Below are positions 1 to 64,000 of a DNA stretch of 64,000 nucleotides, one piece after another (positions within the stretch are counted from its first letter, which is position 1; each line of letters opens with the position of its first letter). Both the position numbers and the translations under genes were made by a program. Source of the DNA: Naegleria gruberi (taxonomy: Eukaryota); NCBI GenBank assembly GCA_000004985.1, contig GG738846.1; one strand, 5' to 3'. The notes under the pieces were generated by a model. It saw only the letters and a program-made list of their open reading frames with translations, was not told the DNA's origin and made no database searches.

Positions 1-759
1 TCTTATAGATCTATTTTTGAATGACAAACATCTTTTTAAATCAATTTCCAAATAATATTCTCCATCTATTGTAATTTCCCTGATCGGATTATTCTCTATT
101 TTCAATTTTCTATTTTGTAACGAATCAAGATAGTAGAATATCAAAGAAAATCCCTTTTTTGAATAACCTAAAGTTCCAAGAAATGAAATTTTCCCTCCTC
201 TCTCCCAATCTGGGGTGTATGGTGCATTTAGAATGATATCATCCTTTTTGACAGTGATCTTGGTGAGATTTTCAAGTTTTGCATTGGATAATTCATTATT
301 CACTTCCAATTCCAACAATTCAAAAAATTGATTCTTCACATTCTCAGAAAAGATGAATAATTCATGCTGTGAAAGTATCCAGCGAAGAGTTTTAGCTTGG
401 GATTGAGAGAAGAGTGCATGATCAGTTAGTACACCTTGCCTCCTCTCGAATTGTTGTAATAATTTGAGAATTTCAGATGGTTTCTCTATTATTGACATTG
501 GATTGATGGCTTTTTGTTGATAATTAGAAGAATATCTAATCATTTGAAAATTATTTTCATACTCTCTAACAAGTTCATCAATGTGCTGAATGTGTTTGTT
601 CAACGCTTCAGCTATTTCATTAATATCTTGTTTAATAGTAGTGGTTTTCATTAATTGTTGTTGCTGATGATGATAATAATTAAATGTATTGTAATTTTTA
701 CCTGGTAGAAGAAGTGTCGAGAAACATCTTCTGAATTGGCAATATCGTTGTTTCAACAT
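1..759 (-). CDS. Partial CDS (N-terminal 253 codons; the gene continues beyond the window start). Hypothetical protein with a mitochondrial-presequence-like N-terminus (MLKQRYCQFRRCFSTLL...).
   Basis: Open minus-strand frame from ATG at 759..757 to the window edge. There is an in-frame stop just upstream of the ATG. A/T-third-position codon usage matches the neighbouring genes. Not listed in the ORF track because it is truncated by the window edge. Confidence 0.35.
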   Translation of the reverse strand, partial: MLKQRYCQFRRCFSTLLLPGKNYNTFNYYHHQQQQLMKTTTIKQDINEIAEALNKHIQHIDELVREYENNFQMIRYSSNYQQKAINPMSIIEKPSEILKLLQQFERRQGVLTDHALFSQSQAKTLRWILSQHELFIFSENVKNQFFELLELEVNNELSNAKLENLTKITVKKDDIILNAPYTPDWERGGKISFLGTLGYSKKGFSLIFYYLDSLQNRKLKIENNPIREITIDGEYYLEIDLKRCLSFKNRSIR

Positions 760-777
760 TTTTATTTTGATTGAGTT

Positions 778-3174
778 TTATTTACTTGTTGGATTTGTTT
801 CCTTTTCTAATTTTTCTAAAGCTTCCTTTGCTTGTTTCAATTTTACAAAAGAGTTTTGATCTGGTGCAGGATTCTTTTTGTGAAGTGCAATGGCTTTCAT
901 GATAGATTCTTTTGTATCTTCCTTAATATAATATTCCACAAGTGAATTGTAGGCAGAAGATGTTGGTTTTGTAATCTTATTGAAATAGGACTCTATCAGT
1001 TCACTAGACATGTTTGCTTGATGAGCATGTGATGATAGATAATAACAAGCAACAATGAGTACAAATGAAACACTATCTACTTGTTCCATTTGATTGAATA
1101 GTTCGTGAGCTTGAGCATACATTCCATTCATCTTATAAGCTCTCAAAAGTGAATTATAACTGTAAATATTTGGTTCTGACATTTCACTAATAATTACTCT
1201 GATTCTTTCATAATCTCCAACAGATGCCAAAGCTGTTAACATACTGTTATTGGCCAATGTATGTCTCTTGTCTGGCATTTGTTGATAGTAGTGTTCCATT
1301 ACTGGTAAATTCTCGCTATTGTTTGGTTTAATGGTTTTTGATAATGCTTTAAGAAGAATTGCAAAGGCTTCTTGGGATGGATTGATTAACTTCTCAAAAA
1401 TTTGGACAACCATATTAATATCACCAGTATTGATAAAGTTATTCATTAGTGCTCTGATGTGAATATCATTTGGTTTTGGCATTTTCTGTAAGAGAGATAG
1501 GGCTTCATTTGGTGGAAGGGCAGACAAGCAAATTGTCAATGTAGAGTCTGCTGGATGTTTGATAGACTTGAGAAGGGAACGCATCTTTTCAATTTTACCC
1601 ATCTCCTTATAGGTATTGAGAATGAGATTATACATGGCAGGTGTTGGATTTTGAATTTCCTTTAACAAATTTTCAGCACGTTCCAAATCATTATTCTTCA
1701 AAAATGCTTTAAGCAATGCTTGATAACTGTACTTGTCAGGAGATTCAATAGAGTTGAATACCTTCTCTGTTTGTTTCTGATCAGCGTTATCAGCAAGGGC
1801 ATCCATTAAAATATTTTTGTGGACAACATTTGGAGAAGGAATGGTATCATAGATTGTTTTAACCTTATCTAATCTTTCCTTTTCTGATTTGTATCTTTGC
1901 ATTTGATTTGAGAATGAATAGTCATTACGAATTTCAAGAGGAATGTGTTTGTAAAACTCCTCTACCTTTTCAAAAAGTCCAGCATTTTGATAGGCAGTGA
2001 GAATAATATTGTAACTTTGATGGGATGGTTTCTGAATCATCTTATAAATATCCTCAACAATCTTAATGTCTCCCTTCTTTGCATATGAATTCATCACTGT
2101 ATTATAGGCAACAATATCAAATTTAGCGTGTTGAAGAAGAGATATAACCTTGTGAGTGGACCCAATATTTAAATAATGCTTTAGAATTATATTTTGAGTA
2201 TAGGTATCAGGTTCCTTAATTTTGGAGTGAATTTCCTCAACCTTGTCACTGCCCTTTGAAATGTAATAGTTCAGCAATAAATTATATTGATAGGTAGTTG
2301 GTTTTGAGATTTTTCTAAAAGCATAATTAACTTTATCCATTCCTTGATCTGTTTTAATGAAGGATGAAAGCATAATGCTGTGATGATAATCCGTTGGTTC
2401 CTTAATTTTAGAATAAATTCTCTCTAAATTTTTAATATCGGATCGACTAGAATATTCCTGAAGAATAATTCCAAAGTGATAAATTGATAAATTATTATTA
2501 TCCATTAATTGTTTAACTAGTTCATCGAATTTCTTTTGTTGTTCAGAGAGAATGTAAATCTTGAGTAATTTACTAAATATTGTATGATTACTAGTTAAAC
2601 CTTCATCATGAAGACATTTGTAACATAATAATTCTCCTCCTTTATAATTTTCCAAATTAATCAGAGAATCAATGGCCATAGAGTATTGTGTGAGAGGAAT
2701 AATTCTTCTCTGATAGGCTTCACGAGATTTTACTTCAAAATCACCATAATAGTGAGTAAATAAATCTACTACTTTTTTATAGTCTCTATTATTGAATGCT
2801 TCCTCTAATTGTGATGTAATTTCCTTCACTTGCATGGCATATAATTTAGTAGAAAATAGATAATTCTTTAATTTATCCGATTCCAAATGTTCAATACTTT
2901 GAAATTCATGAGTATTTTCCGAAATGTTTGTATATTGATGATAAAGACAATCAAATTCTATTTGATTAAATCCTTCTTGTTTTTGATTGATAGTTGTTGG
3001 TTGTTGAAGGGAAGAAGAAGAATTATTTAATGTAAAAGCACTATGATAGTAACATCTCCCATCAAGAATTGATGACTTGTAAATGGTGTGAGGGCAATTA
3101 ACGCCATGATTACACAGAGCAAGTTTGCTACTCCTCCTACTCATTAATATTAAATTATTCTTCCTCATCATCAC
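778..3174 (-). CDS. Pentatricopeptide-repeat (PPR) protein, probably mitochondrial RNA-binding.
   Basis: 798-aa ORF with more than 12 tandem ~35-aa repeats fitting the PPR pattern (YN.li..y.k.G....a..lf..m). Examples: YNIILTAYQNAGLFEKVEEFY, YNSLLRAYKMNGMYAQAHELF. The N-terminus is basic and hydroxylated (MMMRKNNLILMSRRSS). Confidence 0.7.
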   Translation of the reverse strand: MMMRKNNLILMSRRSSKLALCNHGVNCPHTIYKSSILDGRCYYHSAFTLNNSSSSLQQPTTINQKQEGFNQIEFDCLYHQYTNISENTHEFQSIEHLESDKLKNYLFSTKLYAMQVKEITSQLEEAFNNRDYKKVVDLFTHYYGDFEVKSREAYQRRIIPLTQYSMAIDSLINLENYKGGELLCYKCLHDEGLTSNHTIFSKLLKIYILSEQQKKFDELVKQLMDNNNLSIYHFGIILQEYSSRSDIKNLERIYSKIKEPTDYHHSIMLSSFIKTDQGMDKVNYAFRKISKPTTYQYNLLLNYYISKGSDKVEEIHSKIKEPDTYTQNIILKHYLNIGSTHKVISLLQHAKFDIVAYNTVMNSYAKKGDIKIVEDIYKMIQKPSHQSYNIILTAYQNAGLFEKVEEFYKHIPLEIRNDYSFSNQMQRYKSEKERLDKVKTIYDTIPSPNVVHKNILMDALADNADQKQTEKVFNSIESPDKYSYQALLKAFLKNNDLERAENLLKEIQNPTPAMYNLILNTYKEMGKIEKMRSLLKSIKHPADSTLTICLSALPPNEALSLLQKMPKPNDIHIRALMNNFINTGDINMVVQIFEKLINPSQEAFAILLKALSKTIKPNNSENLPVMEHYYQQMPDKRHTLANNSMLTALASVGDYERIRVIISEMSEPNIYSYNSLLRAYKMNGMYAQAHELFNQMEQVDSVSFVLIVACYYLSSHAHQANMSSELIESYFNKITKPTSSAYNSLVEYYIKEDTKESIMKAIALHKKNPAPDQNSFVKLKQAKEALEKLEKETNPTSK

Positions 3175-3346
3175 GAATTTCTTTTAAAAATTTAAAATAA
3201 CAAATAATTTTTAACTTCAAAACGAATTCGAAGAAATATTTGCATTGGTTTCCACCTTCTCAGCAAACCAAACAATGACATCAAGGCATTGCAAATTGAA
3301 ACAGATTTAATTATATTCACACTTTTTATGAAAATATTAATGTGTA

Positions 3347-4594
3347 ATGAAACCATTTCATCAATCAACAATATTTAAAATGCAACGAATATGTAGAAGC
3401 GCTTTGATTGTACCACTCTTGCTGTTGTTAGTATTATTTGTGATGGTGGTTCATGGTAGTGTACCACTCCTAATCGACACAGACATGGGCACCGATGATG
3501 TGTTTGCAATTCTTCATGTTTTAATGAAGAGTAGCAATAACAGCTCATTGTACTTGGCTGGTATGAGTATGGTCACAGGTATGCAATTAGACACAACCAA
3601 TTCTATCAAAATACTACAAGAATTACAGGCTTTTACCAATATATTCACAACAACAAATAATGGCAGGCCTCTACTTTTCGATACCCATGATCCAAAAGGT
3701 TTAATTCCAGCTGAAAGCCATTCCTTTTTGGAGGGTAAGTTTACGCGATGAAATCAAATAACAACAATACAAAATTTATGTAGGAGATTGGTATGTAAAG
3801 AGGTGGAAAGAAAGAGAGGAAAATTTGGATAAATTATTAGGATTGCCTCCGCTCTATGGAAATGAAACAAACTTGATGAAAGTTGTGAGCGGAAAGGATT
3901 TTACAAATGAAATGTTCAAACTTTTAAGTAATTACAGAAATGATCCAATCTCAATCTTGGCAATTGGTCCCCTCACTAATATAGCAAGATTAGTAATTGA
4001 GAGTGGTGGTCATAATTTACTGAAAGAAACAGTAAACCAAATTGTGGTTATGGGAGGGGGAGTAAATATAAAAGATACGAGTAATGAAATGAATGGTGCT
4101 GAATGGAATTTTTATTGCGACTCTATATCTGTAGAAATTGCATTGAATTACTTTAGTGGAAGAATTGTTTTGTTTGATTTACTAGTTGCTAATTTAGGTA
4201 TGTTCAAGTTTCAGTTAAATGTTTTAAAAATTAAATTGATTCAGACGTTGTAAATGATACAAATGCTCAAGATATTTTGAATTATGCATCTAAATTCAAT
4301 TACAAGACAACTTCAATTCCTCATTTCATGTCAGAATTATTGAAAATGTCAAGAGCATCTGCAACATTTGATCTTGTAGCATCATTTTACTTTACTAATC
4401 CTGAATTATTCACTTTTGAAAGCATTTGTGTTGAGATTTATACTCAATTTCCAAAACAAGGAATTATCAAACAAGTAGACTGTTCAATCTCATCACGAAT
4501 AATGGTCAAGAGAGCTGTTTCACTAAATAGAAACGCCTATTTGCAACATGTCAAGGATTTATTCACTCCCACAACATTCAAAAACAATCAATAA
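3347..4594 (+). CDS. Inosine-uridine-preferring nucleoside hydrolase family protein, 3 exons, with a predicted N-terminal signal peptide.
   Basis: Exon 1 carries the nucleoside-hydrolase signature IDTDMGTDDVFAI (DXDXXXDD). Exon 2 carries PLTNIA and VVMGGG...AEWNF motifs. Exons are 3347(or ATG 3380)..3734, 3841..4197, 4244..4594. Introns are 3735..3840 (GTAAGT..TAG) and 4198..4243 (GTATGT..CAG), both phase-consistent. The hydrophobic stretch LIVPLLLLLVLFVMVVHG follows Met12. Confidence 0.75.
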
Positions 4595-4734
4595 CAGACA
4601 AAAAGTATAACAATGATTGAATGACTTAAATAATAATTTCATTCCTAATAGTTTTACTTTATTCGTTGATAATGGAGCGTATTAGTTGTGAAGTTAAGAA
4701 AATTGGTTGAATAATAAAAATTCAATCAAAAAAA

Positions 4735-6828
4735 ATGAACACAAAACAACAAGTTTCCGTACTCTTGTCTAGAATTTGTTCTCTTTCTCAGAGAAAGAAC
4801 AAGAGACAGATTGTTTCTTCCTGTTATTCATCATCATCATCACATTTATTAAATAATTATCCATCAATAATAACAACCACAAATTCCATTTTTAAATCAT
4901 ATCATACTAGAGCTGTCTATCAAAAGGATTATTTAACAAGTACTAGTGTTTCTCTCGGAGTGGATGAAAATGGGTTACCACTCTCTCAATCTTTCCAAAA
5001 ACCAACCATTTCCTATGATGATTATTTGTTAAAATTTAGGGCTATAGAGTTGGGAGAAATTGAAGCAAACCAAGAGACTGTAAAGGAAATGTTCCTCTAT
5101 ATTAAATATGATAGAATTTCTGGTTTATCACACCGTTCCCGTGAAGAAATTGAGGGTCTCTACAAGTATGCCTTGTTAAATTGTTACAGATTTGAATCTT
5201 CCTTTGACAGATCGTTATGTGCACAAAATTTATTTGACAAATTAATGGAAGTATTGTTCCAAAGAGAATTGAAGGAGTTTGACATGTCTTTGCTCGAAGG
5301 AAAGGTTCACTTAAAGCCTGAAGATGTCATTCCAGTTGTTTTGAATGATACAAACATTTATTCAATTCTTATTGATATTTACACAGAGAATAATTTTCCA
5401 GAACAAATTTTTGAACTTTTTGGATCCATGAAGAGGAATTTTTACATTTTACACAAACAAGAGGAAATTTTACAAGGTGTTTCAACCATTGAATCATCAC
5501 CAGTTGAAGAACAGCTAACAATTAGTGTATCAGATCATCATGAAGAAAATGACAAGATTTATGTGAGTGAGGAACATTTGCAACAAGTTATCAATATTGA
5601 AATGGAACACATTTATGAACCAGAGGAACCAAAGAAAGAGGCCTCAAATTCCTATGTTTCAATTTTGGATGCTCCAGAAGACCCTAATGACACAGATGTT
5701 ATTGTTGAAAATTTTCCAAGACTTTCTGCCAAGTCTTTCAATCAATTAATTGATGCTTGTGCTTATATTGGTAAAATTAAGGATATTTATCAACTCTTAC
5801 TATTCATGATTCATAAGAATATCGAATTGAGTACAGAAACTCTGAACAAAACTATCAAGTCATGCATTCCATCAGGATCTAGTTATGAAGCTCTCAAATT
5901 ATTCGACATGATTCGTCAACATTCTGAATCAGTCATTCCTAATATTGAAACTTGTAAGCTTTTACTTGAAGCCTGCTTTGAAGCTGCCGATGAGCACAGC
6001 TATAAGGATATTTACGATGGAATGAAACAATTGGTAGTTTGTGAAGAAAATAACATTACCGAGATTGACTATGAAAATGAACTCTTTTTCACCTATTTGA
6101 AGTGTAAGTGCACTTCATCAATTCCTTCCTCCTGTAAAGAAGCTTTGCAAAATATTTTCGAATATGAAAGCAAGATTGGAAAGAAGGTTGATATTAGTTA
6201 TTATAATCTTGTAATGGAAGCTTGTGCTAGAATTGGTGAAAAAGAAACATCATTACAAATTATGAATCTTACTCTCAAAGAATATGGAGCTATGAAAGAA
6301 TTACAAGAGGCTGGAACTTCACAAGTCAATCCACAACAATATCTCCTCCCAACACTTGATACATTTAATAATTTACTCAAAGCATTTAGTTTTGATGGTG
6401 ACAGAAGAACAGTAGATCTTTACAAGCATATTAAGAAAATGTGTAGAGAATTATTTAAACCAAATATTCAAACCTACAATGCTATTATTGCAACTGAAAT
6501 CAAATTAGGTGATGTAGTTAGAGCCAAGAAAATTTTGAGAGAAATCAGGTCACGTGGATTGATACCAAACATTACATCATTTAATCAGTTATTTATTGGT
6601 TATTATAAGACTGATTGGGAGCAACACATGAAAGAATTCAGAGAAAAGGAAAGAACCAGTGTTTTCAAGACTTATTTCGAAAAATGGGAAAAGGAACAAA
6701 ATGCTCTCAAGAAATCACAAGAAGAAACAACTAAATTTGATGATGCTGTTGGTCAAGCTGTTGATGAAATACTTTTCGACAAGACATCAGAAGATCCATT
6801 GAAACCAAACACCACAAAGGAAGAATAA
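4735..6828 (+). CDS. PPR-like repeat protein, probably mitochondrial.
   Basis: 697-aa ORF. The C-terminal half has clear PPR motifs (SFNQLIDACAYIGKIKDIYQLL, YNLVMEACARIGEKETSL, TYNAIIATEIKLGDVVRAKKIL, SFNQLFIGYYK). The N-terminus is presequence-like and S/R-rich. Confidence 0.6.
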   Translation: MNTKQQVSVLLSRICSLSQRKNKRQIVSSCYSSSSSHLLNNYPSIITTTNSIFKSYHTRAVYQKDYLTSTSVSLGVDENGLPLSQSFQKPTISYDDYLLKFRAIELGEIEANQETVKEMFLYIKYDRISGLSHRSREEIEGLYKYALLNCYRFESSFDRSLCAQNLFDKLMEVLFQRELKEFDMSLLEGKVHLKPEDVIPVVLNDTNIYSILIDIYTENNFPEQIFELFGSMKRNFYILHKQEEILQGVSTIESSPVEEQLTISVSDHHEENDKIYVSEEHLQQVINIEMEHIYEPEEPKKEASNSYVSILDAPEDPNDTDVIVENFPRLSAKSFNQLIDACAYIGKIKDIYQLLLFMIHKNIELSTETLNKTIKSCIPSGSSYEALKLFDMIRQHSESVIPNIETCKLLLEACFEAADEHSYKDIYDGMKQLVVCEENNITEIDYENELFFTYLKCKCTSSIPSSCKEALQNIFEYESKIGKKVDISYYNLVMEACARIGEKETSLQIMNLTLKEYGAMKELQEAGTSQVNPQQYLLPTLDTFNNLLKAFSFDGDRRTVDLYKHIKKMCRELFKPNIQTYNAIIATEIKLGDVVRAKKILREIRSRGLIPNITSFNQLFIGYYKTDWEQHMKEFREKERTSVFKTYFEKWEKEQNALKKSQEETTKFDDAVGQAVDEILFDKTSEDPLKPNTTKEE

Positions 6829-6947
6829 ATATATTCTCACTCTAATATCATTAACATAGGATGTTTCAAATCAAACTTGCAAGAAAAAGTTGTTTTAGTG
6901 TAAATTGTCGATTTAAATAAAGGCGCCATGAGGTTTACTGAAATCTA

Positions 6948-6957
6948 CCCGCCAAAA
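6948..6957 (+). promoter_or_regulatory. E2F-like GC-rich motif CCCGCCAAAA, 92 bp upstream of the 7049 gene.
   Basis: Read directly from the sequence. It is part of a recurring (C/G)CGCCAA(A/C) motif in upstream regions. Confidence 0.3.
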
Positions 6958-7048
6958 TTGCAAAAAACTTATCAAAAAAATTAATCAAACAACAATACGA
7001 GTGGGATTATCAACACATTGAATTATATTTATTTTCATTCATCATCTA

Positions 7049-9501
7049 ATGAGAAAGGCATCACTCACCAAAGATACTACCATACTTCCAAAAGTTCATG
7101 TTTCAGCAAGTGGGAGAAAGGGGTCTGTCAGCGCAAAGGCAGCCCCACCTTCAGAATTTTCAGCATCAACATCCGATACAGTCAAACAGGCTGAAAAAGC
7201 TCTCCCTCTCCCGAATATTAGAAACAAATCCCCAGAATCTCTCTCCCTCTCCTATGAAAAGGAATTAAGAATTGAAACACCAAAAACTGAGAAGGCCATG
7301 TTTGAAACTGGTGCTTACGGAATGGTGGATCTTAGACTTCCAACCAAACAACAACCTTCTAGTCCTCTAACAAAAACAATGCGGTCTCCTTCAAAATACA
7401 AAAGTCTTTCATTCAGTTTGGATATGGAGGAAAGGGATAACTATGACAGTTCTCTATTTTCTCAGGAATTATCATCTTTTACCCTCTCTCATAATCAAAT
7501 TGTTGAATCGTGCTGGGATTACCTTCACCAAACTCCTTCCAGTGGAGCTCCAATGTCTAGCGAGCAAGCCAAGGCTCTCTTTAGTTCTTTAAGCAAAAAG
7601 AGAGAAGCAAAAGAGAGTGATGTTTACGATGACATTCAGAGTATTATCTCGTCAATGAAATGTGAGGAAGAAAGGCAAGAAATTGACATTGAAAATGCAA
7701 AGAAAAAGGATATTTCAAAGAGGAAACCAAAAAAAACATCAAGTGTAAGAAAACAAGTTGACGAAAGATTGAAAATATTGTATCATAATCCAGATGAGTT
7801 GGAAAGACTTGAAAAGGACATCTCTCATTATGAGAAACACGCTAAGGAAATTGAAATGGAGAGAAAGGCTCATTCCATTTATGTACAAAGAAATAAGAAA
7901 GTTCCAGAAAATTTCAAAGAGATTAGAACCCAACACTTGAGACAGGAAGTAAGTTTTTGGAATACAAATTCTAATCATTTAATATTTTGTAGTTCAAAAA
8001 GCGTGACGAAAAAATAGCTCAAGCAAAGGGAAGAAAGGAACAAATCACAAAAGAGTTCCAGGAACGAAAGGAAAATTTGGCTTTGAAAGATGAAAAAAGA
8101 AGACAACTTGCCGAATACTTTAGAATGGAAACTGAGAATAAGGCTAAGGATGCAGAAATGTATTCTAAATGGTCATTTTTGGTTTCTCTATTATCAAGAT
8201 TTTTAGTGTTTGCAAGAGAACTCTTGAGAAGAAGATATCTCAGAAAAGAAGAGGAAAAGTTTAAGCGAGTTAAGAGGATTGCCTACACCAAATTATTACC
8301 AGTCATTTGGGCCAAGAGAAGCGAAAAGTGGAGACAAGCTTGGGATGTTTTCAAAAAGTAAGTTCAAGCTAATTTATATCATGTTTACTATTGAAATAGA
8401 CATTGGATTTTCTATAGATTGTGGATTGGTGTCAAGAAGAAGAAGGAGTCAACTATGATTATTAAATCATTCTTAAGAGAAACAAATATGTCCTTTCAAA
8501 TTGTCAGACAGGTTCACTTGTTTTGGAGTAAAGTGATTAAGGTGCAAAGATTTTTGAGAAAGTGGCACCAAATCAAACAAGCTCAAATCATGGTTCAAGT
8601 TCTCCAGTATTCAATAGTCGAAGCTAAAATGTTAAGAGGTATACCATTAAAGGGTGAATCCATAGCTGAAAACCCAAAAAAGAAAAAAGTGTTTGGACGA
8701 AGATTTTCTGGTCAGTTAACTTCAGCATTACTGAGGGAAGAAAGTAAATCTAACTCAACAACACCAATACCTACCGATGACCAAACAGATGAAAAGGAGG
8801 ATAAATTCAGATTCAAACTTCTCAGACTTACATTGGATAAAAAGAAGGAAATTATTTACTCTGATCTAAAGCAGAGAAGAAACGATTATATTACTGCCCA
8901 AAAGATTTACAAGAACAAACTTCAACAATATGACAGAAGAGTCCAACAGTTAATGTACATTCTACAAGCCAAGAGTGCTCTCAGCGGTGGAGATATGACA
9001 ATAGATCCTTCATCAATTAGAGACGAAAACGGTGAAATAATTGAAAAACCAAAACCTCCATATCTCAAAGTAATTTTGAGTGAAATTGAAATGAAAAGAT
9101 TGGTCAATATTGGGCAAAAAGAGCTCAAAGAAAAAGAAGACAAAAAGAGGCAGAAAATTCTGGCCAATTATGTGGAATTCAGTGAAAAACAAAACGAGTT
9201 GGATAAAAAGAGAGAAAAATGGGAAAACAAAGTTGCAAGTGGATTTGAAGAGATGAAACAAGTTCTCGGGTCATTTCTTGGATTTGAGCAATTATTATTG
9301 TCTCCATTCGAATCTGAAAAGAAGCCAACTTCAGTTACCCCAGTTGATCCGAATGGTAGTCTCAATTCTCTTAAGGGTGGTATTTCTCGCTCCTATAACA
9401 GCAGTCCTATTGTTTCAAAACCTCCTCAACCACCAAAGAAGAAGCCAACCCTTTCAAAGATTGGCGTTCAAAGTTCCACCACTTTAACAAAACGATTTTA
9501 A
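7049..9501 (+). CDS. Coiled-coil protein with a basic IQ-like segment, 3 exons (782 aa). Function unknown.
   Basis: Exons are 7049..7948, 7993..8357, 8418..9501. Introns are 7949..7992 (GTAAGT..TAG, phase 0) and 8358..8417 (GTAAGT..TAG, phase 2). They join the three ORF-track pieces in frame. The protein has long K/E/R-rich heptad regions and a W/K/Q-rich basic stretch (IVRQVHLFWSKVIKVQRFLRKWHQIKQAQIM). Confidence 0.6.
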
Positions 9502-9608
9502 TTATTCTAGTAAATATTTGAAATATCAAAATTGTTAACAATAAATATTTTTATTTAGCAATTTCTGATCAGAAACTTGTTGTTTAAATACAAAAACAAT
9601 GTCATTGT

Positions 9609-11932
9609 TTATTTTCCACCACGTTCTTTTGCCTTTTCTTGGGCAATCTTTTCCTTGATTGCATCCCAATTAGTTTCCATTTCTTGATATTGCAAGAATT
9701 CTGGCTTGTTTTCCTCTTGTCCTGTTTCCATCAAATATCTTCTTCTGTAGGCAATTACAGTATCAATATGTAATTTGAACCTCTTTGCCAAATCCAGAGC
9801 TCTGTCCCATTTATACAATTTTATATGCATCTTCACAGCTCTGTAAATTAATCTGGCTTGCAACAGAATGCTCTCTGCTTCATCAATATTTCTCATAAAT
9901 AAGGCAATGGCTGCATTCTTAGCTTCAGCTGAAGGAAGTCTCTTGATATTTGAAATGTATCTTAATTTGTCAACCTCTTCGAGTGCGGCTAACCCAACTT
10001 CAGCAGTATTGAGCTGGTTCAATTTAATTGCCATACCAACCAATGTAGCCCAAATGGCCTTATCTTTAACAAATCTACAAAGACGGATAGCTTGTTCCCA
10101 CTTTTTGTTTTCTATTAATTCATATAAAATTAATGGATATGGATGAACAGATTCTGTAATTACTGCTCCGTCAATTCTTCTAATATTGATCTTGGTATCG
10201 AAAAAGTCTCTAATGATAGATTGCTTTCCAATGTCATCCTTTTCAAACTTGACATAATCAAGCAAATCTCTGTCTACATATACAATCTTTGGATAATAGT
10301 AAACCAATAGCTGTCCTCCAGAAATAACAGACATCAAATCGGATTGGTCATTCCACATTGCAGAATCAACCATTGTTGCCAATTTGAAAACATCTCCTGT
10401 CTTTTTGGCCTGACTAATGTACAAATCTCTATTTCTATCAATAAATGCAATACATCTCTCACTCTTTGGGCCGAACTGGCTTACTTCGACTTGAGTTATT
10501 TCCATGTTATGCACAATCTTATCCAATTCTTTACCATTATTAACATCGAGCAACCTAATTGCTGTTGATTTGGCCTCTCCCTTATCAATGATAGCAATAA
10601 TATCATCGCTAAGACCAACAGCTTGATTATTCAAAAATTCTGTTCTTAAACCAGAGAATTTTGGATTACTCAATAATCTACCTTCATAGTTGTAAATTTG
10701 AATACCACTGAAATTGTCCATAGTAAGGAAGTTGTTTTTTGATTGCAAAATGAGATTGATATTATCCTTTACATCAAAAACATGAGGGGTTCCCAAGTTC
10801 TTGATATCATATACCCAAACTTGGGTCCATGTTGCAACAATTAATTTACCAAATCCTAGAGACCAGTTAATGACCTTATCACGGAACGAAATATCTTCAG
10901 ATCCTTCAGAGACGAGGTCAAAAACTTTAAGAGTAACATCATTTTCTAGCGAGACGAGTAAATTCTTCCATGCCAAGGATTTACCAACAATGTTTCCAAA
11001 ACAAACTCTTCCATTACCACCTCCTGCAGCAATTTGTGTTCCATCACTAGTCCAAGAAATATCTGTAATACTTCCTGTATTTGTTGTGTTTCTAGAGATT
11101 GTCCAACCTGATTTATCACAAATCTTGAGTGTATTGAAAGATCCAACAGCAAACAATTCACCATTAGGGGACCAGGATACACTTGTTATACTGTAATCAA
11201 ATGGAGTACTTGTATATAAAAGTCGTCCAAAATTGTCCCAAACCTTATATTTACCGTCTTCACCTCCACTAACAATCATGTTAGTGAGAGGATTCCAATC
11301 AACTTTGAGAATTTGAGAATCGTGAGCCTTCCATTGTATTTGTTTAGAGGCAACATGGATTGGCTTAATAACCAATTCTCTTCCATTTGTAAATAAAACT
11401 TCCTCACTAGATGGCCCCCAAGTTACTGAATAAACACTCTTTCCGACACTTGCTAGAGTGGATCGGAGCTGGCCACCTCTTGACCAAATTCTCAATACAC
11501 CATCTTCACCTGCGGTCACTAGGGCATTACCTTCATAACTCCAACGAATGGTAACTACGGCACCCTTGTGTGCGTTTGCAACTGTTTTTTCAATTCTTCC
11601 TGTTTTTGACACTAACCTAAATGATCCATCGGCACAACTTATTGCAAAAACATCTGATGTACTTGATGCTAATTTTTTGCTATATGATGGAAACCAGTGC
11701 ATATCGGTAACAATTACATCCAACTCACTCAATTTCGCTATTGGTTCTCCATTTAAATTCCATTTCCAAATAGATTTATCATCAGAAATACTAAATAATT
11801 GATTTTCTCCTCGTGACCATCCAACACAAGTGCAAACTTCCTTGTCTTTATAAATATTTATTGATTTAGAGGGTACAAGCTCAAAACACACTTACGTTGT
11901 TGTGCTGTAGACTCTTGGAGTTGTAGTTTCAT
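9609..11932 (-). CDS. IFT80: Intraflagellar transport protein 80 (IFT-B complex), 2 exons.
   Basis: Aligns along its whole length to IFT80 (N-terminal WD40 propellers plus C-terminal TPR-like region). Examples: CVGWS, WKAHD..ILKVDWNP, GELFAVGSFNTLKICDKSGW, IRLCRFVKDKAIWATL, IDTVIAYRRRYL. The true start is a 37-nt upstream exon at 11932..11896 (MKLQLQESTAQQ), joined through a 50-nt intron 11895..11846 (GTAAGT..AAAG). The ORF-track M at 11891 is a GTG codon. Confidence 0.85.
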
Positions 11933-11968
11933 TTTTTCTCTCTTTGTATTTCCCTCAATAATTTAAAA

Positions 11969-12013
11969 CCGCCAACAACAATCAGTAGACATTAAAAAAC
12001 GGTTGGCGGGAAA
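11969..12013 (-). promoter_or_regulatory. 8-bp inverted repeat (CCGCCAAC / GTTGGCGG, 25-nt loop) containing the E2F-like site TTTCCCGCCAAC (minus strand), 70 bp upstream of the IFT80 ATG.
   Basis: Read directly from the sequence: 11969-11976 ccgccaac and 12002-12013 gttggcgggaaa. The site lies inside the 3' UTR of the upstream gene. Confidence 0.3.
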
Positions 12014-12043
12014 TTGATGAACAATGAATCCAAATCCTTTTAC

Positions 12044-14679
12044 TTAAAGATAATCTGTGCCCATCGATGATTCTGTATTGTCATTATCATTAACTTCGGT
12101 CCTATTCATATTTTCTCTCATGTTATTGATAGATATTTCACAAAGACGATAGAGTTGGAAGGTTGCTTGGTCAATTGTGCCTGTTTGAGTTTGCTCATTG
12201 ATGATGGTATTTAATAAATCTCTTGCCTCCTCAAATTTACTATCTTCAAATAATTGGTGAGCTCCGTTATATTCATCCCATTTGTGTTTTTTCGTTTTCT
12301 CATGCAATTCATACATCCACTTTATAAAAACAATGAATAACATTTGAGATTAATAATACTTACCTCTTGGTCCTGTTGAATTATCTTCTCCTCTCCAACT
12401 TCATACAAGTTGTAAATTTCCTCTTCCCTTCCTTCCGTATTTAGGCAAGTGTTTGAAAAACTTGTTTGGCTATTGAGTAGAAAAACATTTCCAATAAATC
12501 TGTGATAGTACTTTTCACTAGTGGCCTTTTTGAAATATTCTGGAACAGTCATCTTGATATCTAATTCAACACAAATATCATTCATCTTTCGAATGGTTTC
12601 CATTACATGATCAGTATTAAAAGGAGTGAAAATAGTTGGTGTGGCAAGACCACATAATAACTTTTGTTGAAACGTCACCATTCTAAACTTGATTGGATGT
12701 TTGATTTTGATCTTTTCTAATTGATCTAAAAAGAAATAATTGTTAGAGATGATCTTATCAATTGGGAAAGTATTAGTGGCAAAATTATAAAAGAGACCAA
12801 TAACATTAGTAGAGAGAAATCCAGCCTTACACCCCTTCTGACTACACATTGTTGTTATCTTTTCACAACATTCCAATAAAAAGTGAATAGCTTCTCCCAT
12901 ATTTGAGGTGGCAACTTGATCAAGTCCTTCAAGTGAGACGCCAACACATATAACTTCTCTTTCTTCAATCACTTGTTGGTGTCTCTTCTTGTTGGCAAAT
13001 TTAAAGCTATTGGAGAGGAAAGATCCAATTCCTTCCTTATTTTGGGTTTTGGCGAATTGTTGGGAGGATTTCAAATCAATTGATTTGTTAATGGACAAAT
13101 CGGATTCATACTTGACAATGGGATTTTTCTGAATAAATGATTGATTATTACTCTGTGGACTCACCAACCTTCCAATCATTTCTCTTAAAAACTTGAATTC
13201 GTGGAGATTTCTCACGAGAGGTGTTTTTAAATTCTTCTTTCTTGGAACTCCATTAAAACTTTCCTTGATACCATACGTTTCGTCAACCATTTGAAAAATC
13301 TCATTAAGCGGCCTCAAAAAGAGCCAAATAAATGTAATTGAAAGAATAGCCAATACAATAAATAATATCAAGTTGGCTGCTAAGGTTATTAGCATTGGTG
13401 AAACGAGAGAACTTGTCAAACTGCTTGTTGGTATGGAGGTCACAAGGATTAAATCCAGTCTTTCACCTAAGCACATTCTCTTCATAAACAGGGTTTGGAT
13501 ACTATCAGCATCCTCTACTATTATCTGTTGGGAGCATTCTGTTGGCTTTGATTTCTTAATTTTCTCTATTTGAGTACTGGAAAAGTCAAATTTAGCACCA
13601 AGAACAGAGGTTGAGTTTGTATCCATGAGCATTATATTTCCATTAACTGAATAGTACATTGTTGGTACAAGAGCCTTTGCACACAGTCTATTCAAACTTA
13701 GATCCATTGCAAAGTAGTAAAAGTTAGACTTGGAATCTATCCACTTTTTTAACAGTCTAACAGTATTTCTTTCAGATACAAGTCCAACTATTTGAATTGA
13801 TTGAAAATTATCCCTCACTAGAGTATTCTCAATTCTTAACTCTGTATTAGAAAATGTTTTCGAAGAACCCATCTCACATTCACTCTTACTTGTCCAATCT
13901 TGACAAAAAGTTAGGGAATTGAGGGATTGGGATGAATTCATCATGTATAATTCTCCACCATAATAAAAAACTCCAACCTTATTTCCAAAAGCATCTCCAA
14001 TATAAATAGAACTAACGAGATCTAACTCCTTTTCAACTATTGCCTTGAATACTCCAAAAAAATTAAACTCTCCATTTTTCAAATCACTAATAGAATCATT
14101 AATCAAAATCTTCAATTGGCTAGTGACAGACTCCGATAATATAAGCATGTTATTAAGAGTGTTTTCAATATTTTTCTCTGAATTCAAAGAATCGAGTATT
14201 ACTATCTTGTTATTTGTATTTTTCAAAGTCAATCCAAAGGAGACTATCCACGAACAAGTCAACAAAATAAATAATAGAAATAATATAAAGCAAAACACAA
14301 CACTCAGCCAACATTTGACTGTTTGTTTCGATTGAAGCCATATAATACATTCTCCCTCAGAATTTTCCTTATTTTCTTCACCCATTGATGTATTCTCTTC
14401 TTCAGTTTCTTCATTGTTCGATTCTGGTGTTAGTACTCTTCGCGATATTTCAATAGACTGTTGTATTTCGGGTTGATGTTTTGCAGAGTTGACCATTTCA
14501 TTAGCAATATTCTTGTGATCGTTGGGGGAGGCATTTAAATTCGCAAAGACAGGTTCAGGTATTTCTCTATTCGAAAGAGAGAGCGAGAGTCGTCTAGATT
14601 TCGTTGAGGAAATACTGTGAGAGCTATTAGATGAGGTAAAGGGCATTACCAGAGTTGATGATATTGTACTGGGCTGCAT
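12044..14679 (-). CDS. Receptor-like type-I/II membrane protein (863 aa, 2 exons). It has a large extracellular domain between two TM helices and a cytoplasmic domain resembling a degenerate class-III nucleotidyl-cyclase homology domain.
   Basis: Exons are 14679..12364 and 12319..12044, with a 44-nt intron 12363..12320 (GTAAGT..AAAG, phase 0). TM1 is CWLSVVFCFILFLLFILLTCSWIV and TM2 is LITLAANLILFIVLAILSITFIWLF. The cytoplasmic segment VICVGVSLEGLDQ...STNVIGLFYN...FRMVTFQQKLLCGLATP...VMETIRKMN loosely follows the cyclase-homology-domain pattern but lacks the canonical metal-binding Asp residues. Confidence 0.5.
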
Positions 14680-14964
14680 ATTACAAGCAAGTTGGAATGA
14701 AATGGTGATAGAACGACCTTTTTTTGATCTATTTCTGAGGTGTACTGATATCTCTTTTCAATAAACTTCAAGAATTTAAAATAGGTAGACTATACTTTTT
14801 GTATTGAATAATTGTAATTTACAATTTCTTATTTTCAAAAACTGACTCTGAAATTATTGGTACAAAATCTTCGGCCTTATATAATTTGTGTTCGTTAATA
14901 TATTTCTCAACCTTATCGTGAACATAGTATTTTACAGAGTTGTTTCTTCGAACCAATTGTCTAA
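13874..14964. repeat. Copy A of a segmental duplication (1091 bp). Its partner is 19783..20496.
   Basis: 13874..14361 is near-identical to 19783..20270 (1 mismatch seen: A at 13949 vs C). 14739..14964 is identical to 20271..20496. The ORF-track pairs 14045..14335 = 19954..20244 and the shared 160-aa stretch in ORFs 12322..14679 and 19740..20303 confirm this. Confidence 0.9.
14739..14964 (-). pseudogene. Duplicated 3' fragment of the NMNAT gene (last ~49 codons plus 3' UTR), displaced next to the 5' end of the 12044..14679 gene.
   Basis: Identical to 20271..20496, which is the authentic NMNAT C-terminus and 3' UTR. There is no upstream NMNAT coding sequence here. Confidence 0.7.
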
Positions 14965-15624
14965 TTCATGTTGGTGTGGGTGTAATTAAGTTGGGGGGCT
15001 ACGTGCAGTTAAGAACAACTAGATCAGATGCTCTATTCAGTCTGTGTAAAGTTACTTTTGGTTGCAACGAAGGAATGGAATTTTCTAATTATTTTGAGCG
15101 TATCTGTCTAGAATCTACAGTGAGACCTTTTCCAAGATTAAATAAAACAACTTTGGATAATTTAATAACAATTATTCCTTCGTCCCAATTAATATCAATC
15201 TCAAAAAGAGGAAATTCCAATGGATTTCTATGTATCATCAAGTTGTGTCAATCCTCCCAACATTATTTATTGAGATAATCAATGGGTTCCAGATCTTGTA
15301 AAAAGCACTAATATGACAACACTTTCCCCAAAAAATGAATGACTGAATTAACAATCATAGACAAAACCCCAAATTAGAAATTTGTTACAGTAACTTTTAT
15401 TTGAATTCAGTAGATTCACAAGAAGAGATCTCAGAAGGAGACTTGATAGAAAAATTATTGAAAATGTACATTATGTATTACCAATCTCAAACCTTTGGAA
15501 AAATTTAGTGATACTATAAGATGCATTACATCCTTCTTGATTATTCACAAAATGTGATGTTTTCGTTTTTTTTTCCTAAAATTTTACAACGAAAGTGCGC
15601 ACCAATCAAATTACTGGCGTAACA

Positions 15625-15658
15625 TTAATTGCGTCAAAAAGTGTTTTGACGCAATTAA
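15625..15658. promoter_or_regulatory. Perfect 15-bp inverted repeat (TTAATTGCGTCAAAA agtg TTTTGACGCAATTAA) ending 5 bp before the ATG of the F-box/LRR gene. It could be a 5'-UTR hairpin or a bZIP-type palindromic site (ATTGCGTCA half-sites).
   Basis: Read directly from the sequence at 15625..15639 and 15644..15658. Confidence 0.35.
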
Positions 15659-15662
15659 AAAA

Positions 15663-17318
15663 ATGTTTGGACGCAAACACATTAGAGAAAATAGGCAGAA
15701 CAGCACAACTATACCTTTTGGTGGCGCACTTCCAACAATAATTTCTTTTCTTGATCAAAAATCATTTCTGTCTTTTGTTGGTGTTTGTAGTTACATCCGA
15801 TATTTTGTAGAATCAATGAAAATAACTAAAGAGTTTGATTCTAACAAAAGGAATGTACATGCCGTTTATTTAGCAACGAGACAATTAAATTTTGAAAAAG
15901 TTTCCTTCCACAAACTGTTCACCAAATTATCATTCACAAAAGTCTCTGTTTCCAAAAATCAAATGAACCTATTATTAACATCCAACAAAGTAGATAGTCT
16001 CACATTTAGATCTTCACAAGTATCACTCCCTAATTCACTCCCTAACATCATATCCACAATTTCCAAACTTGTTTTAGAAAATATGGTAATTGATGTTGGT
16101 AAAATAGGGAACGTATTCAATAACATTAAGCATATGTCTTTTAAAAAAGTTGGTTTTAATTGGAACTTGATGGAGCAATTTTTAAAATTGAAGTTTAATT
16201 GTTTAGAAAGTTTATATTTTAGAGATGATGAATTGGATACTGATTGCATCAATATTTTTTTTATGAGCAGGAACTTTAAAACTCTAAAATCTATTACGTT
16301 CAAGAGTTATTGTTTAAACTATATTGCCAAAATCAACAAAGATAACTTCCCACATCTAGAAAAATTTACCTTGAAATCACGTTACAAAAATGATGAAAAT
16401 ATTATAAATATATTAGAAAGTCAGTTAGATCTGAAAGAATTATATACCTATACTACACTATCAGAAGAGATAATCTCAAGCTTGTTGAAAAATCCTAATT
16501 TAAATATTATTAATATGATAGCACCAAGCATTTTTGAACAGGCGCAGATAGACGAGAAGCTTTTTTTTTTGTTAATGAGTAGACTAAAATGCTTAACTGA
16601 AATTTCTTTAATAATACCATCTAATCTTGTGCCCATTTTAACTGCAAACACTAATGCACAAAAGATAGCAATTAATACATCATCAATTCCAGCTATTCAA
16701 ACGCCATTATTCAACTTTCAATCAATCCTTCGGATATTAGAATTGCATAATACTTCATTACTAGATATTGATTGTGTTGCCATAAGCTCCTCCAATATTA
16801 AGGAACTTAAGATGGTTAGCTGTAATTTCATTGGTGAAGGATATACTAATATCGCAAACATGACTCAACTAAAGGTTCTTTCACTTAACCGCTTGCTCTT
16901 CCCAACGACAATAATTGATCCATTCCACATTTTTTTGGGTGGTTCATTAATTTCACTGGAGAAGTTTGAATACACTTCATTGCACTTCAGAAACGACTTT
17001 TGTTTACCAAACGACCTAGTTAACCTTCCCAAATTGACATTTTTTGAAACCTGTTCTCCTACTTATATTGATTTGCAGAAACTTTTACAAAATTCTAAAG
17101 TAGCTACATTAGATCTTTCTTTTGAGTTTTTTTTGAATTTCGAGTTCTTGGACAACCTCTTAACTAAAAATCATTCCATTACCCAGCTAATACTACCACC
17201 AAAGGCCGAAGAAAGGTTCAAAGATCAAAGAAAATCATACCTCAAACAAATATCTAGAATTCAAAAACTGTTCAATATTCAAGTTTCATTTAGCAAACAT
17301 ATGCTTGTGTTTGAATAA
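15663..17318 (+). CDS. F-box / leucine-rich-repeat protein.
   Basis: The N-terminus LPTIISFLDQKSFLSFVGVCSYIRYFVES fits the F-box consensus (LP.e.l..I...L....L.....VC..W). The rest is an irregular Leu/Asn-rich LRR-like region. The ORF is 551 aa, with an in-frame stop upstream of the ATG. Confidence 0.5.
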   Translation: MFGRKHIRENRQNSTTIPFGGALPTIISFLDQKSFLSFVGVCSYIRYFVESMKITKEFDSNKRNVHAVYLATRQLNFEKVSFHKLFTKLSFTKVSVSKNQMNLLLTSNKVDSLTFRSSQVSLPNSLPNIISTISKLVLENMVIDVGKIGNVFNNIKHMSFKKVGFNWNLMEQFLKLKFNCLESLYFRDDELDTDCINIFFMSRNFKTLKSITFKSYCLNYIAKINKDNFPHLEKFTLKSRYKNDENIINILESQLDLKELYTYTTLSEEIISSLLKNPNLNIINMIAPSIFEQAQIDEKLFFLLMSRLKCLTEISLIIPSNLVPILTANTNAQKIAINTSSIPAIQTPLFNFQSILRILELHNTSLLDIDCVAISSSNIKELKMVSCNFIGEGYTNIANMTQLKVLSLNRLLFPTTIIDPFHIFLGGSLISLEKFEYTSLHFRNDFCLPNDLVNLPKLTFFETCSPTYIDLQKLLQNSKVATLDLSFEFFLNFEFLDNLLTKNHSITQLILPPKAEERFKDQRKSYLKQISRIQKLFNIQVSFSKHMLVFE

Positions 17319-17346
17319 AATGTTAAAATAACATGCTTTGTCTTAT

Positions 17347-17913
17347 TTATTGATGTTTTTGAATTTTACCAGATACTGACTTTCTAAATAACTTCCTAAC
17401 GAATATCTTAAGAATAATAGTTAACAAAATAACAATAAAGAGCAAAGGATATCCAAAAACGAAAGGGAAAAGAGCATAATATTGGTGGAAGTTAATAGTT
17501 AAATCCTTGGCATGTAAAAAACTGGTCAAAATAATCACCGAGCCAAAATGAAGCAAAACACCAACAAAAACAAGGATTCTAAAAACCAACAAAAAACCCT
17601 CATATCTTTCTTTCTTAATCAATTTTGTTGCATTATAATTCATAAAATCTACGTTAAGTATTACGTCAATGAAAGTAATAAAGGCAGAATAAGTTGTAAT
17701 TTTTACCGCATTACCAAAAATCTGTGAAGTTATTTCAGAGACCACCCTTAAAGAGATGTACGAATCATTGATATCATTACTGGTATTTTTGATTGCAAGT
17801 TGCTTGTTAGTAGGTACGGTTATGAAATAAAATGCTAAACTCATGAACAGACCAAATGTAAGGTTAAACCAAACAGTGATTTGGGCTTCTCTATCCTTAG
17901 CCATAGTGTCCAA
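17347..17913 (-). CDS. Small polytopic membrane protein (188 aa, about 4 TM helices). Function unknown.
   Basis: ORF with alternating hydrophobic segments (FGLFMSLAFYFITV, ILVFVGVLLHFGSVIILTSFL, LFPFVFGYPLLFIVILLTIILKIFV). Confidence 0.35.
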   Translation of the reverse strand: MDTMAKDREAQITVWFNLTFGLFMSLAFYFITVPTNKQLAIKNTSNDINDSYISLRVVSEITSQIFGNAVKITTYSAFITFIDVILNVDFMNYNATKLIKKERYEGFLLVFRILVFVGVLLHFGSVIILTSFLHAKDLTINFHQYYALFPFVFGYPLLFIVILLTIILKIFVRKLFRKSVSGKIQKHQ

Positions 17914-18080
17914 ATTTTTTTTGATATCTTTGTTTTTTGACTCATATTTCGCCTTTAACTCTCTGAGTATTTTCAGAGTTGGTGGTGGTCCCCATAAATA
18001 TTTAAAAAATTGAAGACTTGCACCAAAACTTTTATAGTCTTTGCCATCACTCTCGCCATCACGCTTGTAGCCTGAAGGAT

Positions 18081-18565
18081 AATTACTGTAAAACCTGGTG
18101 CGTAAGACTCATTACTGCGTAAGACTTTCTATTTAAAAAAAATGACAAAATCATAATCGTGTGCCAACGACATCAACGAAAAAACAAACCAACAATCGAA
18201 TAAACAAATTATTCCAATTCTTATAGAGGGTTGTATTTATTATTTATCTAATTTCCTACCACCAACAAAAACACCAGTTTGCGCAATTAAAAAATCAACT
18301 TGAAACAATTCCGCAAAGTGAGCTTTCGAACCTGCAAAACCGAATTTTTGAATAATCTATTTGATGCTGATATTGGTGATTCACATCCCAATATATATTC
18401 TATATTATAATTCTATTCTACTGATGGTTTTGCAATAACAGATTGTGATCTTGCAGAAACAACAACAATTAAAATTTGCGAGCGTGTGGGTTCTCTCTTT
18501 TTTTTTTGTTGCCGAGAAAAGGTTTTCCCGAGCTAAAGTCTTACGCACCAGGTTTTACAGTAATT
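18081..18565. mobile_element. Non-autonomous foldback / MITE-like element. It has 29-bp terminal inverted repeats (AATTACTGTAAAACCTGGTGCGTAAGACT) flanking about 427 bp of AT-rich non-coding DNA.
   Basis: The left TIR at 18081..18109 is the exact reverse complement of 18537..18565. The left end also carries a partial tandem copy (cattactgcgtaagacttt, 18110..18129) matching the extended right end aaagtcttacgc. No clean TSD is visible. Confidence 0.4.
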
Positions 18566-19272
18566 CCTTGTTCCAAAAAAAGTTTTTGCGGAACTTCTTT
18601 AGAGGAAAAATAATAGTCATGCCTTAGCTCTGAGGGTTGTCTTTCATATTTTTTCAAAAACTTGCTGTATTCCTCAAGGTCTTCTTTTAATTCTACCAAA
18701 TTTTTGATGATACTTAGGAATAGTTTTTGCCTTTTGGGTGGTAGTTCGTTTGTGGGAATATTTGTATAGCCCTGGATTTTGGTAGGAAAATCATAAAAAA
18801 AGGAAAACGAGTCTACAACACCACCAAAAGAAGCACAACAGTTTTCTAAGTGCTCTCCGAGAAGCAAATAATCTTCTAATAACTTGGCAGCTTTTTGTTC
18901 ATTTTTTCTGCGATTGAGATCTTAATCCCTTAAATTCTATGTTTATTAGGAGTAGAATGAGGGTTCTATCCTTAATTGAGTGAAAATTCTTAAAAGATGA
19001 ATTGTGAATTATGAAAAGTAAGTGAAATTTATTAAGCGACATTGATCCATCCTCGGACATTTGGCTTGTGTAATTTGATTGTAATGGTAGAATACACGAG
19101 GATTGATGACAAAAGCAAGTTGAGTGCAAAAAGTTCTTGCTTCAATACCAAAAATGTTGTGGTATTTGATACACCAAGGATAATCTACCCATAGATCAGA
19201 GATAAACAGTTCTTGATGTAAACAAAGAAATTTTTCCATCACCATTTTCAATCCTCTATCCTTCAAATACAC
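18541..19272 (-). pseudogene. Degenerate minus-strand ORFs with no ATG, probably exon remnants of an unknown gene. The last ORF reads through into the right TIR of the adjacent element.
   Basis: ORFs 19009..19272, 18899..19129 and 18541..18867 lie in different frames. The 18541..18867 frame is open upstream to a TAA and has no in-frame ATG. A possible acceptor (aatcgcag) is at 18894. The ORF ends EQGITVKPGA*, which is encoded by TIR sequence. Confidence 0.25.
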
Positions 19273-19782
19273 TTATTGGAATCCCCTCCAAAAACCAAAT
19301 ATTAAAACGAAGAGCTGATAGATACAAAACCACTGTGACTGGTTTAATAAAAAAAATGAACCATCTGTTGACCAGTCAAAAGATAAAGGGATATTTGGCT
19401 TTGTACAATATTTTAATGGCTGTTGTTTTGTGTTTAGGCTTCCGATGCTACCGTTTACTACTAAATGCTTACTAAGGTATGTTTTACACTATCGCTTAAT
19501 CCTAGAAATGAAGTGACTTTTCGGAACCCTTGTCTTAATCGGGATGGAGTTAGTAACAGATCCAGCCATCATTGTTGATAATGTTACAAATTATGGTTGC
19601 AAGAATGGTACTAAACCTTCATCTGAAGAGTACACCAGTGTAGCCGTGCAAACAATGTTACTTGATTATTTGAGATGCGTTTTTTGTCTTTTTACTCTTC
19701 CTGCCACTTTTATTTGGTATTCTTATTATTTTCAGGATACTAATACCTCAGACAATTACCATCCAGCAACAGGATCTGCATT

Positions 19783-20270
19783 TCACATTCACTCTTACTT
19801 GTCCAATCTTGACAAAAAGTTAGGGAATTGAGGGATTGGGATGAATTCATCATGTATACTTCTCCACCATAATAAAAAACTCCAACCTTATTTCCAAAAG
19901 CATCTCCAATATAAATAGAACTAACGAGATCTAACTCCTTTTCAACTATTGCCTTGAATACTCCAAAAAAATTAAACTCTCCATTTTTCAAATCACTAAT
20001 AGAATCATTAATCAAAATCTTCAATTGGCTAGTGACAGACTCCGATAATATAAGCATGTTATTAAGAGTGTTTTCAATATTTTTCTCTGAATTCAAAGAA
20101 TCGAGTATTACTATCTTGTTATTTGTATTTTTCAAAGTCAATCCAAAGGAGACTATCCACGAACAAGTCAACAAAATAAATAATAGAAATAATATAAAGC
20201 AAAACACAACACTCAGCCAACATTTGACTGTTTGTTTCGATTGAAGCCATATAATACATTCTCCCTCAGA
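19783..20270 (-). pseudogene. Internal fragment (about 160 codons covering TM1 and the start of the extracellular domain) of the 12044..14679 membrane-protein gene. It lacks both the start and the 3' two-thirds.
   Basis: ORF 19740..20303 has 160 aa identical to residues ~108-270 of ORF 12322..14679. Its 5' end (MKFIEKRYQYTS) is read from NMNAT 3'-UTR sequence. Confidence 0.7.
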
Positions 20271-20496
20271 GGTGTACTGATATCTCTTTTCAATAAACTT
20301 CAAGAATTTAAAATAGGTAGACTATACTTTTTGTATTGAATAATTGTAATTTACAATTTCTTATTTTCAAAAACTGACTCTGAAATTATTGGTACAAAAT
20401 CTTCGGCCTTATATAATTTGTGTTCGTTAATATATTTCTCAACCTTATCGTGAACATAGTATTTTACAGAGTTGTTTCTTCGAACCAATTGTCTAA
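19783..20496. repeat. Copy B of the segmental duplication (714 bp). It equals copy A with an internal 377-bp deletion (A 14362..14738).
   Basis: See copy A. The junction is ctccctcaga|ggtgtactga, with 1-2 bp of microhomology. Confidence 0.9.
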
Positions 20497-21133
20497 CTTT
20501 GGTAGAACTGACATCATTGATAATCCACTCAGGAATAATATGGATATTCTTCTTATTTCTATACAATGTATCATGTTCAAATACAATAGTATTTACAGAA
20601 ATACCATCTCTCTCAATACAACATGCTCCAAACTTGGAGAGAATATATTCAACTTGTTCTGGAATCCAAACACCTGGTTTAACAAAAGATTGTAACAAAT
20701 CAGCTCCACACAATAACATTATTCTCAACTCTGTAGTTGAAGTGTAAGATTTTTCAATTTCATCTTGAAAATGTTTTAGTACAAGCAAAGTACGTGAATA
20801 TTCACTCTGATTGACTTCCCATTCATCAATATTAATCCAATCGGAATCAGAAACTGCCAATCTACACATATCAACACGATATTTAGCACTGATAAGAGTT
20901 GGTTTTCTCTTTTCATAATCCTGATGAACAGGAGAAATAAATCCTCCAACAACATGATATCCCTCTTCATTCTGTAAAAAATCTCTAGCTGTTTCAAACA
21001 TTCGGAGATGTGAATTGGTGATCGGATTAAAACTTCCACAAGCAATTAGTACAACATTGTTAAGTGTTGATGAAAATGTGAGTTTTCCAAATGGAAAAGT
21101 ATACTCATTATTGGCTTGTTGTTGAGAAGACAT
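20351..21133 (-). CDS. NMNAT: Nicotinamide/nicotinate mononucleotide adenylyltransferase (NMNAT).
   Basis: The 260-aa ORF contains the hallmark [15 protein letters not shown] (human [20 protein letters not shown]) and later conserved blocks (SDWE..Q, SSTKVR). Confidence 0.85.
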   Translation of the reverse strand: [260 protein letters not shown]

Positions 21134-21322
21134 TTTTTAATTATTATTAAAATTAATTGATTTACTGTGAACTTTAAAAGCACAATAGCAATCTATTAAT
21201 AACTTTTTACTTCTCAATGTTTAATTCTCAAGAAACTTTTCTGCGAATTTAAGTGTTGCTTTATTTTACATTTGTTATTAATACAGGTGTTCTAATTGGA
21301 AATTGTCATGAATAATTCCACA

Positions 21323-23080
21323 CTATTCATTAATTTCTACTCTCGTAAGTGAAACCTGGTATTTAATTCCCTCAAAATCAAAGAAAGTCTTAGTAGCAGT
21401 TTGGGTGAGGTGATGAGCTCCCTTACAACCACTCACTCTAACAATAACCTTGAGATTGCTATTCTTTTTACCTTCAACATTGGTTTTTAGTGCTGAGCTG
21501 GTTGCACTTGCATTCTTTGCAACTTTGAAAGGAACACTCAAACCACCAATTACGGAACCGTTGTTGGCAGTAACTAATATTCTATAATAATTATGTTTAA
21601 CGTGCCAATCACTATGATTGTTGGATGTGGTAATACTACAATTATATGAAATCTTGTTTGAGTCGTCGCTAATGTCAGAATCATTGATCTTCAAGAGCTC
21701 ATTTCCTGATGGATCATTTGAAAGCATACAATGGACTGAGGTGGTTGAGTCCAATGACCCATCTACATCAGTAATTCTTTCAATTTCTTTCAAGTTATCT
21801 CCTCTATCCTTACTAGAACAAGATAAGACCACTAAATCAATTTTGCTAACATCAAAATCATCAGGACAATTGACAGCCTCAACAACAACAGTAAACTTGG
21901 CAGAATCGGATGTGTCATTTACCATATTCTTTCCTTCATAATAGAATGCTGGTTTACAGGCAGGAACTATTCCTAAACCCAATCCTTTGCACTGTGCAGG
22001 CATTTTAAGTCTGACATTTAAGAAACCACCAGAGTAGACATATCTAATATCTCCTTCAGCAACTGGAGTACCATTTGAGCTCAATGATTTGTCCTTCTTG
22101 CTTCCAATCTTTTTGGATGACTTTCTCTTTGATTCTCTTTCAGTATTGTGTGCTGATTTGGAAGGTGACTCCATCTTCTTCTTCTTTTGAGGCTTTGTTT
22201 CGGCAACCTTCTTTTTGGAAGTCTTCGTTGAAGTCTTTCTCTTCTTTACTTCCATGTAATCAAAATCAGAGCTGTCATCAGAAGTGGTCGAGCAGTGATC
22301 GTAGAAGCTATCGTTCCCATCTTCACTTGGCTCATCCGTCTCTTCGTCATAAACTATTGGATTACTTGTTGTATTCATCATTGAAATCTCATTTTCCTCT
22401 TTAATAATGGAGGCTTGATAAAGAGGAGTTGCAAGTAAGGATTCGCTTACTGGTGAGGACTGCAATAATTGATCACCAGCATCTCCCTCAACAAGAACCT
22501 CCTCAGTTGAGAAAAGATGAGGACAAATGGTTTGATAAATGTTATTCTTGATATTCAACTCTGACTCATCTTGAGTTGTTGAAGAAGAAGAGGTGATTGT
22601 TGCTGGTCTGAACAACTTTCTCTGTGAACTTGAAACACTTTTCAAGTCATTGAGAGTTGAGCAGTTGGTGGTACCATTCAATTCCTGGGAGTATTCCTCC
22701 TCTGAGAAGATGGTATGTTGAATTTCGTGCATAGAACCATTCTCAATAGTAGTGGCAGAAGTTGTCTTAATAGGAACCATTAACATATTACTACCCTCAC
22801 CCAAGATGGTGTCGTGGTCATAACTCATGTGGTGAGCAGTGAGAGTGGATGAGTGACTGATCAGCATTGAGCCTTCATTGGGAAAATCATCTGATTCCTC
22901 AGTCATATCCCACATTTGAACGAGTGAATGATTGAGGAGGTGATCTTGTTGCTGGTGGCCCTCGTCTTCATCCATATGGGAAACAGTGTCGAAAATTGAT
23001 AATTGATCATATGGATTCACTTCATTATCAGAAATATCTGATTCAAACTCAAAAGGAGAAAGTGGAAGACGTTCACTCAT
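21323..23080 (-). CDS. Nuclear regulatory-type protein (585 aa). It has an acidic N-terminus, an S-rich middle, a lysine-rich NLS-like cluster and a beta-rich C-terminal ~250-aa domain. Possibly a DNA-binding transcription factor.
   Basis: Long ORF with typical codon usage. D/E-rich N-terminus (DEDEGHQQQDH). KKRKTSTKTSKKKVAETKPQKKKK basic cluster. C-terminal globular region with RVSGCKG. No family confidently recognised. Confidence 0.4.
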   Translation of the reverse strand: MSERLPLSPFEFESDISDNEVNPYDQLSIFDTVSHMDEDEGHQQQDHLLNHSLVQMWDMTEESDDFPNEGSMLISHSSTLTAHHMSYDHDTILGEGSNMLMVPIKTTSATTIENGSMHEIQHTIFSEEEYSQELNGTTNCSTLNDLKSVSSSQRKLFRPATITSSSSTTQDESELNIKNNIYQTICPHLFSTEEVLVEGDAGDQLLQSSPVSESLLATPLYQASIIKEENEISMMNTTSNPIVYDEETDEPSEDGNDSFYDHCSTTSDDSSDFDYMEVKKRKTSTKTSKKKVAETKPQKKKKMESPSKSAHNTERESKRKSSKKIGSKKDKSLSSNGTPVAEGDIRYVYSGGFLNVRLKMPAQCKGLGLGIVPACKPAFYYEGKNMVNDTSDSAKFTVVVEAVNCPDDFDVSKIDLVVLSCSSKDRGDNLKEIERITDVDGSLDSTTSVHCMLSNDPSGNELLKINDSDISDDSNKISYNCSITTSNNHSDWHVKHNYYRILVTANNGSVIGGLSVPFKVAKNASATSSALKTNVEGKKNSNLKVIVRVSGCKGAHHLTQTATKTFFDFEGIKYQVSLTRVEINE

Positions 23081-24048
23081 GTTGTATTAGAGAATTACAA
23101 AGGCTGTTTGAGATTGTGTTTTAAAGGCTTTTTTTTCAAAGTGTTCAAATCAGAGTGGTGTGAGACTAGTCTTTTATAGCCTAGAGTACTTTCCATCTAT
23201 GAATTTATAGGCTTTTTTGAGTTTGTATACGCACAATAAGAGAGTATCAAAAAGTGTGAGTGAACAAAATGACATGTCGGTGCTGAGTCAACAATTGATG
23301 CTGCTTTTTCAATTCTCTCTCTTGGTGTTGTTGGTTGTATTCGAAGCTTGTGTGGAGATTTGGTAAGGTAATTTTGGGCTCTTTCAATGTTTCATGATTC
23401 GAACAAGTTCCAAATGAAAGCTATGAAATGCTGCTAATATTCACCACTATTGAACATGATTGACTATTTTATGAAGAACCGAAACAAAAAAAGAAGCCCT
23501 ATATAAATATTATTTTCTATTGCCTTTTTGTTGTCAATAACGAATAGTCGTTTCATGTTCATCTGTAAGATAAGGGAATTATTTTGCCATGACTAGTGAC
23601 ATGTCTTATTAAATGGATCTCCCATTAACATTGTGAAAATTGCAATCACATGAATTCAACAATGTAAACCAATATTTCAAGCAGATTTATCACATTTCAT
23701 GTATTGAATATTGATTTAATTGTTCTTGATGGTAACTTTTTTCAGACATGAACAATATCTATGAAAAAGACCAAATACAGCGGAAAGTTGTGAAACTTGG
23801 TTTAATTAAATACAAATATGGAGATTGGAGAACATCTACTCAACCACTTGTCTGTTTTGAGCATTGTTTATTGTTGTAATAGAAGAGTTTAAACCTTGCT
23901 CCTCCCGTATTTCGACGAATCAACTCTGATTGTAAATATAATCTACAGTGTATGAACAACACCCTATACACCTCCCTAGTTGTTCATTACAAGATATTTT
24001 CCAAACTCTGTGGTTTTCCTCAATTTATTAGAAAAGTGTTATTAAAAA

Positions 24049-25365
24049 ATGCTGCAACAAGTAGATGAACGAACAAAGCTGCTTTCTGTTGCCGATGATC
24101 ATGTTGTAAATGTGCACAACATGGCAATCAATGATGATGATCACCACCATGGAGAGAATGAGAGTAAACAAACATTCTCGGAACAAATATTTGGACGATT
24201 TAATACCTTCTCCTATTCAACCATCTTCAAGTGGAAACGAGTGAAATTTTATGTTTATTCTTTCATATTGCTATTCTTATATTTATTCTTTGATGTCCTA
24301 TCAACATTGTTTTTTAAAAAATCACTCAATTTATTATATCAACACCCATTCTTAGCCTCTGAATTGAATTATATCATTACGAGTATTTTGTTTTTTGTGG
24401 GACATTTTATACATTCTGAAGTTTATGGTGGAAAATGTGGAAAATTCAAAAATCATCATCAAGTATTTACCATTCACTATATCAATATATCGATTTGTAA
24501 CATTTTTGAAACTCTTTTTCAAATTATTGGAAGTAATGGAATGGGAAAGAGTAGTGGAACATTTATGGTTGTACTAGCTCAGATTAATATTCCACTATCA
24601 GTAATATTTACAATATTAATTTTCAAATTTAAATATAACAAACTTCAATGGATTGGAGTTGCGTGTATTTTGTTGGGTATTTTTATTGTAGTCATTCTAC
24701 CATATTTAGTGAATATGAATTTTGGATCTGTCAATACGTTTTATAGTTTAATATTTTTATTGAGCTGCTTTTTTTCAGTGGGTCAACGAATGTATGAACA
24801 ATACTTGTTCAAATTTCTAATCAAAAAACAATATTCCAAACGAAAGGAAACTAATCACGTTGAAATTAATGTTTATACTGTTGGATTTTATGAAAGAATT
24901 TACGAATTAATGTTGAATACTATTATAATGTTTCCTATTTATTACTTTTTCATTCATCAATATAATAGCGTGAATGATTTCATACATGGCATGAACATGG
25001 CATTTGATATTCTATTTGGAAATAGACAGGGATGGATAACTATTGTAGTATTCAATATTTTTAGTTACATTTGGCTACAATTGAGATTAATTTGTGTACA
25101 ATACATTAATGCTGATATTACATTTTTTGCAAATGCATTTGCCTTTCCATTTTGCACCATGGTTTTTGCCTTACCGTTTATGAAATTTTTAATTCCAGAG
25201 CAAAGTCAACTCACCATTTACCACATTATCTCAATAATAGTTCTCTTCTTTGGATTGATAGTTTACGGAATCGGAGAAAGAAAAAACAAGGAATCCTCCA
25301 ATAATAATTTAAAAAAAAATGTCCCAACAACAATTACAAACTCTCATCACCAACCTGAGGAGTGA
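24049..25365 (+). CDS. Polytopic membrane transporter (about 10 TM helices), DMT/CRT-like.
   Basis: 438-aa ORF with 10 hydrophobic helices and short loops. The C-terminal tail is overlapped out-of-frame by ORF 25319..25534. Confidence 0.45.
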   Translation: MLQQVDERTKLLSVADDHVVNVHNMAINDDDHHHGENESKQTFSEQIFGRFNTFSYSTIFKWKRVKFYVYSFILLFLYLFFDVLSTLFFKKSLNLLYQHPFLASELNYIITSILFFVGHFIHSEVYGGKCGKFKNHHQVFTIHYINISICNIFETLFQIIGSNGMGKSSGTFMVVLAQINIPLSVIFTILIFKFKYNKLQWIGVACILLGIFIVVILPYLVNMNFGSVNTFYSLIFLLSCFFSVGQRMYEQYLFKFLIKKQYSKRKETNHVEINVYTVGFYERIYELMLNTIIMFPIYYFFIHQYNSVNDFIHGMNMAFDILFGNRQGWITIVVFNIFSYIWLQLRLICVQYINADITFFANAFAFPFCTMVFALPFMKFLIPEQSQLTIYHIISIIVLFFGLIVYGIGERKNKESSNNNLKKNVPTTITNSHHQPEE

Positions 25366-25534
25366 AATTGAAATTTTGGAAATGGAAAATAATTACATGA
25401 AGAAGGAAAAGTTACAATCAACAGCAGAGAGTGAAAAACAATCACAAATTATCAAACAAATGGAAAAGGAATTACTAGAATTGAAACAATACGAAAAACA
25501 ATTACAAAATGATATTTATAAATTACAACAATAG
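25319..25534 (+). CDS. Small coiled-coil ORF (71 aa). It is either an independent micro-protein or a frameshifted C-terminal extension of the transporter.
   Basis: Heptad-repeat sequence MSQQQLQTLITNLRSEIEILEMENNYMKKEKLQ.... The ATG directly follows an A10 run (25309..25318) and overlaps the last 15 codons of the transporter in another frame. Confidence 0.25.
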   Translation: MSQQQLQTLITNLRSEIEILEMENNYMKKEKLQSTAESEKQSQIIKQMEKELLELKQYEKQLQNDIYKLQQ

Positions 25535-25556
25535 CACATCATTTAACAAGTCGGAA

Positions 25557-26948
25557 TCAATTTTGTCTATATTTTGAATCATTATTTGTCAAATATTTTT
25601 GTAAAGCAGTATTAATCCAATCACATGGTTTGTAAAAGGATGACTTTCTGGCCTCTTCAATCGATTGTTTCTTATGTAAAATCAATAAATCTCGAGTTTG
25701 AGAATCTATTAAAGAGTGTATAGTATTTACAGGATCATCCGAAAATTTCTTCATAAACTTCATCTTTTCCGAGTGTTGTTTAATTTCCTGAATGACGGAT
25801 TGAATATTCTTATTGATAGTTTCGACATCTTCGCTTGGTTCTTCGCTCAAAATCTTTTCAATAGTCGAATTGAGCTTGGCTTGTTGTGGAGTTACTACTT
25901 GGACAGGAACATCTCTCTTAGAGGAGCCAGAAGTTGTAGAAGTATTTGTTAGATCAGTAACGTGGAATTGGATTGGATGAATTATCTCTACCACACTACT
26001 CGAAAGTGGTATCAACAAGTGTGGTTTAATCTTTTTCAAAATCTCTGCATATGTTGAACAAGTTAAAGTGTTATCTTCTAAAAGTTGTCTGAGAAGAGGA
26101 TCCAATTTGATTGCTGATTGATCATTCATGTCATAGAGTTGATTCTTAGTGATATATTCCCATATCATATTTAGGATTTGATTCAAAGTAAAGGTTGGAG
26201 GTTCATTGGATTGTGATGTTCTATCCAAACATCGGTAGTATTCGCTAGTATTGGAAATAACTTGATTTAGGGTTGGAGTAACGTTATAGAGAGGAGGATC
26301 TTGTTTGATGTGAAAAACTACTCTTAGTTGATATGTACCTGGTAGGTTTTGTAAGTTTTGTAAATTAACTTTTCTGGAAAATGTAAAACCATCCTTTAAA
26401 GGTTGTGATGCAATAGCGTTCCATTCAATAAAATCTTCTCCACCTGTGAATATATTTCTATCTAATTCAATGCTCATTGATTTTAAAAAGTTTGTAAATT
26501 TGTATTGTTCAGCAGCTGCAAGATTTGTTGACGTTCTGACAATACCTCCTTGAATTCCAACTCTCCACTCTTCTTCAGTTTTTGAAATTGGTTTTCTTTG
26601 ATGTGAGACGTAAATTCTGAGTGTTTCCCTTGTTGTTTCATTGTTTAACAATAATTGTCTCATGTGTTGTTTCTTCTCTGATAACAAGGTATCCAATCGA
26701 TGTTCATAATTTAAAAGAATACTATAGATTTGACTCTCACTGATATTTTCCTTCACCTTTTCAGGGAGTTGAATGTAATCAATTTTAGGCTTTCTACAAA
26801 TTTTTATAAATCTATTTGATCTTTAAACTTCAAAAACATACTTTTGTTGTTGCTGTTGTTGTTGTAAGAGAGCGGCTGCTGCTGCAGAATTTGGATTTAT
26901 CATTCCTGCTGCAACACCAGGATTTAAAAATCTTTTATCGTTTGACAT
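25557..26948 (-). CDS. SWI/SNF chromatin-remodelling complex subunit of the BAF60/SMARCD (Snf12/Swp73) family, 2 exons (447 aa).
   Basis: SWIB/MDM2 domain (DPLLRQLLEDNTLTCSTYAEILKKIKPHL). BAF60-type N-terminal block ESQIYSILLNYEHRLDTLLSEKKQHMRQLL (SMARCD1: [23 protein letters not shown]). Exon 1 is 26948..26842 (MSNDKRFLNPGVAAGMINPNSAAAAALLQQQQQQQK). The 48-nt intron is 26841..26794 (GTATGT..TAG, phase 2). Exon 2 is 26793..25557. The total is divisible by 3. Confidence 0.8.
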
Positions 26949-27450
26949 TCCAACCACTACATTATGCGAAAGAAGTATAATAATAATGATGTCATCATCA
27001 CTCTCCCATTGACACCTATTCTACTACTTACTTTGCCCTACCATTGGGTTACCACCAGGAAAGCCAAAAGGTTGCATTTTTTAAAAATTAATAACGTCAA
27101 AAATTTAATTTTAATTTTCAAATAAAAGGACAATGGATGGTTAGACTTTCTCACGTTCATAAGCCATGAAGTTTTGCACGAACACTGGAATTGTTCAATA
27201 GGTTGTTCACGAATGCTACTAGATAATTTTCCTACTTCTTCTTCGTTAATCATTTTTGATGCCAGTCACTTTAGGTGATAATTCGTATGGTTGAACGTTT
27301 TCTTGGATTTTCTTTGTGATTTTTAGAATTATTAGAAAATAATCACAAACTTCTTCCTACTTTTACTATTTAATTCTAAGTCGAAAATTATTGGGAATCA
27401 TCAAAAACAATAATTCGCATCTGCAACAGTTTTAACGTAAACAACTAACT

Positions 27451-27460
27451 CCCGCCAAAA
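27451..27460 (+). promoter_or_regulatory. E2F-like motif CCCGCCAAAA, 54 bp upstream of ATG 27514.
   Basis: Read directly from the sequence. Confidence 0.3.
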
Positions 27461-27513
27461 GACTACAAATTTTCAAAAAGAAAAAAACAACATTCATCAT
27501 TTCTGGAGGAATT

Positions 27514-28695
27514 ATGTGGGAAGTTATTAGGAAAAAGTATGATGGTTACGGTGATGGAGTTGTGGAGAACCAGGAAATAAATTTTGCAACAAACAACCAA
27601 CATATTGCCAAATTCAGCTGCAAACCCAATCCAAAAGAACAAGATCCAAACAGTTGCACTCCTGGGTATGGAGCTTTGCTGTACACTAAAATCAACAAAC
27701 TTACCCAATCAGATAATGAAATTTTGGTGATTAAGAGTGTTAGGAGTTTGCATGATTTATATAAGGCAGATACAAAGAATATTACTGCTAGTATCCTCTA
27801 CACGGAAGATAAACTCATTCCTAATCTCGTTGATTTACTCAAGAAGGATTTTGCTAGAGAGGATGTTTTGAGAACCCTGTGTAAATCTTACAAGGCGAAA
27901 ATTGCTCGTGACCAGGTCATTCCTCATGTTGAAGAAATTCAACAATTCATCCTAAACAATTACAAAACTGAAAACCCAACCAATATTTACCTCACTCTTA
28001 AACTATTTAAGGGAGTGTGTTTTGAAAAGGAGCCGTGTAAAATTGTTACTGACACAGGTGTCTTACCGGTTCTTACAATGAAATGTCTGAACCATTTTCA
28101 ACAGAAGGATATGAATCCAAAAGTGATGAAGAATGGATTCAAATTATTGAACAATTTGTTACAGGTTCCAAAGACCCATGTAGTTTTAGTGGAAGAGGAT
28201 CAAATTTTCTTACTAGTGGAAGACATATTTGAGCATCATCCAACCGATGAGAAAATACTGATTTCTCTAATGGAACACATTTCAAAACTGAGTTTTTATA
28301 CTGATGGTTTGACGAAATGTGGTAGATTTATCTATTATATAATGCCTCACCTTAGATCAAAGAATCAAATACTTTTACTAGAATCTATTAATGCCCTGTC
28401 ACATATTACTATTAGCGTAGAAGCCAAATGTCAAATTATGGATAGGGAAAGTCAAATTAAGAAGCAATTTATTGCAAATCTTGTTCATGTTTTTGATGGA
28501 TACCAGAAGGAATATCAAAATGATTACATTTTCATTAATAATTTGAAAATTATTTGTAATTTGGCAGAGAAGGACAGACCATCTCTTTTATTCCTTCTGC
28601 CAAAGATTATGGACCTTGTAGTTCTATCCACAACCAATGAAAGTGTGAAAGAAGAATTAGAAAATACATACCGTATCATCTCATATAAACCTTAG
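27514..28695 (+). CDS. Hypothetical protein (393 aa), helical/ARM-like. Function unknown.
   Basis: Clean ORF with genome-typical codon usage. An E2F-like site CCCGCCAAAA (27451..27460) lies 54 bp upstream. Confidence 0.4.
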   Translation: MWEVIRKKYDGYGDGVVENQEINFATNNQHIAKFSCKPNPKEQDPNSCTPGYGALLYTKINKLTQSDNEILVIKSVRSLHDLYKADTKNITASILYTEDKLIPNLVDLLKKDFAREDVLRTLCKSYKAKIARDQVIPHVEEIQQFILNNYKTENPTNIYLTLKLFKGVCFEKEPCKIVTDTGVLPVLTMKCLNHFQQKDMNPKVMKNGFKLLNNLLQVPKTHVVLVEEDQIFLLVEDIFEHHPTDEKILISLMEHISKLSFYTDGLTKCGRFIYYIMPHLRSKNQILLLESINALSHITISVEAKCQIMDRESQIKKQFIANLVHVFDGYQKEYQNDYIFINNLKIICNLAEKDRPSLLFLLPKIMDLVVLSTTNESVKEELENTYRIISYKP

Positions 28696-28721
28696 TTAAA
28701 ATCATTTGTAAATAAAAAAAA

Positions 28722-31700
28722 ATGTATATTTTTAAACAATTTTTGTTACAACAGGTTCAAATTCATCAGTCAAAAAAAATGTACAACAACAAGAAGATAC
28801 TCGCACCACCTCCGAATCGTCTTCTCGCACAACAGGTGGCAAGTTCTCAAAAATTTATTAGTGCTGATGCCATGTTCGGAGAACCTCCTCCAGGCTATGT
28901 TGCTGGTATCGGAAGAGGTGCAACAGGTTTTACAACAAGAAGTGATATCGGACCTGCTAGATTACCATCACGATTTACTCAACCACAAGGATCTTCTAGT
29001 AATTCAACAACAGAGGAAGAAAATGAACAGGAAACAAATCAAACATTTGATGAATGGAGTGGATATGGTGGAAATATTTTAGGACGTGTGACAGGAGTTG
29101 AAGATGAAGAGGATAAGGAGGCTGATTCTATTTGGAGTGCCATATCACAAAGAATGGAAAATAAGAAAAAAAGAAAAAACGTAACTGAAAATGAAAATCA
29201 GACTTCAAAATATGCTAAATATTCAGTTCTGACAAGCTCTTTGGATTCTCAAAAACCAAAAATTGCAGCTACATTTTCAGATATTAAAGAAGAATTAAAA
29301 TATCTTTCAAAGGAGGAATGGAATATTCCAGAGGTGAGTGGAAGTGCTGTCAATTCTAAAAATCCAAATAGGCTTAATCAACAAATGTATGAAAGGTACA
29401 CAGCAGCTCCTGATCAATTAATACTTGACAAATTGAATAATAATACGCTTAAATTTAATAATACAGCAGATACTGGTAAAATGAATCAATCTGGTACTCT
29501 TACAGATTTGAGAGCTTTGGGAGAAATGAAGGAAACTATTATGAAAAGCAAATTGCAATCGTTAGAAGATTCAATTTCTGGTACATCAACAGTTGACCCA
29601 AAAAATTACATGTCTGGTTTGGATTCCCAAATAGTTTTGGGAAGTGAAGAAAGAGTTCAAATCAAGAAATATAGAAAGCTATTCAAGAGAGCAACACAGG
29701 TTCGTCCTGAGAATATTGGAAGTTGGATGGGAAGAGCTCGTTTGGAAGAGTTAGCTGGAGATCTTAAAAAAGCTTGTAAAGTTATTGAAAAGGCTTGCAA
29801 CATTGTGACAGATAGTGAGGAATTATGGCTCGAATCTATTCGTTTGAATGAACAATTTGACAAACAGAATAAGAATAATATACTAGCTCAGTCAGTGTGT
29901 TGTCAAGCATTACAAGCATGTCCAAAGAGTGTCAAGTTGTGGTTGAAGGCATGTGAATTGGAATCAGATTTGGATAAGAGAAAGAAAATTCTTAGAAAGG
30001 CTATTCAGGCACAACCAGAGAGCTTACAACTCTGGAAGGAAGCTATTGATTTAGAAACTGAAGAACAATCTGCAAAGACTTTACTAGAGAGTGCTCTTGA
30101 ATATATTCCTAATAGTATAGATTTGTGGTTGGCTCTTGCTAAATTAAACCCTTACAAGGATGCCAAGAAAGTACTATCTAGAGCTATTTCTAAATTACCA
30201 AGAGAGCCTCTCATTTGGATTTCTGGTGCCTATCTAGAAGAGGAACATTACAATACCGAAACAACAAACACTAATGGAAAGAATAGTATCCAAAAGGTCA
30301 TTAAGAATGCTATTGAGACATTGAAAAAGCTGAAGGAGGAGGGATTAGATCGTGACGAGTGGATAGGATATGCAAAGAATGCAGAAAAATCAGAACACTT
30401 TATAACATGTGAAGCAATAATTAATGAAATGATTGGATATTCTCTTACTGATGTGAGGGAAAGAAAATCACAATACATTCGTGATGCCAATAATTTGGCC
30501 ACTGAAGGATTTATGAAATGTGCCAAGGCCATTTTTGAATGTGCAATCAGGGAGTTTCCAACCAAAAAGTCTGTATGGATGAATTATTACGAATTTCAGA
30601 TCAAATATCAAAAGGAGGACACTCTCACAACCAGAAATTTGCTCAAACAAGCAACAACTGAATGTCCAAGTTGTCAGAATTTATGGTTAATTAGAGCCAA
30701 GTATGAATGGAAGGTATTTAGCAATATTCAAAATGCCAGAGATGTTCTTCAGGAAGGTTTTGAGCAATTGAAGATTTTCAATATTTTACTGGCAGCTGTC
30801 AAACTTGAATATGAGAATGAAGAATATTTGAGGGCTAGACTACTTTTATTCAATTCTCGATGCCTCCTAGATGAAAAGAAGGAAGTTACCGAACAAGCCG
30901 ATGCAGGAAATATTTACATTCGTTCTGCCTTGTTTGAAAGATATGTGTTCAATAATGAATCCATGAGGAGTGCTCTCTTCTCACAAATTGATAATTATCT
31001 CCAATCGAATCAATCCCTAAGCAATACTACTATTAATAGTGAAACTATTTATACAAAGAAAACAATAGAATACGAAATACTGAATGAGGGTCTATCCAAA
31101 TATCCAAAAGAACCTAAATTGTACCTAATGAAGGGCCAACTCGAGGAGGGACAAATTTATACTCTATTGAACATGAACTCTCTATCTCTTGAGAAGTATA
31201 ACGACATTTCCAATGAGGTTTCTCTTATTTATGAGGCAGGTATTGAAAAATGTCCAAACTCTATTCCTCTATGGACTAGTTTAATCAAATTGCACTTTAA
31301 TCCTCTCCTCAAGACTATTCCTCCTAATATTAATAAGGCAAGAGCTATTATTGATAGAGCCTTACTTAAAAATCCATCTAGTGCAACTTTGTGGCTCTCT
31401 CTTGTCAAGTTGGAATATTATGTGAGTAGTACTAATGGAGTTGGTAGTGTAAACAACACAAGTCTTGCCACACTAATGAAGGGTATTCAAGCTATTGGTT
31501 CCAATAAGAAACAATTGGGAGTATTGTGGTCCTTTACTATACCATTGGAGATTGTTCAAAAAAGAAAGTCTTCTTGTGCTAATGCACTCAAGCATTGTGA
31601 TAGAGATATTTATGTAATCTCCCAAATTGCACTCGATTTCTATAGGGAACGTAAGATTGATAAGGCAAAGGAGTGGTTGAAAAAGGCCTTGACTATCGAT

Positions 31701-31982
31701 TCTACAAATGGTGACATGTGGATTTACTTGTACAAAATTGAATGTTTGCATGGGAATCAACCTGGAATTATTGAGGAAGAGTGTAAAAAAGCAGAACCCA
31801 AGTTTGGTGAAATTTGGACATTTATTTCAAAACAATTGAACTTGTACGGATATGAAAAATTGGATTCAATTTCAATTTTGAAAAAATCATTGAACTTGTT
31901 AGATTTAAACAATAACATTTTCCTTACACTGGTCACAACGTTTGACTTTGATGATTACTATGCCAATCAGTTGAACGTTTGA
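28722..31982 (+). CDS. PRP6: Pre-mRNA-processing factor 6 (U5 snRNP-associated 102-kDa protein, HAT-repeat).
   Basis: PRP6 N-terminal domain (PPPGYVAGIGRGATGFTTRSDIGPAR) followed by tandem HAT/TPR repeats (W..A.lEe...., LW.ea..lE). The likely start is ATG 28779 (MYNNKKILAPPPN). Confidence 0.85.
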   Translation: MYIFKQFLLQQVQIHQSKKMYNNKKILAPPPNRLLAQQVASSQKFISADAMFGEPPPGYVAGIGRGATGFTTRSDIGPARLPSRFTQPQGSSSNSTTEEENEQETNQTFDEWSGYGGNILGRVTGVEDEEDKEADSIWSAISQRMENKKKRKNVTENENQTSKYAKYSVLTSSLDSQKPKIAATFSDIKEELKYLSKEEWNIPEVSGSAVNSKNPNRLNQQMYERYTAAPDQLILDKLNNNTLKFNNTADTGKMNQSGTLTDLRALGEMKETIMKSKLQSLEDSISGTSTVDPKNYMSGLDSQIVLGSEERVQIKKYRKLFKRATQVRPENIGSWMGRARLEELAGDLKKACKVIEKACNIVTDSEELWLESIRLNEQFDKQNKNNILAQSVCCQALQACPKSVKLWLKACELESDLDKRKKILRKAIQAQPESLQLWKEAIDLETEEQSAKTLLESALEYIPNSIDLWLALAKLNPYKDAKKVLSRAISKLPREPLIWISGAYLEEEHYNTETTNTNGKNSIQKVIKNAIETLKKLKEEGLDRDEWIGYAKNAEKSEHFITCEAIINEMIGYSLTDVRERKSQYIRDANNLATEGFMKCAKAIFECAIREFPTKKSVWMNYYEFQIKYQKEDTLTTRNLLKQATTECPSCQNLWLIRAKYEWKVFSNIQNARDVLQEGFEQLKIFNILLAAVKLEYENEEYLRARLLLFNSRCLLDEKKEVTEQADAGNIYIRSALFERYVFNNESMRSALFSQIDNYLQSNQSLSNTTINSETIYTKKTIEYEILNEGLSKYPKEPKLYLMKGQLEEGQIYTLLNMNSLSLEKYNDISNEVSLIYEAGIEKCPNSIPLWTSLIKLHFNPLLKTIPPNINKARAIIDRALLKNPSSATLWLSLVKLEYYVSSTNGVGSVNNTSLATLMKGIQAIGSNKKQLGVLWSFTIPLEIVQKRKSSCANALKHCDRDIYVISQIALDFYRERKIDKAKEWLKKALTIDSTNGDMWIYLYKIECLHGNQPGIIEEECKKAEPKFGEIWTFISKQLNLYGYEKLDSISILKKSLNLLDLNNNIFLTLVTTFDFDDYYANQLNV

Positions 31983-31983
31983 T

Positions 31984-33339
31984 TTATTTTCGCCTGATTT
32001 TCAATAGATAATAAACAATTGGTCCAATAAATAAGCCTAAAATAAACCATAACCCTGAGATTAGCTTTACCCTATTTTTCAACTTATACCTAGTGTCTCG
32101 TTGTTGGGTAATGAGTAAATTAATCTTGTTAAAGTATTTTCTAATGAGCGTTTGGATTTGATTTTCTTTGAACGAACTCTCCAGATTCTTAATCTTTAAA
32201 TCTAATTGAGAAAAAGTTGATTTGAGTTGAGTCAACTCATTTTTCAGTTTCACCAAGTTGTAAGAATGATCTATTAAATTGGCAGGATTAACATCTTGGA
32301 TGGCACTCTTTGTTGAGTAGTATGAATTTTCACTGGTATTGTCAGAGTGATAATCCTCTATTTCATCTTCATGCTCCACAACATGTGAATACTCGCTTGG
32401 TTCTATGATTTTTACGTTTTTAGTATCTGATTTTTCCACGACCGGGGTCTCCACAACTTTCCTAGTGCTGACATAGGCATCACTATTCTTTAAAAACTGT
32501 TTTGCAATTTCGAACCATTCACTCAATTTTACATCAGCTAAAGATTTCATGTAATTTTCAATTTTTTCCTTCAAACCCCACATTAACATGTTACTATTGA
32601 ATGTACAAATGACATTACCATAAATAATCATACTGTGGTCATTGTATTGTTTGATGGTATATTCTAAATTAGTTTTAGATTTATCTTTCAAATAACTATC
32701 CAAAATATCAATATCTACAAATAATTGGCACTTATTTTTGTACAGTATTAGTAATTCCTTAACTCTACATGGCAATTTTGAAGGTATTCCTAGATATGAA
32801 ATAAAACTTGGTACATTGATTGCTTGATCATACTCAGTCACTCTCTTTAATTCATAAGTTTTACAAGTTGGATTTTGTTCCATATAATCTATCAATTCTG
32901 TATAATTAGAAATAACAGTTTCATCAATGCTCCATTTTTGTGTTACTCTTAAATTACAATTATTTTGAATTTCATGATATTTTAATAAAAAATCATTGTT
33001 AAATATTACACTATCCATTATTTGACATAAATTCTTTTCAACAATAATTTGATGATCAGCTTGTTTTGAATCTCTCTGACTATCATCATGTTCCGACATG
33101 TCTAATGAAGAGGTTGGTTGTCGTTCATTATAGAAGAGGCTTTGTGTCATTTTTATTGTTGTGTTGGTTGGGTGAGAATCTTTTGGTAGAATGACATTCA
33201 AAAAAAACTGATCAATAACAATAAATATTAAACGAAATACGTTATTGTTCTCATCATCATTTGTGAAATTATTATCGGAACATATTAATATTACCTCATC
33301 AATTATCATATTCAATTCCCTCTCTATAATATGTTGCAT
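31984..33339 (-). CDS. Tail-anchored coiled-coil membrane protein (451 aa). SNARE/Sec20-like topology. Function unknown.
   Basis: Single C-terminal TM (LISGLWFILGLFIGPIVYYLL) preceded by heptad repeats. Its stop codon lies 1 nt from the PRP6 stop on the opposite strand. Confidence 0.4.
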   Translation of the reverse strand: MQHIIERELNMIIDEVILICSDNNFTNDDENNNVFRLIFIVIDQFFLNVILPKDSHPTNTTIKMTQSLFYNERQPTSSLDMSEHDDSQRDSKQADHQIIVEKNLCQIMDSVIFNNDFLLKYHEIQNNCNLRVTQKWSIDETVISNYTELIDYMEQNPTCKTYELKRVTEYDQAINVPSFISYLGIPSKLPCRVKELLILYKNKCQLFVDIDILDSYLKDKSKTNLEYTIKQYNDHSMIIYGNVICTFNSNMLMWGLKEKIENYMKSLADVKLSEWFEIAKQFLKNSDAYVSTRKVVETPVVEKSDTKNVKIIEPSEYSHVVEHEDEIEDYHSDNTSENSYYSTKSAIQDVNPANLIDHSYNLVKLKNELTQLKSTFSQLDLKIKNLESSFKENQIQTLIRKYFNKINLLITQQRDTRYKLKNRVKLISGLWFILGLFIGPIVYYLLKIRRK

Positions 33340-33410
33340 TTAAAAATATCATGATATAGAACCTGGTATTTTAGGTGAGGTTATGATGATGTTTTTTGTA
33401 GTTCAAAACA

Positions 33411-33420
33411 GCGCCAAAAA
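33411..33420 (+). promoter_or_regulatory. E2F-like motif GCGCCAAAAA in the 85-bp divergent promoter, immediately upstream of the TTL-like gene ATG.
   Basis: Read directly from the sequence. Confidence 0.3.
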
Positions 33421-33423
33421 AAA

Positions 33424-36400
33424 ATGAATAGACTCCTCAGTACCTCTCACCAAAGCTCTGAGGCAGATTTAAATTTTGAAATCGGAACCCTCATTGATAA
33501 GGTGGCAACAGCACACTCCCGTTCTAAACAACGTAGTAATTCTGTAACAAAACCAAGGAAGATTAAATTGGCTGAGCCTGTGGAAGCTGCTATTGATAAA
33601 CAAGTAGAGGAGGATTTATTTACCTATCCATTCATATCGTATGTATTTAGTGATACATATTTTATTGGAATATTTATATTGATTTAATAGTAATGATCCA
33701 GCTAGTAATTTAGAAGATGATCAACTTCAGAGAAAATATCCAGTCACCAACTTGAATGCTGAAATAAGATTGAAAAAACAAAAGGAACTTGTAGAGAAAA
33801 TCAGTTTTTCTGAGCACAAATACCAATCCATCTTTGCTTCCTCCTTTCCCCTTAAACCTCTAATTCCATTTTTCAAGTATCTTGTCTCTCCAGTGAAGGG
33901 AAATTATCTTCCTGACCAACATAATATTGTCACAAAGTCTAAATTGCGAATATCATTACCGTACACAGTCGTTTTTGGAATTTCTGAAAGTCCAGTGTTG
34001 TACTATACAGATGTAGATGGTTATGTTGTAAGGGTTGATAATGTAGCCTTCAAGACGATAAAACAAAAACTAACTTATGGAACTACCTCAGATTCTGACG
34101 TGGCTGTTGTCATGAAAAGAGTAAGTATTACTGGAATTAGATAACTAATCTATTTAGTTGGTTCCTGGTGAAGTTACTACCAATGTTGCCTCTCTACTGA
34201 GTGTTAAGCAATTATTAACAATTTTGGATGCTCAAAATACTGGACTCTGTGTTTTCCAAAGATATGTAAAATCGAGTGGAAGCAAAGCATCAGTTGCCAG
34301 GATTATTTGGAATTCAACTAGACCTGTCTCTGGATATGTTCTTTCAAACAAAAAGACCACAACAGATCCATTTGAAAAAGAGGCAACAAATAGGCTATTA
34401 ACAAATACAGATAATGCAAATAATATTGATATTTTCCAATTGAAAGCAGCAGCTTTAGGAAGTATAGGAGTTCAAATGAACAATATTGTAAAATATTTGG
34501 AAAGTTTACCAAAACTTAAATGTAAATTCGAAACATTTGCTGCAGATTTTATCAGAGACGATGATGGGAGGTATTGGTTTATCCAAGCCAAAGCATTTAC
34601 AATTGAGGAAAAAAAGATCAAAAAACCAAGTTCGGAAGAGGAAATTCCAGAGGAAAGAAATATCAAAGCAAAATCATACTATCTCAAAAGTAAAGAGTGC
34701 AAAATGTGTCTCAATCTGTTCCCTCCCACTGATTTGAGTTATTCCATGACTCTAAAGATGATTTATGCTACTGAACAACACTTGAAGAGAAGAGCTGTAA
34801 AATTAGCTTGGTTTGATAGACCTGAATTTAAAGGAACATCAGAAACTTCAAGCTGGTACCAGGAGTTTAAGGTTTGCAAACCATGTTTTGACATGTACTT
34901 ACAAGAGCAAAAGCTTGCCAAAGTTGAGCTCCAGTTTGCAAAGGCAATTGGTATTCCAGTAACTAAGAAAATTAATGACGATGCTTCAATTTTGGAATCA
35001 TTACAGCATAGGTTGTCGAATCAAAAGAGGCTTAATTGCGATACAAAGGAAATGCCAAAAAGTTTATTAATGTACAGATTTATTGTTTACTTGAATGGTA
35101 TGTTGTTTCCCTATTTATTATTCATTTTTGTAATTTCAGAGGTCAGAAATGTTCCAGATAATTTATTAGCAGCTAAGAAAGTTCAACTTAAGGTAAAACT
35201 ATTTGATACTGAATTATGTGTTCCTTTGAAAATGGAAGATGTGGATCCAAAGAAGAAGATTGCAGTTGGAAAATTGAGGGTATTCTACTTTTTCATTAAG
35301 AATCAGACACAATTCAGAGTCTTTCTGAAGAACCAAAGAGACATCAAGGTTGATCTTTGTGTAAATGGAAATGAAGTAATTGGAAAGGCAGTTCTAAATT
35401 TGAAACAATTCGAGAGTGGGTTATTGGACAAGTTGGATTACATGGTCCTTTTTTCTGCTACTGGACTTAAACTTTGTTCCTTGAGAGCAACTATTGGATT
35501 TGTGCAAATGAGTAATAAGGACATTACAAATCTCAAATTGACAGAGTGCAATTCAGGTGTATATATTCCTCCAGCTGATTTTTATACCGCAGATCCTTTG
35601 CCAGACGAGTGGATGGAAATGATTCCAACCCTAAAAACCACAAGAGAGGGAGCAAGAGAGATTGATGAATCAAACAAGAGAGATAGACCACAATCAGCAA
35701 GAACTATGGTTCCAAAACTTGCCACATCCACAATTGAAAGAAGGCCATTCTCAGCCACTCTTCAGAAACGACCAACAACGCCTTCTCAAACTCTCACTAG
35801 AAGAGCAGCCATGAGTGCAACTCCAAGAAATACTTCTTCAACACCTTCCTACGCCAAATCTATCGGAAATTTGAAAAAGAGGCCAGCATCCCACAGTGGA
35901 CAAAGACAAGTTTATAATGGTTCTCAAGTGAGTGACTACTATGATTACACTTCATCAACCTTAACATCAGACCTCAATACCATAACATGGGATGAAAGAG
36001 ATACAAACACAAAGAAACCAACTGGAATTGATGCCTTCTTGGGTAATGTCACTTTTGGAACAGATAACACACCCGAAGTTTACAGGCCAGCCTCAGAGGC
36101 AAGAATGCATTTTGCTCATGATGAGCTTATTTGGGAATGGTCAATTAACCAGTTTACTGTTAAGGATCTCAAATCATCGGTTGACGAATGCTGGATATTA
36201 ACCATAGATATTTTTGGTGTGATGAAAAAGGAATACGAAAGTTTCCAAATTTTTAACGAAGGTCCACTAGTATTTGATATTGAAGATAAGGTTTTCTTGT
36301 CAGCCTCTCGAGACAACCTTAGCAGCTACTTTGACAAGGAAAGGATAATGAAAATAACCTTAAAACAAAAATATGTTAATAGAAATGAAATGGTTGCATT

Positions 36401-36710
36401 GTTTGATTTGAGGCAATTATTGAAAAGAGAGAATGCTCAAATCTTTTTGGAGGCTGCTATTACAGATGCTTCTCATGCAGAAGAGATTAGGTGTGGAATT
36501 GTTGGAGAGGATAGTGATCAAGAAAGTGATGATGAGGAGGAGAAATTAAGCAGAGATGAGATGAAGCTTGGTACGATTTCAACCTATTGCAGTTATACCA
36601 AGATGGCCAAGACGAATGATGTGGCAACTGAAAATGTTGAAGTCTTCCAAATTGAGGAGTATAGTATCACTTGCTTTAAAACTGTACCTGACTGGTTTGA
36701 GAAGAAATAG
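33424..36710 (+). CDS. Tubulin-tyrosine-ligase-like (TTL/TTLL family, ATP-grasp) domain protein with a long S/T-rich C-terminal region, 3 exons (1065 aa).
   Basis: Exons are 33424..33638, 33691..34120, 34158..36710. Introns are 33639..33690 (GTATGT..TAG) and 34121..34157 (GTAAGT..TAG, 37 nt), both phase-consistent. TTL-domain landmarks: CVFQRYV (IQKYL), KASVARIIWNS (RKFDIRSWVLV), VSGYVLSNKK (NIYLYREGVLR), FETFAADFIRDDDGRYWFIQ ([22 protein letters not shown]). Several catalytic-loop positions look divergent. Confidence 0.45.
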
Positions 36711-36714
36711 TTTA

Positions 36715-37938
36715 TTATTTCTTCAACATTGAGACAACAACCTTGAGAGTTTCTATTGAATTAGGTTTCAATTGAAGTGTTCCGGGTGATGGATTTTTAA
36801 ACAGGTACAGAAATACCATGCCATTAATACCATTATTCTTCAACTTTTCCAACTCTCCTACATCAAACAGATTTCCAATAGCACTCGTCAATAAATTATG
36901 CAAACTTTCTGGATTGAGACGACGTATTTCTGCTTCTTGTTTTTCAGAAAAAAACATTAGTCCTGGTGGCGTTCTAAGATTTTGAACGGCAAGGTTTAAC
37001 GTAATCATTGTACCTTGTTGTAAATTGAAAGGATTCAATTGTAATCCATCATGTTCAAACCAAGAAAGGAATTCTGATCCAGAGACGTTATTAAATCTAA
37101 GCTTTTCCAATTCTCCACAACTCAAAATATCTCCAACAGCCTTGTCAAGTGTTGATACTAGTTTTTCTGCATTCATCATTGACAGTTCAGCTTTAGAAAA
37201 GTTTGACATGTAGCTAGGATCACTCTTCTTGTCAGCTTCATTGTCAATTTGAGTGAGATCCGTTTCATTCACTTCTAATATTGTATTTGAATCCTTTTCT
37301 ACTTCTTTATATTTTTGTGAATTGCAACAGTGTAATTGTAGTCTCCCTAGTAGGCTAGAAATATGACATTCAAAATACTCTACATAGGATGGAATTTCGT
37401 GATTTAGTAGTGTGACATGTTCCGATTTGGGTAATGTATATCTCATATCTTCGTCTGTTAAATTTTTACAATCTATTAATTTCCTCTCATTTATCTTTTG
37501 ACTTGGAACTATATAATTCGTTATTGAAATCTTATATATTTTAACTTTAATTATTCCACACATTGGAGGAACAGTTTTTGTCAACATGTCATCCCACCAA
37601 AATACCAGAGGAAATGATTTATCATTATCAATAATTGAACAAAATACTCTCTTTCCATTTGGAGGAACAAATTGTGTCATTGATTCCTTTACTTCCTTTC
37701 CATTAATATTAAATATAAATATCAAATTTTCATGAGGTAAATTATTTTCCACCAATACACCAAATCTTTTAAGTTTGGATCTATCCTCATCATCCACAAC
37801 TTTACAAAAATATACTTCCTCTCCCGGCCGTTTTGTATGTTCCAATACTTCCCACGTGCGTACATCATCATCCGATCGTTCATCATTTAAATCTTTGACC
37901 ACAACACGTGCCGAGTACATTTCCGAAGCCATCATCAT
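36715..37938 (-). CDS. Hypothetical protein (407 aa) with two C-terminal SAM-like helical repeats.
   Basis: Internal duplication: ILSCGELEKLRFNNVSGSEFLSWF and LFDVGELEKLKNNGINGMVFLYLF. Clean ORF. Its stop lies 4 nt from the TTL-like gene stop on the opposite strand. Confidence 0.35.
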   Translation of the reverse strand: MMMASEMYSARVVVKDLNDERSDDDVRTWEVLEHTKRPGEEVYFCKVVDDEDRSKLKRFGVLVENNLPHENLIFIFNINGKEVKESMTQFVPPNGKRVFCSIIDNDKSFPLVFWWDDMLTKTVPPMCGIIKVKIYKISITNYIVPSQKINERKLIDCKNLTDEDMRYTLPKSEHVTLLNHEIPSYVEYFECHISSLLGRLQLHCCNSQKYKEVEKDSNTILEVNETDLTQIDNEADKKSDPSYMSNFSKAELSMMNAEKLVSTLDKAVGDILSCGELEKLRFNNVSGSEFLSWFEHDGLQLNPFNLQQGTMITLNLAVQNLRTPPGLMFFSEKQEAEIRRLNPESLHNLLTSAIGNLFDVGELEKLKNNGINGMVFLYLFKNPSPGTLQLKPNSIETLKVVVSMLKK

Positions 37939-38086
37939 TTTTTTTTCAATTTTTATAATTTTATTCTAAGAGTAAATTCCATTTTTTTCCACTGTAGAAA
38001 AATGCTTGTTTTCTCTTTTTACATCGAACATTTATTGAAATTTACAACATGAATTCCTGACACAGAATATTGCCATCAACAACTTG

Positions 38087-41000
38087 TTAAACCTTCTTTG
38101 ATCTTAATAATAATTGATCAAAACTCATTCTAGGAGCTCTATCTTCTTCATCCTCTTCCTTGATTGAAGATGTGTTTTGAGGTGGTCGAAGAAGTAAAGC
38201 TGATGAGGATGGTCGATTATTTCCATTATTATTATTATTACTTGTAGTCGGTGATGTATGTGGTACCACTAAGGAAATTGGTGGAGAATTTGGAGAAACA
38301 ACAATTTGAGGATCTGTGAAAACATCCCTATCCAAGTTGACCACTATTTCCTCTTCACTGAGAACTATTTGAGAAGTATTAGATGGTGTTGTAGCATTAT
38401 TAGACTTTTCCTTGTTGTAATTTTTCAAAAGAGTTTGATATCTACATCTCTTTCCACATATTATTAAAACATCCATCGAGTGCAACACTGTTGAAAGGGA
38501 CGGATTGGTGTAGGTATATCTGTGTTGCTCCTCTTTTGATTTGTTCATCCGACTTAGAGCCATCAAGATCAAGCCATGCTCATAAAAGTTAGATATCATG
38601 TCAAATACTGTCGATCCAACATAAATGGCATGGACTGGTACTTCAAACAGAACTGATTGATTGTCTCCAGCTACAAATTCATCAGCAATTAATTGATCCA
38701 AGAGTTCAGTAATTCTCTTATTATAGAACGATTGAGCCAAAATTCTTGAAAGGAAGGAAGAAGATGGGAAAATCTTTCCAGAAATATACAAATCAGAAAA
38801 TAAACAAAATCTATCAAATTCATCCAAGTTATGTTCAATAATTCCTCTTTCTTGCAGTGTCATAATTTTTTCATAAGTGGAAACGCCATCGTGTTGAATA
38901 AATTTCAAATTGGAACGATTACACAATTCAATCATGAAAAACTTGTTAGAATCGATAAAATCAATAGATAGTGCTAGCTTAATGGCCTCTGAATCGATAT
39001 TATAATCATTCTGTTCTTGATCTACTGCTTCCTCAGTAATATTATTCTCAATATTGACTAATTTTTCCTCCTGAGTAATGTAGAGGATGGATTTAGAAAG
39101 GTGAGCTCCTGCTTTTCTCAAATCAAAACTTTTTGATGGATTACCACTAATAAAGTACACATTGGAAAAGAATTTGAGCCTTTCATATAAAAAAACAAAG
39201 TACTTGTCAACAAATGGACTCATAAATACTATTTGAGTGAAATAATTTTGTCTTGATAGAGATCTAATGATAGAACAAATGATGGCAGGTTGTTGAAATT
39301 CTCCAATGATTAGAATGTGATCTCTAATGAGAGTAGGGATTCTATAGTTCGTAATTAAAAAGTCTTCCTTTGAACGAGGGATATTGGACACTAGATTATA
39401 GGTCTTTTGAACTTCTGAATAAAATTCACCTTCGAGACGTTTTCGTTCTTCTGGTTTTTTCTGTTTGATAGCTTTTAGTAGGCATCTCTTTTGTAAAAAG
39501 TAAAACTCTGGTGAAATAAGCTTTAGCAGAATCTCCATGTGTAGTGTGCTCAATTCTTCCTCTGATGGTTCATCATGTTTGTCTCTCAAGAGGTAAATGT
39601 CAGCTTTTCTTGATTCTGAGCTGATACTCTTTCTACGAGTACGTGTTGCATTTGCTGCCATCAATAACTTGTTAGGAAGAGTCTTCTTTTCTACAACCTT
39701 CTTTCTATGTTTTTCAGAGATTTTCATTACTTCCTTATTTTCATTTTTGTGAATGCCTTCAAAATCCATCTGCTCCTTAGCCAGATAATCAGCATAGTTT
39801 GGATCATAGAATTCGTCACCCAATTCTTCAATGATTTTTTGGGAATTGTAAATGAAGGGTTTTGCAGTTTTTAGTTTCTTTGTGGTTTTGATCTCTTCAT
39901 CTTCAGAGGATTGGTAATTTGATACTTCCTTTGCATGTTTATGACTTTTGGCAATACAAAAACATCTATCTCCTTCCTTGATTAAATAATTTGTTGGATT
40001 GACTAATATATTTCCATTTACATCCTCCACAGCAAAAATATTAACCTCTGACTTGGTAATCAACAAGAAAGCAGCATCAATAAACAAGCTATTATAAAAA
40101 GCAGGACTAAAATCAACTCTATAAATTTGGCAATTTAGACCTTCAGAGTATTCTAGAATCCACTTATTTTCAATGTATAAATTATCATAAAAATTCTTGG
40201 AACCGTTGGTGATCTCTACAGCACTCATAATATTAAACAGAAATGTTCCAATTCCTGACGAGACAGCGGAAGCTGACAAAACTTTTGAACTGATGGATTC
40301 ATTGCAGACGATAACTTTGGCACCAGCCTTGATCAAATATGGTTTCGATTCTACCAAGTTGATTTGGGCAAATACTTTCAAATTCTTATTGAAATTTCTT
40401 AAAGCTAAGATATGATTTATATAGAAAATGTAAATTGACTACTTACCGATTGTGGTCATTATTATGCTATTGTCTTGTTTTCTAGGATGCCCAATCTTTG
40501 GACTATTCAACAAGATAACTGAATGAGCTGTTGGTATCTCTAATAGTTGCATAATATCAAAATCCATAATGTCACCAGTATAAATGTAAATGTAGGATCG
40601 ATAATTGTTTTTCCTCAATGATTCTCTCAATTGTTCAGAAAGTTCCTTATTCTTGAAAACGCCTATTTTCATTCCAATAATTAGTGAGAATAACTTTCAA
40701 CTTACAAATCAGTTTCTTTGTTTTTTTCTTATTGAATTTGTGAAAGAAATGTTTGATAAAATCCACAACTTCATCATGACGAGCACTGCCCGACACTACA
40801 ACATGCTTTTTAAGAATTAAATTTTTCACCTTGAAAATGTTATCTTCACTGGTGATAATATCATAAATTCCACTCAACTGAAGTGGTATTAGTGAAACAC
40901 CAACCAAAAAGAAGAGAATAACAGCGTATCTAGAAACTGGATTGGATGGTGACTACAACAAGTGTTATCCACAACTAAAATTGAATAAAAACCTACAATA

Positions 41001-42181
41001 TCACCATAACCAATTGTAAAGAGTGTAATTACAATAAAATATAAACAATCGTGGAAGTAAATATCCTTATCTGAAAAGAATGCTTCACACCACTGAAAAA
41101 TTCCTGAAAAGAGTATCAGTAAACAAATTACAGTCAATCCCAATTCAATAACCTTAGCAGCAACAGAGTTAATATCACCCTTTCGAGAAATCTTCTTCAC
41201 CAAAGGAATTACTCTCAACAATCTCAATACTCTCAGTAAACCAACCAATGCATATGTATTTCCTTCCAACCATTCATTACGTTTAAAAGAAACAACAATG
41301 AGCACAAAGGAAGGAATTACCGTAACATAGTCCAAAATTGATAATGGATTAATGAAATAAGTGAGTCTGAATAATTATTCCAATAATTCCAAATTATCAT
41401 CAATTAAATATTACAATTCTTAATTAAATTAACACACATACTTTTCCTTTGAAAGAAAAAAATTAATCACAAAAAACAAAATGAAAAAGGCAATAAAAAC
41501 CAAATCCAAAATACTCAATGATACCAAACGACTTTCAATGTCAATCTGAATATAAGATGCTGCAATATATTCTGCAGCAGAAAGTACAGACAAGAGAGTT
41601 TGAAATAATTCCAATTCCAATTGTACTCCACCCAATCGTTTCTTTATGATATTCTTTCTAGATTTTTTCCATTCAAAAGTACGATTATTACCTATTTTCT
41701 CATTCTGTAGCACAGACTATTTAAGGTTTCATGAATAAAATTCATACTAGATACTCACTTTGTGCACGGCACTATTACTGAACATTTTTTGCATATATCC
41801 CATCATTTGAGAATTGGATACATTTCCATCACTATCAGCAAATGTTATGTGATTGTGTTTTTCTGTTATTAATGTTGGGGTCATGTTATTATCATTGGCA
41901 GTAATAGTAGACTGTTTATGTTGTTGTTGAATAGACGAAGAGAGAGGATCGGAATTTAGAGTTTGTTTGTTTTTATAATGATGATGATGATGATTATTTA
42001 TATGTACAATATCGTGTTGTGGTTGATGATGCGAGAGAGGTGATGAAGGTGGACTCTGTGAAGATGAGCTTGACGTTATTTGATATCTTTCAATAACCAC
42101 CTCCTCTTTAACTTTCTCAATATTATCCAAATCCTCTGTTGATGATCCTAAACAGAGTTGACTCATTTTTTTAGTATCCAT
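38087..42181 (-). CDS. Slo-family (BK / KCa1-like) large-conductance potassium channel, 6 exons (1278 aa).
   Basis: Exons (minus strand) are 42181..41759, 41716..41442, 41366..40993, 40936..40706, 40662..40447, 40404..38087. All introns are 42-75 nt with GT..AG and consistent phases, and the total is divisible by 3. It has an S4 voltage sensor (LLRVLRLLRVIPLVKK) and the selectivity filter TIGYGD. S6 is followed by the RCK1 start KHVVVSGSARHDEVVDFIKHFFHK (BK: [24 protein letters not shown]). RCK segments include SVILLNSPK...QDNSIIMTTI and NPTNYLIKEGDRCFCIAKSHKHAKEV. The N-terminus has a His-run. Confidence 0.8.
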
Positions 42182-42472
42182 TCTCTATTTGAAAACTATG
42201 GTCTCCACTCTCTAATAATATTAAACAAGGGATGATCCTTGTTTAATGTGAACGTTGAAACAGAACATTAGAAGGAACATGGAGAGAGAAAATGAGTATT
42301 AGAATTTTCAATATTTCAAAAGTCCTCTTTCAGACCAGTGATGTTACAATGAGGTGAACAACAAGCTCCAGCCACACCTTGAACAAACAATTTAATTGAC
42401 AAGAAAAGAGATTATGATTGAGATTTCAAATAGATTTTCAATAATTTAAAAAATTAAATTTCTAAAAAAAAA

Positions 42473-43564
42473 ATGTCCGTTACAATCAAATCAACAAGTA
42501 AATGTTTTGGTGGCTTAATTTTGGAGTGTACTCACACTGCTTCTACTGTTCAATGCCAAATGAATTTTCATATTTATAAACCACCAAAGGCATGTTTGGG
42601 TGAAAAGGTTCCTATTGTTGTCTTCTTGTCTGGATTGACTTGTAATGATACTAATTTTATTTTCAAAGCTGGAGCCATGTCCATTGCTTCACAATTGGGA
42701 TTAGCACTTGTATGTCCAGATACAAGTCCAAGAGGTTCTGATGTTGCTTCATCGGATAGTTGGGATTTTGGTCAAGGTGCAGGTAAGAGACAACAAAAAC
42801 ATTTCCGAATTTTAATTTTATATTTGTTTTATATATTTTAATAATGATTATGATGATGAAATGTGTAATGATCATGAAATCAATTGATTCACAATTCTAA
42901 ATATATATATATAGGATTTTATTTAAATGCTACACAAGAACCATGGGCTAAACATTTTAGAATGTATGATTACATTGTCAAGGAGTTGCCTTCTGTTTTG
43001 ATTGAAAATTTTGCAAAGGGTGAAAATGCTTGGCTCTTATTGGATAAGGAAGATCAATTACGTCAAAGTATTTTCGGTCATAGTATGGGGTATGTCAATA
43101 GTGTGTGAATTATTATTTAAATATATTATTTCAAAATATTATTTAGAGGATTGGGAGCTTTAGTTGTTTATTTACGTAATTTGGAATTGTATCATAGTTG
43201 TTCTGCCTTTGCTCCAATTAGTAATCCAACAGATGCTGAATGTGCATGGGGACAAAAGGCTCTCAAGGGTTATTTGGGAGACTCAGAAGAAGCTCGTTCT
43301 ACATTGTGGGTTCAACATGATCCAAGTGTACTTTTGAGTAATTTGACAAATGTTAGTTTGGTGAAGGAAATCTTGGTTGACCAAGGTAGTGAAGACAAAT
43401 TCTTACACTCTAAACAATTGCAAGTTGACAAGTTGGAATCTGCTGCCAAGAAGGTTGGAGCTTCACTCACCTTAAGAATGCAAGAAGGTTATGATCACAG
43501 TTATTACTTTATTCAATCCTTTGTTAAGGATCACCTTGAACATCATGCTAAATTTTTGAATTAA
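42473..43564 (+). CDS. ESD: S-formylglutathione hydrolase / esterase D, 3 exons (300 aa).
   Basis: Exons are 42473..42782, 42915..43089, 43147..43564. Introns are 42783..42914 (GTAAGA..TAG) and 43090..43146 (GTATGT..TAG). Motifs: SDSWDFGQGAG|FY, FGHSMGG.LGAL (the exon junction falls inside this motif), SAFAPI.NP, and the C-terminal D/H catalytic blocks. Confidence 0.85.
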
Positions 43565-43597
43565 ATTATGGAAATATTTAGAATTAATATGTTAATT

Positions 43598-45565
43598 TTA
43601 TTCAACACCAAATGTACTAGATTGTAGAGCTTTTTGAATTTGTAATTGCTTATCACGGTGATACTTTTGACATTCAGTAATACGATGTCCTCTACCTTGA
43701 CAATATTTACATTCAACATTCTCCAAATGTGCATAAGGGTCATAAATAGATTGTAAAATTGGTGGAATACGTTGATTTGCCTCTTTCAACAAGTATTTCA
43801 AGTCCAATAAAATTTGTTCAGATTGATTCTTATTGATAAATGTGGTAGCCAGACCTGTTTTACCATTTCTACCAGTTCTACCAATTCTGTGGACATAGTT
43901 TTCAATTTCACGAGGCATGTCAAAGTTAATAACATGTTTTACATTTGGAAAATCGATACCTTTGGAAACAATGTCAGTAGCAACGAGTACATGCTTTTTT
44001 CCTTGTTTGAACGAGTCAATAGCATACTCTCTCTCACTTTGATCCTTACTAGAGTGAATAGAGACTGCTTCTACACCTTTCAATAGTAAATATTCACAAA
44101 TTGTATCAACTTCACTCTTGTTCTGGGAGAAGATCAATACAGGTGGCGGTGTTTTTTGTAGAGCTTGGAGTAGATAGACAATCTTGTCTTCTTCTTGAAC
44201 ATATTCCACTTCTTGAATGACATCCAAATTTACAGCACCAGCTCTACCTACATTTACAATTATTGGTTGGTTCAATGTATTCATGGCAAGATTTTGAATC
44301 TTTTCAGGCATGGTAGCAGAGAAGAACACTTTTTGAATGTGATTATTATTCTTTTCACCACTCTGAGTACTCTCATTATTTTCATTATTCTGTACAAGGT
44401 TCAAGTGTTGGAATATTGTCTTGATATCCTCCTCAAAACCCAAATCAATCAATCTATCTGCCTCATCCATACAAACATATTTACAATCATTGAGTTGAAT
44501 CTTATTTTCATTCAACATTTGAATCAAACGTCCAGGAGTAGCCACAACTATATGTATATAACCTCCACCACTACTATTAGAAGAATAATATCTAGAATTG
44601 GAATTGGATTGATTGAATATTCTCTCTTCCTTGATACCTCCCATACAGAGAGAAACATTGAGCTTAAAGGTTTGGGATCGTTTCTTTTCTTGTTCATTAA
44701 TTCCATTAAAGAAATATTCTATAAATTCAAAGGTTTGCTTTGCTAATTCTCTGTTAGGACAGAGAATTAATCCTAGTGGTCCATTATTTCTCCTTATGCT
44801 TTTAGGTCTCGTTGCATATAAATGCTCATTCAAATAGGAATACATGATGATTGGCAAGGAAAAGACCAAAGTTTTACCCGAACCAGTAAAGGCGATACCA
44901 ATGACATCTCTACCTTCCAATAGACATGGTAATCCTTGCATTTGAATTGGTGTAGGTGTTTCTATATTCTTTTCAAGTAAAAGCTTTAAAAGACATTTTG
45001 GTAATTTTAAATGTTCAAATGTCAAGATTGGTGGAGGAGCACAAACACCATCAACTTGGATGCCAAAATTTTTTCTGATTAAATCCAGTTCTTCTACTGT
45101 TAAATTCCTATAATATTCTGGAACTGTCCAACTATAATTTAATTTACGATTAATGTCACCAGTTAAATTGTTAACAGCACTTAGGAATGATTGATTCATT
45201 AATTCTTTAAGTAATTCATTTTCTTTTTGTTCCAATTTTTCCATGTCTGTTAATTGTGGTTGTGTTTCCTTCAATTCTCTATTCTTTTTCAATAAACTTG
45301 CTGAATTTTTACTAATTTCCTCTACTTGCTCGTTTTTGGTCAATTCTTGTAATAATTTATGTTTTTTATGTGTTGGAATTAAATCCGCATCAAAGTTATC
45401 TTCCTCAACAACTTTTGATCCTGTTGTATTCCGAGATCTTCTTTCCTCTCTCTTTCTTTTCCACTCCAAATAGTGTTGTGATGATGCTTCATCTTGTTGC
45501 TTTTCTTCACCATCAAAACTATTGCTGGCAACCATCTGCCTCTCTTTGTCGTCTGTTGTTGGCAT
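43598..45565 (-). CDS. DDX41: DEAD-box RNA helicase DDX41/Abstrakt family with a C-terminal CCHC zinc knuckle.
   Basis: All helicase motifs are present (AFTGSGKT, DEAD in VCMDEADRLIDLGF, SAT, HRIGRTGR). The C-terminal CKYCQGRGHRITEC matches DDX41 (CAFCGGLGHRITDC). Long blocks such as TPPPVLIF are near-identical to human DDX41. Confidence 0.9.
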   Translation of the reverse strand: MPTTDDKERQMVASNSFDGEEKQQDEASSQHYLEWKRKREERRSRNTTGSKVVEEDNFDADLIPTHKKHKLLQELTKNEQVEEISKNSASLLKKNRELKETQPQLTDMEKLEQKENELLKELMNQSFLSAVNNLTGDINRKLNYSWTVPEYYRNLTVEELDLIRKNFGIQVDGVCAPPPILTFEHLKLPKCLLKLLLEKNIETPTPIQMQGLPCLLEGRDVIGIAFTGSGKTLVFSLPIIMYSYLNEHLYATRPKSIRRNNGPLGLILCPNRELAKQTFEFIEYFFNGINEQEKKRSQTFKLNVSLCMGGIKEERIFNQSNSNSRYYSSNSSGGGYIHIVVATPGRLIQMLNENKIQLNDCKYVCMDEADRLIDLGFEEDIKTIFQHLNLVQNNENNESTQSGEKNNNHIQKVFFSATMPEKIQNLAMNTLNQPIIVNVGRAGAVNLDVIQEVEYVQEEDKIVYLLQALQKTPPPVLIFSQNKSEVDTICEYLLLKGVEAVSIHSSKDQSEREYAIDSFKQGKKHVLVATDIVSKGIDFPNVKHVINFDMPREIENYVHRIGRTGRNGKTGLATTFINKNQSEQILLDLKYLLKEANQRIPPILQSIYDPYAHLENVECKYCQGRGHRITECQKYHRDKQLQIQKALQSSTFGVE

Positions 45566-45657
45566 TTTTTTTTAATTTTTTAAAGGCTTTTGTTTCTTGT
45601 TACTCCCTGTTCAATTTAACGTTGATAATTTATTAATAATGGTGAGAGATTTACATC

Positions 45658-47277
45658 TCAACATAATAGTAAACAATATTTTAACATGTAAAACCATTCA
45701 TCTCTTTCAAATTCATTACTAAATTCAAAAAGCCACTTTTTCTTTTCAGTTCTATCATTAATTGTTAAGGTATTAAGTGATGAAATTGAAATATTCTTTT
45801 TCGGATTGTCATTAATGGTCAAGTAGCATAAATTGGAAAGTTCAATCTCTTCGAGTGGTTTCATTTCATTGTGAAATATGTCATTACTTGACCCATCTGC
45901 ATTGAATAGAATTAGTTTAAATTTTTGATTGGAAGAGTGAACAAGTAGAATGTGTCTCTTCTTCAATTTACTGTTTTGGAAAAAGCTCTTTACATCCTTC
46001 TTATAGGCAGAACCTTGTTTCAGTATGGAAAATTTGAAAGCTTCATTAAATGTATTAGAATTCTTATTGATTAGATAGTGTGTGAGAGATTTTAATGATG
46101 ACAAGTTTAAAGTTTGATTAGTATTTGGAATTTGACTATAAATATCATTTCCAAATAATGATTCAAATAATTCTGATGCTGAATCATCTATATTACATGT
46201 TGTTGATTCAATGGATGGAATTTTAATCCATTGATTATCCTTATTAATTACAGAAATGAGTGGAATAGGACTTTGAATAATTTGACTATGTTGATCTATT
46301 GATGATAAACCTCCTCCAATCATTGAATCCAGAATGTTAGTATTATTATTATTAGTAGTAGTATTGGGAGTAGCAGTATTATTTGTGCTATCAATACAAG
46401 TAGTGGTGGTATTGGAAAATACTCTCGAAGAAATGAAATACTCTCCATTATCAATATGATTTTCATTGATATAATCTGAGAGGAGATTGAAAATATTTTG
46501 TGAATTTTTACATTCTTGTAAACTTGTTTCCAATAATTCTTGTTTATCAAAATAGGAAAGATATTTTGGCAATTGATTTTTAGCAATAATGTAATGATCA
46601 GGGATATTTGCATTCGTTAAACTATTGATAAATAATAATGTTGACGAAATAAAACGAATCATTAATTTAAACAAATGATTAACTTGTTCTTCACTTTCCA
46701 TAGATTCGTTATTTACCACCTTCTTCAGTGCATCAAGCTTTTTGAAAAAGCTTTCCACCTTGTATTTCATAAAAACATCCAATCCGATAGAACTTTTCAT
46801 TATTGGATGAACCATTGCCTCGAGTGGAATATTTCTATGAGGAGGAGTAATGACCTCTCTCGTAAATGGATCTATTTAATATATTATTAATAATATATTT
46901 CAATGATTATATTTTGGATCAAGATTTGAATAATAATAAAATGCATTTTCAAAAATATAATATATTGTTGTATGATTTGTAGTTGTAGAATTTAAATATT
47001 TACCTGTCTTGTTGGTTTTTATCCAATCTAGAATTTTACTTTTTTCATAAATTCTTCCATTCAACAAGGCTGGTTCTACAAATATTGTTTCAGTTAGGGA
47101 ACAAATGAAATGCACCGGTGTATCAAAGTCATCACTGAAAAACTCCTCCAAAGTTGACATGCTTGTTTTTTTTGCTTTGAACTGTGAAACGTACAGCCAC
47201 CTGATGCTTGACATTTTGATTTTGGTGCACATTGAACTTGTATTACCATTGTAATGTACTCGAGGTTTATTAAACAT
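45658..47277 (-). CDS. U-box domain protein with a C-terminal PH-like domain, 2 exons (about 495 aa).
   Basis: Exon 1 is 47277 (or ATG 47307, overlapping Vps15)..47004 and holds the U-box (PVHFICSLTETIFVEPALLNGRIYEKSKILDWIKTNKT). The 132-nt intron is 47003..46872 (GTAAAT..TAG, phase 1). Exon 2 is 46871..45658 (DPFTREVITPPHRNIPLEAMVHPIMK...) and ends in a PH-like region (KKWLFEFSNEFERDEWFYMLKY). Confidence 0.5.
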
Positions 47278-47281
47278 ATTA

Positions 47282-50200
47282 TTACTTCCAAACCTTAAGT
47301 ATACCATCTCTAGAGCTTGTCAATAGTAATGGTTGGAAGTGGCCTTTAGATACACCAGAGACAATCTTGATATCAGTAATTGTATCCAAATGATGAGTTT
47401 GTACAGGTTGAGAGAATGTTCCTCCCCTTCTACTGGCACTTGTAGATGTCAGAATATCACCCTTATTGAATGGAACAGCTTCTTCTGAGTAAACTGTGTA
47501 CTTGTCTTCCTTTTTGGCAGAATAAATAAATGCTTGTTGCTGTTGTTGAGCTCCACTGACAACATAACTTTGCTCAATAGTGTTAGTATCCCAGAATCTG
47601 ATAATACCGTCACTACTTCCAGAATAGAATGAGCCATCAAATTCATTGACATATAATGCATTTACATCAAAAGTTGGTTCTTCTTGGAAGTGTTTTGTTC
47701 TGTCCTTCATAATTTTACGAATTTCTCCAATAGCAAATCTATCACTTACACCAGTCAAATTTGATGTTACTGTAGTGGCATTTGTAGTCATTGGATTGGT
47801 ATTTGGAGTAGTGTTATTACTCTTTTGCTTTCTAGAACTATCAGAACATCTGAATTTGAGTAAGGTAGATTGAGTTTCCAAATTCCACAAATCTACTTCT
47901 CTATTTTGTGATGCAATATATACAGAAGGTGCCATACTGGAGGTTTTTTGGAGTGGAGATGCTTTACAAATTCTATTGATGGCACTTTCAGTAATTCTAT
48001 TATTTGTTACACTTATTTGATATCTCAAATCCCACAAAGTTACATAACCTCTCTTTGTGGAGGATAAGATCCAAGGCTCATTCATATCACCACAACAAAT
48101 TTCAGAAATTGGTCCTTGTTCAAGTGATTGTTTTGATTTCCATGAGAATGCCTCTCTTTCACATCTTGGATCAATACCAACAATAATACCATTTTGATTA
48201 CCACACACCAAGAGTGGTTGTTGATGATTTTGGAACGGTCTGATAACATTAATAGAAGCCTCTTGAGTCTTGGCTGTTTGTACAAATTTGGCACCAGAAT
48301 CGCCAATAGTTATAGTATACATGGTTGTACCCAAATCAGCACTGAATACGTGAATCCAACCCTTATCTGTACATGCTGCAATCAATGGTGAAGAAACATT
48401 CAATATACCCACTGAATTAACTCTACCTCCTCCCTGAATGATTGTATAGGTCATTTTCGAGTTCATGGCAAAGTCTCTCTCAGTACTTGTCAAGTCCCAT
48501 AATCTAACAGTGCCATCATTACCACCTGTTACAAACCAGCACAAACTATCGTGAACAGATATTTCATTAATAGATCCCTTGTGCTCTGTAGATTGACCAA
48601 ATAAATTACCATTTGGTCTCCACTTGGCAATATTGGCTGATTTGAGAGGTGAAGTTACAGAGGAGAGGTTAGAGGTGGCGCCAACAGGATTACTTGTGGA
48701 TGGATTACCAGATGATTGATTTGTTTTGAGTGGAAGAGTTTCTTCATCTTTCTTCTTACTACTTGGTTGTTTACCTGTGGAATTAGTTGATGCAGATGAA
48801 TTACTTGCAGAAGGAATGGAAAAGAATGTATTCCATTCGTTATTATATTGTTTGGATTGTGCTGATTTGGATGCTGTTTGATTATTAACAATTGAGCTCG
48901 ATTGTAAAGTAATGTAAGGACTTTCTATTGGTGTGAAATGACTTGTAAGTGGTAAGTTCAATTTGATAATATTGCTCGAATTGGAGTTATTAGAATCCAT
49001 ATTTTCTCCTGTATTTTCCCAACTCTTGGATTGTATGGCCATGGCAACTTGTGAAAGATATGGTTTGATAATCTCTAATTTTTTCAAGTCCTCTTCTGAA
49101 ATGTTTGGTATTTTGGATGATATCAAAAGTGAGAAGGATTCAAATTTTTGTTGAGAATTCAAATCTTCCATTAAAATCTTGATAGACTTGTCAAAAATGT
49201 CTCTTTGAAGCGATTGTTTCAAACTTTCCAAAAGTGAATATTCATAAACTAGGAGAATATCGTGCTCTAAATGAGGTTTTAAAATTTCAATCAAGAAGCA
49301 ACTAGTATCTGCCAATCCCAAAGTCTTACTAGCAGCAGAAAAGAATGCAACACTATTATATCTTATCCAAGTATTTGGATGGTAAAGTAAAAATGAAACC
49401 TTCTTGGCAATATCTACAATTGTTGATTTTTCAAACATTTGCAACTCACACAAAGTTACCAATCCATTAAGAGCTTGGTCAATAACAAACTCTTGTACAT
49501 CGTACAATGCTTGCATAATACAAGGTAAAATAAATTCCTTCAATGAAGTTGGACCAACATATACAGAAATGCCAACAATTTGTTCAAAAAAGGCATGTCT
49601 CAGTCTCCATTGACGAGAGTTTAAGAATGTAATGACCATAGGTAGTACAAAATCGTTTGTCTTTCTCCTACCATAAAACATACAAAATGGTGTAATATTC
49701 TTTAAAAGTGCTACCTTCACAGGTGTACATTGATCCATAGAAAGTTCAAGAACAATCGAGGCAATTTCATCCTGTAATGAATTCAAATCAGTATCATAAG
49801 TTCCCTTTACCATAACTTGGGTAGTCATATTTTGTTTGATGATCTGACTCATTTCCAAAAATCTTCTTGCTTGATAAGCGAGTAATGGCAAATTTTCAGC
49901 AAAAGTGACACGAACCAAATCTGACTTGTCAGTTGAAATTATTCTCAGTGCTGGTAGAATGTAATCATTAAATAAATTGGACTCACTAGCTGAAAATGCT
50001 GTTATTTTTGCGAGAATATAAGTAAGAGTGTCTATAGCTTTTGATTTAACAAGTGGGGCCTGATCATTCAAAAGTGAACATGTGTATGGAATGAGTCTTT
50101 CCAATTTGGTATAGTTGGATGAAAAATCAGCTAACTTTTTCATTAAATCTAAACCTTGAACACGAACACTAACACTTTGAGCATTTCTTACACTGGAACA

Positions 50201-51742
50201 AAGTAGAGTGGCAATAATTTCAATTCCTTCATGAGAGTTGATTTGACTACTTTCAGATTTTTGAGTTAACTTTCTTCTTTCAACAAGCTTTTCAATGATA
50301 TTATTATTGGTGGATTTTTCTTGTTGCTTTGTACTTGTCAATCCAACATTGGTCTCTGAAAGATTCCTTTCTCCAAATGCTTGCGTATTTTGAATAAGGT
50401 CTAGCAAGGAATTCTTATGAACCATAGATCCACCACTACTACTACTACTTTCAGAATTTTGAGTGTTATTACTTGAAGAATGATTACTTGATAAAGTAAT
50501 TGTAGAGGATGTGTTGTTAGATAAGGTATTTTCTTGAGTTTCATTTTCAGAAATTTTAGAAATAATCATATCATACATATTCTCAATAGTTTGTATTCTC
50601 TTGTCACAATTCTTTTCTAACATTTGTATCATTACACTTTCATGAATAAATTTAAAATAATTTGGGAATATTCTTGGAGTGTACTTTTTAATGTACTCCT
50701 CTGCTGAAAATCTCTTATTAGGATCTAAATCTAACATATGTGATATCATTTCTCTTACATCCTTATCATCGATTCTTTCCATTAATTTTGAAAAGTGTTC
50801 AGTATCTCCCTTTCTATATGCAAGTAATTGTGAATAATCAAAGAGAGCTTCTCCATCAAGAAAGAGTTGTGCAATAACACATCCAACACTGAATATGTCC
50901 ATCTTTTCTGTTAATTCTTCACCATTATTAGGATTGACATTTGTTGAAGATTGAGTATTTTCTTCGATTACAGTAACACTTTGATCAACTCCATTAATGT
51001 CAACCATAATAAAAGATGAATCTCTTGCCAATCTATTACTTGAATTTGGTGCAAGTCCATTGTTATTATTTAAATAAATATTAGTGTTTGTGTTTGAAGA
51101 AGGACAAAAACGTTCAGGAGCCAACAAACAAATTCTTCTTCCCGATGTATCAAAATAATAGGAAAAGAATGATGGATCATCATCAGGTATTCTAGAAGGT
51201 TTAAAAGGAGCCAAATCAGTTAAAAAGACCCAATCCCACGCTGTTAATATAATATTATCAGCTTTTAAATCTCCATGATAAATTCCCAATTTGTGTATTT
51301 GTTTCAACCCTTCAAGTATTTGAAAAGCGATCCAACGTTTTCCAATAGAACTAAAAAACGGTCTAGTACTAATTCTATCAGCCAAATTACTATAACAAAA
51401 TTGTCTCACCAAATAACCAGCCTTGTCAGTTTCTACCATTCTATTATAACTTAAAACATTTGGTTGTGATCGGAGACTAAGTTTTTCATTGAGTAGTTTT
51501 AATTTTGCATGATGGGGTGCCAACGCCAGTGGTGGATCATCTTCCTTTTTCAAATATACTTTAACAACGACTGGCATACCCTCTTCAGTCCAACATTGCA
51601 CACTTTTTAATAATCTACCTCCTCCTAATGTGTGATCTTGAACCAATCCCTCGGCCAAATCCTGCAAGTGGAGTTCTTGAAGAGATCCACTCACGGCCAA
51701 TTGATTATTTCCCATTTTTTTAAATTTAATATTTATTTTCAA
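47282..51742 (-). CDS. VPS15: Vps15 / PIK3R4 regulatory kinase subunit of the class III PI3-kinase complex.
   Basis: The N-terminal pseudokinase aligns to human VPS15 (DRISTRPFFSSIGKRWIAFQIL, YHGDLKADNIILT, APERF). HEAT repeats and a C-terminal WD40 propeller follow. The probable true start is MGNNQL at 51715 (N-myristoylation Gly2). Confidence 0.85.
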   Translation of the reverse strand: MKINIKFKKMGNNQLAVSGSLQELHLQDLAEGLVQDHTLGGGRLLKSVQCWTEEGMPVVVKVYLKKEDDPPLALAPHHAKLKLLNEKLSLRSQPNVLSYNRMVETDKAGYLVRQFCYSNLADRISTRPFFSSIGKRWIAFQILEGLKQIHKLGIYHGDLKADNIILTAWDWVFLTDLAPFKPSRIPDDDPSFFSYYFDTSGRRICLLAPERFCPSSNTNTNIYLNNNNGLAPNSSNRLARDSSFIMVDINGVDQSVTVIEENTQSSTNVNPNNGEELTEKMDIFSVGCVIAQLFLDGEALFDYSQLLAYRKGDTEHFSKLMERIDDKDVREMISHMLDLDPNKRFSAEEYIKKYTPRIFPNYFKFIHESVMIQMLEKNCDKRIQTIENMYDMIISKISENETQENTLSNNTSSTITLSSNHSSSNNTQNSESSSSSGGSMVHKNSLLDLIQNTQAFGERNLSETNVGLTSTKQQEKSTNNNIIEKLVERRKLTQKSESSQINSHEGIEIIATLLCSSVRNAQSVSVRVQGLDLMKKLADFSSNYTKLERLIPYTCSLLNDQAPLVKSKAIDTLTYILAKITAFSASESNLFNDYILPALRIISTDKSDLVRVTFAENLPLLAYQARRFLEMSQIIKQNMTTQVMVKGTYDTDLNSLQDEIASIVLELSMDQCTPVKVALLKNITPFCMFYGRRKTNDFVLPMVITFLNSRQWRLRHAFFEQIVGISVYVGPTSLKEFILPCIMQALYDVQEFVIDQALNGLVTLCELQMFEKSTIVDIAKKVSFLLYHPNTWIRYNSVAFFSAASKTLGLADTSCFLIEILKPHLEHDILLVYEYSLLESLKQSLQRDIFDKSIKILMEDLNSQQKFESFSLLISSKIPNISEEDLKKLEIIKPYLSQVAMAIQSKSWENTGENMDSNNSNSSNIIKLNLPLTSHFTPIESPYITLQSSSIVNNQTASKSAQSKQYNNEWNTFFSIPSASNSSASTNSTGKQPSSKKKDEETLPLKTNQSSGNPSTSNPVGATSNLSSVTSPLKSANIAKWRPNGNLFGQSTEHKGSINEISVHDSLCWFVTGGNDGTVRLWDLTSTERDFAMNSKMTYTIIQGGGRVNSVGILNVSSPLIAACTDKGWIHVFSADLGTTMYTITIGDSGAKFVQTAKTQEASINVIRPFQNHQQPLLVCGNQNGIIVGIDPRCEREAFSWKSKQSLEQGPISEICCGDMNEPWILSSTKRGYVTLWDLRYQISVTNNRITESAINRICKASPLQKTSSMAPSVYIASQNREVDLWNLETQSTLLKFRCSDSSRKQKSNNTTPNTNPMTTNATTVTSNLTGVSDRFAIGEIRKIMKDRTKHFQEEPTFDVNALYVNEFDGSFYSGSSDGIIRFWDTNTIEQSYVVSGAQQQQQAFIYSAKKEDKYTVYSEEAVPFNKGDILTSTSASRRGGTFSQPVQTHHLDTITDIKIVSGVSKGHFQPLLLTSSRDGILKVWK

Positions 51743-51853
51743 AACACGCTTTTATTTGTTTCGAATTCATAATGCACTGCTCACGTTTATTCAAATAAGA
51801 CAAAAGCTAGCTAAAAATTTACAGTTTTAATACATTATTGGATCGTCTATTAA

Positions 51854-53407
51854 TTAATTTATTGAAGATTCCCAAGTTTTATCTTTGGCATGGAATTTCA
51901 AACTCAAATCCAACTGTATCATGTCTTGAATCTTTTTATCACAATTCTTAATTTCAATGATATTGTTGGAAGTAGAAATGCCACAACTTGGTGCAAACTT
52001 AGTTGGATGAATTTGAACTGATAAATTATTCAATTCTCCAATTCTATCATTCTTGATTGAAAATTGATTGCTAGAGTTTAGAATTATATTATCATTAATC
52101 GTTACTTGGTCCAAAACATTGATCTGCTCAGATTTCATTTCCAATGTGTTATTATTGTACAATAAAGTTATATCCAAACTATATACATATTCGGGTATAT
52201 CAATAATAAAATTATCAATAACCTTTCCCATCAAACGAGAAAAAAGCTCATCAGATTTACATCTAATAACTAAATTAGCATTATCATTGAAAGGAGTCAA
52301 TTGTAGATTGCAAATAATTAACTTATGATCATCATTCATAGTAACAAGAGAATTAACAGGCTCTACAGATAACTTGGTACCCACAGCAAGTACAAGTGTT
52401 GAATTTTCAACAAATTTAACTGCCTTTTTCCACAATTTTTCAGATAACTTTTCTCCAAAGTTTACTATCAAATCCTTAAGTGGTCCTCCACACTGTTCAC
52501 ACTTGTTTACAGTAAGGTGATCATCTTTGAAATTTTCATTCCTATTCAAAATATTCCTGTAAATACTTTCACTTGTAGGGTGAACAATAATATCTTGTCT
52601 AATAAATGTCTTGTCACATTTTTCGCAATGCTCTTTATAGCTATTGCCATGAATTTCAATAGTATCACTTTCACTGATACCACTCTTCCAATGGAGATTG
52701 TCACTATTCTGTGTGATAATATATTTGATATATCCCATGTCGTACAGTTTTTTAATGGACATATGGGTAAGAGTTGGAAAATATTTCAAATTATCACTAT
52801 CATTTGAATTTTTGGTGGTATCATCTTGTTTTAACCAAATACCATCCTTTCCTCTGTAGGTCTTTAAGCCAGCAGATGAACTTATTCCAGCACCTGTAAA
52901 TAAACAAATTTTTCCCTTATGCTCTTTAAACAAGTCTCCCAAGTGAGCTATCTTAGGTCTGAGAAATTCGTCATCCTCCTCAAATTCTACGTCACTATCA
53001 TAATCATTCTTTTCCAAATCACTATCACAATCCCTATCCTTCTTTTTTTTCTTTTTAGAGGATGAATCTTTCAGTGAATTCTTTCGTTTCTTTGGTGTTG
53101 TGTTTGATTTTACTGAACTTTCTGGTGTTTTTACAGTTTTTGATTCAGTTTTTTTTGGAGTAGGGTTGGATGTTTTCTTCTTTTTGGTTGGAGTTGTGTT
53201 GTAGACTGGTGAGTCACCATCGGAAGGGATGTTCTCCTCCTTCTTTGATTTGCTCTTTTTCTTATTCGATTTTACCCCTGTATCAATGTTCTCAGCTTTT
53301 GGTTTTTTAGAAGAAGAAGACGGTGTTTTGTCTGTAGTAGAGTTTGACTTTTTTCTCCTGGCTGTTCTGGGAGTTGTTGGTGTTGTGGCTGTTTGCTTTT
53401 CACTCAT
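51854..53407 (-). CDS. Sir2-family NAD-dependent protein deacylase, class IV (SIRT6/7-like), with K/S-rich termini.
   Basis: GAGISSSAGLKTYRGKDGIW (class IV RG..G.W signature). Zn-binding C..C...C..C tetrad (CEKCDK...CEQCGGPLK). Catalytic His in IHGNSY. VLAVGTKL NAD-binding block. Confidence 0.8.
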   Translation of the reverse strand: MSEKQTATTPTTPRTARRKKSNSTTDKTPSSSSKKPKAENIDTGVKSNKKKSKSKKEENIPSDGDSPVYNTTPTKKKKTSNPTPKKTESKTVKTPESSVKSNTTPKKRKNSLKDSSSKKKKKKDRDCDSDLEKNDYDSDVEFEEDDEFLRPKIAHLGDLFKEHKGKICLFTGAGISSSAGLKTYRGKDGIWLKQDDTTKNSNDSDNLKYFPTLTHMSIKKLYDMGYIKYIITQNSDNLHWKSGISESDTIEIHGNSYKEHCEKCDKTFIRQDIIVHPTSESIYRNILNRNENFKDDHLTVNKCEQCGGPLKDLIVNFGEKLSEKLWKKAVKFVENSTLVLAVGTKLSVEPVNSLVTMNDDHKLIICNLQLTPFNDNANLVIRCKSDELFSRLMGKVIDNFIIDIPEYVYSLDITLLYNNNTLEMKSEQINVLDQVTINDNIILNSSNQFSIKNDRIGELNNLSVQIHPTKFAPSCGISTSNNIIEIKNCDKKIQDMIQLDLSLKFHAKDKTWESSIN

Positions 53408-53446
53408 TTTTCTTTTTTCCTTTAATATTTAAATTCTATTATTCAT

Positions 53447-53455
53447 TTTCCCGCC
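53447..53455 (+). promoter_or_regulatory. E2F-like motif TTTCCCGCC, 40 bp upstream of the sirtuin ATG, in the divergent promoter shared with the 53776 gene.
   Basis: Read directly from the sequence. Confidence 0.25.
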
Positions 53456-53775
53456 TTTTTCATTTGAGTGCATAAATTTAAGTATTATTAATTGTTTGCT
53501 ATTGTTTAGTGGAGAATTGTCATCTTGTCAGACCGTATTGAAAATTAATTTAACAATATTACTTGTGTTTCATATCAAAATAATTTATGAAGGTTAAATA
53601 TTGATAGGTTCTCTTCAATTGTTATTTATTTATCATTAACAATACATGTGAGAGATTGGAGAGCGGAACAAAATTCAAGTCGTCAGCACACAAGGGAATC
53701 TAGGCGCGGTCTTGCATTTTGTAAAATACTGGTTGATTTTTGCGTTTAAAAAAATTTAAACAACCTCTAAAAAAA

Positions 53776-54740
53776 ATGTTGAGAAGACAAACCTCTACTT
53801 TCCTCGCCAAGTAAATATCACATTTATTTTTTTAATTGTATGACTAACACATTTGTGCTGCTATCTTTTTAAAATATAAATTTGCGCTCGCTTCCTACTA
53901 TTAAACAACAATAGCGCTTTGAAGCAACAAAAGACCTACGGTTTTGCTACCTATGCCACAGCTACTCAAGCTGCTACTTTGGATGAAACTGTCAGAAAGG
54001 TTTTGAAGCCAGAAGTTTTGAAGGTCATTGAAGCCAAGACTGACTCTCTCTTGATCAAAAAATTGAACTTCTTGGGTAGATACTTTGTCTGCAGATTGAA
54101 CGTTGCCAGCAAGTTGATCTTGAATTCCTTGTCTCAAGAAAACTGCTTCAGAATTATTGTTAACGAATTGGATGATCCATGGGAATACTACTGGAAGCAA
54201 GTTAGAAAGAACGGTAAGGACTCTCAAAAGTGGTTGGAAAGCTTGAGGGAAGTTAAGGACTTGCCAATGATTGCTGATAGATGTTGGAGAAACATGTTGC
54301 TCTCTGGTGTTTATCCAACTACTGAACACTTCAACACTTATCTTGATGTCTTGGCCAATACAAATGACAACTTCTACCTCCACGATACTTTCGATGATTT
54401 GAAGAGAAGAAACCCATATCAAAAGCCTGATGCTGCTACCTTCAACACCATGTTGGACAACTACATTAGACATCAAGATGGTCAAAGAGCCCTCGTCCAA
54501 TTGGAATACATGAAATCAAAGAATATTGCTGTTGATGCTTCCTTGGAAGGTAAGCTTAAGGAACTCGTTGCTACCTATGATCACGAAAAGGGTGCCGCTT
54601 GGGCTTTGGACAGAGGTGCTGATAAGCCAGAATTCGAAGTTAAGAAGGAACAAGCTTTAGAAAAGAATCAAAACAAGATTTCTGATAACTTGGAAAGATA
54701 CATCCAACCAGACTTCTCCAAGTTGGTTGTCCAAGAGTAA
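53776..54740 (+). CDS. Organelle-targeted (mitochondrial-presequence) PPR-like protein, 2 exons (286 aa). Strongly codon-optimised.
   Basis: Exon 1 is 53776..53810 (MLRRQTSTFLAN). The 104-nt intron is 53811..53914 (GTAAAT..TAG, phase 2). Exon 2 is 53915..54740. The presequence is Arg/Ser/Thr/Ala-rich. A PPR-like motif is PDAATFNTMLDNYIRHQDGQRALVQLEYMKSKNIAV. Codon usage is shifted to GCT/AAG/TTG/GGT/AGA/CCA, unlike the neighbours. Confidence 0.55.
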
Positions 54741-55165
54741 ATTCATTGACATGCCATCACCATCACTTTTTGTATTTAAATTGAGGGACTAAGGTTCCGG
54801 GAGGTCCCGTCATTGGGAGTTTTAACATCGTTCAATTGAAAAATAAACGCTTCATTAAACATAAATTATTTAAAAATAATGTAATTATTATCTTGAAAAT
54901 TAAAATAAATATATTTGAAAATTAAACACTCCAAGTGGCTTTATGTTTATTGTTGAAAATAGAATACAGAGGTTGATAATCAAAACTACTTGTTGATGTT
55001 CTCGAAAACCATTAATTGATTGAACCGCTAAAACACGTTACAGTAGTAGATTTGAAAAAACCAAGTTTAAAAAAAAATAAAACCACTAACTACAGTCCCT
55101 CAATTTGATAATTGTGGTTTTGCAACAGCTTTTCCTAAGGTATAACAACAATAAGAACAAACATC

Positions 55166-55795
55166 ATGTATAGTACAACAAATTCAGAGGAATTTTCCAA
55201 CAAGTTCCAACGATCTCTAGATGGTCCAAACAACCATAACATCTTTCCTAGACAATCCCCTTCCAATCATAATACGGATCCAAACTTGATGAGAACCACC
55301 CAATTGTTCCATTCAACAATTAATAGTAAATCAGTTACACTTCATAAGGGAACAGGTGGAGGTTTTCAAACAAACAATTTACCATTTCGCCCAACTGATA
55401 ATGAAATTCCTGTTCAACCAGTGACAAGATGGAGAGACAGACTCATTGATCCTAATTGCCATCCATCAGATTTGTCAATGTCTCAATCAGCATTTAATAA
55501 GAAGGCTAGTTTATACAAGGAGAAGGAACATGCAGATGTTTTGGTTGAGACTTTAAAGAAATCAGCAGGGTATCAATCAAAAGTTGAGGATGATCCTCTC
55601 TTATCATCACATCCAACAGGATACAAGAGCAATTTTAAATCAAAGAACATTGTATCTGGGCAGGATTACCCAGATCATGTTGACTTACCAACCAGACAGC
55701 ATGTTAGTGAAATGAAACAAAACTATACTTTTGGAGATCCTTATCAATTCAATTCATTTATGGACACTATTAAGAGTTCTAACGTAGAGTACTAA
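55166..55795 (+). CDS. Hypothetical hydrophilic protein (209 aa).
   Basis: Clean ORF with moderate codon bias. No recognisable family. Confidence 0.3.
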   Translation: MYSTTNSEEFSNKFQRSLDGPNNHNIFPRQSPSNHNTDPNLMRTTQLFHSTINSKSVTLHKGTGGGFQTNNLPFRPTDNEIPVQPVTRWRDRLIDPNCHPSDLSMSQSAFNKKASLYKEKEHADVLVETLKKSAGYQSKVEDDPLLSSHPTGYKSNFKSKNIVSGQDYPDHVDLPTRQHVSEMKQNYTFGDPYQFNSFMDTIKSSNVEY

Positions 55796-55989
55796 TCCTT
55801 AAAGGACTATCGAATCAGAAAAAATCATTGGATAATATCTAATGATTTACTTGATGATTCCTTGATTCCTTTTGAATTAAACTTGATTGTAAATAATCAC
55901 CACAATAAATAATTCGGAATTTTGTTTCACGTTCTCCGAATGTGGTTTATTGTTGGTGGGAACGTAAAATTGAAACGGTGTGAAAAAAA

Positions 55990-57362
55990 ATGTCATCTAT
56001 TGTATCCGCTATTACTCAACATTCTAATCAATTGTTAATCCTCGGCTTGGGTGCTGCTTTGGGTTTTGCTGTCTCAAAGACTTGTTGCACTAAAAAGTGT
56101 ACAAGAGGTACTGGAGCTTGTAAGTCTGCCACCACTACTCCATCATCATCAACAACAACAACAACAACTCCATCAACTCCATCATCATCAAAGGGTCCAG
56201 TTGTTGATTACTCCAAGAAGACCAAGGAAGAAATCATTGCTGAATTCAAACAAGTTTTCACTGAATTAAAGCAATTTGTTTTGGAAGATATCAAGGCTAA
56301 CTATGAAGTTCCAGAAGAAAATATCCAATATGTTGAAAGAGTAGGTATTTATATTATTCTCACAGTGTTATTTATCATCACACACTTTACATTAAAATAA
56401 CTACAACATAATTTAAATATATTTAGGTACTTGAATATAACGTTCCTCATGGTAAATTGAATCGTGGATTGGCTGTTGTTGATACTTTGTTGATTTTGAA
56501 TAATTATCAAATTTCTCAAGAAGATTTCAAGTTGGCTAGTATTTTGGGTTGGTGTATTGAATTCCTCCAAGCATTCTTCTTGATTGCTGATGATATTATG
56601 GATGCTAGTGTTACTAGACGTGGTCAACCTTGTTGGTATAAATTGAATGATGTCAAGATGACTGCTTGTAATGATTACTTGATTGTTGAATCTCAAATTT
56701 ACATTATTTTGAAGAAGTATTTCAAAAATGATTTATATGTACCACTCGTTGATTTGTTCCATCAAGTCAGTTATATGACTGAATTGGGTCAATTGCACGA
56801 TTTGAGATCTCTCCCACCAAACGTTGATAAGAATTCTTCTGATGAAATTCCATTCCATACTTTCACTATTGAAACTTATTCATTGATTGTCAAGTACAAG
56901 ACTGCTTTCTACAGTTTCTACTTGCCATTGTACTGTGGTTTGATTTTGAGTGGTAAATTGGATGAAAATATTAGAAAGCAAACTTTGGATATTTCAATTG
57001 CTATGGGTGAATACTTCCAAATTCAAGATGATTATTTGGATTGTTATGGTGATCCAGAACACATTGGTAAGATTGGTAGAGATATTGAAGATTGTAAATG
57101 TTCATGGATGGTTGTTAATGCTTTAAAGTTGGCCAATGAAGAACAATTGACTGTCCTCAAGTCTAACTATGGTAAGGAAGAACCAGAAAAGGTTAAATTG
57201 GTTAAGGAATTGTATGCTCAATTGAATTTGGAACAATTGTACAAGGATTATGAAAAGTCTGCTATTGAATCTATGAATCAATTGATTGCCAAGGTTCCAG
57301 AAGTTATCAATAAGGATATTTACAAGACATTGTTGTCTAAGATTGCTAATAGAACCAAGTAA
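55990..57362 (+). CDS. FPS: Farnesyl-diphosphate synthase, 2 exons (428 aa), with an N-terminal ~75-aa extension. The extension holds a hydrophobic anchor, a Cys cluster and a Thr/Ser-rich linker.
   Basis: Exon 1 is 55990..56340. The intron is 56341..56426 (GTAGGT..TAG, phase 0). Exon 2 is 56427..57362. The FPPS core aligns to human FDPS (EVLEYN..GKLNRGL, FLIADDIMDASVTRRGQPCWY, second Asp-rich motif DDYLD). The exon-1 C-terminal part aligns to the FPPS N-terminus. The preceding extension reads LLILGLGAALGFAVS, CCTKKCTRGTGAC, TTTPSSSTTTTTTPSTPSSS. The ATG is preceded by an in-frame TGA. Confidence 0.8.
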
Positions 57363-57437
57363 ATGAATAGATTGTTTTTTAAAATCGAAATGTGTTTTAT
57401 TTTACAACTTCTTAATTGAGTATTTCAAAGTCATTCA

Positions 57438-60400
57438 TTACACCTTATAACCAATTCTATTCTCCAACCACAAGTTTCTTGCCATTTCTGCAGATGGTCT
57501 TCTTTCATAATTCTTATCCAACATGATCATTACAAAATCAATAATGGCATTCACATCAATGGTTTGACCATTCACTATCACAGTATTATTATTACTTGGG
57601 GTAGCTAATAAGTTTTGACTACTTCCACTATTTGCACTGAGTGGCAAGTTACCAGCATTCAACGATTCCATAAAGGCCAAAGTCAATCTCTCTCTAATTT
57701 CCTTACCACCATTGAGGATAGAAATTCTTACAGTAGTTTGGAAATCTCTTGTTATCATGATATAAAATACACATCCCAATCCATAGATATCAGTTTTAGA
57801 TACATCTTTCACTTCACCAGCAAATAATTCTGGACTTTGGAACAATTCTGTACCAACAATACTTGTTTTTGTAATTACATTTTCAATATCTCCCTTTGCT
57901 AATCCAAAATCTGATAGAACAACATGATCTTGTGATTTTAAAAGGAAGTTTTCTGGTTTGATATCTCTGTGATAGACTTGTCTCTGATGAATATATTCAA
58001 TACTTGATAACATTTGTCGCATATAATTCAAAATTCTATTAATTGGTAAATTAGATTTCAAATTCAATAAATAAGATTGGAAATCACCCATTTCTAAAAA
58101 TGGCATTGTAAAACACCATTTTTCAAAATTACCAATATTAGTTTCAAATATTTCATAGACAGGTAAAATATTTTCATGATTCAATTTGGACATTTGAATA
58201 AATTCAACATTATTTCCCTCTTCTCTTGGTAAAATCTTCAAGGCAAGTATCTTTTTATCTTCACTCTGTAAATCACAAACTTTGAAAACACTTCCAAAAC
58301 CACCAAAACCAATCTTTTTCAATACTTCATATCTATTGATTAGAACATTCTTCTTGGTCTTTTTAACTTGATTTCCATTATTAGAAGTACTACTCTTCTT
58401 AATATTATTATACAATTTGACTAGATTTGAGATTTCTGTATTATCAGAGAGTGGTTTGATAAAGTAATTATAAATTAAATCTAGATTTGACTTTTCAAAT
58501 ATGAGTTTAAAGTATTCTTCAACATTTGGAATGGAGTTTTTGAGTTTTGGTAAAAGATTTGCATTAGAGAATAATCTAACATTGATAAAATCGGTCCACT
58601 TTTCATAAAATCTATTATGATTACCATTATAATTTGTAACTGACATTGGTAAAAAGTAAATATTAACAAATTTGGTATAGTCAATATTTGAAATTTCTTG
58701 TAAATAGTTTGCCATATACTCAAATATGGTAATCTTCATTTCAGTATCAAGTATTGTTGAAAATGATGCTAAACATAAACATTCCAAATAAATATTGGAA
58801 TTAAAATTATACTTTCTGATATATTTTAAAAATTCAAAAATATCCAACACTCTCTTCTTATGGAATGGTCTAAACATTTCAATTTCGGAAACCAATGGAT
58901 TGATACATTGTAATTTATCAAATTCTCCATTAAGTGTTGAATTAATCATACTTAATATAATGTTAATAGTTTCTTGATTATTTTCAGAGATGGAGAGCAT
59001 TTCTGTAAAGAGATTGTCATTATTACAAGACCAATAAATGATCAAGTAGAAGAATGTATAAATTTTCTTTCTTAATTCCATTGAATTGGTATATAATTGT
59101 TCACTCTTTGGTTTAGTTTCCATTTCTTTCAAATACTTTTTACAATCGGCCATTAATTGAATATCAGAGTTGAGTAAAATTGGACCAAATTGACAAAGTT
59201 GATAAAATAAATTAATAATAACTGGAGTACTCAACTCATTATTGACAATGATAGTATTTTCAAATAATCTACCAATTTGAACCAATAGTGGAATGTAATT
59301 CTTATCTTTCTGAATATTCTCCTTAATGAGAGGTATGGTAATTTTAATGAGAATAGAATTGATAAGATTAACATTAAATGTTTGGAAACATTTGGATTTG
59401 AGAATGTTTGAATATACATTGAATTTTTCAGTTTGTGAAATTTCAATTTCGAATAGGTTCTTTAAGAATGCTTCAAACTCTTCATAGGTCAGAATTTCAA
59501 ATAAAATATCAAATACAGAGACAGTGAGTGATTTCATCAAATTACCCTTCACAACAGCAACATTTGGTAAGTTGGTTGCATTGAGGTTTAGAATGAGTAG
59601 TAATTTAGAAACGAGTGAATTAAATTGTTCTTTAAATTCAATAATTTCTTTGGTTTGCTTTGTTTGCTTCTTCTTTTCCTGTTGGGAACTATTCTTCTTT
59701 TTCAACATGATCATAACAAGTGAGAATGATTGAATGGCATGATAAATAGTCTTGTAGTGGATTTCATTATTAGAAATTGAAGTAGAGTTATTCTTTGAAA
59801 TCATTGAGAGAGTATTTAACGATTCTTGTAATCTATCATTGAGATAGATTAAAACAGATTGATAAACTTTTTCATTAATTGGAATCTTGTAAATGATTTG
59901 TTCAAATAATAGTTCAGAATTTTTAAAATATTGACCAATGAAATAGAATAGAGATTCCAAAGTCTTCAATCGAATATGTGGATCATCAAAGTAAAATTCC
60001 AAAATTGAAAACAATGAAATGAATAACCCATTTGCATGTAAAACACATTCCTTATAGGTAATCTTCTTTTTTACAACTTCAATCAATTCAAGTATTGAAA
60101 TATTCTTGATAATGAATTGCTTCCACAGGAAGAATATTTGTAAATAGTTGTTATGCGGTATTGTTGAAATGAAGAATGTAAAACTCATTTTGATATTATT
60201 CTTTTCAGGTTTTGATTTCTTCAATTCAGGTAAAATACTTAAAATATTAGCTCTCGATGATAAATTACCATATAAAGTATTGGATGAATTCTTTTGTGGC
60301 TTGTATAGTTCAATAAGTTTCAATTTTTCAAAATTCATAATTGATTCATTATCTGTAAACTTGTAAAAACCAACAAGTGCTGGTTCATCTTCAATTTCAT

Positions 60401-62534
60401 ACTTATTTCCCCTGCTCGAATTGTTAATGTTATAAATATAGAGATATAGATATAAATTATCAAAACTCTCAACATTGGAAGCATCAATGTGAAAAGGTTC
60501 AAAGAATTTTGGATTTGTTTTTTTACAGAACAAGTAACTTGTATAGTGATAGGGTCCATCAATATTATCCATCAATTTACCAGATCTAATCTTGATTGGA
60601 TCATTTTCATTATTTCTATAAAGTGGAATAAATCTTCCCTCCTTTGTTTGATTATTCTTCACTTCAAATAATCGAATAACTACGAGTGGATTCTTGGATT
60701 TTATCATTGAAGATGAAAATGTAGCTCTATCCATTGATGGATAAATATCACATCTATTTTCTAAGAATGAATAATTGGTTCTAATTTCATTCTTTGTATT
60801 GATTGAAAACCAATTAATAGGTTTAGCTGTTGTAAGTCTTTGAAATTGTGGCTGATCATTTAAAATTATATCATAATCACCCTTATAAAATACAAAATTA
60901 ACATTTAACTGATCTTTCAATTGTTTACATTCAGTTCCAATTGTTTTGTAAGAGTAGAGTGAAGTTGGAGCACTCTGTACACTAGTTGTTGATAATTCAT
61001 TAATGAGAGATGTTAAAGTTGTGGAAGAACCTGCATTTGGTGAGCTAAGGGCTGATGAGGTAGAACCTGTTGTTATTGTTGTACTGGTGGTGGAACCTGA
61101 TGTGAATGGTGATAGTGTTGTTGATGCATTTGTTGTTGATATTGTTGTTGATGGAGCACTGCTGCCCATTAGAAGATTACCAAGTGAAGAGGCATTACTG
61201 GTGGAGGATGAATTTAAACCGAGAAGTTCACTCGAAGAGGATGGGTTATTTCCACCCATGATAGATCCCTTTCTTCCAATTGTATTGTTATTATGAGATG
61301 TTGTTGTTGTATTGTTATTACTATTTGAATTGTCACTAGTTGAAGAAGTATTCGAATCTTCATCTTCTAACAGATAGGTTGGTTTAACACTTAAACGTTT
61401 ACCAACATGTTGAGCAGCAATAACAGCATGTAACATTGTAAATTTCTTTTCATGAGTCTTTTCATAAAATTCACAAGATTTTGTTATGGATTGACCATTT
61501 GATAATTCTCTAATAGTATCATGATCGAATGGAATTGCACAAACAGCAAGAGGTCTCCTCAAGTGTGTAATATCTGAATCATCTTTTGCAGGATTGTAAT
61601 TATACATGAAATTTTGACTATTATTATCAATATTTGATAGTAAACTAGTAGAATTATTATTAGAAATTGATGTCTTTGTAATATTATACTTTTTAAAGGC
61701 TCTACCTATTAGAAATATATCATCCTTTAATAAATAGGATCCAGTAACATCTCTAAATAAACAAATTCTGTTTCTACCACTGTCAGATGAAATTGCTACA
61801 GTTTCCGATATAAATCTTGCTTCATTTAAACTATAAAGTGTAAAATCAATTTCAATATTTTCCTCACTCTGAGCAGAAAATATATGAAAATCAAAAACAA
61901 CCATCAATTGAAAAGTATCATTAATAGAAATGTTCAATTTCTTTGTACTTTCTTCCACATTATCCAAATCTGAATTTCCATCATTGACATTTAATGATGA
62001 TGATCCACTGCTATTGTTATTGGATGAAGAATTACCACTACCAATACTACCATTACTTGTATTGAGTGATGATGATGCTGATGCTGACGAGGTTGAATTT
62101 GATGAAGATCCAGCACCATTAGTATTCATCTTTTTAGATAGGGTATTCAAAACTTTATCTTTAAAGGAGAGACTCTTCTTCTTTTCATTGGTAGTACCAG
62201 CCCCCATTGGACTAGAAGAGGAGGGTGATGTTTGTTGTTGTTGTTGTTGTTGATGTTTGTTTCTCCTTCTTCTATAATTGAGTGTTACAAGTTTTAAATG
62301 TTGTTTATCATTGATAAATTCTTCAAGGAATGATCGACCATGATTAGTTTCATTCTCAATTTCATTGATGCTATCAATGATGGAAATATAGGGAGAAGTA
62401 GAATTATTTTCATTATTATTATTACTTGAATTGCTGAAACTTTGTCTCAGTGTGTTGTTATTGAAGGAGGAACCACCACTGCCACCAGTGTAGGATGGAA
62501 GTAAATGTGGTGAGGTTCCTGAGATCTTTCTCAT
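57438..62534 (-). CDS. Large (1698 aa) protein with a C-terminal Ser/Thr protein-kinase domain. The N-terminal ~1350 aa is low-complexity plus helical repeat.
   Basis: Kinase subdomains are present: GFGGFGSVFKV, ALKIL, HRDIKPENFLL, DFGLA, GTELFQSPE. The family is unassigned. Confidence 0.65.
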   Translation of the reverse strand: MRKISGTSPHLLPSYTGGSGGSSFNNNTLRQSFSNSSNNNNENNSTSPYISIIDSINEIENETNHGRSFLEEFINDKQHLKLVTLNYRRRRNKHQQQQQQQTSPSSSSPMGAGTTNEKKKSLSFKDKVLNTLSKKMNTNGAGSSSNSTSSASASSSLNTSNGSIGSGNSSSNNNSSGSSSLNVNDGNSDLDNVEESTKKLNISINDTFQLMVVFDFHIFSAQSEENIEIDFTLYSLNEARFISETVAISSDSGRNRICLFRDVTGSYLLKDDIFLIGRAFKKYNITKTSISNNNSTSLLSNIDNNSQNFMYNYNPAKDDSDITHLRRPLAVCAIPFDHDTIRELSNGQSITKSCEFYEKTHEKKFTMLHAVIAAQHVGKRLSVKPTYLLEDEDSNTSSTSDNSNSNNNTTTTSHNNNTIGRKGSIMGGNNPSSSSELLGLNSSSTSNASSLGNLLMGSSAPSTTISTTNASTTLSPFTSGSTTSTTITTGSTSSALSSPNAGSSTTLTSLINELSTTSVQSAPTSLYSYKTIGTECKQLKDQLNVNFVFYKGDYDIILNDQPQFQRLTTAKPINWFSINTKNEIRTNYSFLENRCDIYPSMDRATFSSSMIKSKNPLVVIRLFEVKNNQTKEGRFIPLYRNNENDPIKIRSGKLMDNIDGPYHYTSYLFCKKTNPKFFEPFHIDASNVESFDNLYLYLYIYNINNSSRGNKYEIEDEPALVGFYKFTDNESIMNFEKLKLIELYKPQKNSSNTLYGNLSSRANILSILPELKKSKPEKNNIKMSFTFFISTIPHNNYLQIFFLWKQFIIKNISILELIEVVKKKITYKECVLHANGLFISLFSILEFYFDDPHIRLKTLESLFYFIGQYFKNSELLFEQIIYKIPINEKVYQSVLIYLNDRLQESLNTLSMISKNNSTSISNNEIHYKTIYHAIQSFSLVMIMLKKKNSSQQEKKKQTKQTKEIIEFKEQFNSLVSKLLLILNLNATNLPNVAVVKGNLMKSLTVSVFDILFEILTYEEFEAFLKNLFEIEISQTEKFNVYSNILKSKCFQTFNVNLINSILIKITIPLIKENIQKDKNYIPLLVQIGRLFENTIIVNNELSTPVIINLFYQLCQFGPILLNSDIQLMADCKKYLKEMETKPKSEQLYTNSMELRKKIYTFFYLIIYWSCNNDNLFTEMLSISENNQETINIILSMINSTLNGEFDKLQCINPLVSEIEMFRPFHKKRVLDIFEFLKYIRKYNFNSNIYLECLCLASFSTILDTEMKITIFEYMANYLQEISNIDYTKFVNIYFLPMSVTNYNGNHNRFYEKWTDFINVRLFSNANLLPKLKNSIPNVEEYFKLIFEKSNLDLIYNYFIKPLSDNTEISNLVKLYNNIKKSSTSNNGNQVKKTKKNVLINRYEVLKKIGFGGFGSVFKVCDLQSEDKKILALKILPREEGNNVEFIQMSKLNHENILPVYEIFETNIGNFEKWCFTMPFLEMGDFQSYLLNLKSNLPINRILNYMRQMLSSIEYIHQRQVYHRDIKPENFLLKSQDHVVLSDFGLAKGDIENVITKTSIVGTELFQSPELFAGEVKDVSKTDIYGLGCVFYIMITRDFQTTVRISILNGGKEIRERLTLAFMESLNAGNLPLSANSGSSQNLLATPSNNNTVIVNGQTIDVNAIIDFVMIMLDKNYERRPSAEMARNLWLENRIGYKV

Positions 62535-62803
62535 TATTTTTTTTTTAATTTCACAAAGAGTTCAATGACATTTGAAGTGATCTCTCTCTTTTTCAAAGAA
62601 GCCTTCAATTTTTAAGGGGACAAGTTATCGTTTTTTCAAATACTGGTAGGTTTGATGAGATGTGCAGAGGAAATAAGACTTTATTAAAAAAAGACACTTT
62701 GAAGAATGGATTTCAGTTAAGCAGCAGATTAAAGTGTAATTATTACACACAAATTATTCTATAGACTACTACTACTCATTTGAATATATTGGGAATAAAA
62801 CTT

Positions 62804-63706
62804 TTATTTTTCATTTGTTGAACTATTGTTCAATAAGCATTGTTGCATTAATTGATTTAATTTAGAACAACCATCAATACATAAATCCATAGCTTCACCA
62901 ATTTTCTGATAACTCATATCACCAACTTGAGATAATTGAGTTACTTGATTTAAATTGGACATGTAAGCACAAACCATACCACCACTTGCATATTTATATT
63001 CCAAATTAGTTGGATCAACAATAATATGACCTTCCAATTCGCTTGTTGTACAAGCACTAACCATATCATACATTTCAATGCCAGCATTTGCAAGAGCTAA
63101 ACTAGCACAACTAATAGCAGCACTCAAAGCACTTCCATCATCTTGTAAAATAAAACAATATACATCAATAACACTCTTTGGATATTTATCCAATCTAATT
63201 GAAACCTCCAAAGCTTCACGTAAATGAATAGAATTTTCAACATGATGTCTCCTATTATTATTACTTGAATTATTTAAAAATGTTGATTGATTATTTGAAG
63301 ATTGATAAGCAAAATTAGCAACTCTATATTCACATTGTATTGCTCCGATATCACTAAATTCATTCCTGGCACTGATTTGTCTTGGTCCATAGACTGAACA
63401 AATTACTTTAGTTCCATTTTGATATTCCATATAGGCACTTCCACGTGCTTGTTTTATCACTCCAACTTGCATGAATACATTACGGAATTTATCACATGTA
63501 CGATTATCTTGTCTTTTTCCTGTTTCTATATTAATTAAATTTTTACTACTAGTAGCATTGTTATTATTAATAGTGGTATTATTATTCTTTGTTGTATTAT
63601 TGTTTGATGGATAGATTGGTCTCACCGAAAGTGCAGGAGGCTGATTCAAGAGTGAAGCTGTTGATGTTGGATTTAAAATATTGGTAATGCTGCTACTTGA
63701 TGACAT
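62804..63706 (-). CDS. RNase-PH-like exosome core subunit (Rrp41/Mtr3 family).
   Basis: RQDNRTCDKFRNVFMQVGVIKQARGSAYMEYQNGTKVICSVYGPRQ matches the exosome PH-domain pattern (R.DGR...lR.....g.l..adGSA....G.T.vl..V.GP). The C-terminal PH-domain half is also present. Confidence 0.6.
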   Translation of the reverse strand: MSSSSSITNILNPTSTASLLNQPPALSVRPIYPSNNNTTKNNNTTINNNNATSSKNLINIETGKRQDNRTCDKFRNVFMQVGVIKQARGSAYMEYQNGTKVICSVYGPRQISARNEFSDIGAIQCEYRVANFAYQSSNNQSTFLNNSSNNNRRHHVENSIHLREALEVSIRLDKYPKSVIDVYCFILQDDGSALSAAISCASLALANAGIEMYDMVSACTTSELEGHIIVDPTNLEYKYASGGMVCAYMSNLNQVTQLSQVGDMSYQKIGEAMDLCIDGCSKLNQLMQQCLLNNSSTNEK

Positions 63707-63855
63707 TTTTTAAAAATTTATTTTCACATTCTTATTTGAACAATCTTAAAGTTGTTAGACACAATTCTTTAAATATTTAAATGTAAAATTAATATATTTA
63801 TTCATATTAATTCATTATTTAATACATTGTTTTTTAAAATTTATTTTTGAAACAT

Positions 63856-64000
63856 TTATTGTTTAGTATTATTATTATTTGGAGTTGTGGATCTACAACG
63901 ATCAAATGATGGGAAATTACAACCAGCAAATACTGCCACAAGGGCAATAATAACTAAAATACAAATACAAATAATTGAAAGGATAATAATTCTCTTTTTC
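63856..64000 (-). CDS. Partial CDS (C-terminal ~47 codons) of a membrane protein whose gene starts beyond the window end.
   Basis: The minus-strand frame is open from the window edge. It shows a TM-like stretch (IIILSIICICILVIIALVAVFAGC) and then a stop. Evidence is weak. Confidence 0.2.
   Translation of the reverse strand, partial: KKRIIILSIICICILVIIALVAVFAGCNFPSFDRCRSTTPNNNNTKQ

What the first reader, a model, noticed from the sequence alone, without database searches (positions are those of the whole stretch)
6948..53455. Recurring GC-rich E2F-like motif (C/G)CGCCAA(A/C) 40-95 bp upstream of several genes, including cilium-related ones
In a genome where intergenic DNA is strongly AT-rich, near-identical GC-rich decamers occur five times, all just upstream of ATGs. 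They are: CCCGCCAAAA at 6948 (coiled-coil gene); TTTCCCGCCAAC on the minus strand at 12002..12013 (IFT80, inside an 8-bp inverted repeat); CCCGCCAAAA at 27451 (unknown gene); GCGCCAAAAA at 33411 (TTL-like gene, divergent promoter); and TTTCCCGCC at 53447 (sirtuin, divergent promoter). The 8-mer CCCGCCAA is expected about 0.2 times by chance in this window at this base composition. The motif equals the canonical E2F/DP site TTTCCCGCCAAA. It may define a co-regulated set covering IFT80, the TTL-like gene and the coiled-coil IQ-like protein, that is, flagellar assembly and/or cell-cycle control.
Basis: partly seen in the sequence, partly recalled or inferred. Interest (0 to 1): 0.5.

Follow-up and report, generated by a model that had tools for sequence, protein, structure and literature searches.

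The report
E2F-type promoter sites on flagellar genes
A short GC-rich DNA motif that looks like an E2F transcription-factor site sits just upstream of several Naegleria gruberi genes, mostly flagellum genes, and is conserved in related amoebae, which makes E2F a testable candidate regulator of flagellum building in an organism where none is known.

Summary
The window is Naegleria gruberi. All five reported sites are at the stated coordinates, and there is a sixth: CCGCCAAC at 11969, paired in inverted orientation with the IFT80 site. CCCGCC occurs only four times in the 64 kb, each time 40-101 nt upstream of a start codon. Enrichment inside the window alone is suggestive, not decisive.

The decisive evidence is conservation. 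The motif recurs upstream of IFT80 in five heterolobosean lineages and upstream of the "unknown gene" in three Naegleria species, in promoters that otherwise do not align. It is not a dispersed repeat.

The core varies only as the E2F consensus TTTSSCGC allows (CCCGCC, GCGCC, CGCGCG). Published sequence sets list N. gruberi E2F, DP, DEL and RB with intact DNA-contact motifs.

The targets lean towards the flagellum:
- IFT80.
- A probable radial-spoke RSP14 (the "unknown gene").
- An ADIP/SSX2IP-family gene in N. fowleri and N. lovaniensis.

A SIRT6/7-like sirtuin and an uncharacterised coiled-coil gene also carry the motif.

Not shown: factor binding, genome-wide enrichment, or co-expression. 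Verdict: a real, conserved, E2F-type cis-element. The link to a flagellar regulon is plausible but rests on few genes.

The parts
6948..6957 (+). Site s1, CCCGCCAAAA (reverse complement TTTTGGCGGG). It lies 101 nt upstream of ATG 7049 of a three-exon coiled-coil gene.
   Evidence: Gene model.
6922..6927 (.). Palindromic GGCGCC core 26 nt upstream of s1. It may be a second E2F-type core in the same promoter.
   Evidence: GGCGCC occurs at only two places in the window; the other is at 48677.
7049..9501 (+). Coiled-coil gene with IQ-like segments, about 783-789 aa, with introns at about 7949-7992 and 8358-8399/8417. Function unknown.
   Evidence: No Pfam or PDB hit.
12002..12013 (-). Site s2, TTTCCCGCCAAC, a canonical E2F 8-mer (TTTCCCGC). 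It lies 71-81 nt upstream of the IFT80 ATG.
11969..11976 (+). Site s2b, CCGCCAAC. It is the inverted partner of s2, with 25 nt between the arms, and lies 37-44 nt upstream of the IFT80 ATG.
   Evidence: The same two-site layout is seen in L005 and L009.
9609..11932 (-). IFT80 gene (NAEGRDRAFT_77945). The start codon is at 11932, in a short first exon followed by a GTAAGT intron; this layout is conserved across relatives.
27451..27460 (+). Site s3, CCCGCCAAAA, 63 nt upstream of ATG 27514.
   Evidence: CCCGCC is conserved in the N. fowleri and N. lovaniensis orthologous promoters.
27514..28695 (+). NAEGRDRAFT_45519, 393 aa. Probable radial spoke protein 14 (RSP14/RSPH14-like, helical repeat).
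   Evidence: Weak structural support.
33411..33420 (+). Site s4, GCGCCAAAAA (reverse complement TTTGGCGC, a canonical E2F 8-mer). It lies 13 nt upstream of ATG 33424 and 72 nt from the divergent ATG at 33339.
33424..36710 (+). Three-exon gene, about 1050-1066 aa. It belongs to an uncharacterised family found in flagellated protists whose N-terminal domain matches kinetoplastid outer-dynein-arm docking-complex proteins (dDC4, TbDC65). The 'TTL-like' label is not supported.
53447..53455 (+). Site s5, TTTCCCGCC, a canonical E2F 8-mer. It lies 40 nt upstream of the sirtuin ATG at 53407 on the minus strand and 330 nt upstream of the PPR-gene ATG at 53777.
51854..53407 (-). Class IV (SIRT6/SIRT7-like) sirtuin, XP_002682943.1.

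Best explanation
The recurring decamers are promoter-proximal binding sites for an E2F-family winged-helix factor. The candidates are the N. gruberi E2F-DP heterodimer and the DP-independent DEL (E2F7/8-type) protein, possibly modulated by the RB homologue. The invariant part is a CCCGC(C) or (C/G)CGC core, usually flanked by a 5' T-run or a 3' A-run, lying 13-155 nt upstream of the start codon. Some promoters carry it as an inverted pair.

In Naegleria and its relatives these sites mark a gene set dominated by flagellar-apparatus genes: IFT80, RSP14, a relative of outer-dynein-arm docking-complex proteins, and ADIP/SSX2IP. Amoebae have no basal bodies or flagella and transcribe these genes only when they differentiate. 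The most likely role is therefore to couple these promoters to the switch from proliferation to differentiation. That could work either by E2F-dependent activation after cell-cycle exit or by release of an E2F/DEL/RB-type repressor.

Shown here: the motif exists, is confined to promoters, is conserved across species, has E2F-like degeneracy, and sits on flagellar genes. The E2F/DP/DEL/RB proteins are documented in the literature. Inferred: which protein binds, the direction of regulation, and the size of the regulon.
For: 1. Promoter restriction. All 4 CCCGCC in the 64 kb window are reported sites. In the Naegleria loci (N. fowleri, N. lovaniensis and an ENA Naegleria-like contig) every CCCGCC is intergenic and within 160 nt of an ATG.

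2. Footprints.
- The IFT80 upstream regions of N. gruberi, L001, L005, Willaertia magna and L009 all carry the motif, although synteny is lost and the promoters otherwise do not align.
- An unbiased search for shared k-mers finds CCCGC as the only GC-rich 5-mer common to four IFT80 promoters. CCCGCC is the only GC-rich 6-mer common to the three RSP14 promoters. None of 2000 shuffles gives an all-G/C shared k-mer.

3. E2F-like degeneracy.
- The cores seen are CCCGCC, GCGCC (s4 = TTTGGCGC) and, in L009, TTTCGCGCG next to TTTCCCGCCAA.
- N. lovaniensis has the 12-mer TTTCCCGCCAAA.
- Paired inverted sites occur upstream of IFT80 in N. gruberi and L005, and two tandem sites in L009.

4. The factor exists. 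The source data of Medina et al. 2016 hold NgruE2F (…[27 protein letters not shown]), NgruDP (…RRRVYDALNVL…), NgruDEL and NgruRB.

5. Target identity.
- IFT80.
- RSP14: profile E=1.6e-5 against T. brucei RSP14 and 1.4e-3 against Chlamydomonas RSP14, collinear from residue 1.
- dDC4/TbDC65-related family (E=1.4e-9 and 3e-4).
- ADIP domain, 52 bits.
- Controls: eight unknown proteins of the window without the motif gave no axonemal PDB hit. Five unknown proteins from related loci gave only generic leucine-rich-repeat similarity.
- My own post-hoc count for the window: 3 of 5 motif genes are flagellar against 0 of about 22 others, Fisher p about 0.003.

6. A 2025 review states that the transcription factors for cilia genes in Naegleria are unknown, because RFX, FOXJ1 and XAP5 are absent.
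Against: - No binding, expression or genome-wide data could be obtained. The sample is about 7 promoters.
- Two targets are not flagellar or cannot be assigned: the SIRT6/7-like sirtuin and the coiled-coil gene.
- The ADIP site is shared with a divergent gene whose match to Rad51 is weak and below the Pfam cut-off, so a DNA-repair or cell-cycle reading of that site is equally possible.
- Classical E2F targets are on in proliferating cells, the opposite of flagellar genes in amoebae, so a non-canonical mode has to be assumed.
- The N. fowleri and N. lovaniensis RSP14 sites keep CCCGCC but lack the T-run or A-run in the E2F register.
- Acrasis kona IFT80 has only TTTGCGC.
- In-window enrichment is not significant after correction for multiple testing.
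- The RSP14 and docking-complex assignments rest on remote homology. The structure model is poor (pLDDT 54).
Confidence: 0.5

Rival explanations
1. These are ordinary E2F sites of a conventional cell-cycle, DNA-metabolism or chromatin regulon. The flagellar genes among the targets are a coincidence of a small sample, or reflect an ancestral coupling of basal-body genes to the division cycle.
For: - Same motif evidence as the main explanation, and the E2F/DP/RB machinery is present.
- A nuclear SIRT6/7-like sirtuin carries a canonical site.
- The site conserved between N. fowleri and N. lovaniensis is shared with a gene that has a weak Rad51-like match.
Against: - No replication or cell-cycle gene in the sampled loci carries the site.
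- IFT80 and RSP14 have no role in centriole-less, flagellum-less dividing amoebae (background).
- Three or four of about seven motif promoters serve the flagellar apparatus, although such genes are expected to be only a small fraction of the genome (my estimate, not measured here). The controls without the motif gave no axonemal hits.
Confidence: 0.22
2. The CCCGCC core is bound by a different GC-box factor, for example a C2H2 zinc-finger (Sp/KLF-like) or another family. The resemblance to E2F sites is superficial, and the T/A flanks simply reflect AT-rich intergenic DNA.
For: - The strictly invariant part is only CCCGC(C).
- The RSP14 sites in N. fowleri and N. lovaniensis lack E2F-register flanks.
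- No binding data exist.
Against: - The cores swap between CCCGCC, GCGCC and CGCGCG exactly as TTTSSCGC allows, and none requires GGGCGG.
- By my count over the sequences, about 12 of 14 sites have a T-run or A-run in the E2F register.
- A perfect TTTCCCGCCAAA occurs in N. lovaniensis.
- Inverted pairs resemble classical double E2F sites.
- The recognition motif of the N. gruberi E2F DNA-binding domain is intact, and from my memory of the human E2F4 sequence (not checked here) it is nearly identical to it.
Confidence: 0.18
3. The motif acts at the RNA level, as a sense-strand 5'-UTR element affecting mRNA stability or translation, rather than as a DNA-binding site.
For: Most copies are on the sense strand of the downstream gene, and s4 lies only 13 nt from the ATG, so it is probably transcribed.
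Against: - In L009 both IFT80 sites are antisense.
- s5 is antisense to the sirtuin.
- The second IFT80 sites in N. gruberi and L005 are inverted.
- The distance to the ATG varies from 13 to 155 nt.
- Transcription start sites are unknown.
Confidence: 0.05
4. A chance or compositional artefact, or remnants of a dispersed repeat.
For: In-window enrichment does not survive correction over all 8-mers. The motif was picked out after the fact.
Against: - It is conserved in orthologous promoters of five lineages for IFT80 and three species for RSP14, with 0 of 2000 shuffles matching.
- The flanks do not align.
- 0 of 100 shuffles reach the observed counts.
Confidence: 0.02

Closest known systems
Canonical E2F/DP binding site (TTTSSCGC; plant form WTTSSCSS / TTTCCCGCC) in promoters of animals, plants, Chlamydomonas and Dictyostelium
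   Same: The sequence is the same, including the 12-mer TTTCCCGCCAA(A/C). The position is promoter-proximal. Inverted pairs occur. The core shows the same degeneracy (CCCGC, GGCGC, CGCGC). The organism encodes E2F, DP, an E2F7/8-like DEL and RB.
   Different: The targets seen here are structural flagellar genes (IFT, radial spoke, dynein docking) plus a sirtuin, not replication or cell-cycle genes. Binding has not been demonstrated. These genes are silent in proliferating amoebae, which is opposite to classical G1/S E2F targets.
Multicilin/GEMC1-E2F4/5-DP1 programme of vertebrate multiciliated cells
   Same: An E2F-family factor is used outside the cell cycle to switch on building of centrioles and cilia in a differentiating cell. 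Naegleria likewise assembles basal bodies de novo during differentiation.
   Different: I did not look for geminin-family co-activators in Naegleria. The vertebrate programme mainly targets centriole-biogenesis genes and the downstream factors FOXJ1 and RFX, which Naegleria lacks. Here the sites sit directly on axonemal and IFT genes. Homology between the two programmes is untested.
RFX X-box regulon of animal and choanoflagellate ciliary genes
   Same: In concept: a short promoter-proximal motif shared by IFT and axonemal genes that could define a ciliary regulon.
   Different: The sequence and the factor family are different. No X-box is present in the window's promoters, and RFX is reported absent from Naegleria.
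CDE/CHR (DREAM) late cell-cycle promoter elements
   Same: A GC-rich, E2F-like CDE core close to the transcription start.
   Different: No CHR (TTYGAA) element lies next to any of the five sites.

Membership tests
E2F/DP binding site | Sequence matches TTTSSCGC (or the broader WTTSSCSS) | tested here: met
   TTTSSCGC matches at 12006(-), 33411(-) and 53447(+). WTTSSCSS also matches at 6949(-) and 27452(-). L009 has TTTCGCGC and TTTCCCGC. The N. lovaniensis site is TTTCCCGCCAAA. The N. fowleri and N. lovaniensis RSP14 sites match only the CCCGCC core.
E2F/DP binding site | Promoter-proximal location near the start of the regulated gene | tested here: met
   The sites lie 13-155 nt upstream of start codons in all cases. 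Transcription start sites are not known.
E2F/DP binding site | The organism encodes E2F and DP with the RRxYD DNA-contact motif | tested here: met
   Taken from the literature, not from my own search. NgruE2F (RRIYD), NgruDP (RRRVYD), NgruDEL and NgruRB sequences are in the source data of PMC4862756.
E2F/DP binding site | Physical binding by E2F/DP (EMSA, ChIP, DAP-seq) | not testable with these tools
   No binding data were found for Naegleria (literature searches).
E2F/DP binding site | Enrichment at G1/S, replication and cell-cycle genes | tested here: inconclusive
   The sampled loci contain no such genes apart from one with a weak Rad51-like match that shares a site. Other N. gruberi loci could not be fetched.
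E2F/DP binding site | Conservation in orthologous promoters | tested here: met
   IFT80 in five heterolobosean lineages and RSP14 in three Naegleria species.
Multicilin-E2F4/5 ciliogenesis programme | E2F sites on genes that build centrioles or cilia and are induced in a non-dividing, differentiating cell | tested here: inconclusive
   Sites lie on IFT80, RSP14-like, dDC4/DC65-like and ADIP-family genes. Induction of these particular genes was not checked, because the expression papers are not held.
Multicilin-E2F4/5 ciliogenesis programme | A geminin-family co-activator (Multicilin/GEMC1) partnering E2F4/5-DP1 | not tested
   I did not search for geminin-family proteins in Naegleria.
RFX X-box regulon | X-box GTNRCC(N0-3)RGYAAC upstream of ciliary genes | tested here: not met
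   There is no full X-box anywhere in the window. The single relaxed match, at 21560, is not in a motif promoter. RFX is reported absent from Naegleria.
CDE/CHR (DREAM) element | CHR TTYGAA a few nucleotides downstream of the GC-rich core | tested here: not met
   No TTYGAA lies within 30 nt upstream or 60 nt downstream of any of the five sites.

The most novel reading that the evidence does not exclude
An E2F-family factor (E2F-DP or DEL, with RB) is the long-sought transcriptional switch for the de novo basal-body and flagellum programme of Naegleria, acting directly on IFT, radial-spoke, dynein-docking and centriolar-satellite gene promoters. On this reading the vertebrate Multicilin-E2F4/5 multiciliogenesis programme is a descendant or a convergent re-use of an ancient link between E2F and the cilium. 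A hint of depth: the only WTTSSCSS match in 6.8 kb around the IFT80 gene of the amoebozoan Planoprotostelium also lies in its upstream intergenic region.
Probability: 0.27. Interest if true: 0.85.

Novelty: new member of a known kind. Interest (0 to 1): 0.6.

Why it matters
Naegleria builds two basal bodies and flagella from nothing within about an hour, by a burst of transcription. It lacks RFX, FOXJ1 and XAP5, and a 2025 review states that the responsible transcription factors are unknown.

A conserved E2F-type site on IFT80, RSP14 and other flagellar-apparatus genes names a concrete candidate factor. It can be tested with existing genomes, published expression series and recombinant proteins.

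If confirmed, it would tie ciliogenesis control in a deeply diverged protist to the same factor family that drives centriole amplification in vertebrate multiciliated cells. If instead the motif marks a conventional E2F regulon, it would still be, as far as my literature searches show, the first cis-regulatory element described for heterolobosean promoters, and useful for annotation and for designing expression constructs.

Tried and rejected
- Retrieving more of the N. gruberi genome failed. The look-up of encoding contigs has no record for N. gruberi gene models.
- The third and last protein search used a chimeric query (coiled-coil protein + the 1051-aa protein + NgruE2F) and returned nothing. 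Orthologous promoters for sites s1, s4 and s5 therefore could not be obtained.
- A metagenome scan with the 1051-aa protein found no relatives.
- The expression papers (Fritz-Laylin & Cande 2010; Kennard 2025) are not held, and no paper mentions the gene identifiers.
- The 'TTL-like' annotation found no Pfam support.
- I considered the sirtuin as a SIRT2-type tubulin deacetylase and rejected this: its best matches are SIRT7 and SIRT6.
- Dispersed repeat rejected.
- ncRNA or tRNA genes near the sites rejected: none were found.
- X-box and CHR elements are absent.
- The structure prediction of the RSP14-like protein was of low confidence (pLDDT 54). The fold search gave only weak armadillo-repeat hits. 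The top two are unnamed chains of a bovine sperm axoneme map, which is at most a hint.
- Synteny-based footprinting failed, because IFT80's neighbours differ in every species.

Full report
**Identity of the window.** The IFT80 open reading frame at 9609-11891(-) is 100% identical to Naegleria gruberi NAEGRDRAFT_77945, which lies on a contig of about 1.0 Mb. Other proteins in the window also match N. gruberi RefSeq entries exactly. G+C is about 33%. The window is gene-dense, with short intergenic regions.

**The observation.**
- There is a sixth copy, CCGCCAAC at 11969-11976(+). It forms the inverted pair with TTTCCCGCCAAC at 12002-12013(-) upstream of IFT80.
- CCCGCCAA occurs 3 times against 0.08 expected. 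SCGCCAAM occurs 6 times against 0.66 expected.
- The hexamer CCCGCC occurs only four times on both strands of the whole 64 kb, and all four are reported sites.
- Distances to the start codons are 101, 71-81 (plus 37-44 for the second IFT80 copy), 63, 13 and 40 nt.
- A k-mer scan of the non-coding DNA that did not presuppose the motif ranks CCCGCCAA as the best 8-mer that is not a simple repeat (3 found, 0.041 expected, p about 1e-5). That would not survive correction over all 8-mers. The window on its own is therefore suggestive, not conclusive.
- The flanks of the sites share nothing, so this is not a dispersed repeat.
- No tRNA or Rfam family lies nearby.

**Conservation upstream of IFT80.** This is the decisive evidence. 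I fetched IFT80 loci from relatives and found the following.
- A Naegleria-like ENA contig with 88% protein identity (L001) has CCCCGCCAAAA 63 nt upstream of the ATG.
- A second metagenomic relative with 86% identity (L005) has TTCCCGC and, 30 nt later, TTTGGCGG. This is the same two-site inverted layout as in N. gruberi.
- Willaertia magna has TTCCCGCC at -30.
- A more distant relative with 62% identity (L009) has TTTCGCGCG and TTTCCCGCCAA side by side on the opposite strand, about 90-100 nt upstream.
- Acrasis kona has only TTTGCGC.
- Gene neighbours differ in every species, and the promoters otherwise do not align.

**Conservation upstream of the gene at 27514.** The N. fowleri and N. lovaniensis orthologues both keep CCCGCC in the upstream intergenic region.

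**An unbiased test of the footprints.** The only GC-rich 5-mer shared on the sense strand by four IFT80 promoters is CCCGC. The only GC-rich 6-mer shared by the three promoters of the second gene is CCCGCC. None of 2000 shuffles yields any all-G/C shared k-mer.

**A third conserved site.** In the 21-kb N. fowleri and N. lovaniensis loci, the only other CCCGCC sits in a divergent promoter. It reads TTTTTTCCCGCCCAAT in N. fowleri and CTTTCCCGCCAAAG in N. lovaniensis. It lies 35-40 nt upstream of an ADIP/SSX2IP-family gene and 55 nt from a gene with a weak Rad51-like match.

**What binds it.**
- The sites fit the E2F consensus. TTTSSCGC is matched at three window sites, and WTTSSCSS at five.
- The variation seen between sites and between species (CCCGCC, GCGCC, CGCGCG) is the degeneracy that E2F tolerates. 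It is not that of an Sp1 GC-box (GGGCGG).
- The source data of Medina et al. 2016 (PMC4862756) contain N. gruberi E2F, DP, DEL (E2F7/8-type, with two DNA-binding domains) and RB. The RRxYD DNA-contact motifs are intact.
- Binding itself is an inference.

**What the target genes are.**
- IFT80 is clear-cut.
A profile of the three Naegleria orthologues hits T. brucei RSP14 at E=1.6e-5. The alignment starts at residue 1 (MWxVIRK…), the two proteins are nearly the same length, and there is a collinear second segment. The profile hits Chlamydomonas RSP14 at E=1.4e-3. A low-confidence model is all-helical, and its two best fold matches are chains of a bovine sperm axoneme map. That is weak support only.
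It belongs to a family of at least 320 proteins. The named members come from flagellated protists: Gefionella, Diphylleia, Barthelona, Ploeotia and Blepharisma. A 22-member profile hits the kinetoplastid outer-dynein-arm docking-complex proteins dDC4 (E=1.4e-9) and TbDC65 (E=3e-4). The gene is therefore cilium-related, but not demonstrably a tubulin ligase.
- The sirtuin is SIRT6/7-like.
- The coiled-coil gene (7049..9501, two introns) has no detectable relatives.

**Controls and tally.**
- Eight unknown proteins of the window whose promoters lack the motif gave no axonemal PDB match.
- Five unknown proteins from related loci resolved to an NSUN2-like methyltransferase and a generic leucine-rich-repeat protein.
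- In the window, 3 of 5 motif genes are flagellar against 0 of about 22 others. My Fisher test gives p about 0.003. This count is post hoc and the sample is small.

**Mechanism.**
- Amoebae have no basal bodies or flagella and induce these genes by transcription during differentiation.
- If E2F-type proteins bind here, they must work non-canonically. Two routes are possible: activation after exit from proliferation, as E2F4/5 does with Multicilin in vertebrate multiciliated cells, or release of an E2F7/8-like or RB-linked repressor.
- I cannot tell these two apart.
- No X-box and no CHR element accompanies the sites.

**Literature.** Searches found no report of E2F sites, or of any promoter motif, in Naegleria. 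A 2025 review says that the regulators of cilia genes in Naegleria are unknown.

**Limits.**
- I could not fetch the rest of the N. gruberi genome.
- My last protein search, a chimeric query, returned nothing, and a metagenome scan found no relatives. Sites s1, s4 and s5 therefore remain untested for conservation.
- Genome-wide enrichment is untested.

**Verdict.** The motif is a real, conserved, promoter-proximal cis-element of E2F type. Its association with flagellar-apparatus genes is supported by several independent but small pieces of evidence. Factor identity and regulatory logic remain to be shown.

Noticed in passing
window 13870-14169 vs 19779-20078; 14734-14964 vs 20266-20496: A recent segmental duplication (99-100% identity). 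The ORF at 19740-20303(-) is a partial copy of the 785-aa membrane protein gene at 12322-14679(-). The second repeat copies that gene's upstream region next to the cytidylyltransferase-like gene.
   Followed up: partly
window 11895-11932 (-): The RefSeq IFT80 model (697 aa) appears to be truncated at the N-terminus. A short first exon (MKLQLQESTAQQR, then a GTAAGT intron) starts at 11932 and is conserved in Willaertia, L001, L005 and L009.
   Followed up: partly
window 53703-53708: A GGCGCG core (CTAGGCGCGGTC) lies 74 nt upstream of the PPR-gene ATG at 53777 (exon 1 at 53777-53812, followed by an intron). It may be a further E2F-type core without a T-run.
   Followed up: no
window 33424-36710, and proteins P0129-P0278: This gene belongs to an uncharacterised protein family with no Pfam domain. 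Named members come from diverse flagellated protists. Several cysteine columns are invariant in the 22-member alignment. The N-terminal domain is related to the kinetoplastid outer-dynein-arm docking-complex proteins dDC4 and TbDC65.
   Followed up: partly
L010 1788-1800 (Planoprotostelium fungivorum): The only WTTSSCSS match in the 6.8-kb locus (TTTTGGCGG) lies in the 248-nt intergenic region upstream of IFT80, about 40 nt from a divergent gene. This may hint that the E2F-IFT80 link reaches beyond Heterolobosea, or it may be chance at roughly 0.04.
   Followed up: no
L002 20767-20775 (Willaertia magna): A perfect E2F 8-mer (TTTTCGCGCC) lies inside an intron of a RhoGEF/armadillo gene. The other Willaertia matches (14017, 17472) lie in coding sequence.
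   Followed up: no
L002 vs L003 (Willaertia magna contigs JBEGDK010000164 and JBEGDK010000068): Two contigs carry the same IFT80 locus but have different distal flanks. L003 is more GC-rich (0.32 against 0.26) and holds 10 CCCGCC. This could reflect haplotypes, a duplication, or foreign or mis-assembled sequence.
   Followed up: no
window 778-3174(-), 4735-6828(+), 53777-54740(+): Three pentatricopeptide-repeat (PPR) protein genes lie within 64 kb.
   Followed up: no
L006 9846 and L008 9885: In N. fowleri and N. lovaniensis the CCCGCC upstream of the RSP14-like gene lies closer to a divergent Methyltransf_16 gene (38-59 nt) than to RSP14 (116-155 nt). Which gene it serves there is ambiguous. 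In N. gruberi the upstream neighbourhood looks different, though the immediate upstream gene was not identified.
   Followed up: partly

What the first reader, a model, noticed from the sequence alone, without database searches (positions are those of the whole stretch)
18081..18565. ~485-bp element with 29-bp perfect terminal inverted repeats (MITE/foldback-like) inside the duplication-bracketed segment
AATTACTGTAAAACCTGGTGCGTAAGACT at 18081..18109 is exactly reverse-complementary to 18537..18565. It encloses about 427 bp of AT-rich non-coding DNA. The left end carries an extra partial TIR copy. A minus-strand ORF (18541..18867) reads straight through into the right TIR, which suggests the element inserted into, or captured, older coding sequence. 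A 29-bp perfect inverted repeat is extremely unlikely by chance in 64 kb. This may mark a DNA-transposon family not described for this lineage.
Basis: seen in the sequence. Interest (0 to 1): 0.5.

Follow-up and report, generated by a model that had tools for sequence, protein, structure and literature searches.

The report
Small transposon-like insert splitting a Naegleria gene
A 475-bp non-coding DNA segment with perfect inverted ends sits inside an orphan, probably decaying gene of the amoeba Naegleria gruberi, and a second strain keeps only a 34-nt stump at the same spot, so it is most likely an ordinary small cut-and-paste transposon (MITE), although no second copy could be found with the data available.

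Summary
Positions 18081-18109 and 18537-18565 form a perfect 29-nt inverted repeat, against 13-17 nt at most in composition-matched simulations. They enclose 427 nt with no coding capacity.

The window is Naegleria gruberi. The element interrupts a minus-strand ORF, and both flanking ORFs run right up to it. Only one target-duplication model restores one continuous 371-codon frame: TA|CTGTAAAACC…GGTTTTACAG|TA, 475 + 2 = 477 nt.

An ENA metagenome contig (L003) is 99.5-99.8% identical to the window. At this site it carries only a 34-nt remnant. The remnant keeps both termini, lacks 450 nt including the whole interior, and has a 2-nt microhomology at the junction. It is a deletion derivative or footprint, not an empty site.

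Best reading: a young non-autonomous TIR transposon (Stowaway/Tc1-mariner-like MITE) inserted in a decaying orphan gene whose 3' ORF is annotated as NAEGRDRAFT_62004.

Copy number, the decisive test, could not be obtained. There is no other copy in the window, the JGI metagenomes, IMG/VR or the protein collections, and the genome itself was not searchable.

The TIRs also carry an orientation-independent GTAAGA…ACAG pair that would splice to an in-frame 18-nt scar. This introner-like reading has only weak support.

Interest is modest.

The parts
18081..18109 (.). Left arm of the perfect 29-nt inverted repeat (AATTACTGTAAAACCTGGTGCGTAAGACT). Under the preferred model, AAT (18081-18083) is flank, TA (18084-18085) is one copy of the target duplication, and the TIR proper is 18086-18109.
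18537..18565 (.). Right arm of the inverted repeat. The TIR proper is 18537-18560, the second TA copy is 18561-18562, and the flank ATT is 18563-18565. On the minus strand this arm contains the stop codon (TAA, 18543-18541) of the upstream host ORF and the candidate donor GC|GTAAGA (G at 18544).
18110..18126 (+). Sub-terminal partial TIR copy, CATTACTGCGTAAGACT. It has the half-sites ATTACTG + CGTAAGACT with the 12 nt between them missing. It is present at the left end only.
18127..18536 (.). Non-coding interior, 31.9% GC. It has no ORF longer than 47 aa, no match elsewhere in the window, and no Rfam family or tRNA.
18566..18921 (-). Upstream part of the interrupted host ORF (…LEDYLLLGEHLENCC…KLFLEQG). 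It is unannotated in the reference, has no in-frame ATG and has no homologues.
17347..18080 (-). Downstream part of the host ORF (NYPSGYKRDGESDG… then a multi-pass membrane C-terminus). It is open from the element boundary. Only its last 185 codons (from the ATG at 17904) are annotated, as NAEGRDRAFT_62004.
18087..18536 (.). The 450 nt that are absent from the second allele (ENA contig L003). Placement is ambiguous by 2 nt because of AC microhomology, so the interval could equally be 18089-18538. One G of the GG at 18548-18549 is also missing there.

Best explanation
This is a non-autonomous cut-and-paste DNA transposon of MITE type: 475 bp, with perfect 24-nt TIRs (5'-CTGTAAAACCTGGTGCGTAAGACT) and no coding capacity. 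It inserted at a TA inside the palindromic target AAT-TA-ATT and duplicated the TA.

The insertion split a lineage-specific Naegleria gruberi ORF (about 371 codons) that encodes a predicted multi-pass membrane protein. That ORF also lacks a recognisable start and appears to be decaying.

The perfect arms indicate a recent insertion. In a second strain or haplotype, the element later lost its interior and most of one arm. This happened either by transposase-initiated excision followed by abortive template-directed gap repair, or by spontaneous microhomology-mediated deletion. It left a 34-nt stump that frameshifts the ORF.

Shown: the structure, the insertion into an ORF, the compatible TA duplication, and the polymorphism.

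Inferred: transposase dependence, superfamily (Tc1/mariner-like, from the TA duplication), and that the full element is ancestral to the stump.
For: 1. The 29-nt IR is perfect, against at most 13-17 nt in simulations, and no comparable IR exists in the 64 kb.

2. Both flanking ORFs on the minus strand abut the element. The upstream ORF is open over 18921..18566 and stops 7 codons into the TIR. The downstream ORF is open from inside the left arm (18108) to 17347, which is 60 codons upstream of the annotated ATG.

3. Three direct-repeat boundary models are possible (TA, AT, AATT). Only TA (475 + 2 = 477 nt) restores one continuous frame, …LFLEQGINYPSGYKRD….

4. The size, the lack of ORFs, and a terminal stem that dominates the fold (-134.5 kcal/mol against -98.7 ± 5.6 for shuffles, z = -6.4) all fit a MITE.

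5. The second allele, L003, is 99.5-99.8% identical in the flanks. In place of the 485 nt it has AATTACTGTAAAACCTG-TGCGTAAGAC|AGTAATT. Both termini are kept, 450 nt are lost, and the junction has AC microhomology. This pattern is typical of internally deleted derivatives of cut-and-paste elements (established knowledge for P, Ac/Ds and mariner).

6. Polarity: the stump has a single G where both arms of the full element have the matching GG/CC. Deriving the full element from the stump would also require inserting DNA that ends in a 22-nt inverted copy of the adjacent sequence. The full element is therefore the older state (inference).

7. Naegleria genomes do carry DNA transposons at a low level (PMC6125883; PMC12344493).
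Against: No second copy was found anywhere:
- none in the 64-kb window, even at 3 mismatches or with sensitive blastn;
- none in the JGI metagenomes;
- only chance 17-mer hits in IMG/VR;
- no gene model or ORF call in 5.8 billion proteins reads through a copy.

No empty site was observed. The only other allele still contains TIR sequence.

The TA duplication cannot be separated from the palindrome, because AATTA/TAATT is part of the perfect IR.

The sub-terminal partial copy includes ATTA. That argues these bases belong to the element rather than to the target.

Frame restoration has a 1-in-3 chance of being coincidence.

The terminus CTGT… is not the CAGT/CAGG terminus typical of Tc1/mariner (own knowledge).

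No transposase partner was identified.
Confidence: 0.6

Rival explanations
1. It is a one-off local rearrangement and not a mobile element. A double-strand break in the ORF was repaired with about 450 nt of filler DNA plus a fold-back or template-switch copy of adjacent sequence, which created the inverted repeat. The L003 allele is an independent deletion prone to occur at hairpin-forming DNA.
For: It is single-copy in everything that could be searched. The IR can be extended by 4 more nt (AAGG/CCTT) across a 2-nt bulge into what would be host sequence. The left end shows a further local rearrangement, the partial TIR copy. The surrounding 6 kb is itself rearranged and duplicated.
Against: The insert has clean boundaries, symmetric and perfect 24-29-nt termini, and a compatible TA duplication that restores the frame exactly. 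Filler-DNA events do not normally produce perfect terminal inverted repeats at both ends of the insert. The searches that came back negative did not include the genome itself.
Confidence: 0.2
2. It is an introner-like element, a MITE that is removed from the transcript as an intron. Because the TIRs are perfect, either orientation presents the same donor 16 nt inside the element (GC|GTAAGA) and the same acceptor at its last base (TTTTACAG|). Splicing would leave 16 nt + the 2-nt TA = 18 nt, here six extra codons (TVKPGA), so the host ORF would stay intact.
For: The intron 18086..18544 (459 nt) is GT-AG and in frame. The 18-nt scar is a multiple of three whatever the insertion phase, and it is stop-free in two of three phases. 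The genome has a spliceosome: a PRP1/Prp6 homologue is in the window, and many short GT-AG introns are present.
Against: Native introns in this window are 37-80 nt. Their donors are GTAAGT, GTATGT or GTGAGT in 15 of 15 cases, always with T at +6, and their acceptors are mostly TAG (10 of 15; CAG once). The median Naegleria intron is 80 bp (PMC6125883). The candidate is 459 nt with off-consensus GTAAGA and CAG.

The reference annotation does not splice it and calls only the downstream ORF. The upstream ORF has no start codon and is preceded by in-frame stops. In L003 the stump frameshifts the ORF, and both SNPs in the downstream ORF are non-synonymous, which suggests the gene is not under constraint. 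No transcript-derived protein matches a spliced product.
Confidence: 0.08
3. The 34-nt form in L003 is the ancestral state and the 485-nt form in the window is derived from it. The site would then never have been an insertion of a complete TIR element.
For: Only two alleles are known and there is no outgroup, because the host gene has no homologues.
Against: It requires a pre-existing 9-nt terminal palindrome (AATTACTGT…ACAGTAATT) by chance. It also requires insertion of DNA ending in a 22-nt exact inverted copy of the neighbouring bases, and a concordant G/C gain in both arms. The reverse path needs only one 450-nt deletion at a 2-nt microhomology plus a 1-nt loss.
Confidence: 0.04

Closest known systems
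Stowaway-like / Tc1-mariner-derived MITEs
   Same: It is small (475 bp) and non-coding, with short perfect TIRs, a fold dominated by the terminal stem, a compatible TA target duplication, and an insertion in or near a gene.
   Different: Only one copy is known so far, whereas MITE families are defined by many copies. The terminus is CTGT…, not the CAGT/CAGG (Tc1/mariner/pogo) or CTCCCTCC (plant Stowaway) termini recalled from the literature. No related transposase has been identified in Naegleria.
Internally deleted derivatives and excision footprints of cut-and-paste elements (P/KP, Ac/Ds, mariner; abortive gap repair)
   Same: The L003 allele retains both element termini (about 23 nt of one end and about 4 nt of the other, inside the two TA copies), joined at a 2-nt microhomology.
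   Different: Canonical Tc1/mariner footprints are only 2-5 nt. No transposase source or sister-copy template has been shown, and a transposase-independent deletion at a hairpin-forming repeat would look the same.
Introner elements (Micromonas, Aureococcus, fungi and others; own knowledge of Huff et al. 2016 and Gozashti et al. 2022)
   Same: It is a TIR element sitting inside coding sequence, with splice-like signals at its ends and a remainder of 3n nucleotides after hypothetical splicing.
   Different: Introners are recognised as many near-identical introns in unrelated genes with demonstrated splicing. Here there is one copy, off-consensus splice sites, a length about 6 times the native median, and no evidence of splicing. 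Searches of the paper library for Naegleria with 'introner' returned only three papers that mention both terms in passing (by title and term counts; not read).
Foldback (FB) elements
   Same: It has terminal inverted repeats and hairpin potential.
   Different: FB elements have long TIRs made of tandem sub-repeats that occupy most of the element. Here the TIRs are 24-29 nt, about 6% of each end, and are not repetitive.

Membership tests
MITE (structural class) | Length under about 800 bp with no coding capacity | tested here: met
   475-485 bp. The longest internal ORF is 47 aa. There are no Pfam or protein hits.
MITE (structural class) | Terminal inverted repeats | tested here: met
   29/29 nt perfect, or 24 nt if the TA and flank are excluded.
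MITE (structural class) | Target-site duplication flanking the TIRs | tested here: inconclusive
   TA, AT and AATT are all formally possible because the outer 5 nt are palindromic. Only TA restores the host frame. No empty site is available.
MITE (structural class) | Multiple dispersed copies in the genome | not testable with these tools
   The N. gruberi assembly cannot be searched by DNA. There is one copy in the 64 kb, and none in the JGI metagenomes, IMG/VR or the protein collections.
Tc1/mariner superfamily (as the mobilising family) | TA target-site duplication | tested here: inconclusive
   It is compatible and restores the frame, but it is embedded in the palindrome AATTA…TAATT, and the internal partial TIR copy also carries ATTA.
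Tc1/mariner superfamily (as the mobilising family) | An autonomous relative with the same TIRs that encodes a DD(E/D) transposase | not testable with these tools
   This requires a genome-wide search for the TIR.
Introner elements | Element boundaries coincide with functional splice sites and the element is spliced from mRNA | tested here: inconclusive
   An in-frame GT-AG pair exists inside the TIRs. It is off-consensus and 459 nt long, against native introns of 37-80 nt. The reference annotation does not splice it. No RNA data are available.
Introner elements | Many near-identical copies forming introns of unrelated genes | not testable with these tools
   This has the same limitation as the MITE copy-number test.
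Foldback elements | Long TIRs composed of tandem sub-repeats that make up most of the element | tested here: not met
   The arms are 29 nt of 485 and the interior is unique.

The most novel reading that the evidence does not exclude
The element belongs to a so far undescribed Naegleria family of 'splice-ready' MITEs. Its perfect TIRs place a donor (GTAAGA) 16 nt inside the upstream end and an acceptor (ACAG) at the last base of the downstream end, in either orientation. Any insertion into an exon could then be spliced out, leaving an 18-nt in-frame scar (16 nt + the TA duplication). That would be an introner-type mechanism of intron gain in Heterolobosea, a lineage where none has been reported.
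Probability: 0.07. Interest if true: 0.75.

Novelty: new member of a known kind. Interest (0 to 1): 0.33.

Why it matters
Naegleria genomes are gene-dense and repeat-poor, and most of their repeats are unclassified. A young TIR element caught inside an ORF, with a deletion derivative in a second strain, would be direct evidence of recent cut-and-paste transposon activity in N. gruberi. It would also provide a TIR sequence with which to find the autonomous partner.

In practical terms, it explains why NAEGRDRAFT_62004 is annotated as a short 185-aa orphan: it is the 3' fragment of a larger disrupted ORF.

If the splice-site arrangement in the TIRs proved functional, it would extend transposon-driven intron gain to Discoba. 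The present evidence for that is weak.

Tried and rejected
1. More copies by DNA:
- The 24-nt TIR at up to 3 mismatches and a 15-mer at up to 3 mismatches gave only the two arms plus one chance hit in the window.
- Word-7 blastn of the element against the window gave nothing beyond itself.
- The 20-mer against the JGI metagenomes gave 0 hits.
- The 17-mer against IMG/VR gave two hits whose flanks do not match, so they are chance.

2. More copies through proteins: a six-frame peptide concatenate of the element against 5.8 billion proteins gave no hit.

3. More alleles:
- Exact look-ups of NMNAT, the 551-aa ORF, IFT80 (P0001), P0121, and the 108-aa and 87-aa ORFs were not on record.
- The 95-aa ORF returned the same ENA contig.
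- tblastn-confirmed scans of the JGI metagenomes with the host protein gave none.

4. Host-gene homologues that might show an uninterrupted site: none by word-index search or Pfam. The full HMMER search returned only the two self fragments.

5. RNA families and tRNAs in the window: none. This rejects a SINE, tRNA-derived element or structured-RNA reading.

6. Literature on Naegleria MITEs, introners or Tc1/mariner: nothing specific. The accession PRJEB11402 is not mentioned in the library.

7. AT and AATT duplication models: rejected as the preferred model because they leave the ORF out of frame.

8. De Bruijn assembly artefact as the cause of the L003 junction: rejected by reasoning. The IR (29 nt) is far shorter than k = 127, and a collapsed IR node cannot join the upstream flank plus one arm directly to the downstream flank.

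Full report
**Observation**

The reported structure is present exactly as described. Positions 18081-18109 (AATTACTGTAAAACCTGGTGCGTAAGACT) and 18537-18565 are 29/29 complementary, with 427 nt between them. It is the only inverted repeat of this quality in the 64 kb. In 40 composition-matched (first-order Markov) simulations the longest perfect inverted repeat with arms up to 3 kb apart was 13-17 nt. The 24-nt core has no expected chance matches even at 3 mismatches.

The 'extra partial TIR copy' is 18110-18126 (CATTACTGCGTAAGACT). It is the arm's two half-sites, ATTACTG and CGTAAGACT, with the intervening 12 nt missing, and it occurs at the left end only.

The interior has no ORF above 47 aa, no Rfam family and no tRNA. 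At 31.9% GC it is no more AT-rich than the window as a whole, which is 32.5%.

**Organism and context**

The window is gene-dense, with long uninterrupted ORFs. These include IFT80, PPR proteins, a PRP1/Prp6 splicing factor, VPS15, Sir2 and NMNAT. The IFT80 ORF is 100% identical to NAEGRDRAFT_77945 of Naegleria gruberi on a 1.0-Mb scaffold, and the next-best named relative is Willaertia magna at 80%.

Native introns inferred in the window are short (37-80 nt). Their donors are GTAAGT, GTATGT or GTGAGT in 15 of 15 cases. Their acceptors are mostly TAG (10 of 15), with CAG once. This agrees with the 80-bp median intron reported for N. lovaniensis (PMC6125883).

Naegleria genomes are repeat-poor. 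N. lovaniensis has about 3.4% repeats and about 1% DNA transposons. In N. gruberi only a small fraction of repeats could be classified (PMC12344493).

**The element interrupts an ORF**

On the minus strand an ORF is open from 18921 to a TAA at 18543-18541, seven codons inside the right arm. A second ORF in a compatible frame is open from 18108, inside the left arm, to 17347. Any deletion of 3n nucleotides fuses them.

Three direct-repeat boundary models are allowed by the sequence: TA, AT and AATT. Only TA|CTGTAAAACC…GGTTTTACAG|TA (475 + 2 = 477 nt) is 3n. It yields an empty site GGAATTAATTATCC and a continuous protein …KLFLEQGINYPSGYKRDGESDG…, 371 codons from stop to stop. The inferred target, AAT-TA-ATT, is an 8-bp palindrome.

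The downstream ORF stays open for 60 codons upstream of its annotated ATG, right up to the element. That is the expected pattern if a formerly continuous ORF was split.

The host protein has no Pfam domain and no homologue. The exhaustive HMMER search returned only two fragments of the same locus. One of them, P0121, is the reference gene model NAEGRDRAFT_62004 (XP_002682934.1, 'predicted protein', 185 aa). It begins at an internal ATG downstream of the element. The reference annotation therefore neither joins the two ORFs nor treats the element as an intron.

The upstream ORF has no in-frame ATG. A further ORF (19272..19009) lies in the same frame but is separated from it by about 90 nt containing four stops and no consensus donor. 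The host looks like a decaying gene.

**A second allele**

The other HMMER hit, P0122 (128 aa), reads …LEQGITVKP-VRKTVIILQATSVMARVMAKTI. This is the upstream ORF running through one arm and straight into DNA downstream of the element, in a shifted frame. It is encoded on a 5,034-bp ENA metagenome contig, locus L003 (ERZ929261 / ERR1078381 / PRJEB11402, k127_59190). That contig is 99.5-99.8% identical to the window (12 differences in about 5 kb). It therefore comes from another N. gruberi strain or haplotype.

Between the same flanks L003 has 34 nt, AATTACTGTAAAACCTG-TGCGTAAGAC|AGTAATT, in place of 485 nt:
- Window 18087-18536 is absent (450 nt: the whole interior, the partial copy and most of the left arm).
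- The junction carries a 2-nt AC microhomology.
- One G of the retained arm is missing.
- Both outer termini are kept (AATTACTGT / ACAGTAATT).

The stump is 26 nt longer than the inferred empty site and so frameshifts the ORF.

The junction is not an assembly artefact, for two reasons (reasoning, not a computation). The repeat (29 nt) is much shorter than the assembly k-mer (127). A collapsed inverted-repeat node also cannot connect the upstream flank plus one arm directly to the downstream flank.

On polarity, deriving the stump from the full element needs one microhomology-mediated deletion plus a 1-nt loss. The reverse needs a pre-existing 9-nt terminal palindrome, an insertion ending in a 22-nt inverted copy of the neighbouring bases, and a concordant G/C gain in both arms. 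I therefore take the full element as the older state. L003 is an internally deleted derivative or footprint, not an empty site.

**Best explanation (confidence about 0.6)**

This is a young, non-autonomous cut-and-paste transposon of MITE type that inserted at a TA in a palindromic target inside a lineage-specific ORF. In another strain it subsequently lost its interior.

Retention of both termini joined at a microhomology is the classic outcome of excision followed by abortive template-directed gap repair in P, Ac/Ds and mariner systems (established knowledge). A transposase-independent deletion at a hairpin-forming repeat would look the same, so the stump shows instability rather than proving mobility.

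The TA duplication points to a Tc1/mariner-type transposase, and three caveats apply:
- The TA is embedded in the palindrome AATTA…TAATT.
- The internal partial copy also carries ATTA.
- The terminus CTGT is not the usual CAGT/CAGG.

**What is missing**

The defining property of a transposon family, more than one copy, could not be tested. The N. gruberi assembly is not searchable by DNA with these tools and is not in the exact-match contig index.

All indirect routes were negative:
- the window itself;
- the JGI metagenomes, by TIR and by host protein;
- IMG/VR, which gave only chance 17-mers;
- a six-frame peptide query of the element against 5.8 billion proteins;
- exact look-ups with neighbouring ORFs.

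These nulls are weak, because none of the collections holds the genome's non-coding DNA.

**Rivals**

(a) A one-off repair or fold-back event (about 0.2). It is favoured by the single copy, by a 4-nt extension of the IR (AAGG/CCTT) across a 2-nt bulge, and by the generally rearranged neighbourhood. It is disfavoured by the clean symmetric termini and the frame-restoring TA.

(b) An introner-like, spliced MITE (about 0.08). Because the arms are perfect, both orientations present the donor GC|GTAAGA 16 nt inside the element and the acceptor TTTTACAG| at its last base. The resulting 459-nt GT-AG intron (18086..18544) is in frame. It would always leave 16 + 2 = 18 nt, here TVKPGA, and the scar is stop-free in two of three phases. 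This is an attractive design, but several points weigh against it:
- The sites are off the very tight native consensus.
- The length is about 6 times the native median.
- The annotation does not splice it.
- The host ORF lacks a start.
- The other allele is frameshifted, and both of its SNPs in the downstream ORF are non-synonymous.

(c) The stump is ancestral (about 0.04). This is rejected on parsimony, as set out above.

**Comparison with known systems**

Structurally the element meets the MITE criteria of size, TIRs and lack of coding capacity. The TSD criterion is inconclusive and the copy-number criterion is untestable here.

It is not a foldback element, because its TIRs are short and non-repetitive. 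It cannot be filed as an introner.

I rate it a probable new member of a known kind (a TIR MITE) in a lineage whose transposons are poorly catalogued. Interest is modest (0.33). It would rise only if RNA-seq showed splicing at the TIR-borne sites.

Noticed in passing
window 13870-14964 vs 19779-20496; locus L003 1-5034: The 'duplication-bracketed segment' has the order A(13870-14964) - U(14965-19778) - A'(19779-20496). A' lacks the 377 nt at 14362-14733, and the shared parts are 99-100% identical. The ENA contig L003 is a circular permutation of this unit: U(17239→14965) - full A - U(19778→17663). In the repeat it carries copy-2 diagnostic bases but has copy-1 left context. This means either a tandem amplification or circle of a ~5.9-kb unit in the other strain, or a chimeric MEGAHIT path through the 492-bp repeat.
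   Followed up: partly
window 19740-20303 (-) and 14819-14964: The duplication created gene fragments. ORF 19740..20303 is a truncated paralogue of residues ~107-280 of the 785-aa ORF at 12322..14679. A copy of the 3' end of the NMNAT gene (20351-20496) sits at 14819-14964. In L003 the truncated paralogue is fused to the full N-terminus, giving a 271-aa gene call.
   Followed up: partly
window 17347-19272 (-): The host of the element looks like a decaying gene. Three same-frame ORF segments (19272..19009, 18921..18566, 18085..17347) are separated by a ~90-nt stretch with four stops and by the element. The ATG at 18901 is out of frame by one base in both strains. Only the last 185 codons are annotated (NAEGRDRAFT_62004). 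Both SNPs between strains in the downstream ORF are non-synonymous (window 18032 K→I, 17822 I→K).
   Followed up: partly
window 11702-11891 (-): The reference IFT80 model NAEGRDRAFT_77945 starts at the ATG at 11702. Homologues from many eukaryotes align about 50 codons further upstream (to ~11840-11858), and the ORF is open to 11891 without an ATG. The annotated N-terminus is therefore probably truncated. A simple mini-exon model (ATG at 11932 plus a 50-nt GTAAGT intron) did not keep the frame.
   Followed up: partly
window 58821-58843 / 59909-59931: This is the only other inverted repeat of 20 nt or more in the window: 23 nt, 87% complementary, arms 1,065 nt apart. It is made almost entirely of A/T in the most AT-rich part of the window (26% GC) and is probably low-complexity chance.
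   Followed up: no
window 12322-14679 (-), 15663-17318 (+), 21323-23080 (-): Several long ORFs around the element (785, 551 and 585 aa) have no Pfam domain at E<=0.01. The neighbourhood is rich in lineage-specific orphan genes.
   Followed up: no

What the first reader, a model, noticed from the sequence alone, without database searches (positions are those of the whole stretch)
55990..56340. FPP synthase carries an N-terminal membrane-anchor / Cys-cluster / poly-Thr extension
Exon 1 encodes about 75 residues before the conserved FPPS N-terminus. These comprise a hydrophobic segment (LLILGLGAALGFAVS), a Cys cluster (CCTKKCTRGTGAC) and a Thr/Ser-rich linker (TTTPSSSTTTTTTPSTPSSS). The exon is strongly codon-optimised along its whole length, so it is coding rather than UTR. 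FPPS is normally soluble, so a tethered form would be unusual. It would suggest isoprenoid synthesis localised at a membrane, for example a flagellar, ER or organelle membrane, or a lipidated enzyme.
Basis: partly seen in the sequence, partly recalled or inferred. Interest (0 to 1): 0.55.

Follow-up and report, generated by a model that had tools for sequence, protein, structure and literature searches.

The report
Membrane-anchored farnesyl diphosphate synthase in Naegleria
The Naegleria gruberi gene for farnesyl diphosphate synthase, normally a soluble enzyme, really does encode an extra N-terminal hydrophobic anchor, cysteine cluster and threonine-rich spacer; related amoebae share the anchor, and published fractionation data place the protein with mitochondria rather than in the cytosol.

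Summary
The window is Naegleria gruberi. Exon 1 (55990-56340) joins exon 2 (56427-57362) across an 86-nt GT..AG intron and gives a 428-aa canonical FPPS preceded by about 70 extra residues. These are a 15-residue Gly/Ala-rich apolar segment, a basic/Cys cluster and a Thr/Ser/Pro linker.

No other in-frame ATG lies upstream of the catalytic core, and a TGA sits two codons before the start. The public NCBI model is exon 2 only. The identical 428-aa sequence already appears in the supplement of Horvathova et al. 2021, where the protein falls in the putative mitochondrial proteome.

The hydrophobic segment, a basic C-flank and usually juxtamembrane Cys recur in two other Naegleria species, Willaertia, Acrasis, Percolomonas and unnamed relatives. 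Similar one- to three-segment extensions occur in ochrophyte algae. The poly-Thr tract and two of the four Cys are specific to N. gruberi.

Most likely this is an uncleaved N-terminal signal-anchor that holds a standard FPPS dimer on the cytosolic face of an organelle membrane, either the mitochondrial outer membrane or closely associated ER. Topology, membrane identity and lipidation are inferred, not shown. It is a little-described variant of a well-known enzyme, of moderate interest.

The parts
55980..55989 (+). GTGAAAAAAA immediately upstream of the start codon; it contains the in-frame stop TGA at 55981-55983 that bounds the ORF
   Evidence: A similar G-T-G-A(n) motif lies upstream of the ATG in L001 (672-682) and L004 (2904-2914).
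55990..56340 (+). Exon 1 (117 codons): the extension plus FPPS helices alpha1 and most of alpha2
   Evidence: It is missing from the public NCBI model P0001, which is 310 aa and marked 'partial'.
55990..56031 (+). aa 1-14 MSSIVSAITQHSNQ: short, uncharged pre-anchor N-terminus with no K or R
56032..56076 (+). aa 15-29 LLILGLGAALGFAVS: Gly/Ala-rich apolar segment with small-xxx-small motifs; the proposed membrane anchor
   Evidence: Mean Kyte-Doolittle hydropathy 2.26, the highest 15-mer in the protein. Reached by 35/20000 shuffles. An equivalent segment is present in 10/10 heterolobosean-type relatives.
56077..56124 (+). aa 30-45 KTCCTKKCTRGTGACK: basic, Cys-rich juxtamembrane cluster (C32, C33, C37, C44; five K/R)
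   Evidence: The CC pair is conserved in three Naegleria species. Cys is enriched at this position across the clade: 16/170 residues against a 2.7% background.
56125..56190 (+). aa 46-67 SATTTPSSSTTTTTTPSTPSSS: Thr/Ser/Pro spacer specific to N. gruberi; it includes a (CAA)6 microsatellite at 56150-56168
   Evidence: tandem repeat; absent from orthologues; pLDDT below 50.
56191..56340 (+). aa 68-117: start of the conserved FPPS fold (KGPVVDYSKK..., helix 79-104, helix 109-122 crossing the junction)
56341..56426 (+). Intron, 86 nt, GTAGGT...TTTAG, phase 0; its position is conserved in Naegleria and Willaertia
56427..57362 (+). Exon 2 (aa 118-428 plus TAA): FPPS catalytic core, equal to the public partial model
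56589..56603 (+). First Asp-rich motif DDIMD (D172-D176), preceded by F167 and F168
   Evidence: Invariant columns.
57027..57041 (+). Second Asp-rich motif DDYLD (D318-D322)
   Evidence: Invariant columns.

Best explanation
The first ~70 codons are translated and form an uncleaved N-terminal signal-anchor. A short uncharged N-terminus is followed by a moderately hydrophobic, Gly/Ala-rich helix that inserts into an organelle membrane with the N-terminus on the far side. A basic, Cys-rich juxtamembrane stretch stays on the cytosolic side and is a candidate S-acylation site. A disordered Thr/Ser/Pro spacer then connects to a catalytically standard, dimeric type-I FPPS that faces the cytosol. Because no downstream start codon exists, every molecule is made in the tethered form. 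Published gradient proteomics put the protein in the mitochondrion-type cluster, so the most likely site is the mitochondrial outer membrane, or ER tightly associated with it. There FPP would be released next to membrane-bound consumers such as squalene synthase and heme/ubiquinone prenylation. Shown: gene structure, coding status, FPPS identity, conservation of the anchor, expression and organelle co-fractionation. Inferred: membrane integration, topology, which membrane, lipidation and any channelling role.
For: Gene model and start. The identical curated 428-aa sequence is listed under XP_002682719.1. Coding; the ORF stays open and the intron keeps its position in four species; dN/dS is about 0.25-0.6 in the extension. 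FPPS identity: Pfam PF00348 at 246 bits, E=3.7e-94 to solved FPPS, both Asp-rich motifs invariant, F167/F168 and R426/K428 present, AF2 pTM 0.82. Anchor: the apolar segment has 0-1 K/R on the N side and +2 to +5 on the C side in all 11 sequences examined, which by the charge-difference rule predicts N-terminus out and C-terminus cytosolic. No PTS2 was found and there are 0-1 K/R in the first 12 residues. Cys is enriched beside the segment, p about 1.5e-5. Conservation: three Naegleria species, Willaertia, Acrasis, Percolomonas and P0008/9/10/12. Experiment (PMC8134430, Supplementary Data 2, Sheet 1): 17 unique peptides, 61.6% coverage, log2 LFQ 27.26 / 28.65 / 30.42 across OPT-1015 / 1520 / 2023. 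The protein was assigned to the 946-protein putative mitochondrial cluster, not the peroxisomal one. TargetP and MultiLoc run on the full sequence call it 'S', meaning a signal-peptide or anchor-like N-terminus.
Against: The uncharged apolar core is only 15 residues, short for a bilayer span. My approximate insertion energies are near zero for the 15-mer but positive for 19-mers (the scale values were recalled from memory). AlphaFold gives no confident helix there. No dedicated TM or signal-peptide predictor could be run here. The proteomic search probably used the partial model (listed mass 35.9 kDa), so no peptide from the extension is documented. Co-fractionation cannot separate outer membrane, an imported protein and co-sedimenting ER; squalene monooxygenase and squalene synthase sit in the same cluster. 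The extension lacks acidic residues and is S/T-rich, which also resembles import presequences. Willaertia and P0009 lack the Cys. One clade member (P0011) appears complete without an anchor.
Confidence: 0.6

Rival explanations
1. The extension is a non-canonical mitochondrial import signal, either a presequence or a presequence plus stop-transfer. The enzyme then ends up inside the mitochondrion, either anchored in the inner membrane or released into the intermembrane space or matrix after cleavage, like the mitochondrial FPPS isoforms of plants, insects and Toxoplasma.
For: The protein falls in the mitochondrial cluster. The extension has no D/E in 72 residues, a net charge of +6 and is S/T-rich. 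The authors of PMC8134430 note that heterolobosean targeting sequences are long and missed by predictors. HMG-CoA synthase and reductase in the same table carry predicted mitochondrial signals.
Against: There is no K/R in the first 29 residues, unlike the N. gruberi presequences visible in the same table, which are basic from positions 2-10. All basic residues lie after the hydrophobic segment in all homologues. TargetP and MultiLoc give 'S', not 'M'.
Confidence: 0.2
2. The hydrophobic segment is a cleavable ER signal peptide. The enzyme is then luminal or secreted, with an O-glycosylated, disulfide-bonded mucin-like stalk.
For: TargetP S65 and MultiLoc S84 on the full sequence. A-V-S before K30 fits the -3/-1 cleavage rule. 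There is a sub-threshold Pfam 'New_glue' match (17.3 bits against a cut-off of 31). The Thr/Ser/Pro tract resembles mucin linkers.
Against: A cluster of basic residues directly after the segment disfavours translocation of the C-terminal side. No conserved cleavage motif is present in the orthologues. The mucin-like tract is absent from the other species. IPP and DMAPP are cytosolic substrates (established knowledge). The protein behaves like mitochondrial markers on gradients.
Confidence: 0.07
3. The anchor targets the ER membrane, in the manner of a microsomal P450, and the mitochondrial assignment reflects co-purifying ER or mitochondria-associated membranes.
For: The layout of N-terminal anchor, basic stop and flexible hinge matches microsomal P450s (own knowledge). 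The ER-type sterol enzymes squalene synthase and squalene monooxygenase share the same cluster. A diatom FPPS (HoPTS1) is reported as probably located in the ER membrane. Juxtamembrane Cys acylation is typical of the secretory pathway (own knowledge).
Against: Classic ER markers (Sec61, calreticulin, PDI, OST) were not found in the readable part of the mitochondrial table, though 344 rows were cut when the file was stored. The segment is only moderately hydrophobic and Gly/Ala-rich, more like Tom20/Tom70-type anchors (comparator sequences were recalled from memory).
Confidence: 0.12
4. The extension is not translated, because it is 5' UTR, a gene-model artefact, or part of the upstream gene.
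For: The public NCBI/JGI model omits exon 1. No peptide from the extension is documented.
Against: There is no alternative in-frame ATG before the essential helices alpha1-alpha2. The upstream gene ends with its own stop at 55795. The frame-specific coding signal equals that of exon 2. The ORF, its architecture and the intron position are conserved in four species. Full-length annotated proteins with the same N-terminus exist in N. lovaniensis, Willaertia, Acrasis and Percolomonas.
Confidence: 0.01

Closest known systems
Canonical soluble type-I eukaryotic FPPS (avian 1FPS, human FDPS, yeast Erg20, trypanosomatid FPPS structures)
   Same: The whole catalytic fold from residue 77 onward aligns, with E down to 3.7e-94. 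Both DDxxD motifs, the F-F pair before the first motif and the C-terminal R-x-K are present.
   Different: No solved FPPS has a counterpart of residues 1-76. The fungal, green-plant and animal FPPS among the 120 best hits have no hydrophobic N-terminal segment.
Diatom FPPS HoPTS1 (Haslea ostrearia) and other ochrophyte FPPS (Nannochloropsis, Dinobryon)
   Same: [quoted passage not shown] Nannochloropsis sequences have one, and Dinobryon-type sequences three, N-terminal hydrophobic segments before the core.
   Different: They form a separate clade in a rough NJ tree. They have no CC motif, and many have three segments. Homology of these anchors with the heterolobosean one is not established.
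Dictyostelium discoideum FDPS (peroxisomal, N-terminal PTS2)
   Same: The targeting information sits in a short N-terminal extension of an otherwise standard FPPS (PMC3465988).
   Different: That signal is a soluble-matrix PTS2 nonapeptide. No PTS2 pattern is present in any heterolobosean sequence, and the N. gruberi protein was not in the peroxisomal cluster.
Mitochondrial FPPS isoforms with N-terminal presequences (Arabidopsis FPS1L, insects, Toxoplasma; own knowledge, and the supplement's note 'in plant mitochondria')
   Same: An N-terminal extension and association with mitochondria.
   Different: Those are basic amphipathic presequences for import. Here the N-terminus is uncharged and hydrophobic, and the basic residues come only after it.
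N-terminal signal-anchored proteins: mitochondrial outer-membrane Tom20/Tom70/OM45 and microsomal cytochrome P450s (a comparison of mechanism, not of homology)
   Same: A short N-terminus, one moderately hydrophobic Gly/Ala-rich segment, a basic C-flank, then a linker and a cytosolic domain (comparator sequences recalled from memory).
   Different: There is no sequence homology. Membrane integration and topology of the FPPS are untested.

Membership tests
Type-I trans-farnesyl diphosphate synthase (Pfam PF00348 polyprenyl_synt) | Significant match to the family profile over the whole domain | tested here: met
   246.3 bits against a cut-off of 27, residues 113-382. phmmer E=3.7e-94 to PDB 7bux FPS2 and E about 1e-79 to human FPPS chains.
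Type-I trans-farnesyl diphosphate synthase (Pfam PF00348 polyprenyl_synt) | First and second Asp-rich motifs (DDxxD) | tested here: met
   D172, D173, D176 and D318, D319, D322 are invariant in a 40-sequence alignment.
Type-I trans-farnesyl diphosphate synthase (Pfam PF00348 polyprenyl_synt) | Aromatic residues at positions -5 and -4 before the first Asp-rich motif, which limit the product to C15 | tested here: met
   AFFLIADD has F167 and F168. That these residues set chain length is established knowledge.
Type-I trans-farnesyl diphosphate synthase (Pfam PF00348 polyprenyl_synt) | All-helical prenyltransferase fold with a basic C-terminal tail | tested here: met
   AF2 pTM 0.82 and pLDDT above 90 from about residue 70, all helices. 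R426 is invariant and K428 nearly invariant.
Type-I trans-farnesyl diphosphate synthase (Pfam PF00348 polyprenyl_synt) | Produces FPP from IPP and DMAPP/GPP | not testable with these tools
   This needs a recombinant enzyme assay.
N-terminal signal-anchored membrane protein (N-terminus out, C-terminus cytosolic) | A single apolar segment near the N-terminus long enough to span a bilayer | tested here: inconclusive
   The uncharged apolar core is 15 residues (aa 15-29). It is the best 15-mer in the protein and its approximate insertion energy is about -0.6 kcal/mol, but 19-mers are positive. No dedicated predictor was available, and AF2 is uninformative.
N-terminal signal-anchored membrane protein (N-terminus out, C-terminus cytosolic) | More positive charge on the C-terminal flank than on the N-terminal flank | tested here: met
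   N flank 0-1 K/R, C flank +2 to +5 in 11/11 sequences.
N-terminal signal-anchored membrane protein (N-terminus out, C-terminus cytosolic) | Sediments with an organelle or membrane rather than the cytosol | tested here: met
   Literature evidence: enriched about 9-fold from the lightest to the densest OptiPrep sub-fraction and clustered with mitochondrial markers (PMC8134430 Supplementary Data 2).
N-terminal signal-anchored membrane protein (N-terminus out, C-terminus cytosolic) | Integral (carbonate-resistant), uncleaved, with a protease-accessible catalytic domain | not testable with these tools
   This needs biochemical fractionation.
FPPS with a mitochondrial matrix-targeting presequence | A basic, amphipathic N-terminal presequence recognised as mitochondrial | tested here: not met
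   No K/R in aa 1-29. TargetP and MultiLoc best class is 'S' on the full sequence in PMC8134430. PsortII gives a mitochondrial score of only 39.
Peroxisomal FPPS (PTS2 type, Dictyostelium) | N-terminal nonapeptide (R/K)(L/V/I/Q)xx(L/V/I/H/Q)(L/S/G/A/K)x(H/Q)(L/A/F) | tested here: not met
   The regular expression is absent from all 10 heterolobosean-type N-termini. The protein is not in the peroxisomal cluster.
S-acylated (palmitoylated) juxtamembrane cysteine motif | Cys within about 10 residues of the cytosolic end of the membrane segment, conserved | tested here: met
   The CC pair is conserved in three Naegleria species. Cys is present in 8/10 clade members, 16/170 residues against a 2.7% background. 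The sequences are related, so the p-value is only indicative.
S-acylated (palmitoylated) juxtamembrane cysteine motif | Thioester-linked fatty acid on these Cys | not testable with these tools
   This needs acyl-biotin exchange or click-palmitate labelling.

The most novel reading that the evidence does not exclude
Obligate membrane tethering of FPPS is an old trait. It would be ancestral to Heterolobosea and possibly share an origin with the one- to three-helix anchors of ochrophyte algae. In Naegleria the tethered FPPS would be one component of a mevalonate/early-sterol assembly organised on or in mitochondria: HMG-CoA synthase, HMG-CoA reductase, FPPS, squalene synthase and squalene monooxygenase all co-fractionate with the organelle. 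Mitochondria rather than bulk ER/cytosol would then be the hub of isoprenoid precursor supply in this lineage, as partly seen in kinetoplastids.
Probability: 0.2. Interest if true: 0.7.

Novelty: new variant of a known kind. Interest (0 to 1): 0.45.

Why it matters
Where FPPS sits in the cell (cytosol, peroxisome or mitochondrion) has long been disputed, and FPPS is normally treated as soluble. Here a whole protist lineage, which includes the relatives of the brain pathogen N. fowleri, appears to make only a tethered form. That gives a natural system for asking whether anchoring FPP synthesis at a membrane channels flux to sterols, ubiquinone/heme prenylation or protein prenylation. It also matters for drug work, since bisphosphonates target FPPS. 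Practically, it corrects the truncated public gene model, which would mislead any localisation prediction or expression construct.

Tried and rejected
No 428-aa N. gruberi entry appeared among the homologue hits either.

(2) AlphaFold2 with a 40-sequence alignment gave no confident structure for residues 1-62, so it neither supports nor refutes a helix.

(3) Pfam found no domain in the extension. The 'New_glue' match is below the cut-off and reflects composition.

(4) PTS2 and classical presequence readings were tested and rejected.

(5) Literature searches for a described membrane-anchored FPPS or for Naegleria FPPS localisation found only the Dictyostelium PTS2 case and a one-line statement on diatom HoPTS1. 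The original diatom paper is not held, and the Rhizosolenia FPPS paper does not mention the N-terminus.

(6) Cluster look-ups gave organism names for almost none of the unnamed anchor-bearing relatives, so the taxonomic spread beyond Heterolobosea, Nannochloropsis and Dinobryon is unresolved.

(7) I searched the proteome table for ER markers to judge ER contamination. None was found, but 344 rows were cut in the stored copy, so this is inconclusive.

(8) dN/dS for the extension (0.25-0.6) shows weaker constraint than in the core. Synonymous sites are near saturation, so this is only supportive.

Full report
**Organism and gene.** The window is AT-rich eukaryotic DNA, about 32% GC. The exon-2 product is 100% identical to "predicted protein, partial [Naegleria gruberi]" (P0001, 310 aa). 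The public model therefore lacks the very exon the finding is about.

**Observation.** An ORF opens at ATG 55990. It is bounded two codons upstream by an in-frame TGA (55981-55983) and runs to 56340 (...YVER). An 86-nt GTAGGT...TTTAG intron follows, and exon 2 runs 56427-57362 with a TAA stop.
- The spliced product is 428 aa.
- Residues 15-29 (LLILGLGAALGFAVS) are the most hydrophobic 15-mer in the protein.
- Residues 30-45 hold five K/R and four Cys.
- Residues 46-67 are 21/22 Ser/Thr/Pro.
- Each of these three features is more segregated than in shuffles of the same 72 residues: 35, 283 and 0 of 20000 shuffles respectively.
- The poly-Thr run is encoded partly by a perfect (CAA)6 microsatellite.

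**It is coding, and it is part of the FPPS gene.**
- A codon-usage log-odds score trained on 22 other long ORFs of the window gives 0.41 bits/codon for the extension in the annotated frame. Exon 2 scores 0.47, while the intron and the upstream spacer score negative. The other five frames are lower for the extension as a whole; the margin is small for the short Cys and poly-Thr sub-segments.
- Exon 1 also encodes FPPS helices alpha1 and alpha2. The AlphaFold2 model has a helix at 109-122 that crosses the junction at 117/118.
- Exon 1 has no second Met, and the first internal Met is in the DDIMD motif. The tethered form is therefore the only product possible from this exon.
- The upstream gene (55166-55795) ends with its own stop.

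**Orthologues.**
- N. lovaniensis (L004), a third Naegleria species recovered from a genomic Logan assembly (L001) and Willaertia magna (L005) all have the same phase-0 intron after "..ER". All have an exon 1 starting with M, then a short uncharged stretch, a Gly/Ala-rich apolar segment, K/KK and a linker.
- Synteny is kept: an unknown gene of about 205 aa lies upstream and a protein kinase lies downstream on the minus strand.
- dN/dS is about 0.25-0.6 in the extension and 0.08-0.2 in the adjoining FPPS segment. The extension is constrained, but loosely, as expected for an anchor plus spacer.
- The poly-Thr/Ser tract and two of the four Cys are an N. gruberi-specific insertion.

**Family identity.**
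- Pfam PF00348 scores 246 bits.
- The best solved relatives are plant, avian, human and trypanosomatid FPPS, with E from 3.7e-94 to 1e-67. All align from query residue 77 or later.
- Both DDxxD motifs, F167/F168 before the first motif and the C-terminal R426-x-K428 are present.
- AF2 gives pTM 0.82, with pLDDT above 90 from about residue 70 and below 50 for residues 1-62.
- Nothing suggests a neofunctionalised enzyme.

**Distribution of the anchor.**
- Among the 120 best homologues, about 47 have 75 or more residues before the GGK(L)NRG motif, and 35 pass a strict test for at least one uncharged hydrophobic 15-mer there.
- In a rough NJ tree of the catalytic domains these sequences fall into two clades.
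  - One is a heterolobosean-type clade: Naegleria, Willaertia, Acrasis, Percolomonas and the unnamed P0008/9/10/12. Most apparent exceptions are truncated models; P0011 looks complete without an anchor.
  - The other is an ochrophyte-type clade: Nannochloropsis with one segment, and Dinobryon and many unnamed sequences with three.
- The fungal, green-plant and animal sequences have none.
- In all 11 heterolobosean-type and Nannochloropsis sequences examined, the N flank has 0-1 K/R and the C flank +2 to +5.
- Cys is enriched within -5 to +12 of the end of the segment: 16/170 residues against a 2.7% background, present in 8 of 10 sequences. The CC pair is conserved in all three Naegleria species.
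- Small-xxx-small motifs are common in the segment. This fits helix-helix pairing in a homodimeric enzyme, which is an inference.

**Experimental evidence from the literature.** Horvathova et al. 2021 (PMC8134430) fractionated N. gruberi on OptiPrep gradients. [quoted passage not shown]
- Supplementary Data 2, Sheet 1 (mitochondrial) lists XP_002682719.1 with a SEQUENCE field that is the full MSSIVSAITQHSNQLLILGLGAALGFAVSK...YVERVLEYNVPHGK... protein. As far as that field is shown (the stored copy cuts it near residue 393), it is identical to the model derived here. The listed mass of 35.9 kDa is that of the partial model.
- The entry records 17 unique peptides and 61.6% coverage.
- Log2 intensities are 27.26, 28.65 and 30.42 in the 10-15, 15-20 and 20-30% fractions, the densest being the most mitochondrial.
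- TargetP and MultiLoc best class is 'S'.
- The paper does not discuss the protein.
- The same sheet contains HMG-CoA synthase, HMG-CoA reductase, squalene synthase and squalene monooxygenase.

**Mechanism.**
- The simplest reading is an uncleaved N-terminal signal-anchor with the N-terminus translocated and the catalytic domain in the cytosol. This follows the charge-difference rule, which is established knowledge.
- It would work like Tom20/Tom70/OM45 on the mitochondrial outer membrane or like microsomal P450 anchors on the ER.
- The moderate hydrophobicity and Gly/Ala richness, together with the fractionation data, favour the outer mitochondrial membrane. ER that co-purifies with mitochondria is not excluded.
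- The juxtamembrane Cys are candidates for S-acylation.
- The Thr/Ser/Pro tract is a flexible spacer that expanded by triplet-repeat slippage in N. gruberi.

**Rivals.**
- An atypical import presequence or stop-transfer signal. In favour: the extension has no acidic residues and is S/T-rich, and heterolobosean presequences escape predictors. Against: no basic residue occurs before the hydrophobic segment.
- A cleavable signal peptide with a mucin-like stalk. Against: the basic cluster after the segment, the absence of a conserved cleavage site, cytosolic substrates, and the gradient behaviour.
- A non-translated artefact. This is effectively refuted.

**Comparison with known systems.**
- It is a bona fide type-I FPPS.
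- N-terminal extensions that relocate FPPS are known. Dictyostelium uses a PTS2 (PMC3465988). Plants, insects and Toxoplasma use mitochondrial presequences (own knowledge). A diatom FPPS is said to be probably in the ER membrane (PMC9033121).
- The heterolobosean form fails the PTS2 and presequence tests. It resembles the diatom/ochrophyte situation in kind but lies in a different clade.
- I found no paper that describes or tests a transmembrane anchor on FPPS in Naegleria or any heterolobosean.

**Verdict.**
- It is a poorly described variant (tethered, apparently obligate and lineage-wide) of a very well known enzyme.
- The corrected sequence and its organelle association are already in a published supplement, but without comment.
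- Interest is moderate (0.45).
- The main open points are integration, topology, which membrane, processing and acylation.

Noticed in passing
window 56427-57362 versus 55990-57362: The public N. gruberi protein model (P0001 / XP_002682719.1, 'partial', 310 aa) starts at the second residue of exon 2 and lacks exon 1 entirely. A third Naegleria assembly has the same error: its model P0003 reads through the intron as 'MIIIITKNILHYTHIIDYMKKK'.
   Followed up: yes
PMC8134430 Supplementary Data 2, Sheet 1 (not in the window): HMG-CoA synthase, HMG-CoA reductase, squalene synthase and squalene monooxygenase of N. gruberi are all assigned to the putative mitochondrial proteome together with FPPS. This suggests either a mitochondria-associated early sterol pathway or a specific co-purifying membrane.
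   Followed up: partly
proteins P0047 (Dinobryon), P0049, P0051, P0056, P0057, P0072, P0073, P0108, P0109 and others: A large clade of FPPS of 470-480 aa carries about 170 extra N-terminal residues with three hydrophobic segments, the last ending in a recurrent ...YFGGAMY motif. Acrasis has CYFGGK at the equivalent place. Whether these anchors are homologous to the heterolobosean single segment is unknown.
   Followed up: partly
L005 / P0004 (Willaertia magna), alignment A1 columns 281-300: Willaertia FPPS lacks the juxtamembrane Cys. Instead it has a 16-residue Cys/Lys-rich insertion (SCKKACEKVCAGKQQA) in a surface loop of the catalytic domain.
   Followed up: no
window 55930-55938 and 55980-55989; L001 629-637 and 672-682; L004 2904-2914: Short motifs are conserved upstream of the start codon between Naegleria species: CGTTCTCCG, then 43-50 nt later GTGAAAAAAA. 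These are possible core-promoter or transcription-start elements.
   Followed up: no
window 55940-56041: An out-of-frame ATG at 55940 opens a 33-codon upstream ORF that overlaps the FPPS start codon. It matters only if transcription starts upstream of it.
   Followed up: no
window 57438-62534 (- strand): The convergent neighbour is a 1698-aa protein with a C-terminal protein-kinase domain and long Ser/Asn/Thr low-complexity tracts. A kinase occupies the same position in N. lovaniensis and the third Naegleria species, so synteny is conserved.
   Followed up: partly
window 55166-55795 (+ strand): The upstream 209-aa ORF has no Pfam match. A gene of similar size (204 aa, no Pfam) occupies the same position in N. 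lovaniensis.
   Followed up: partly
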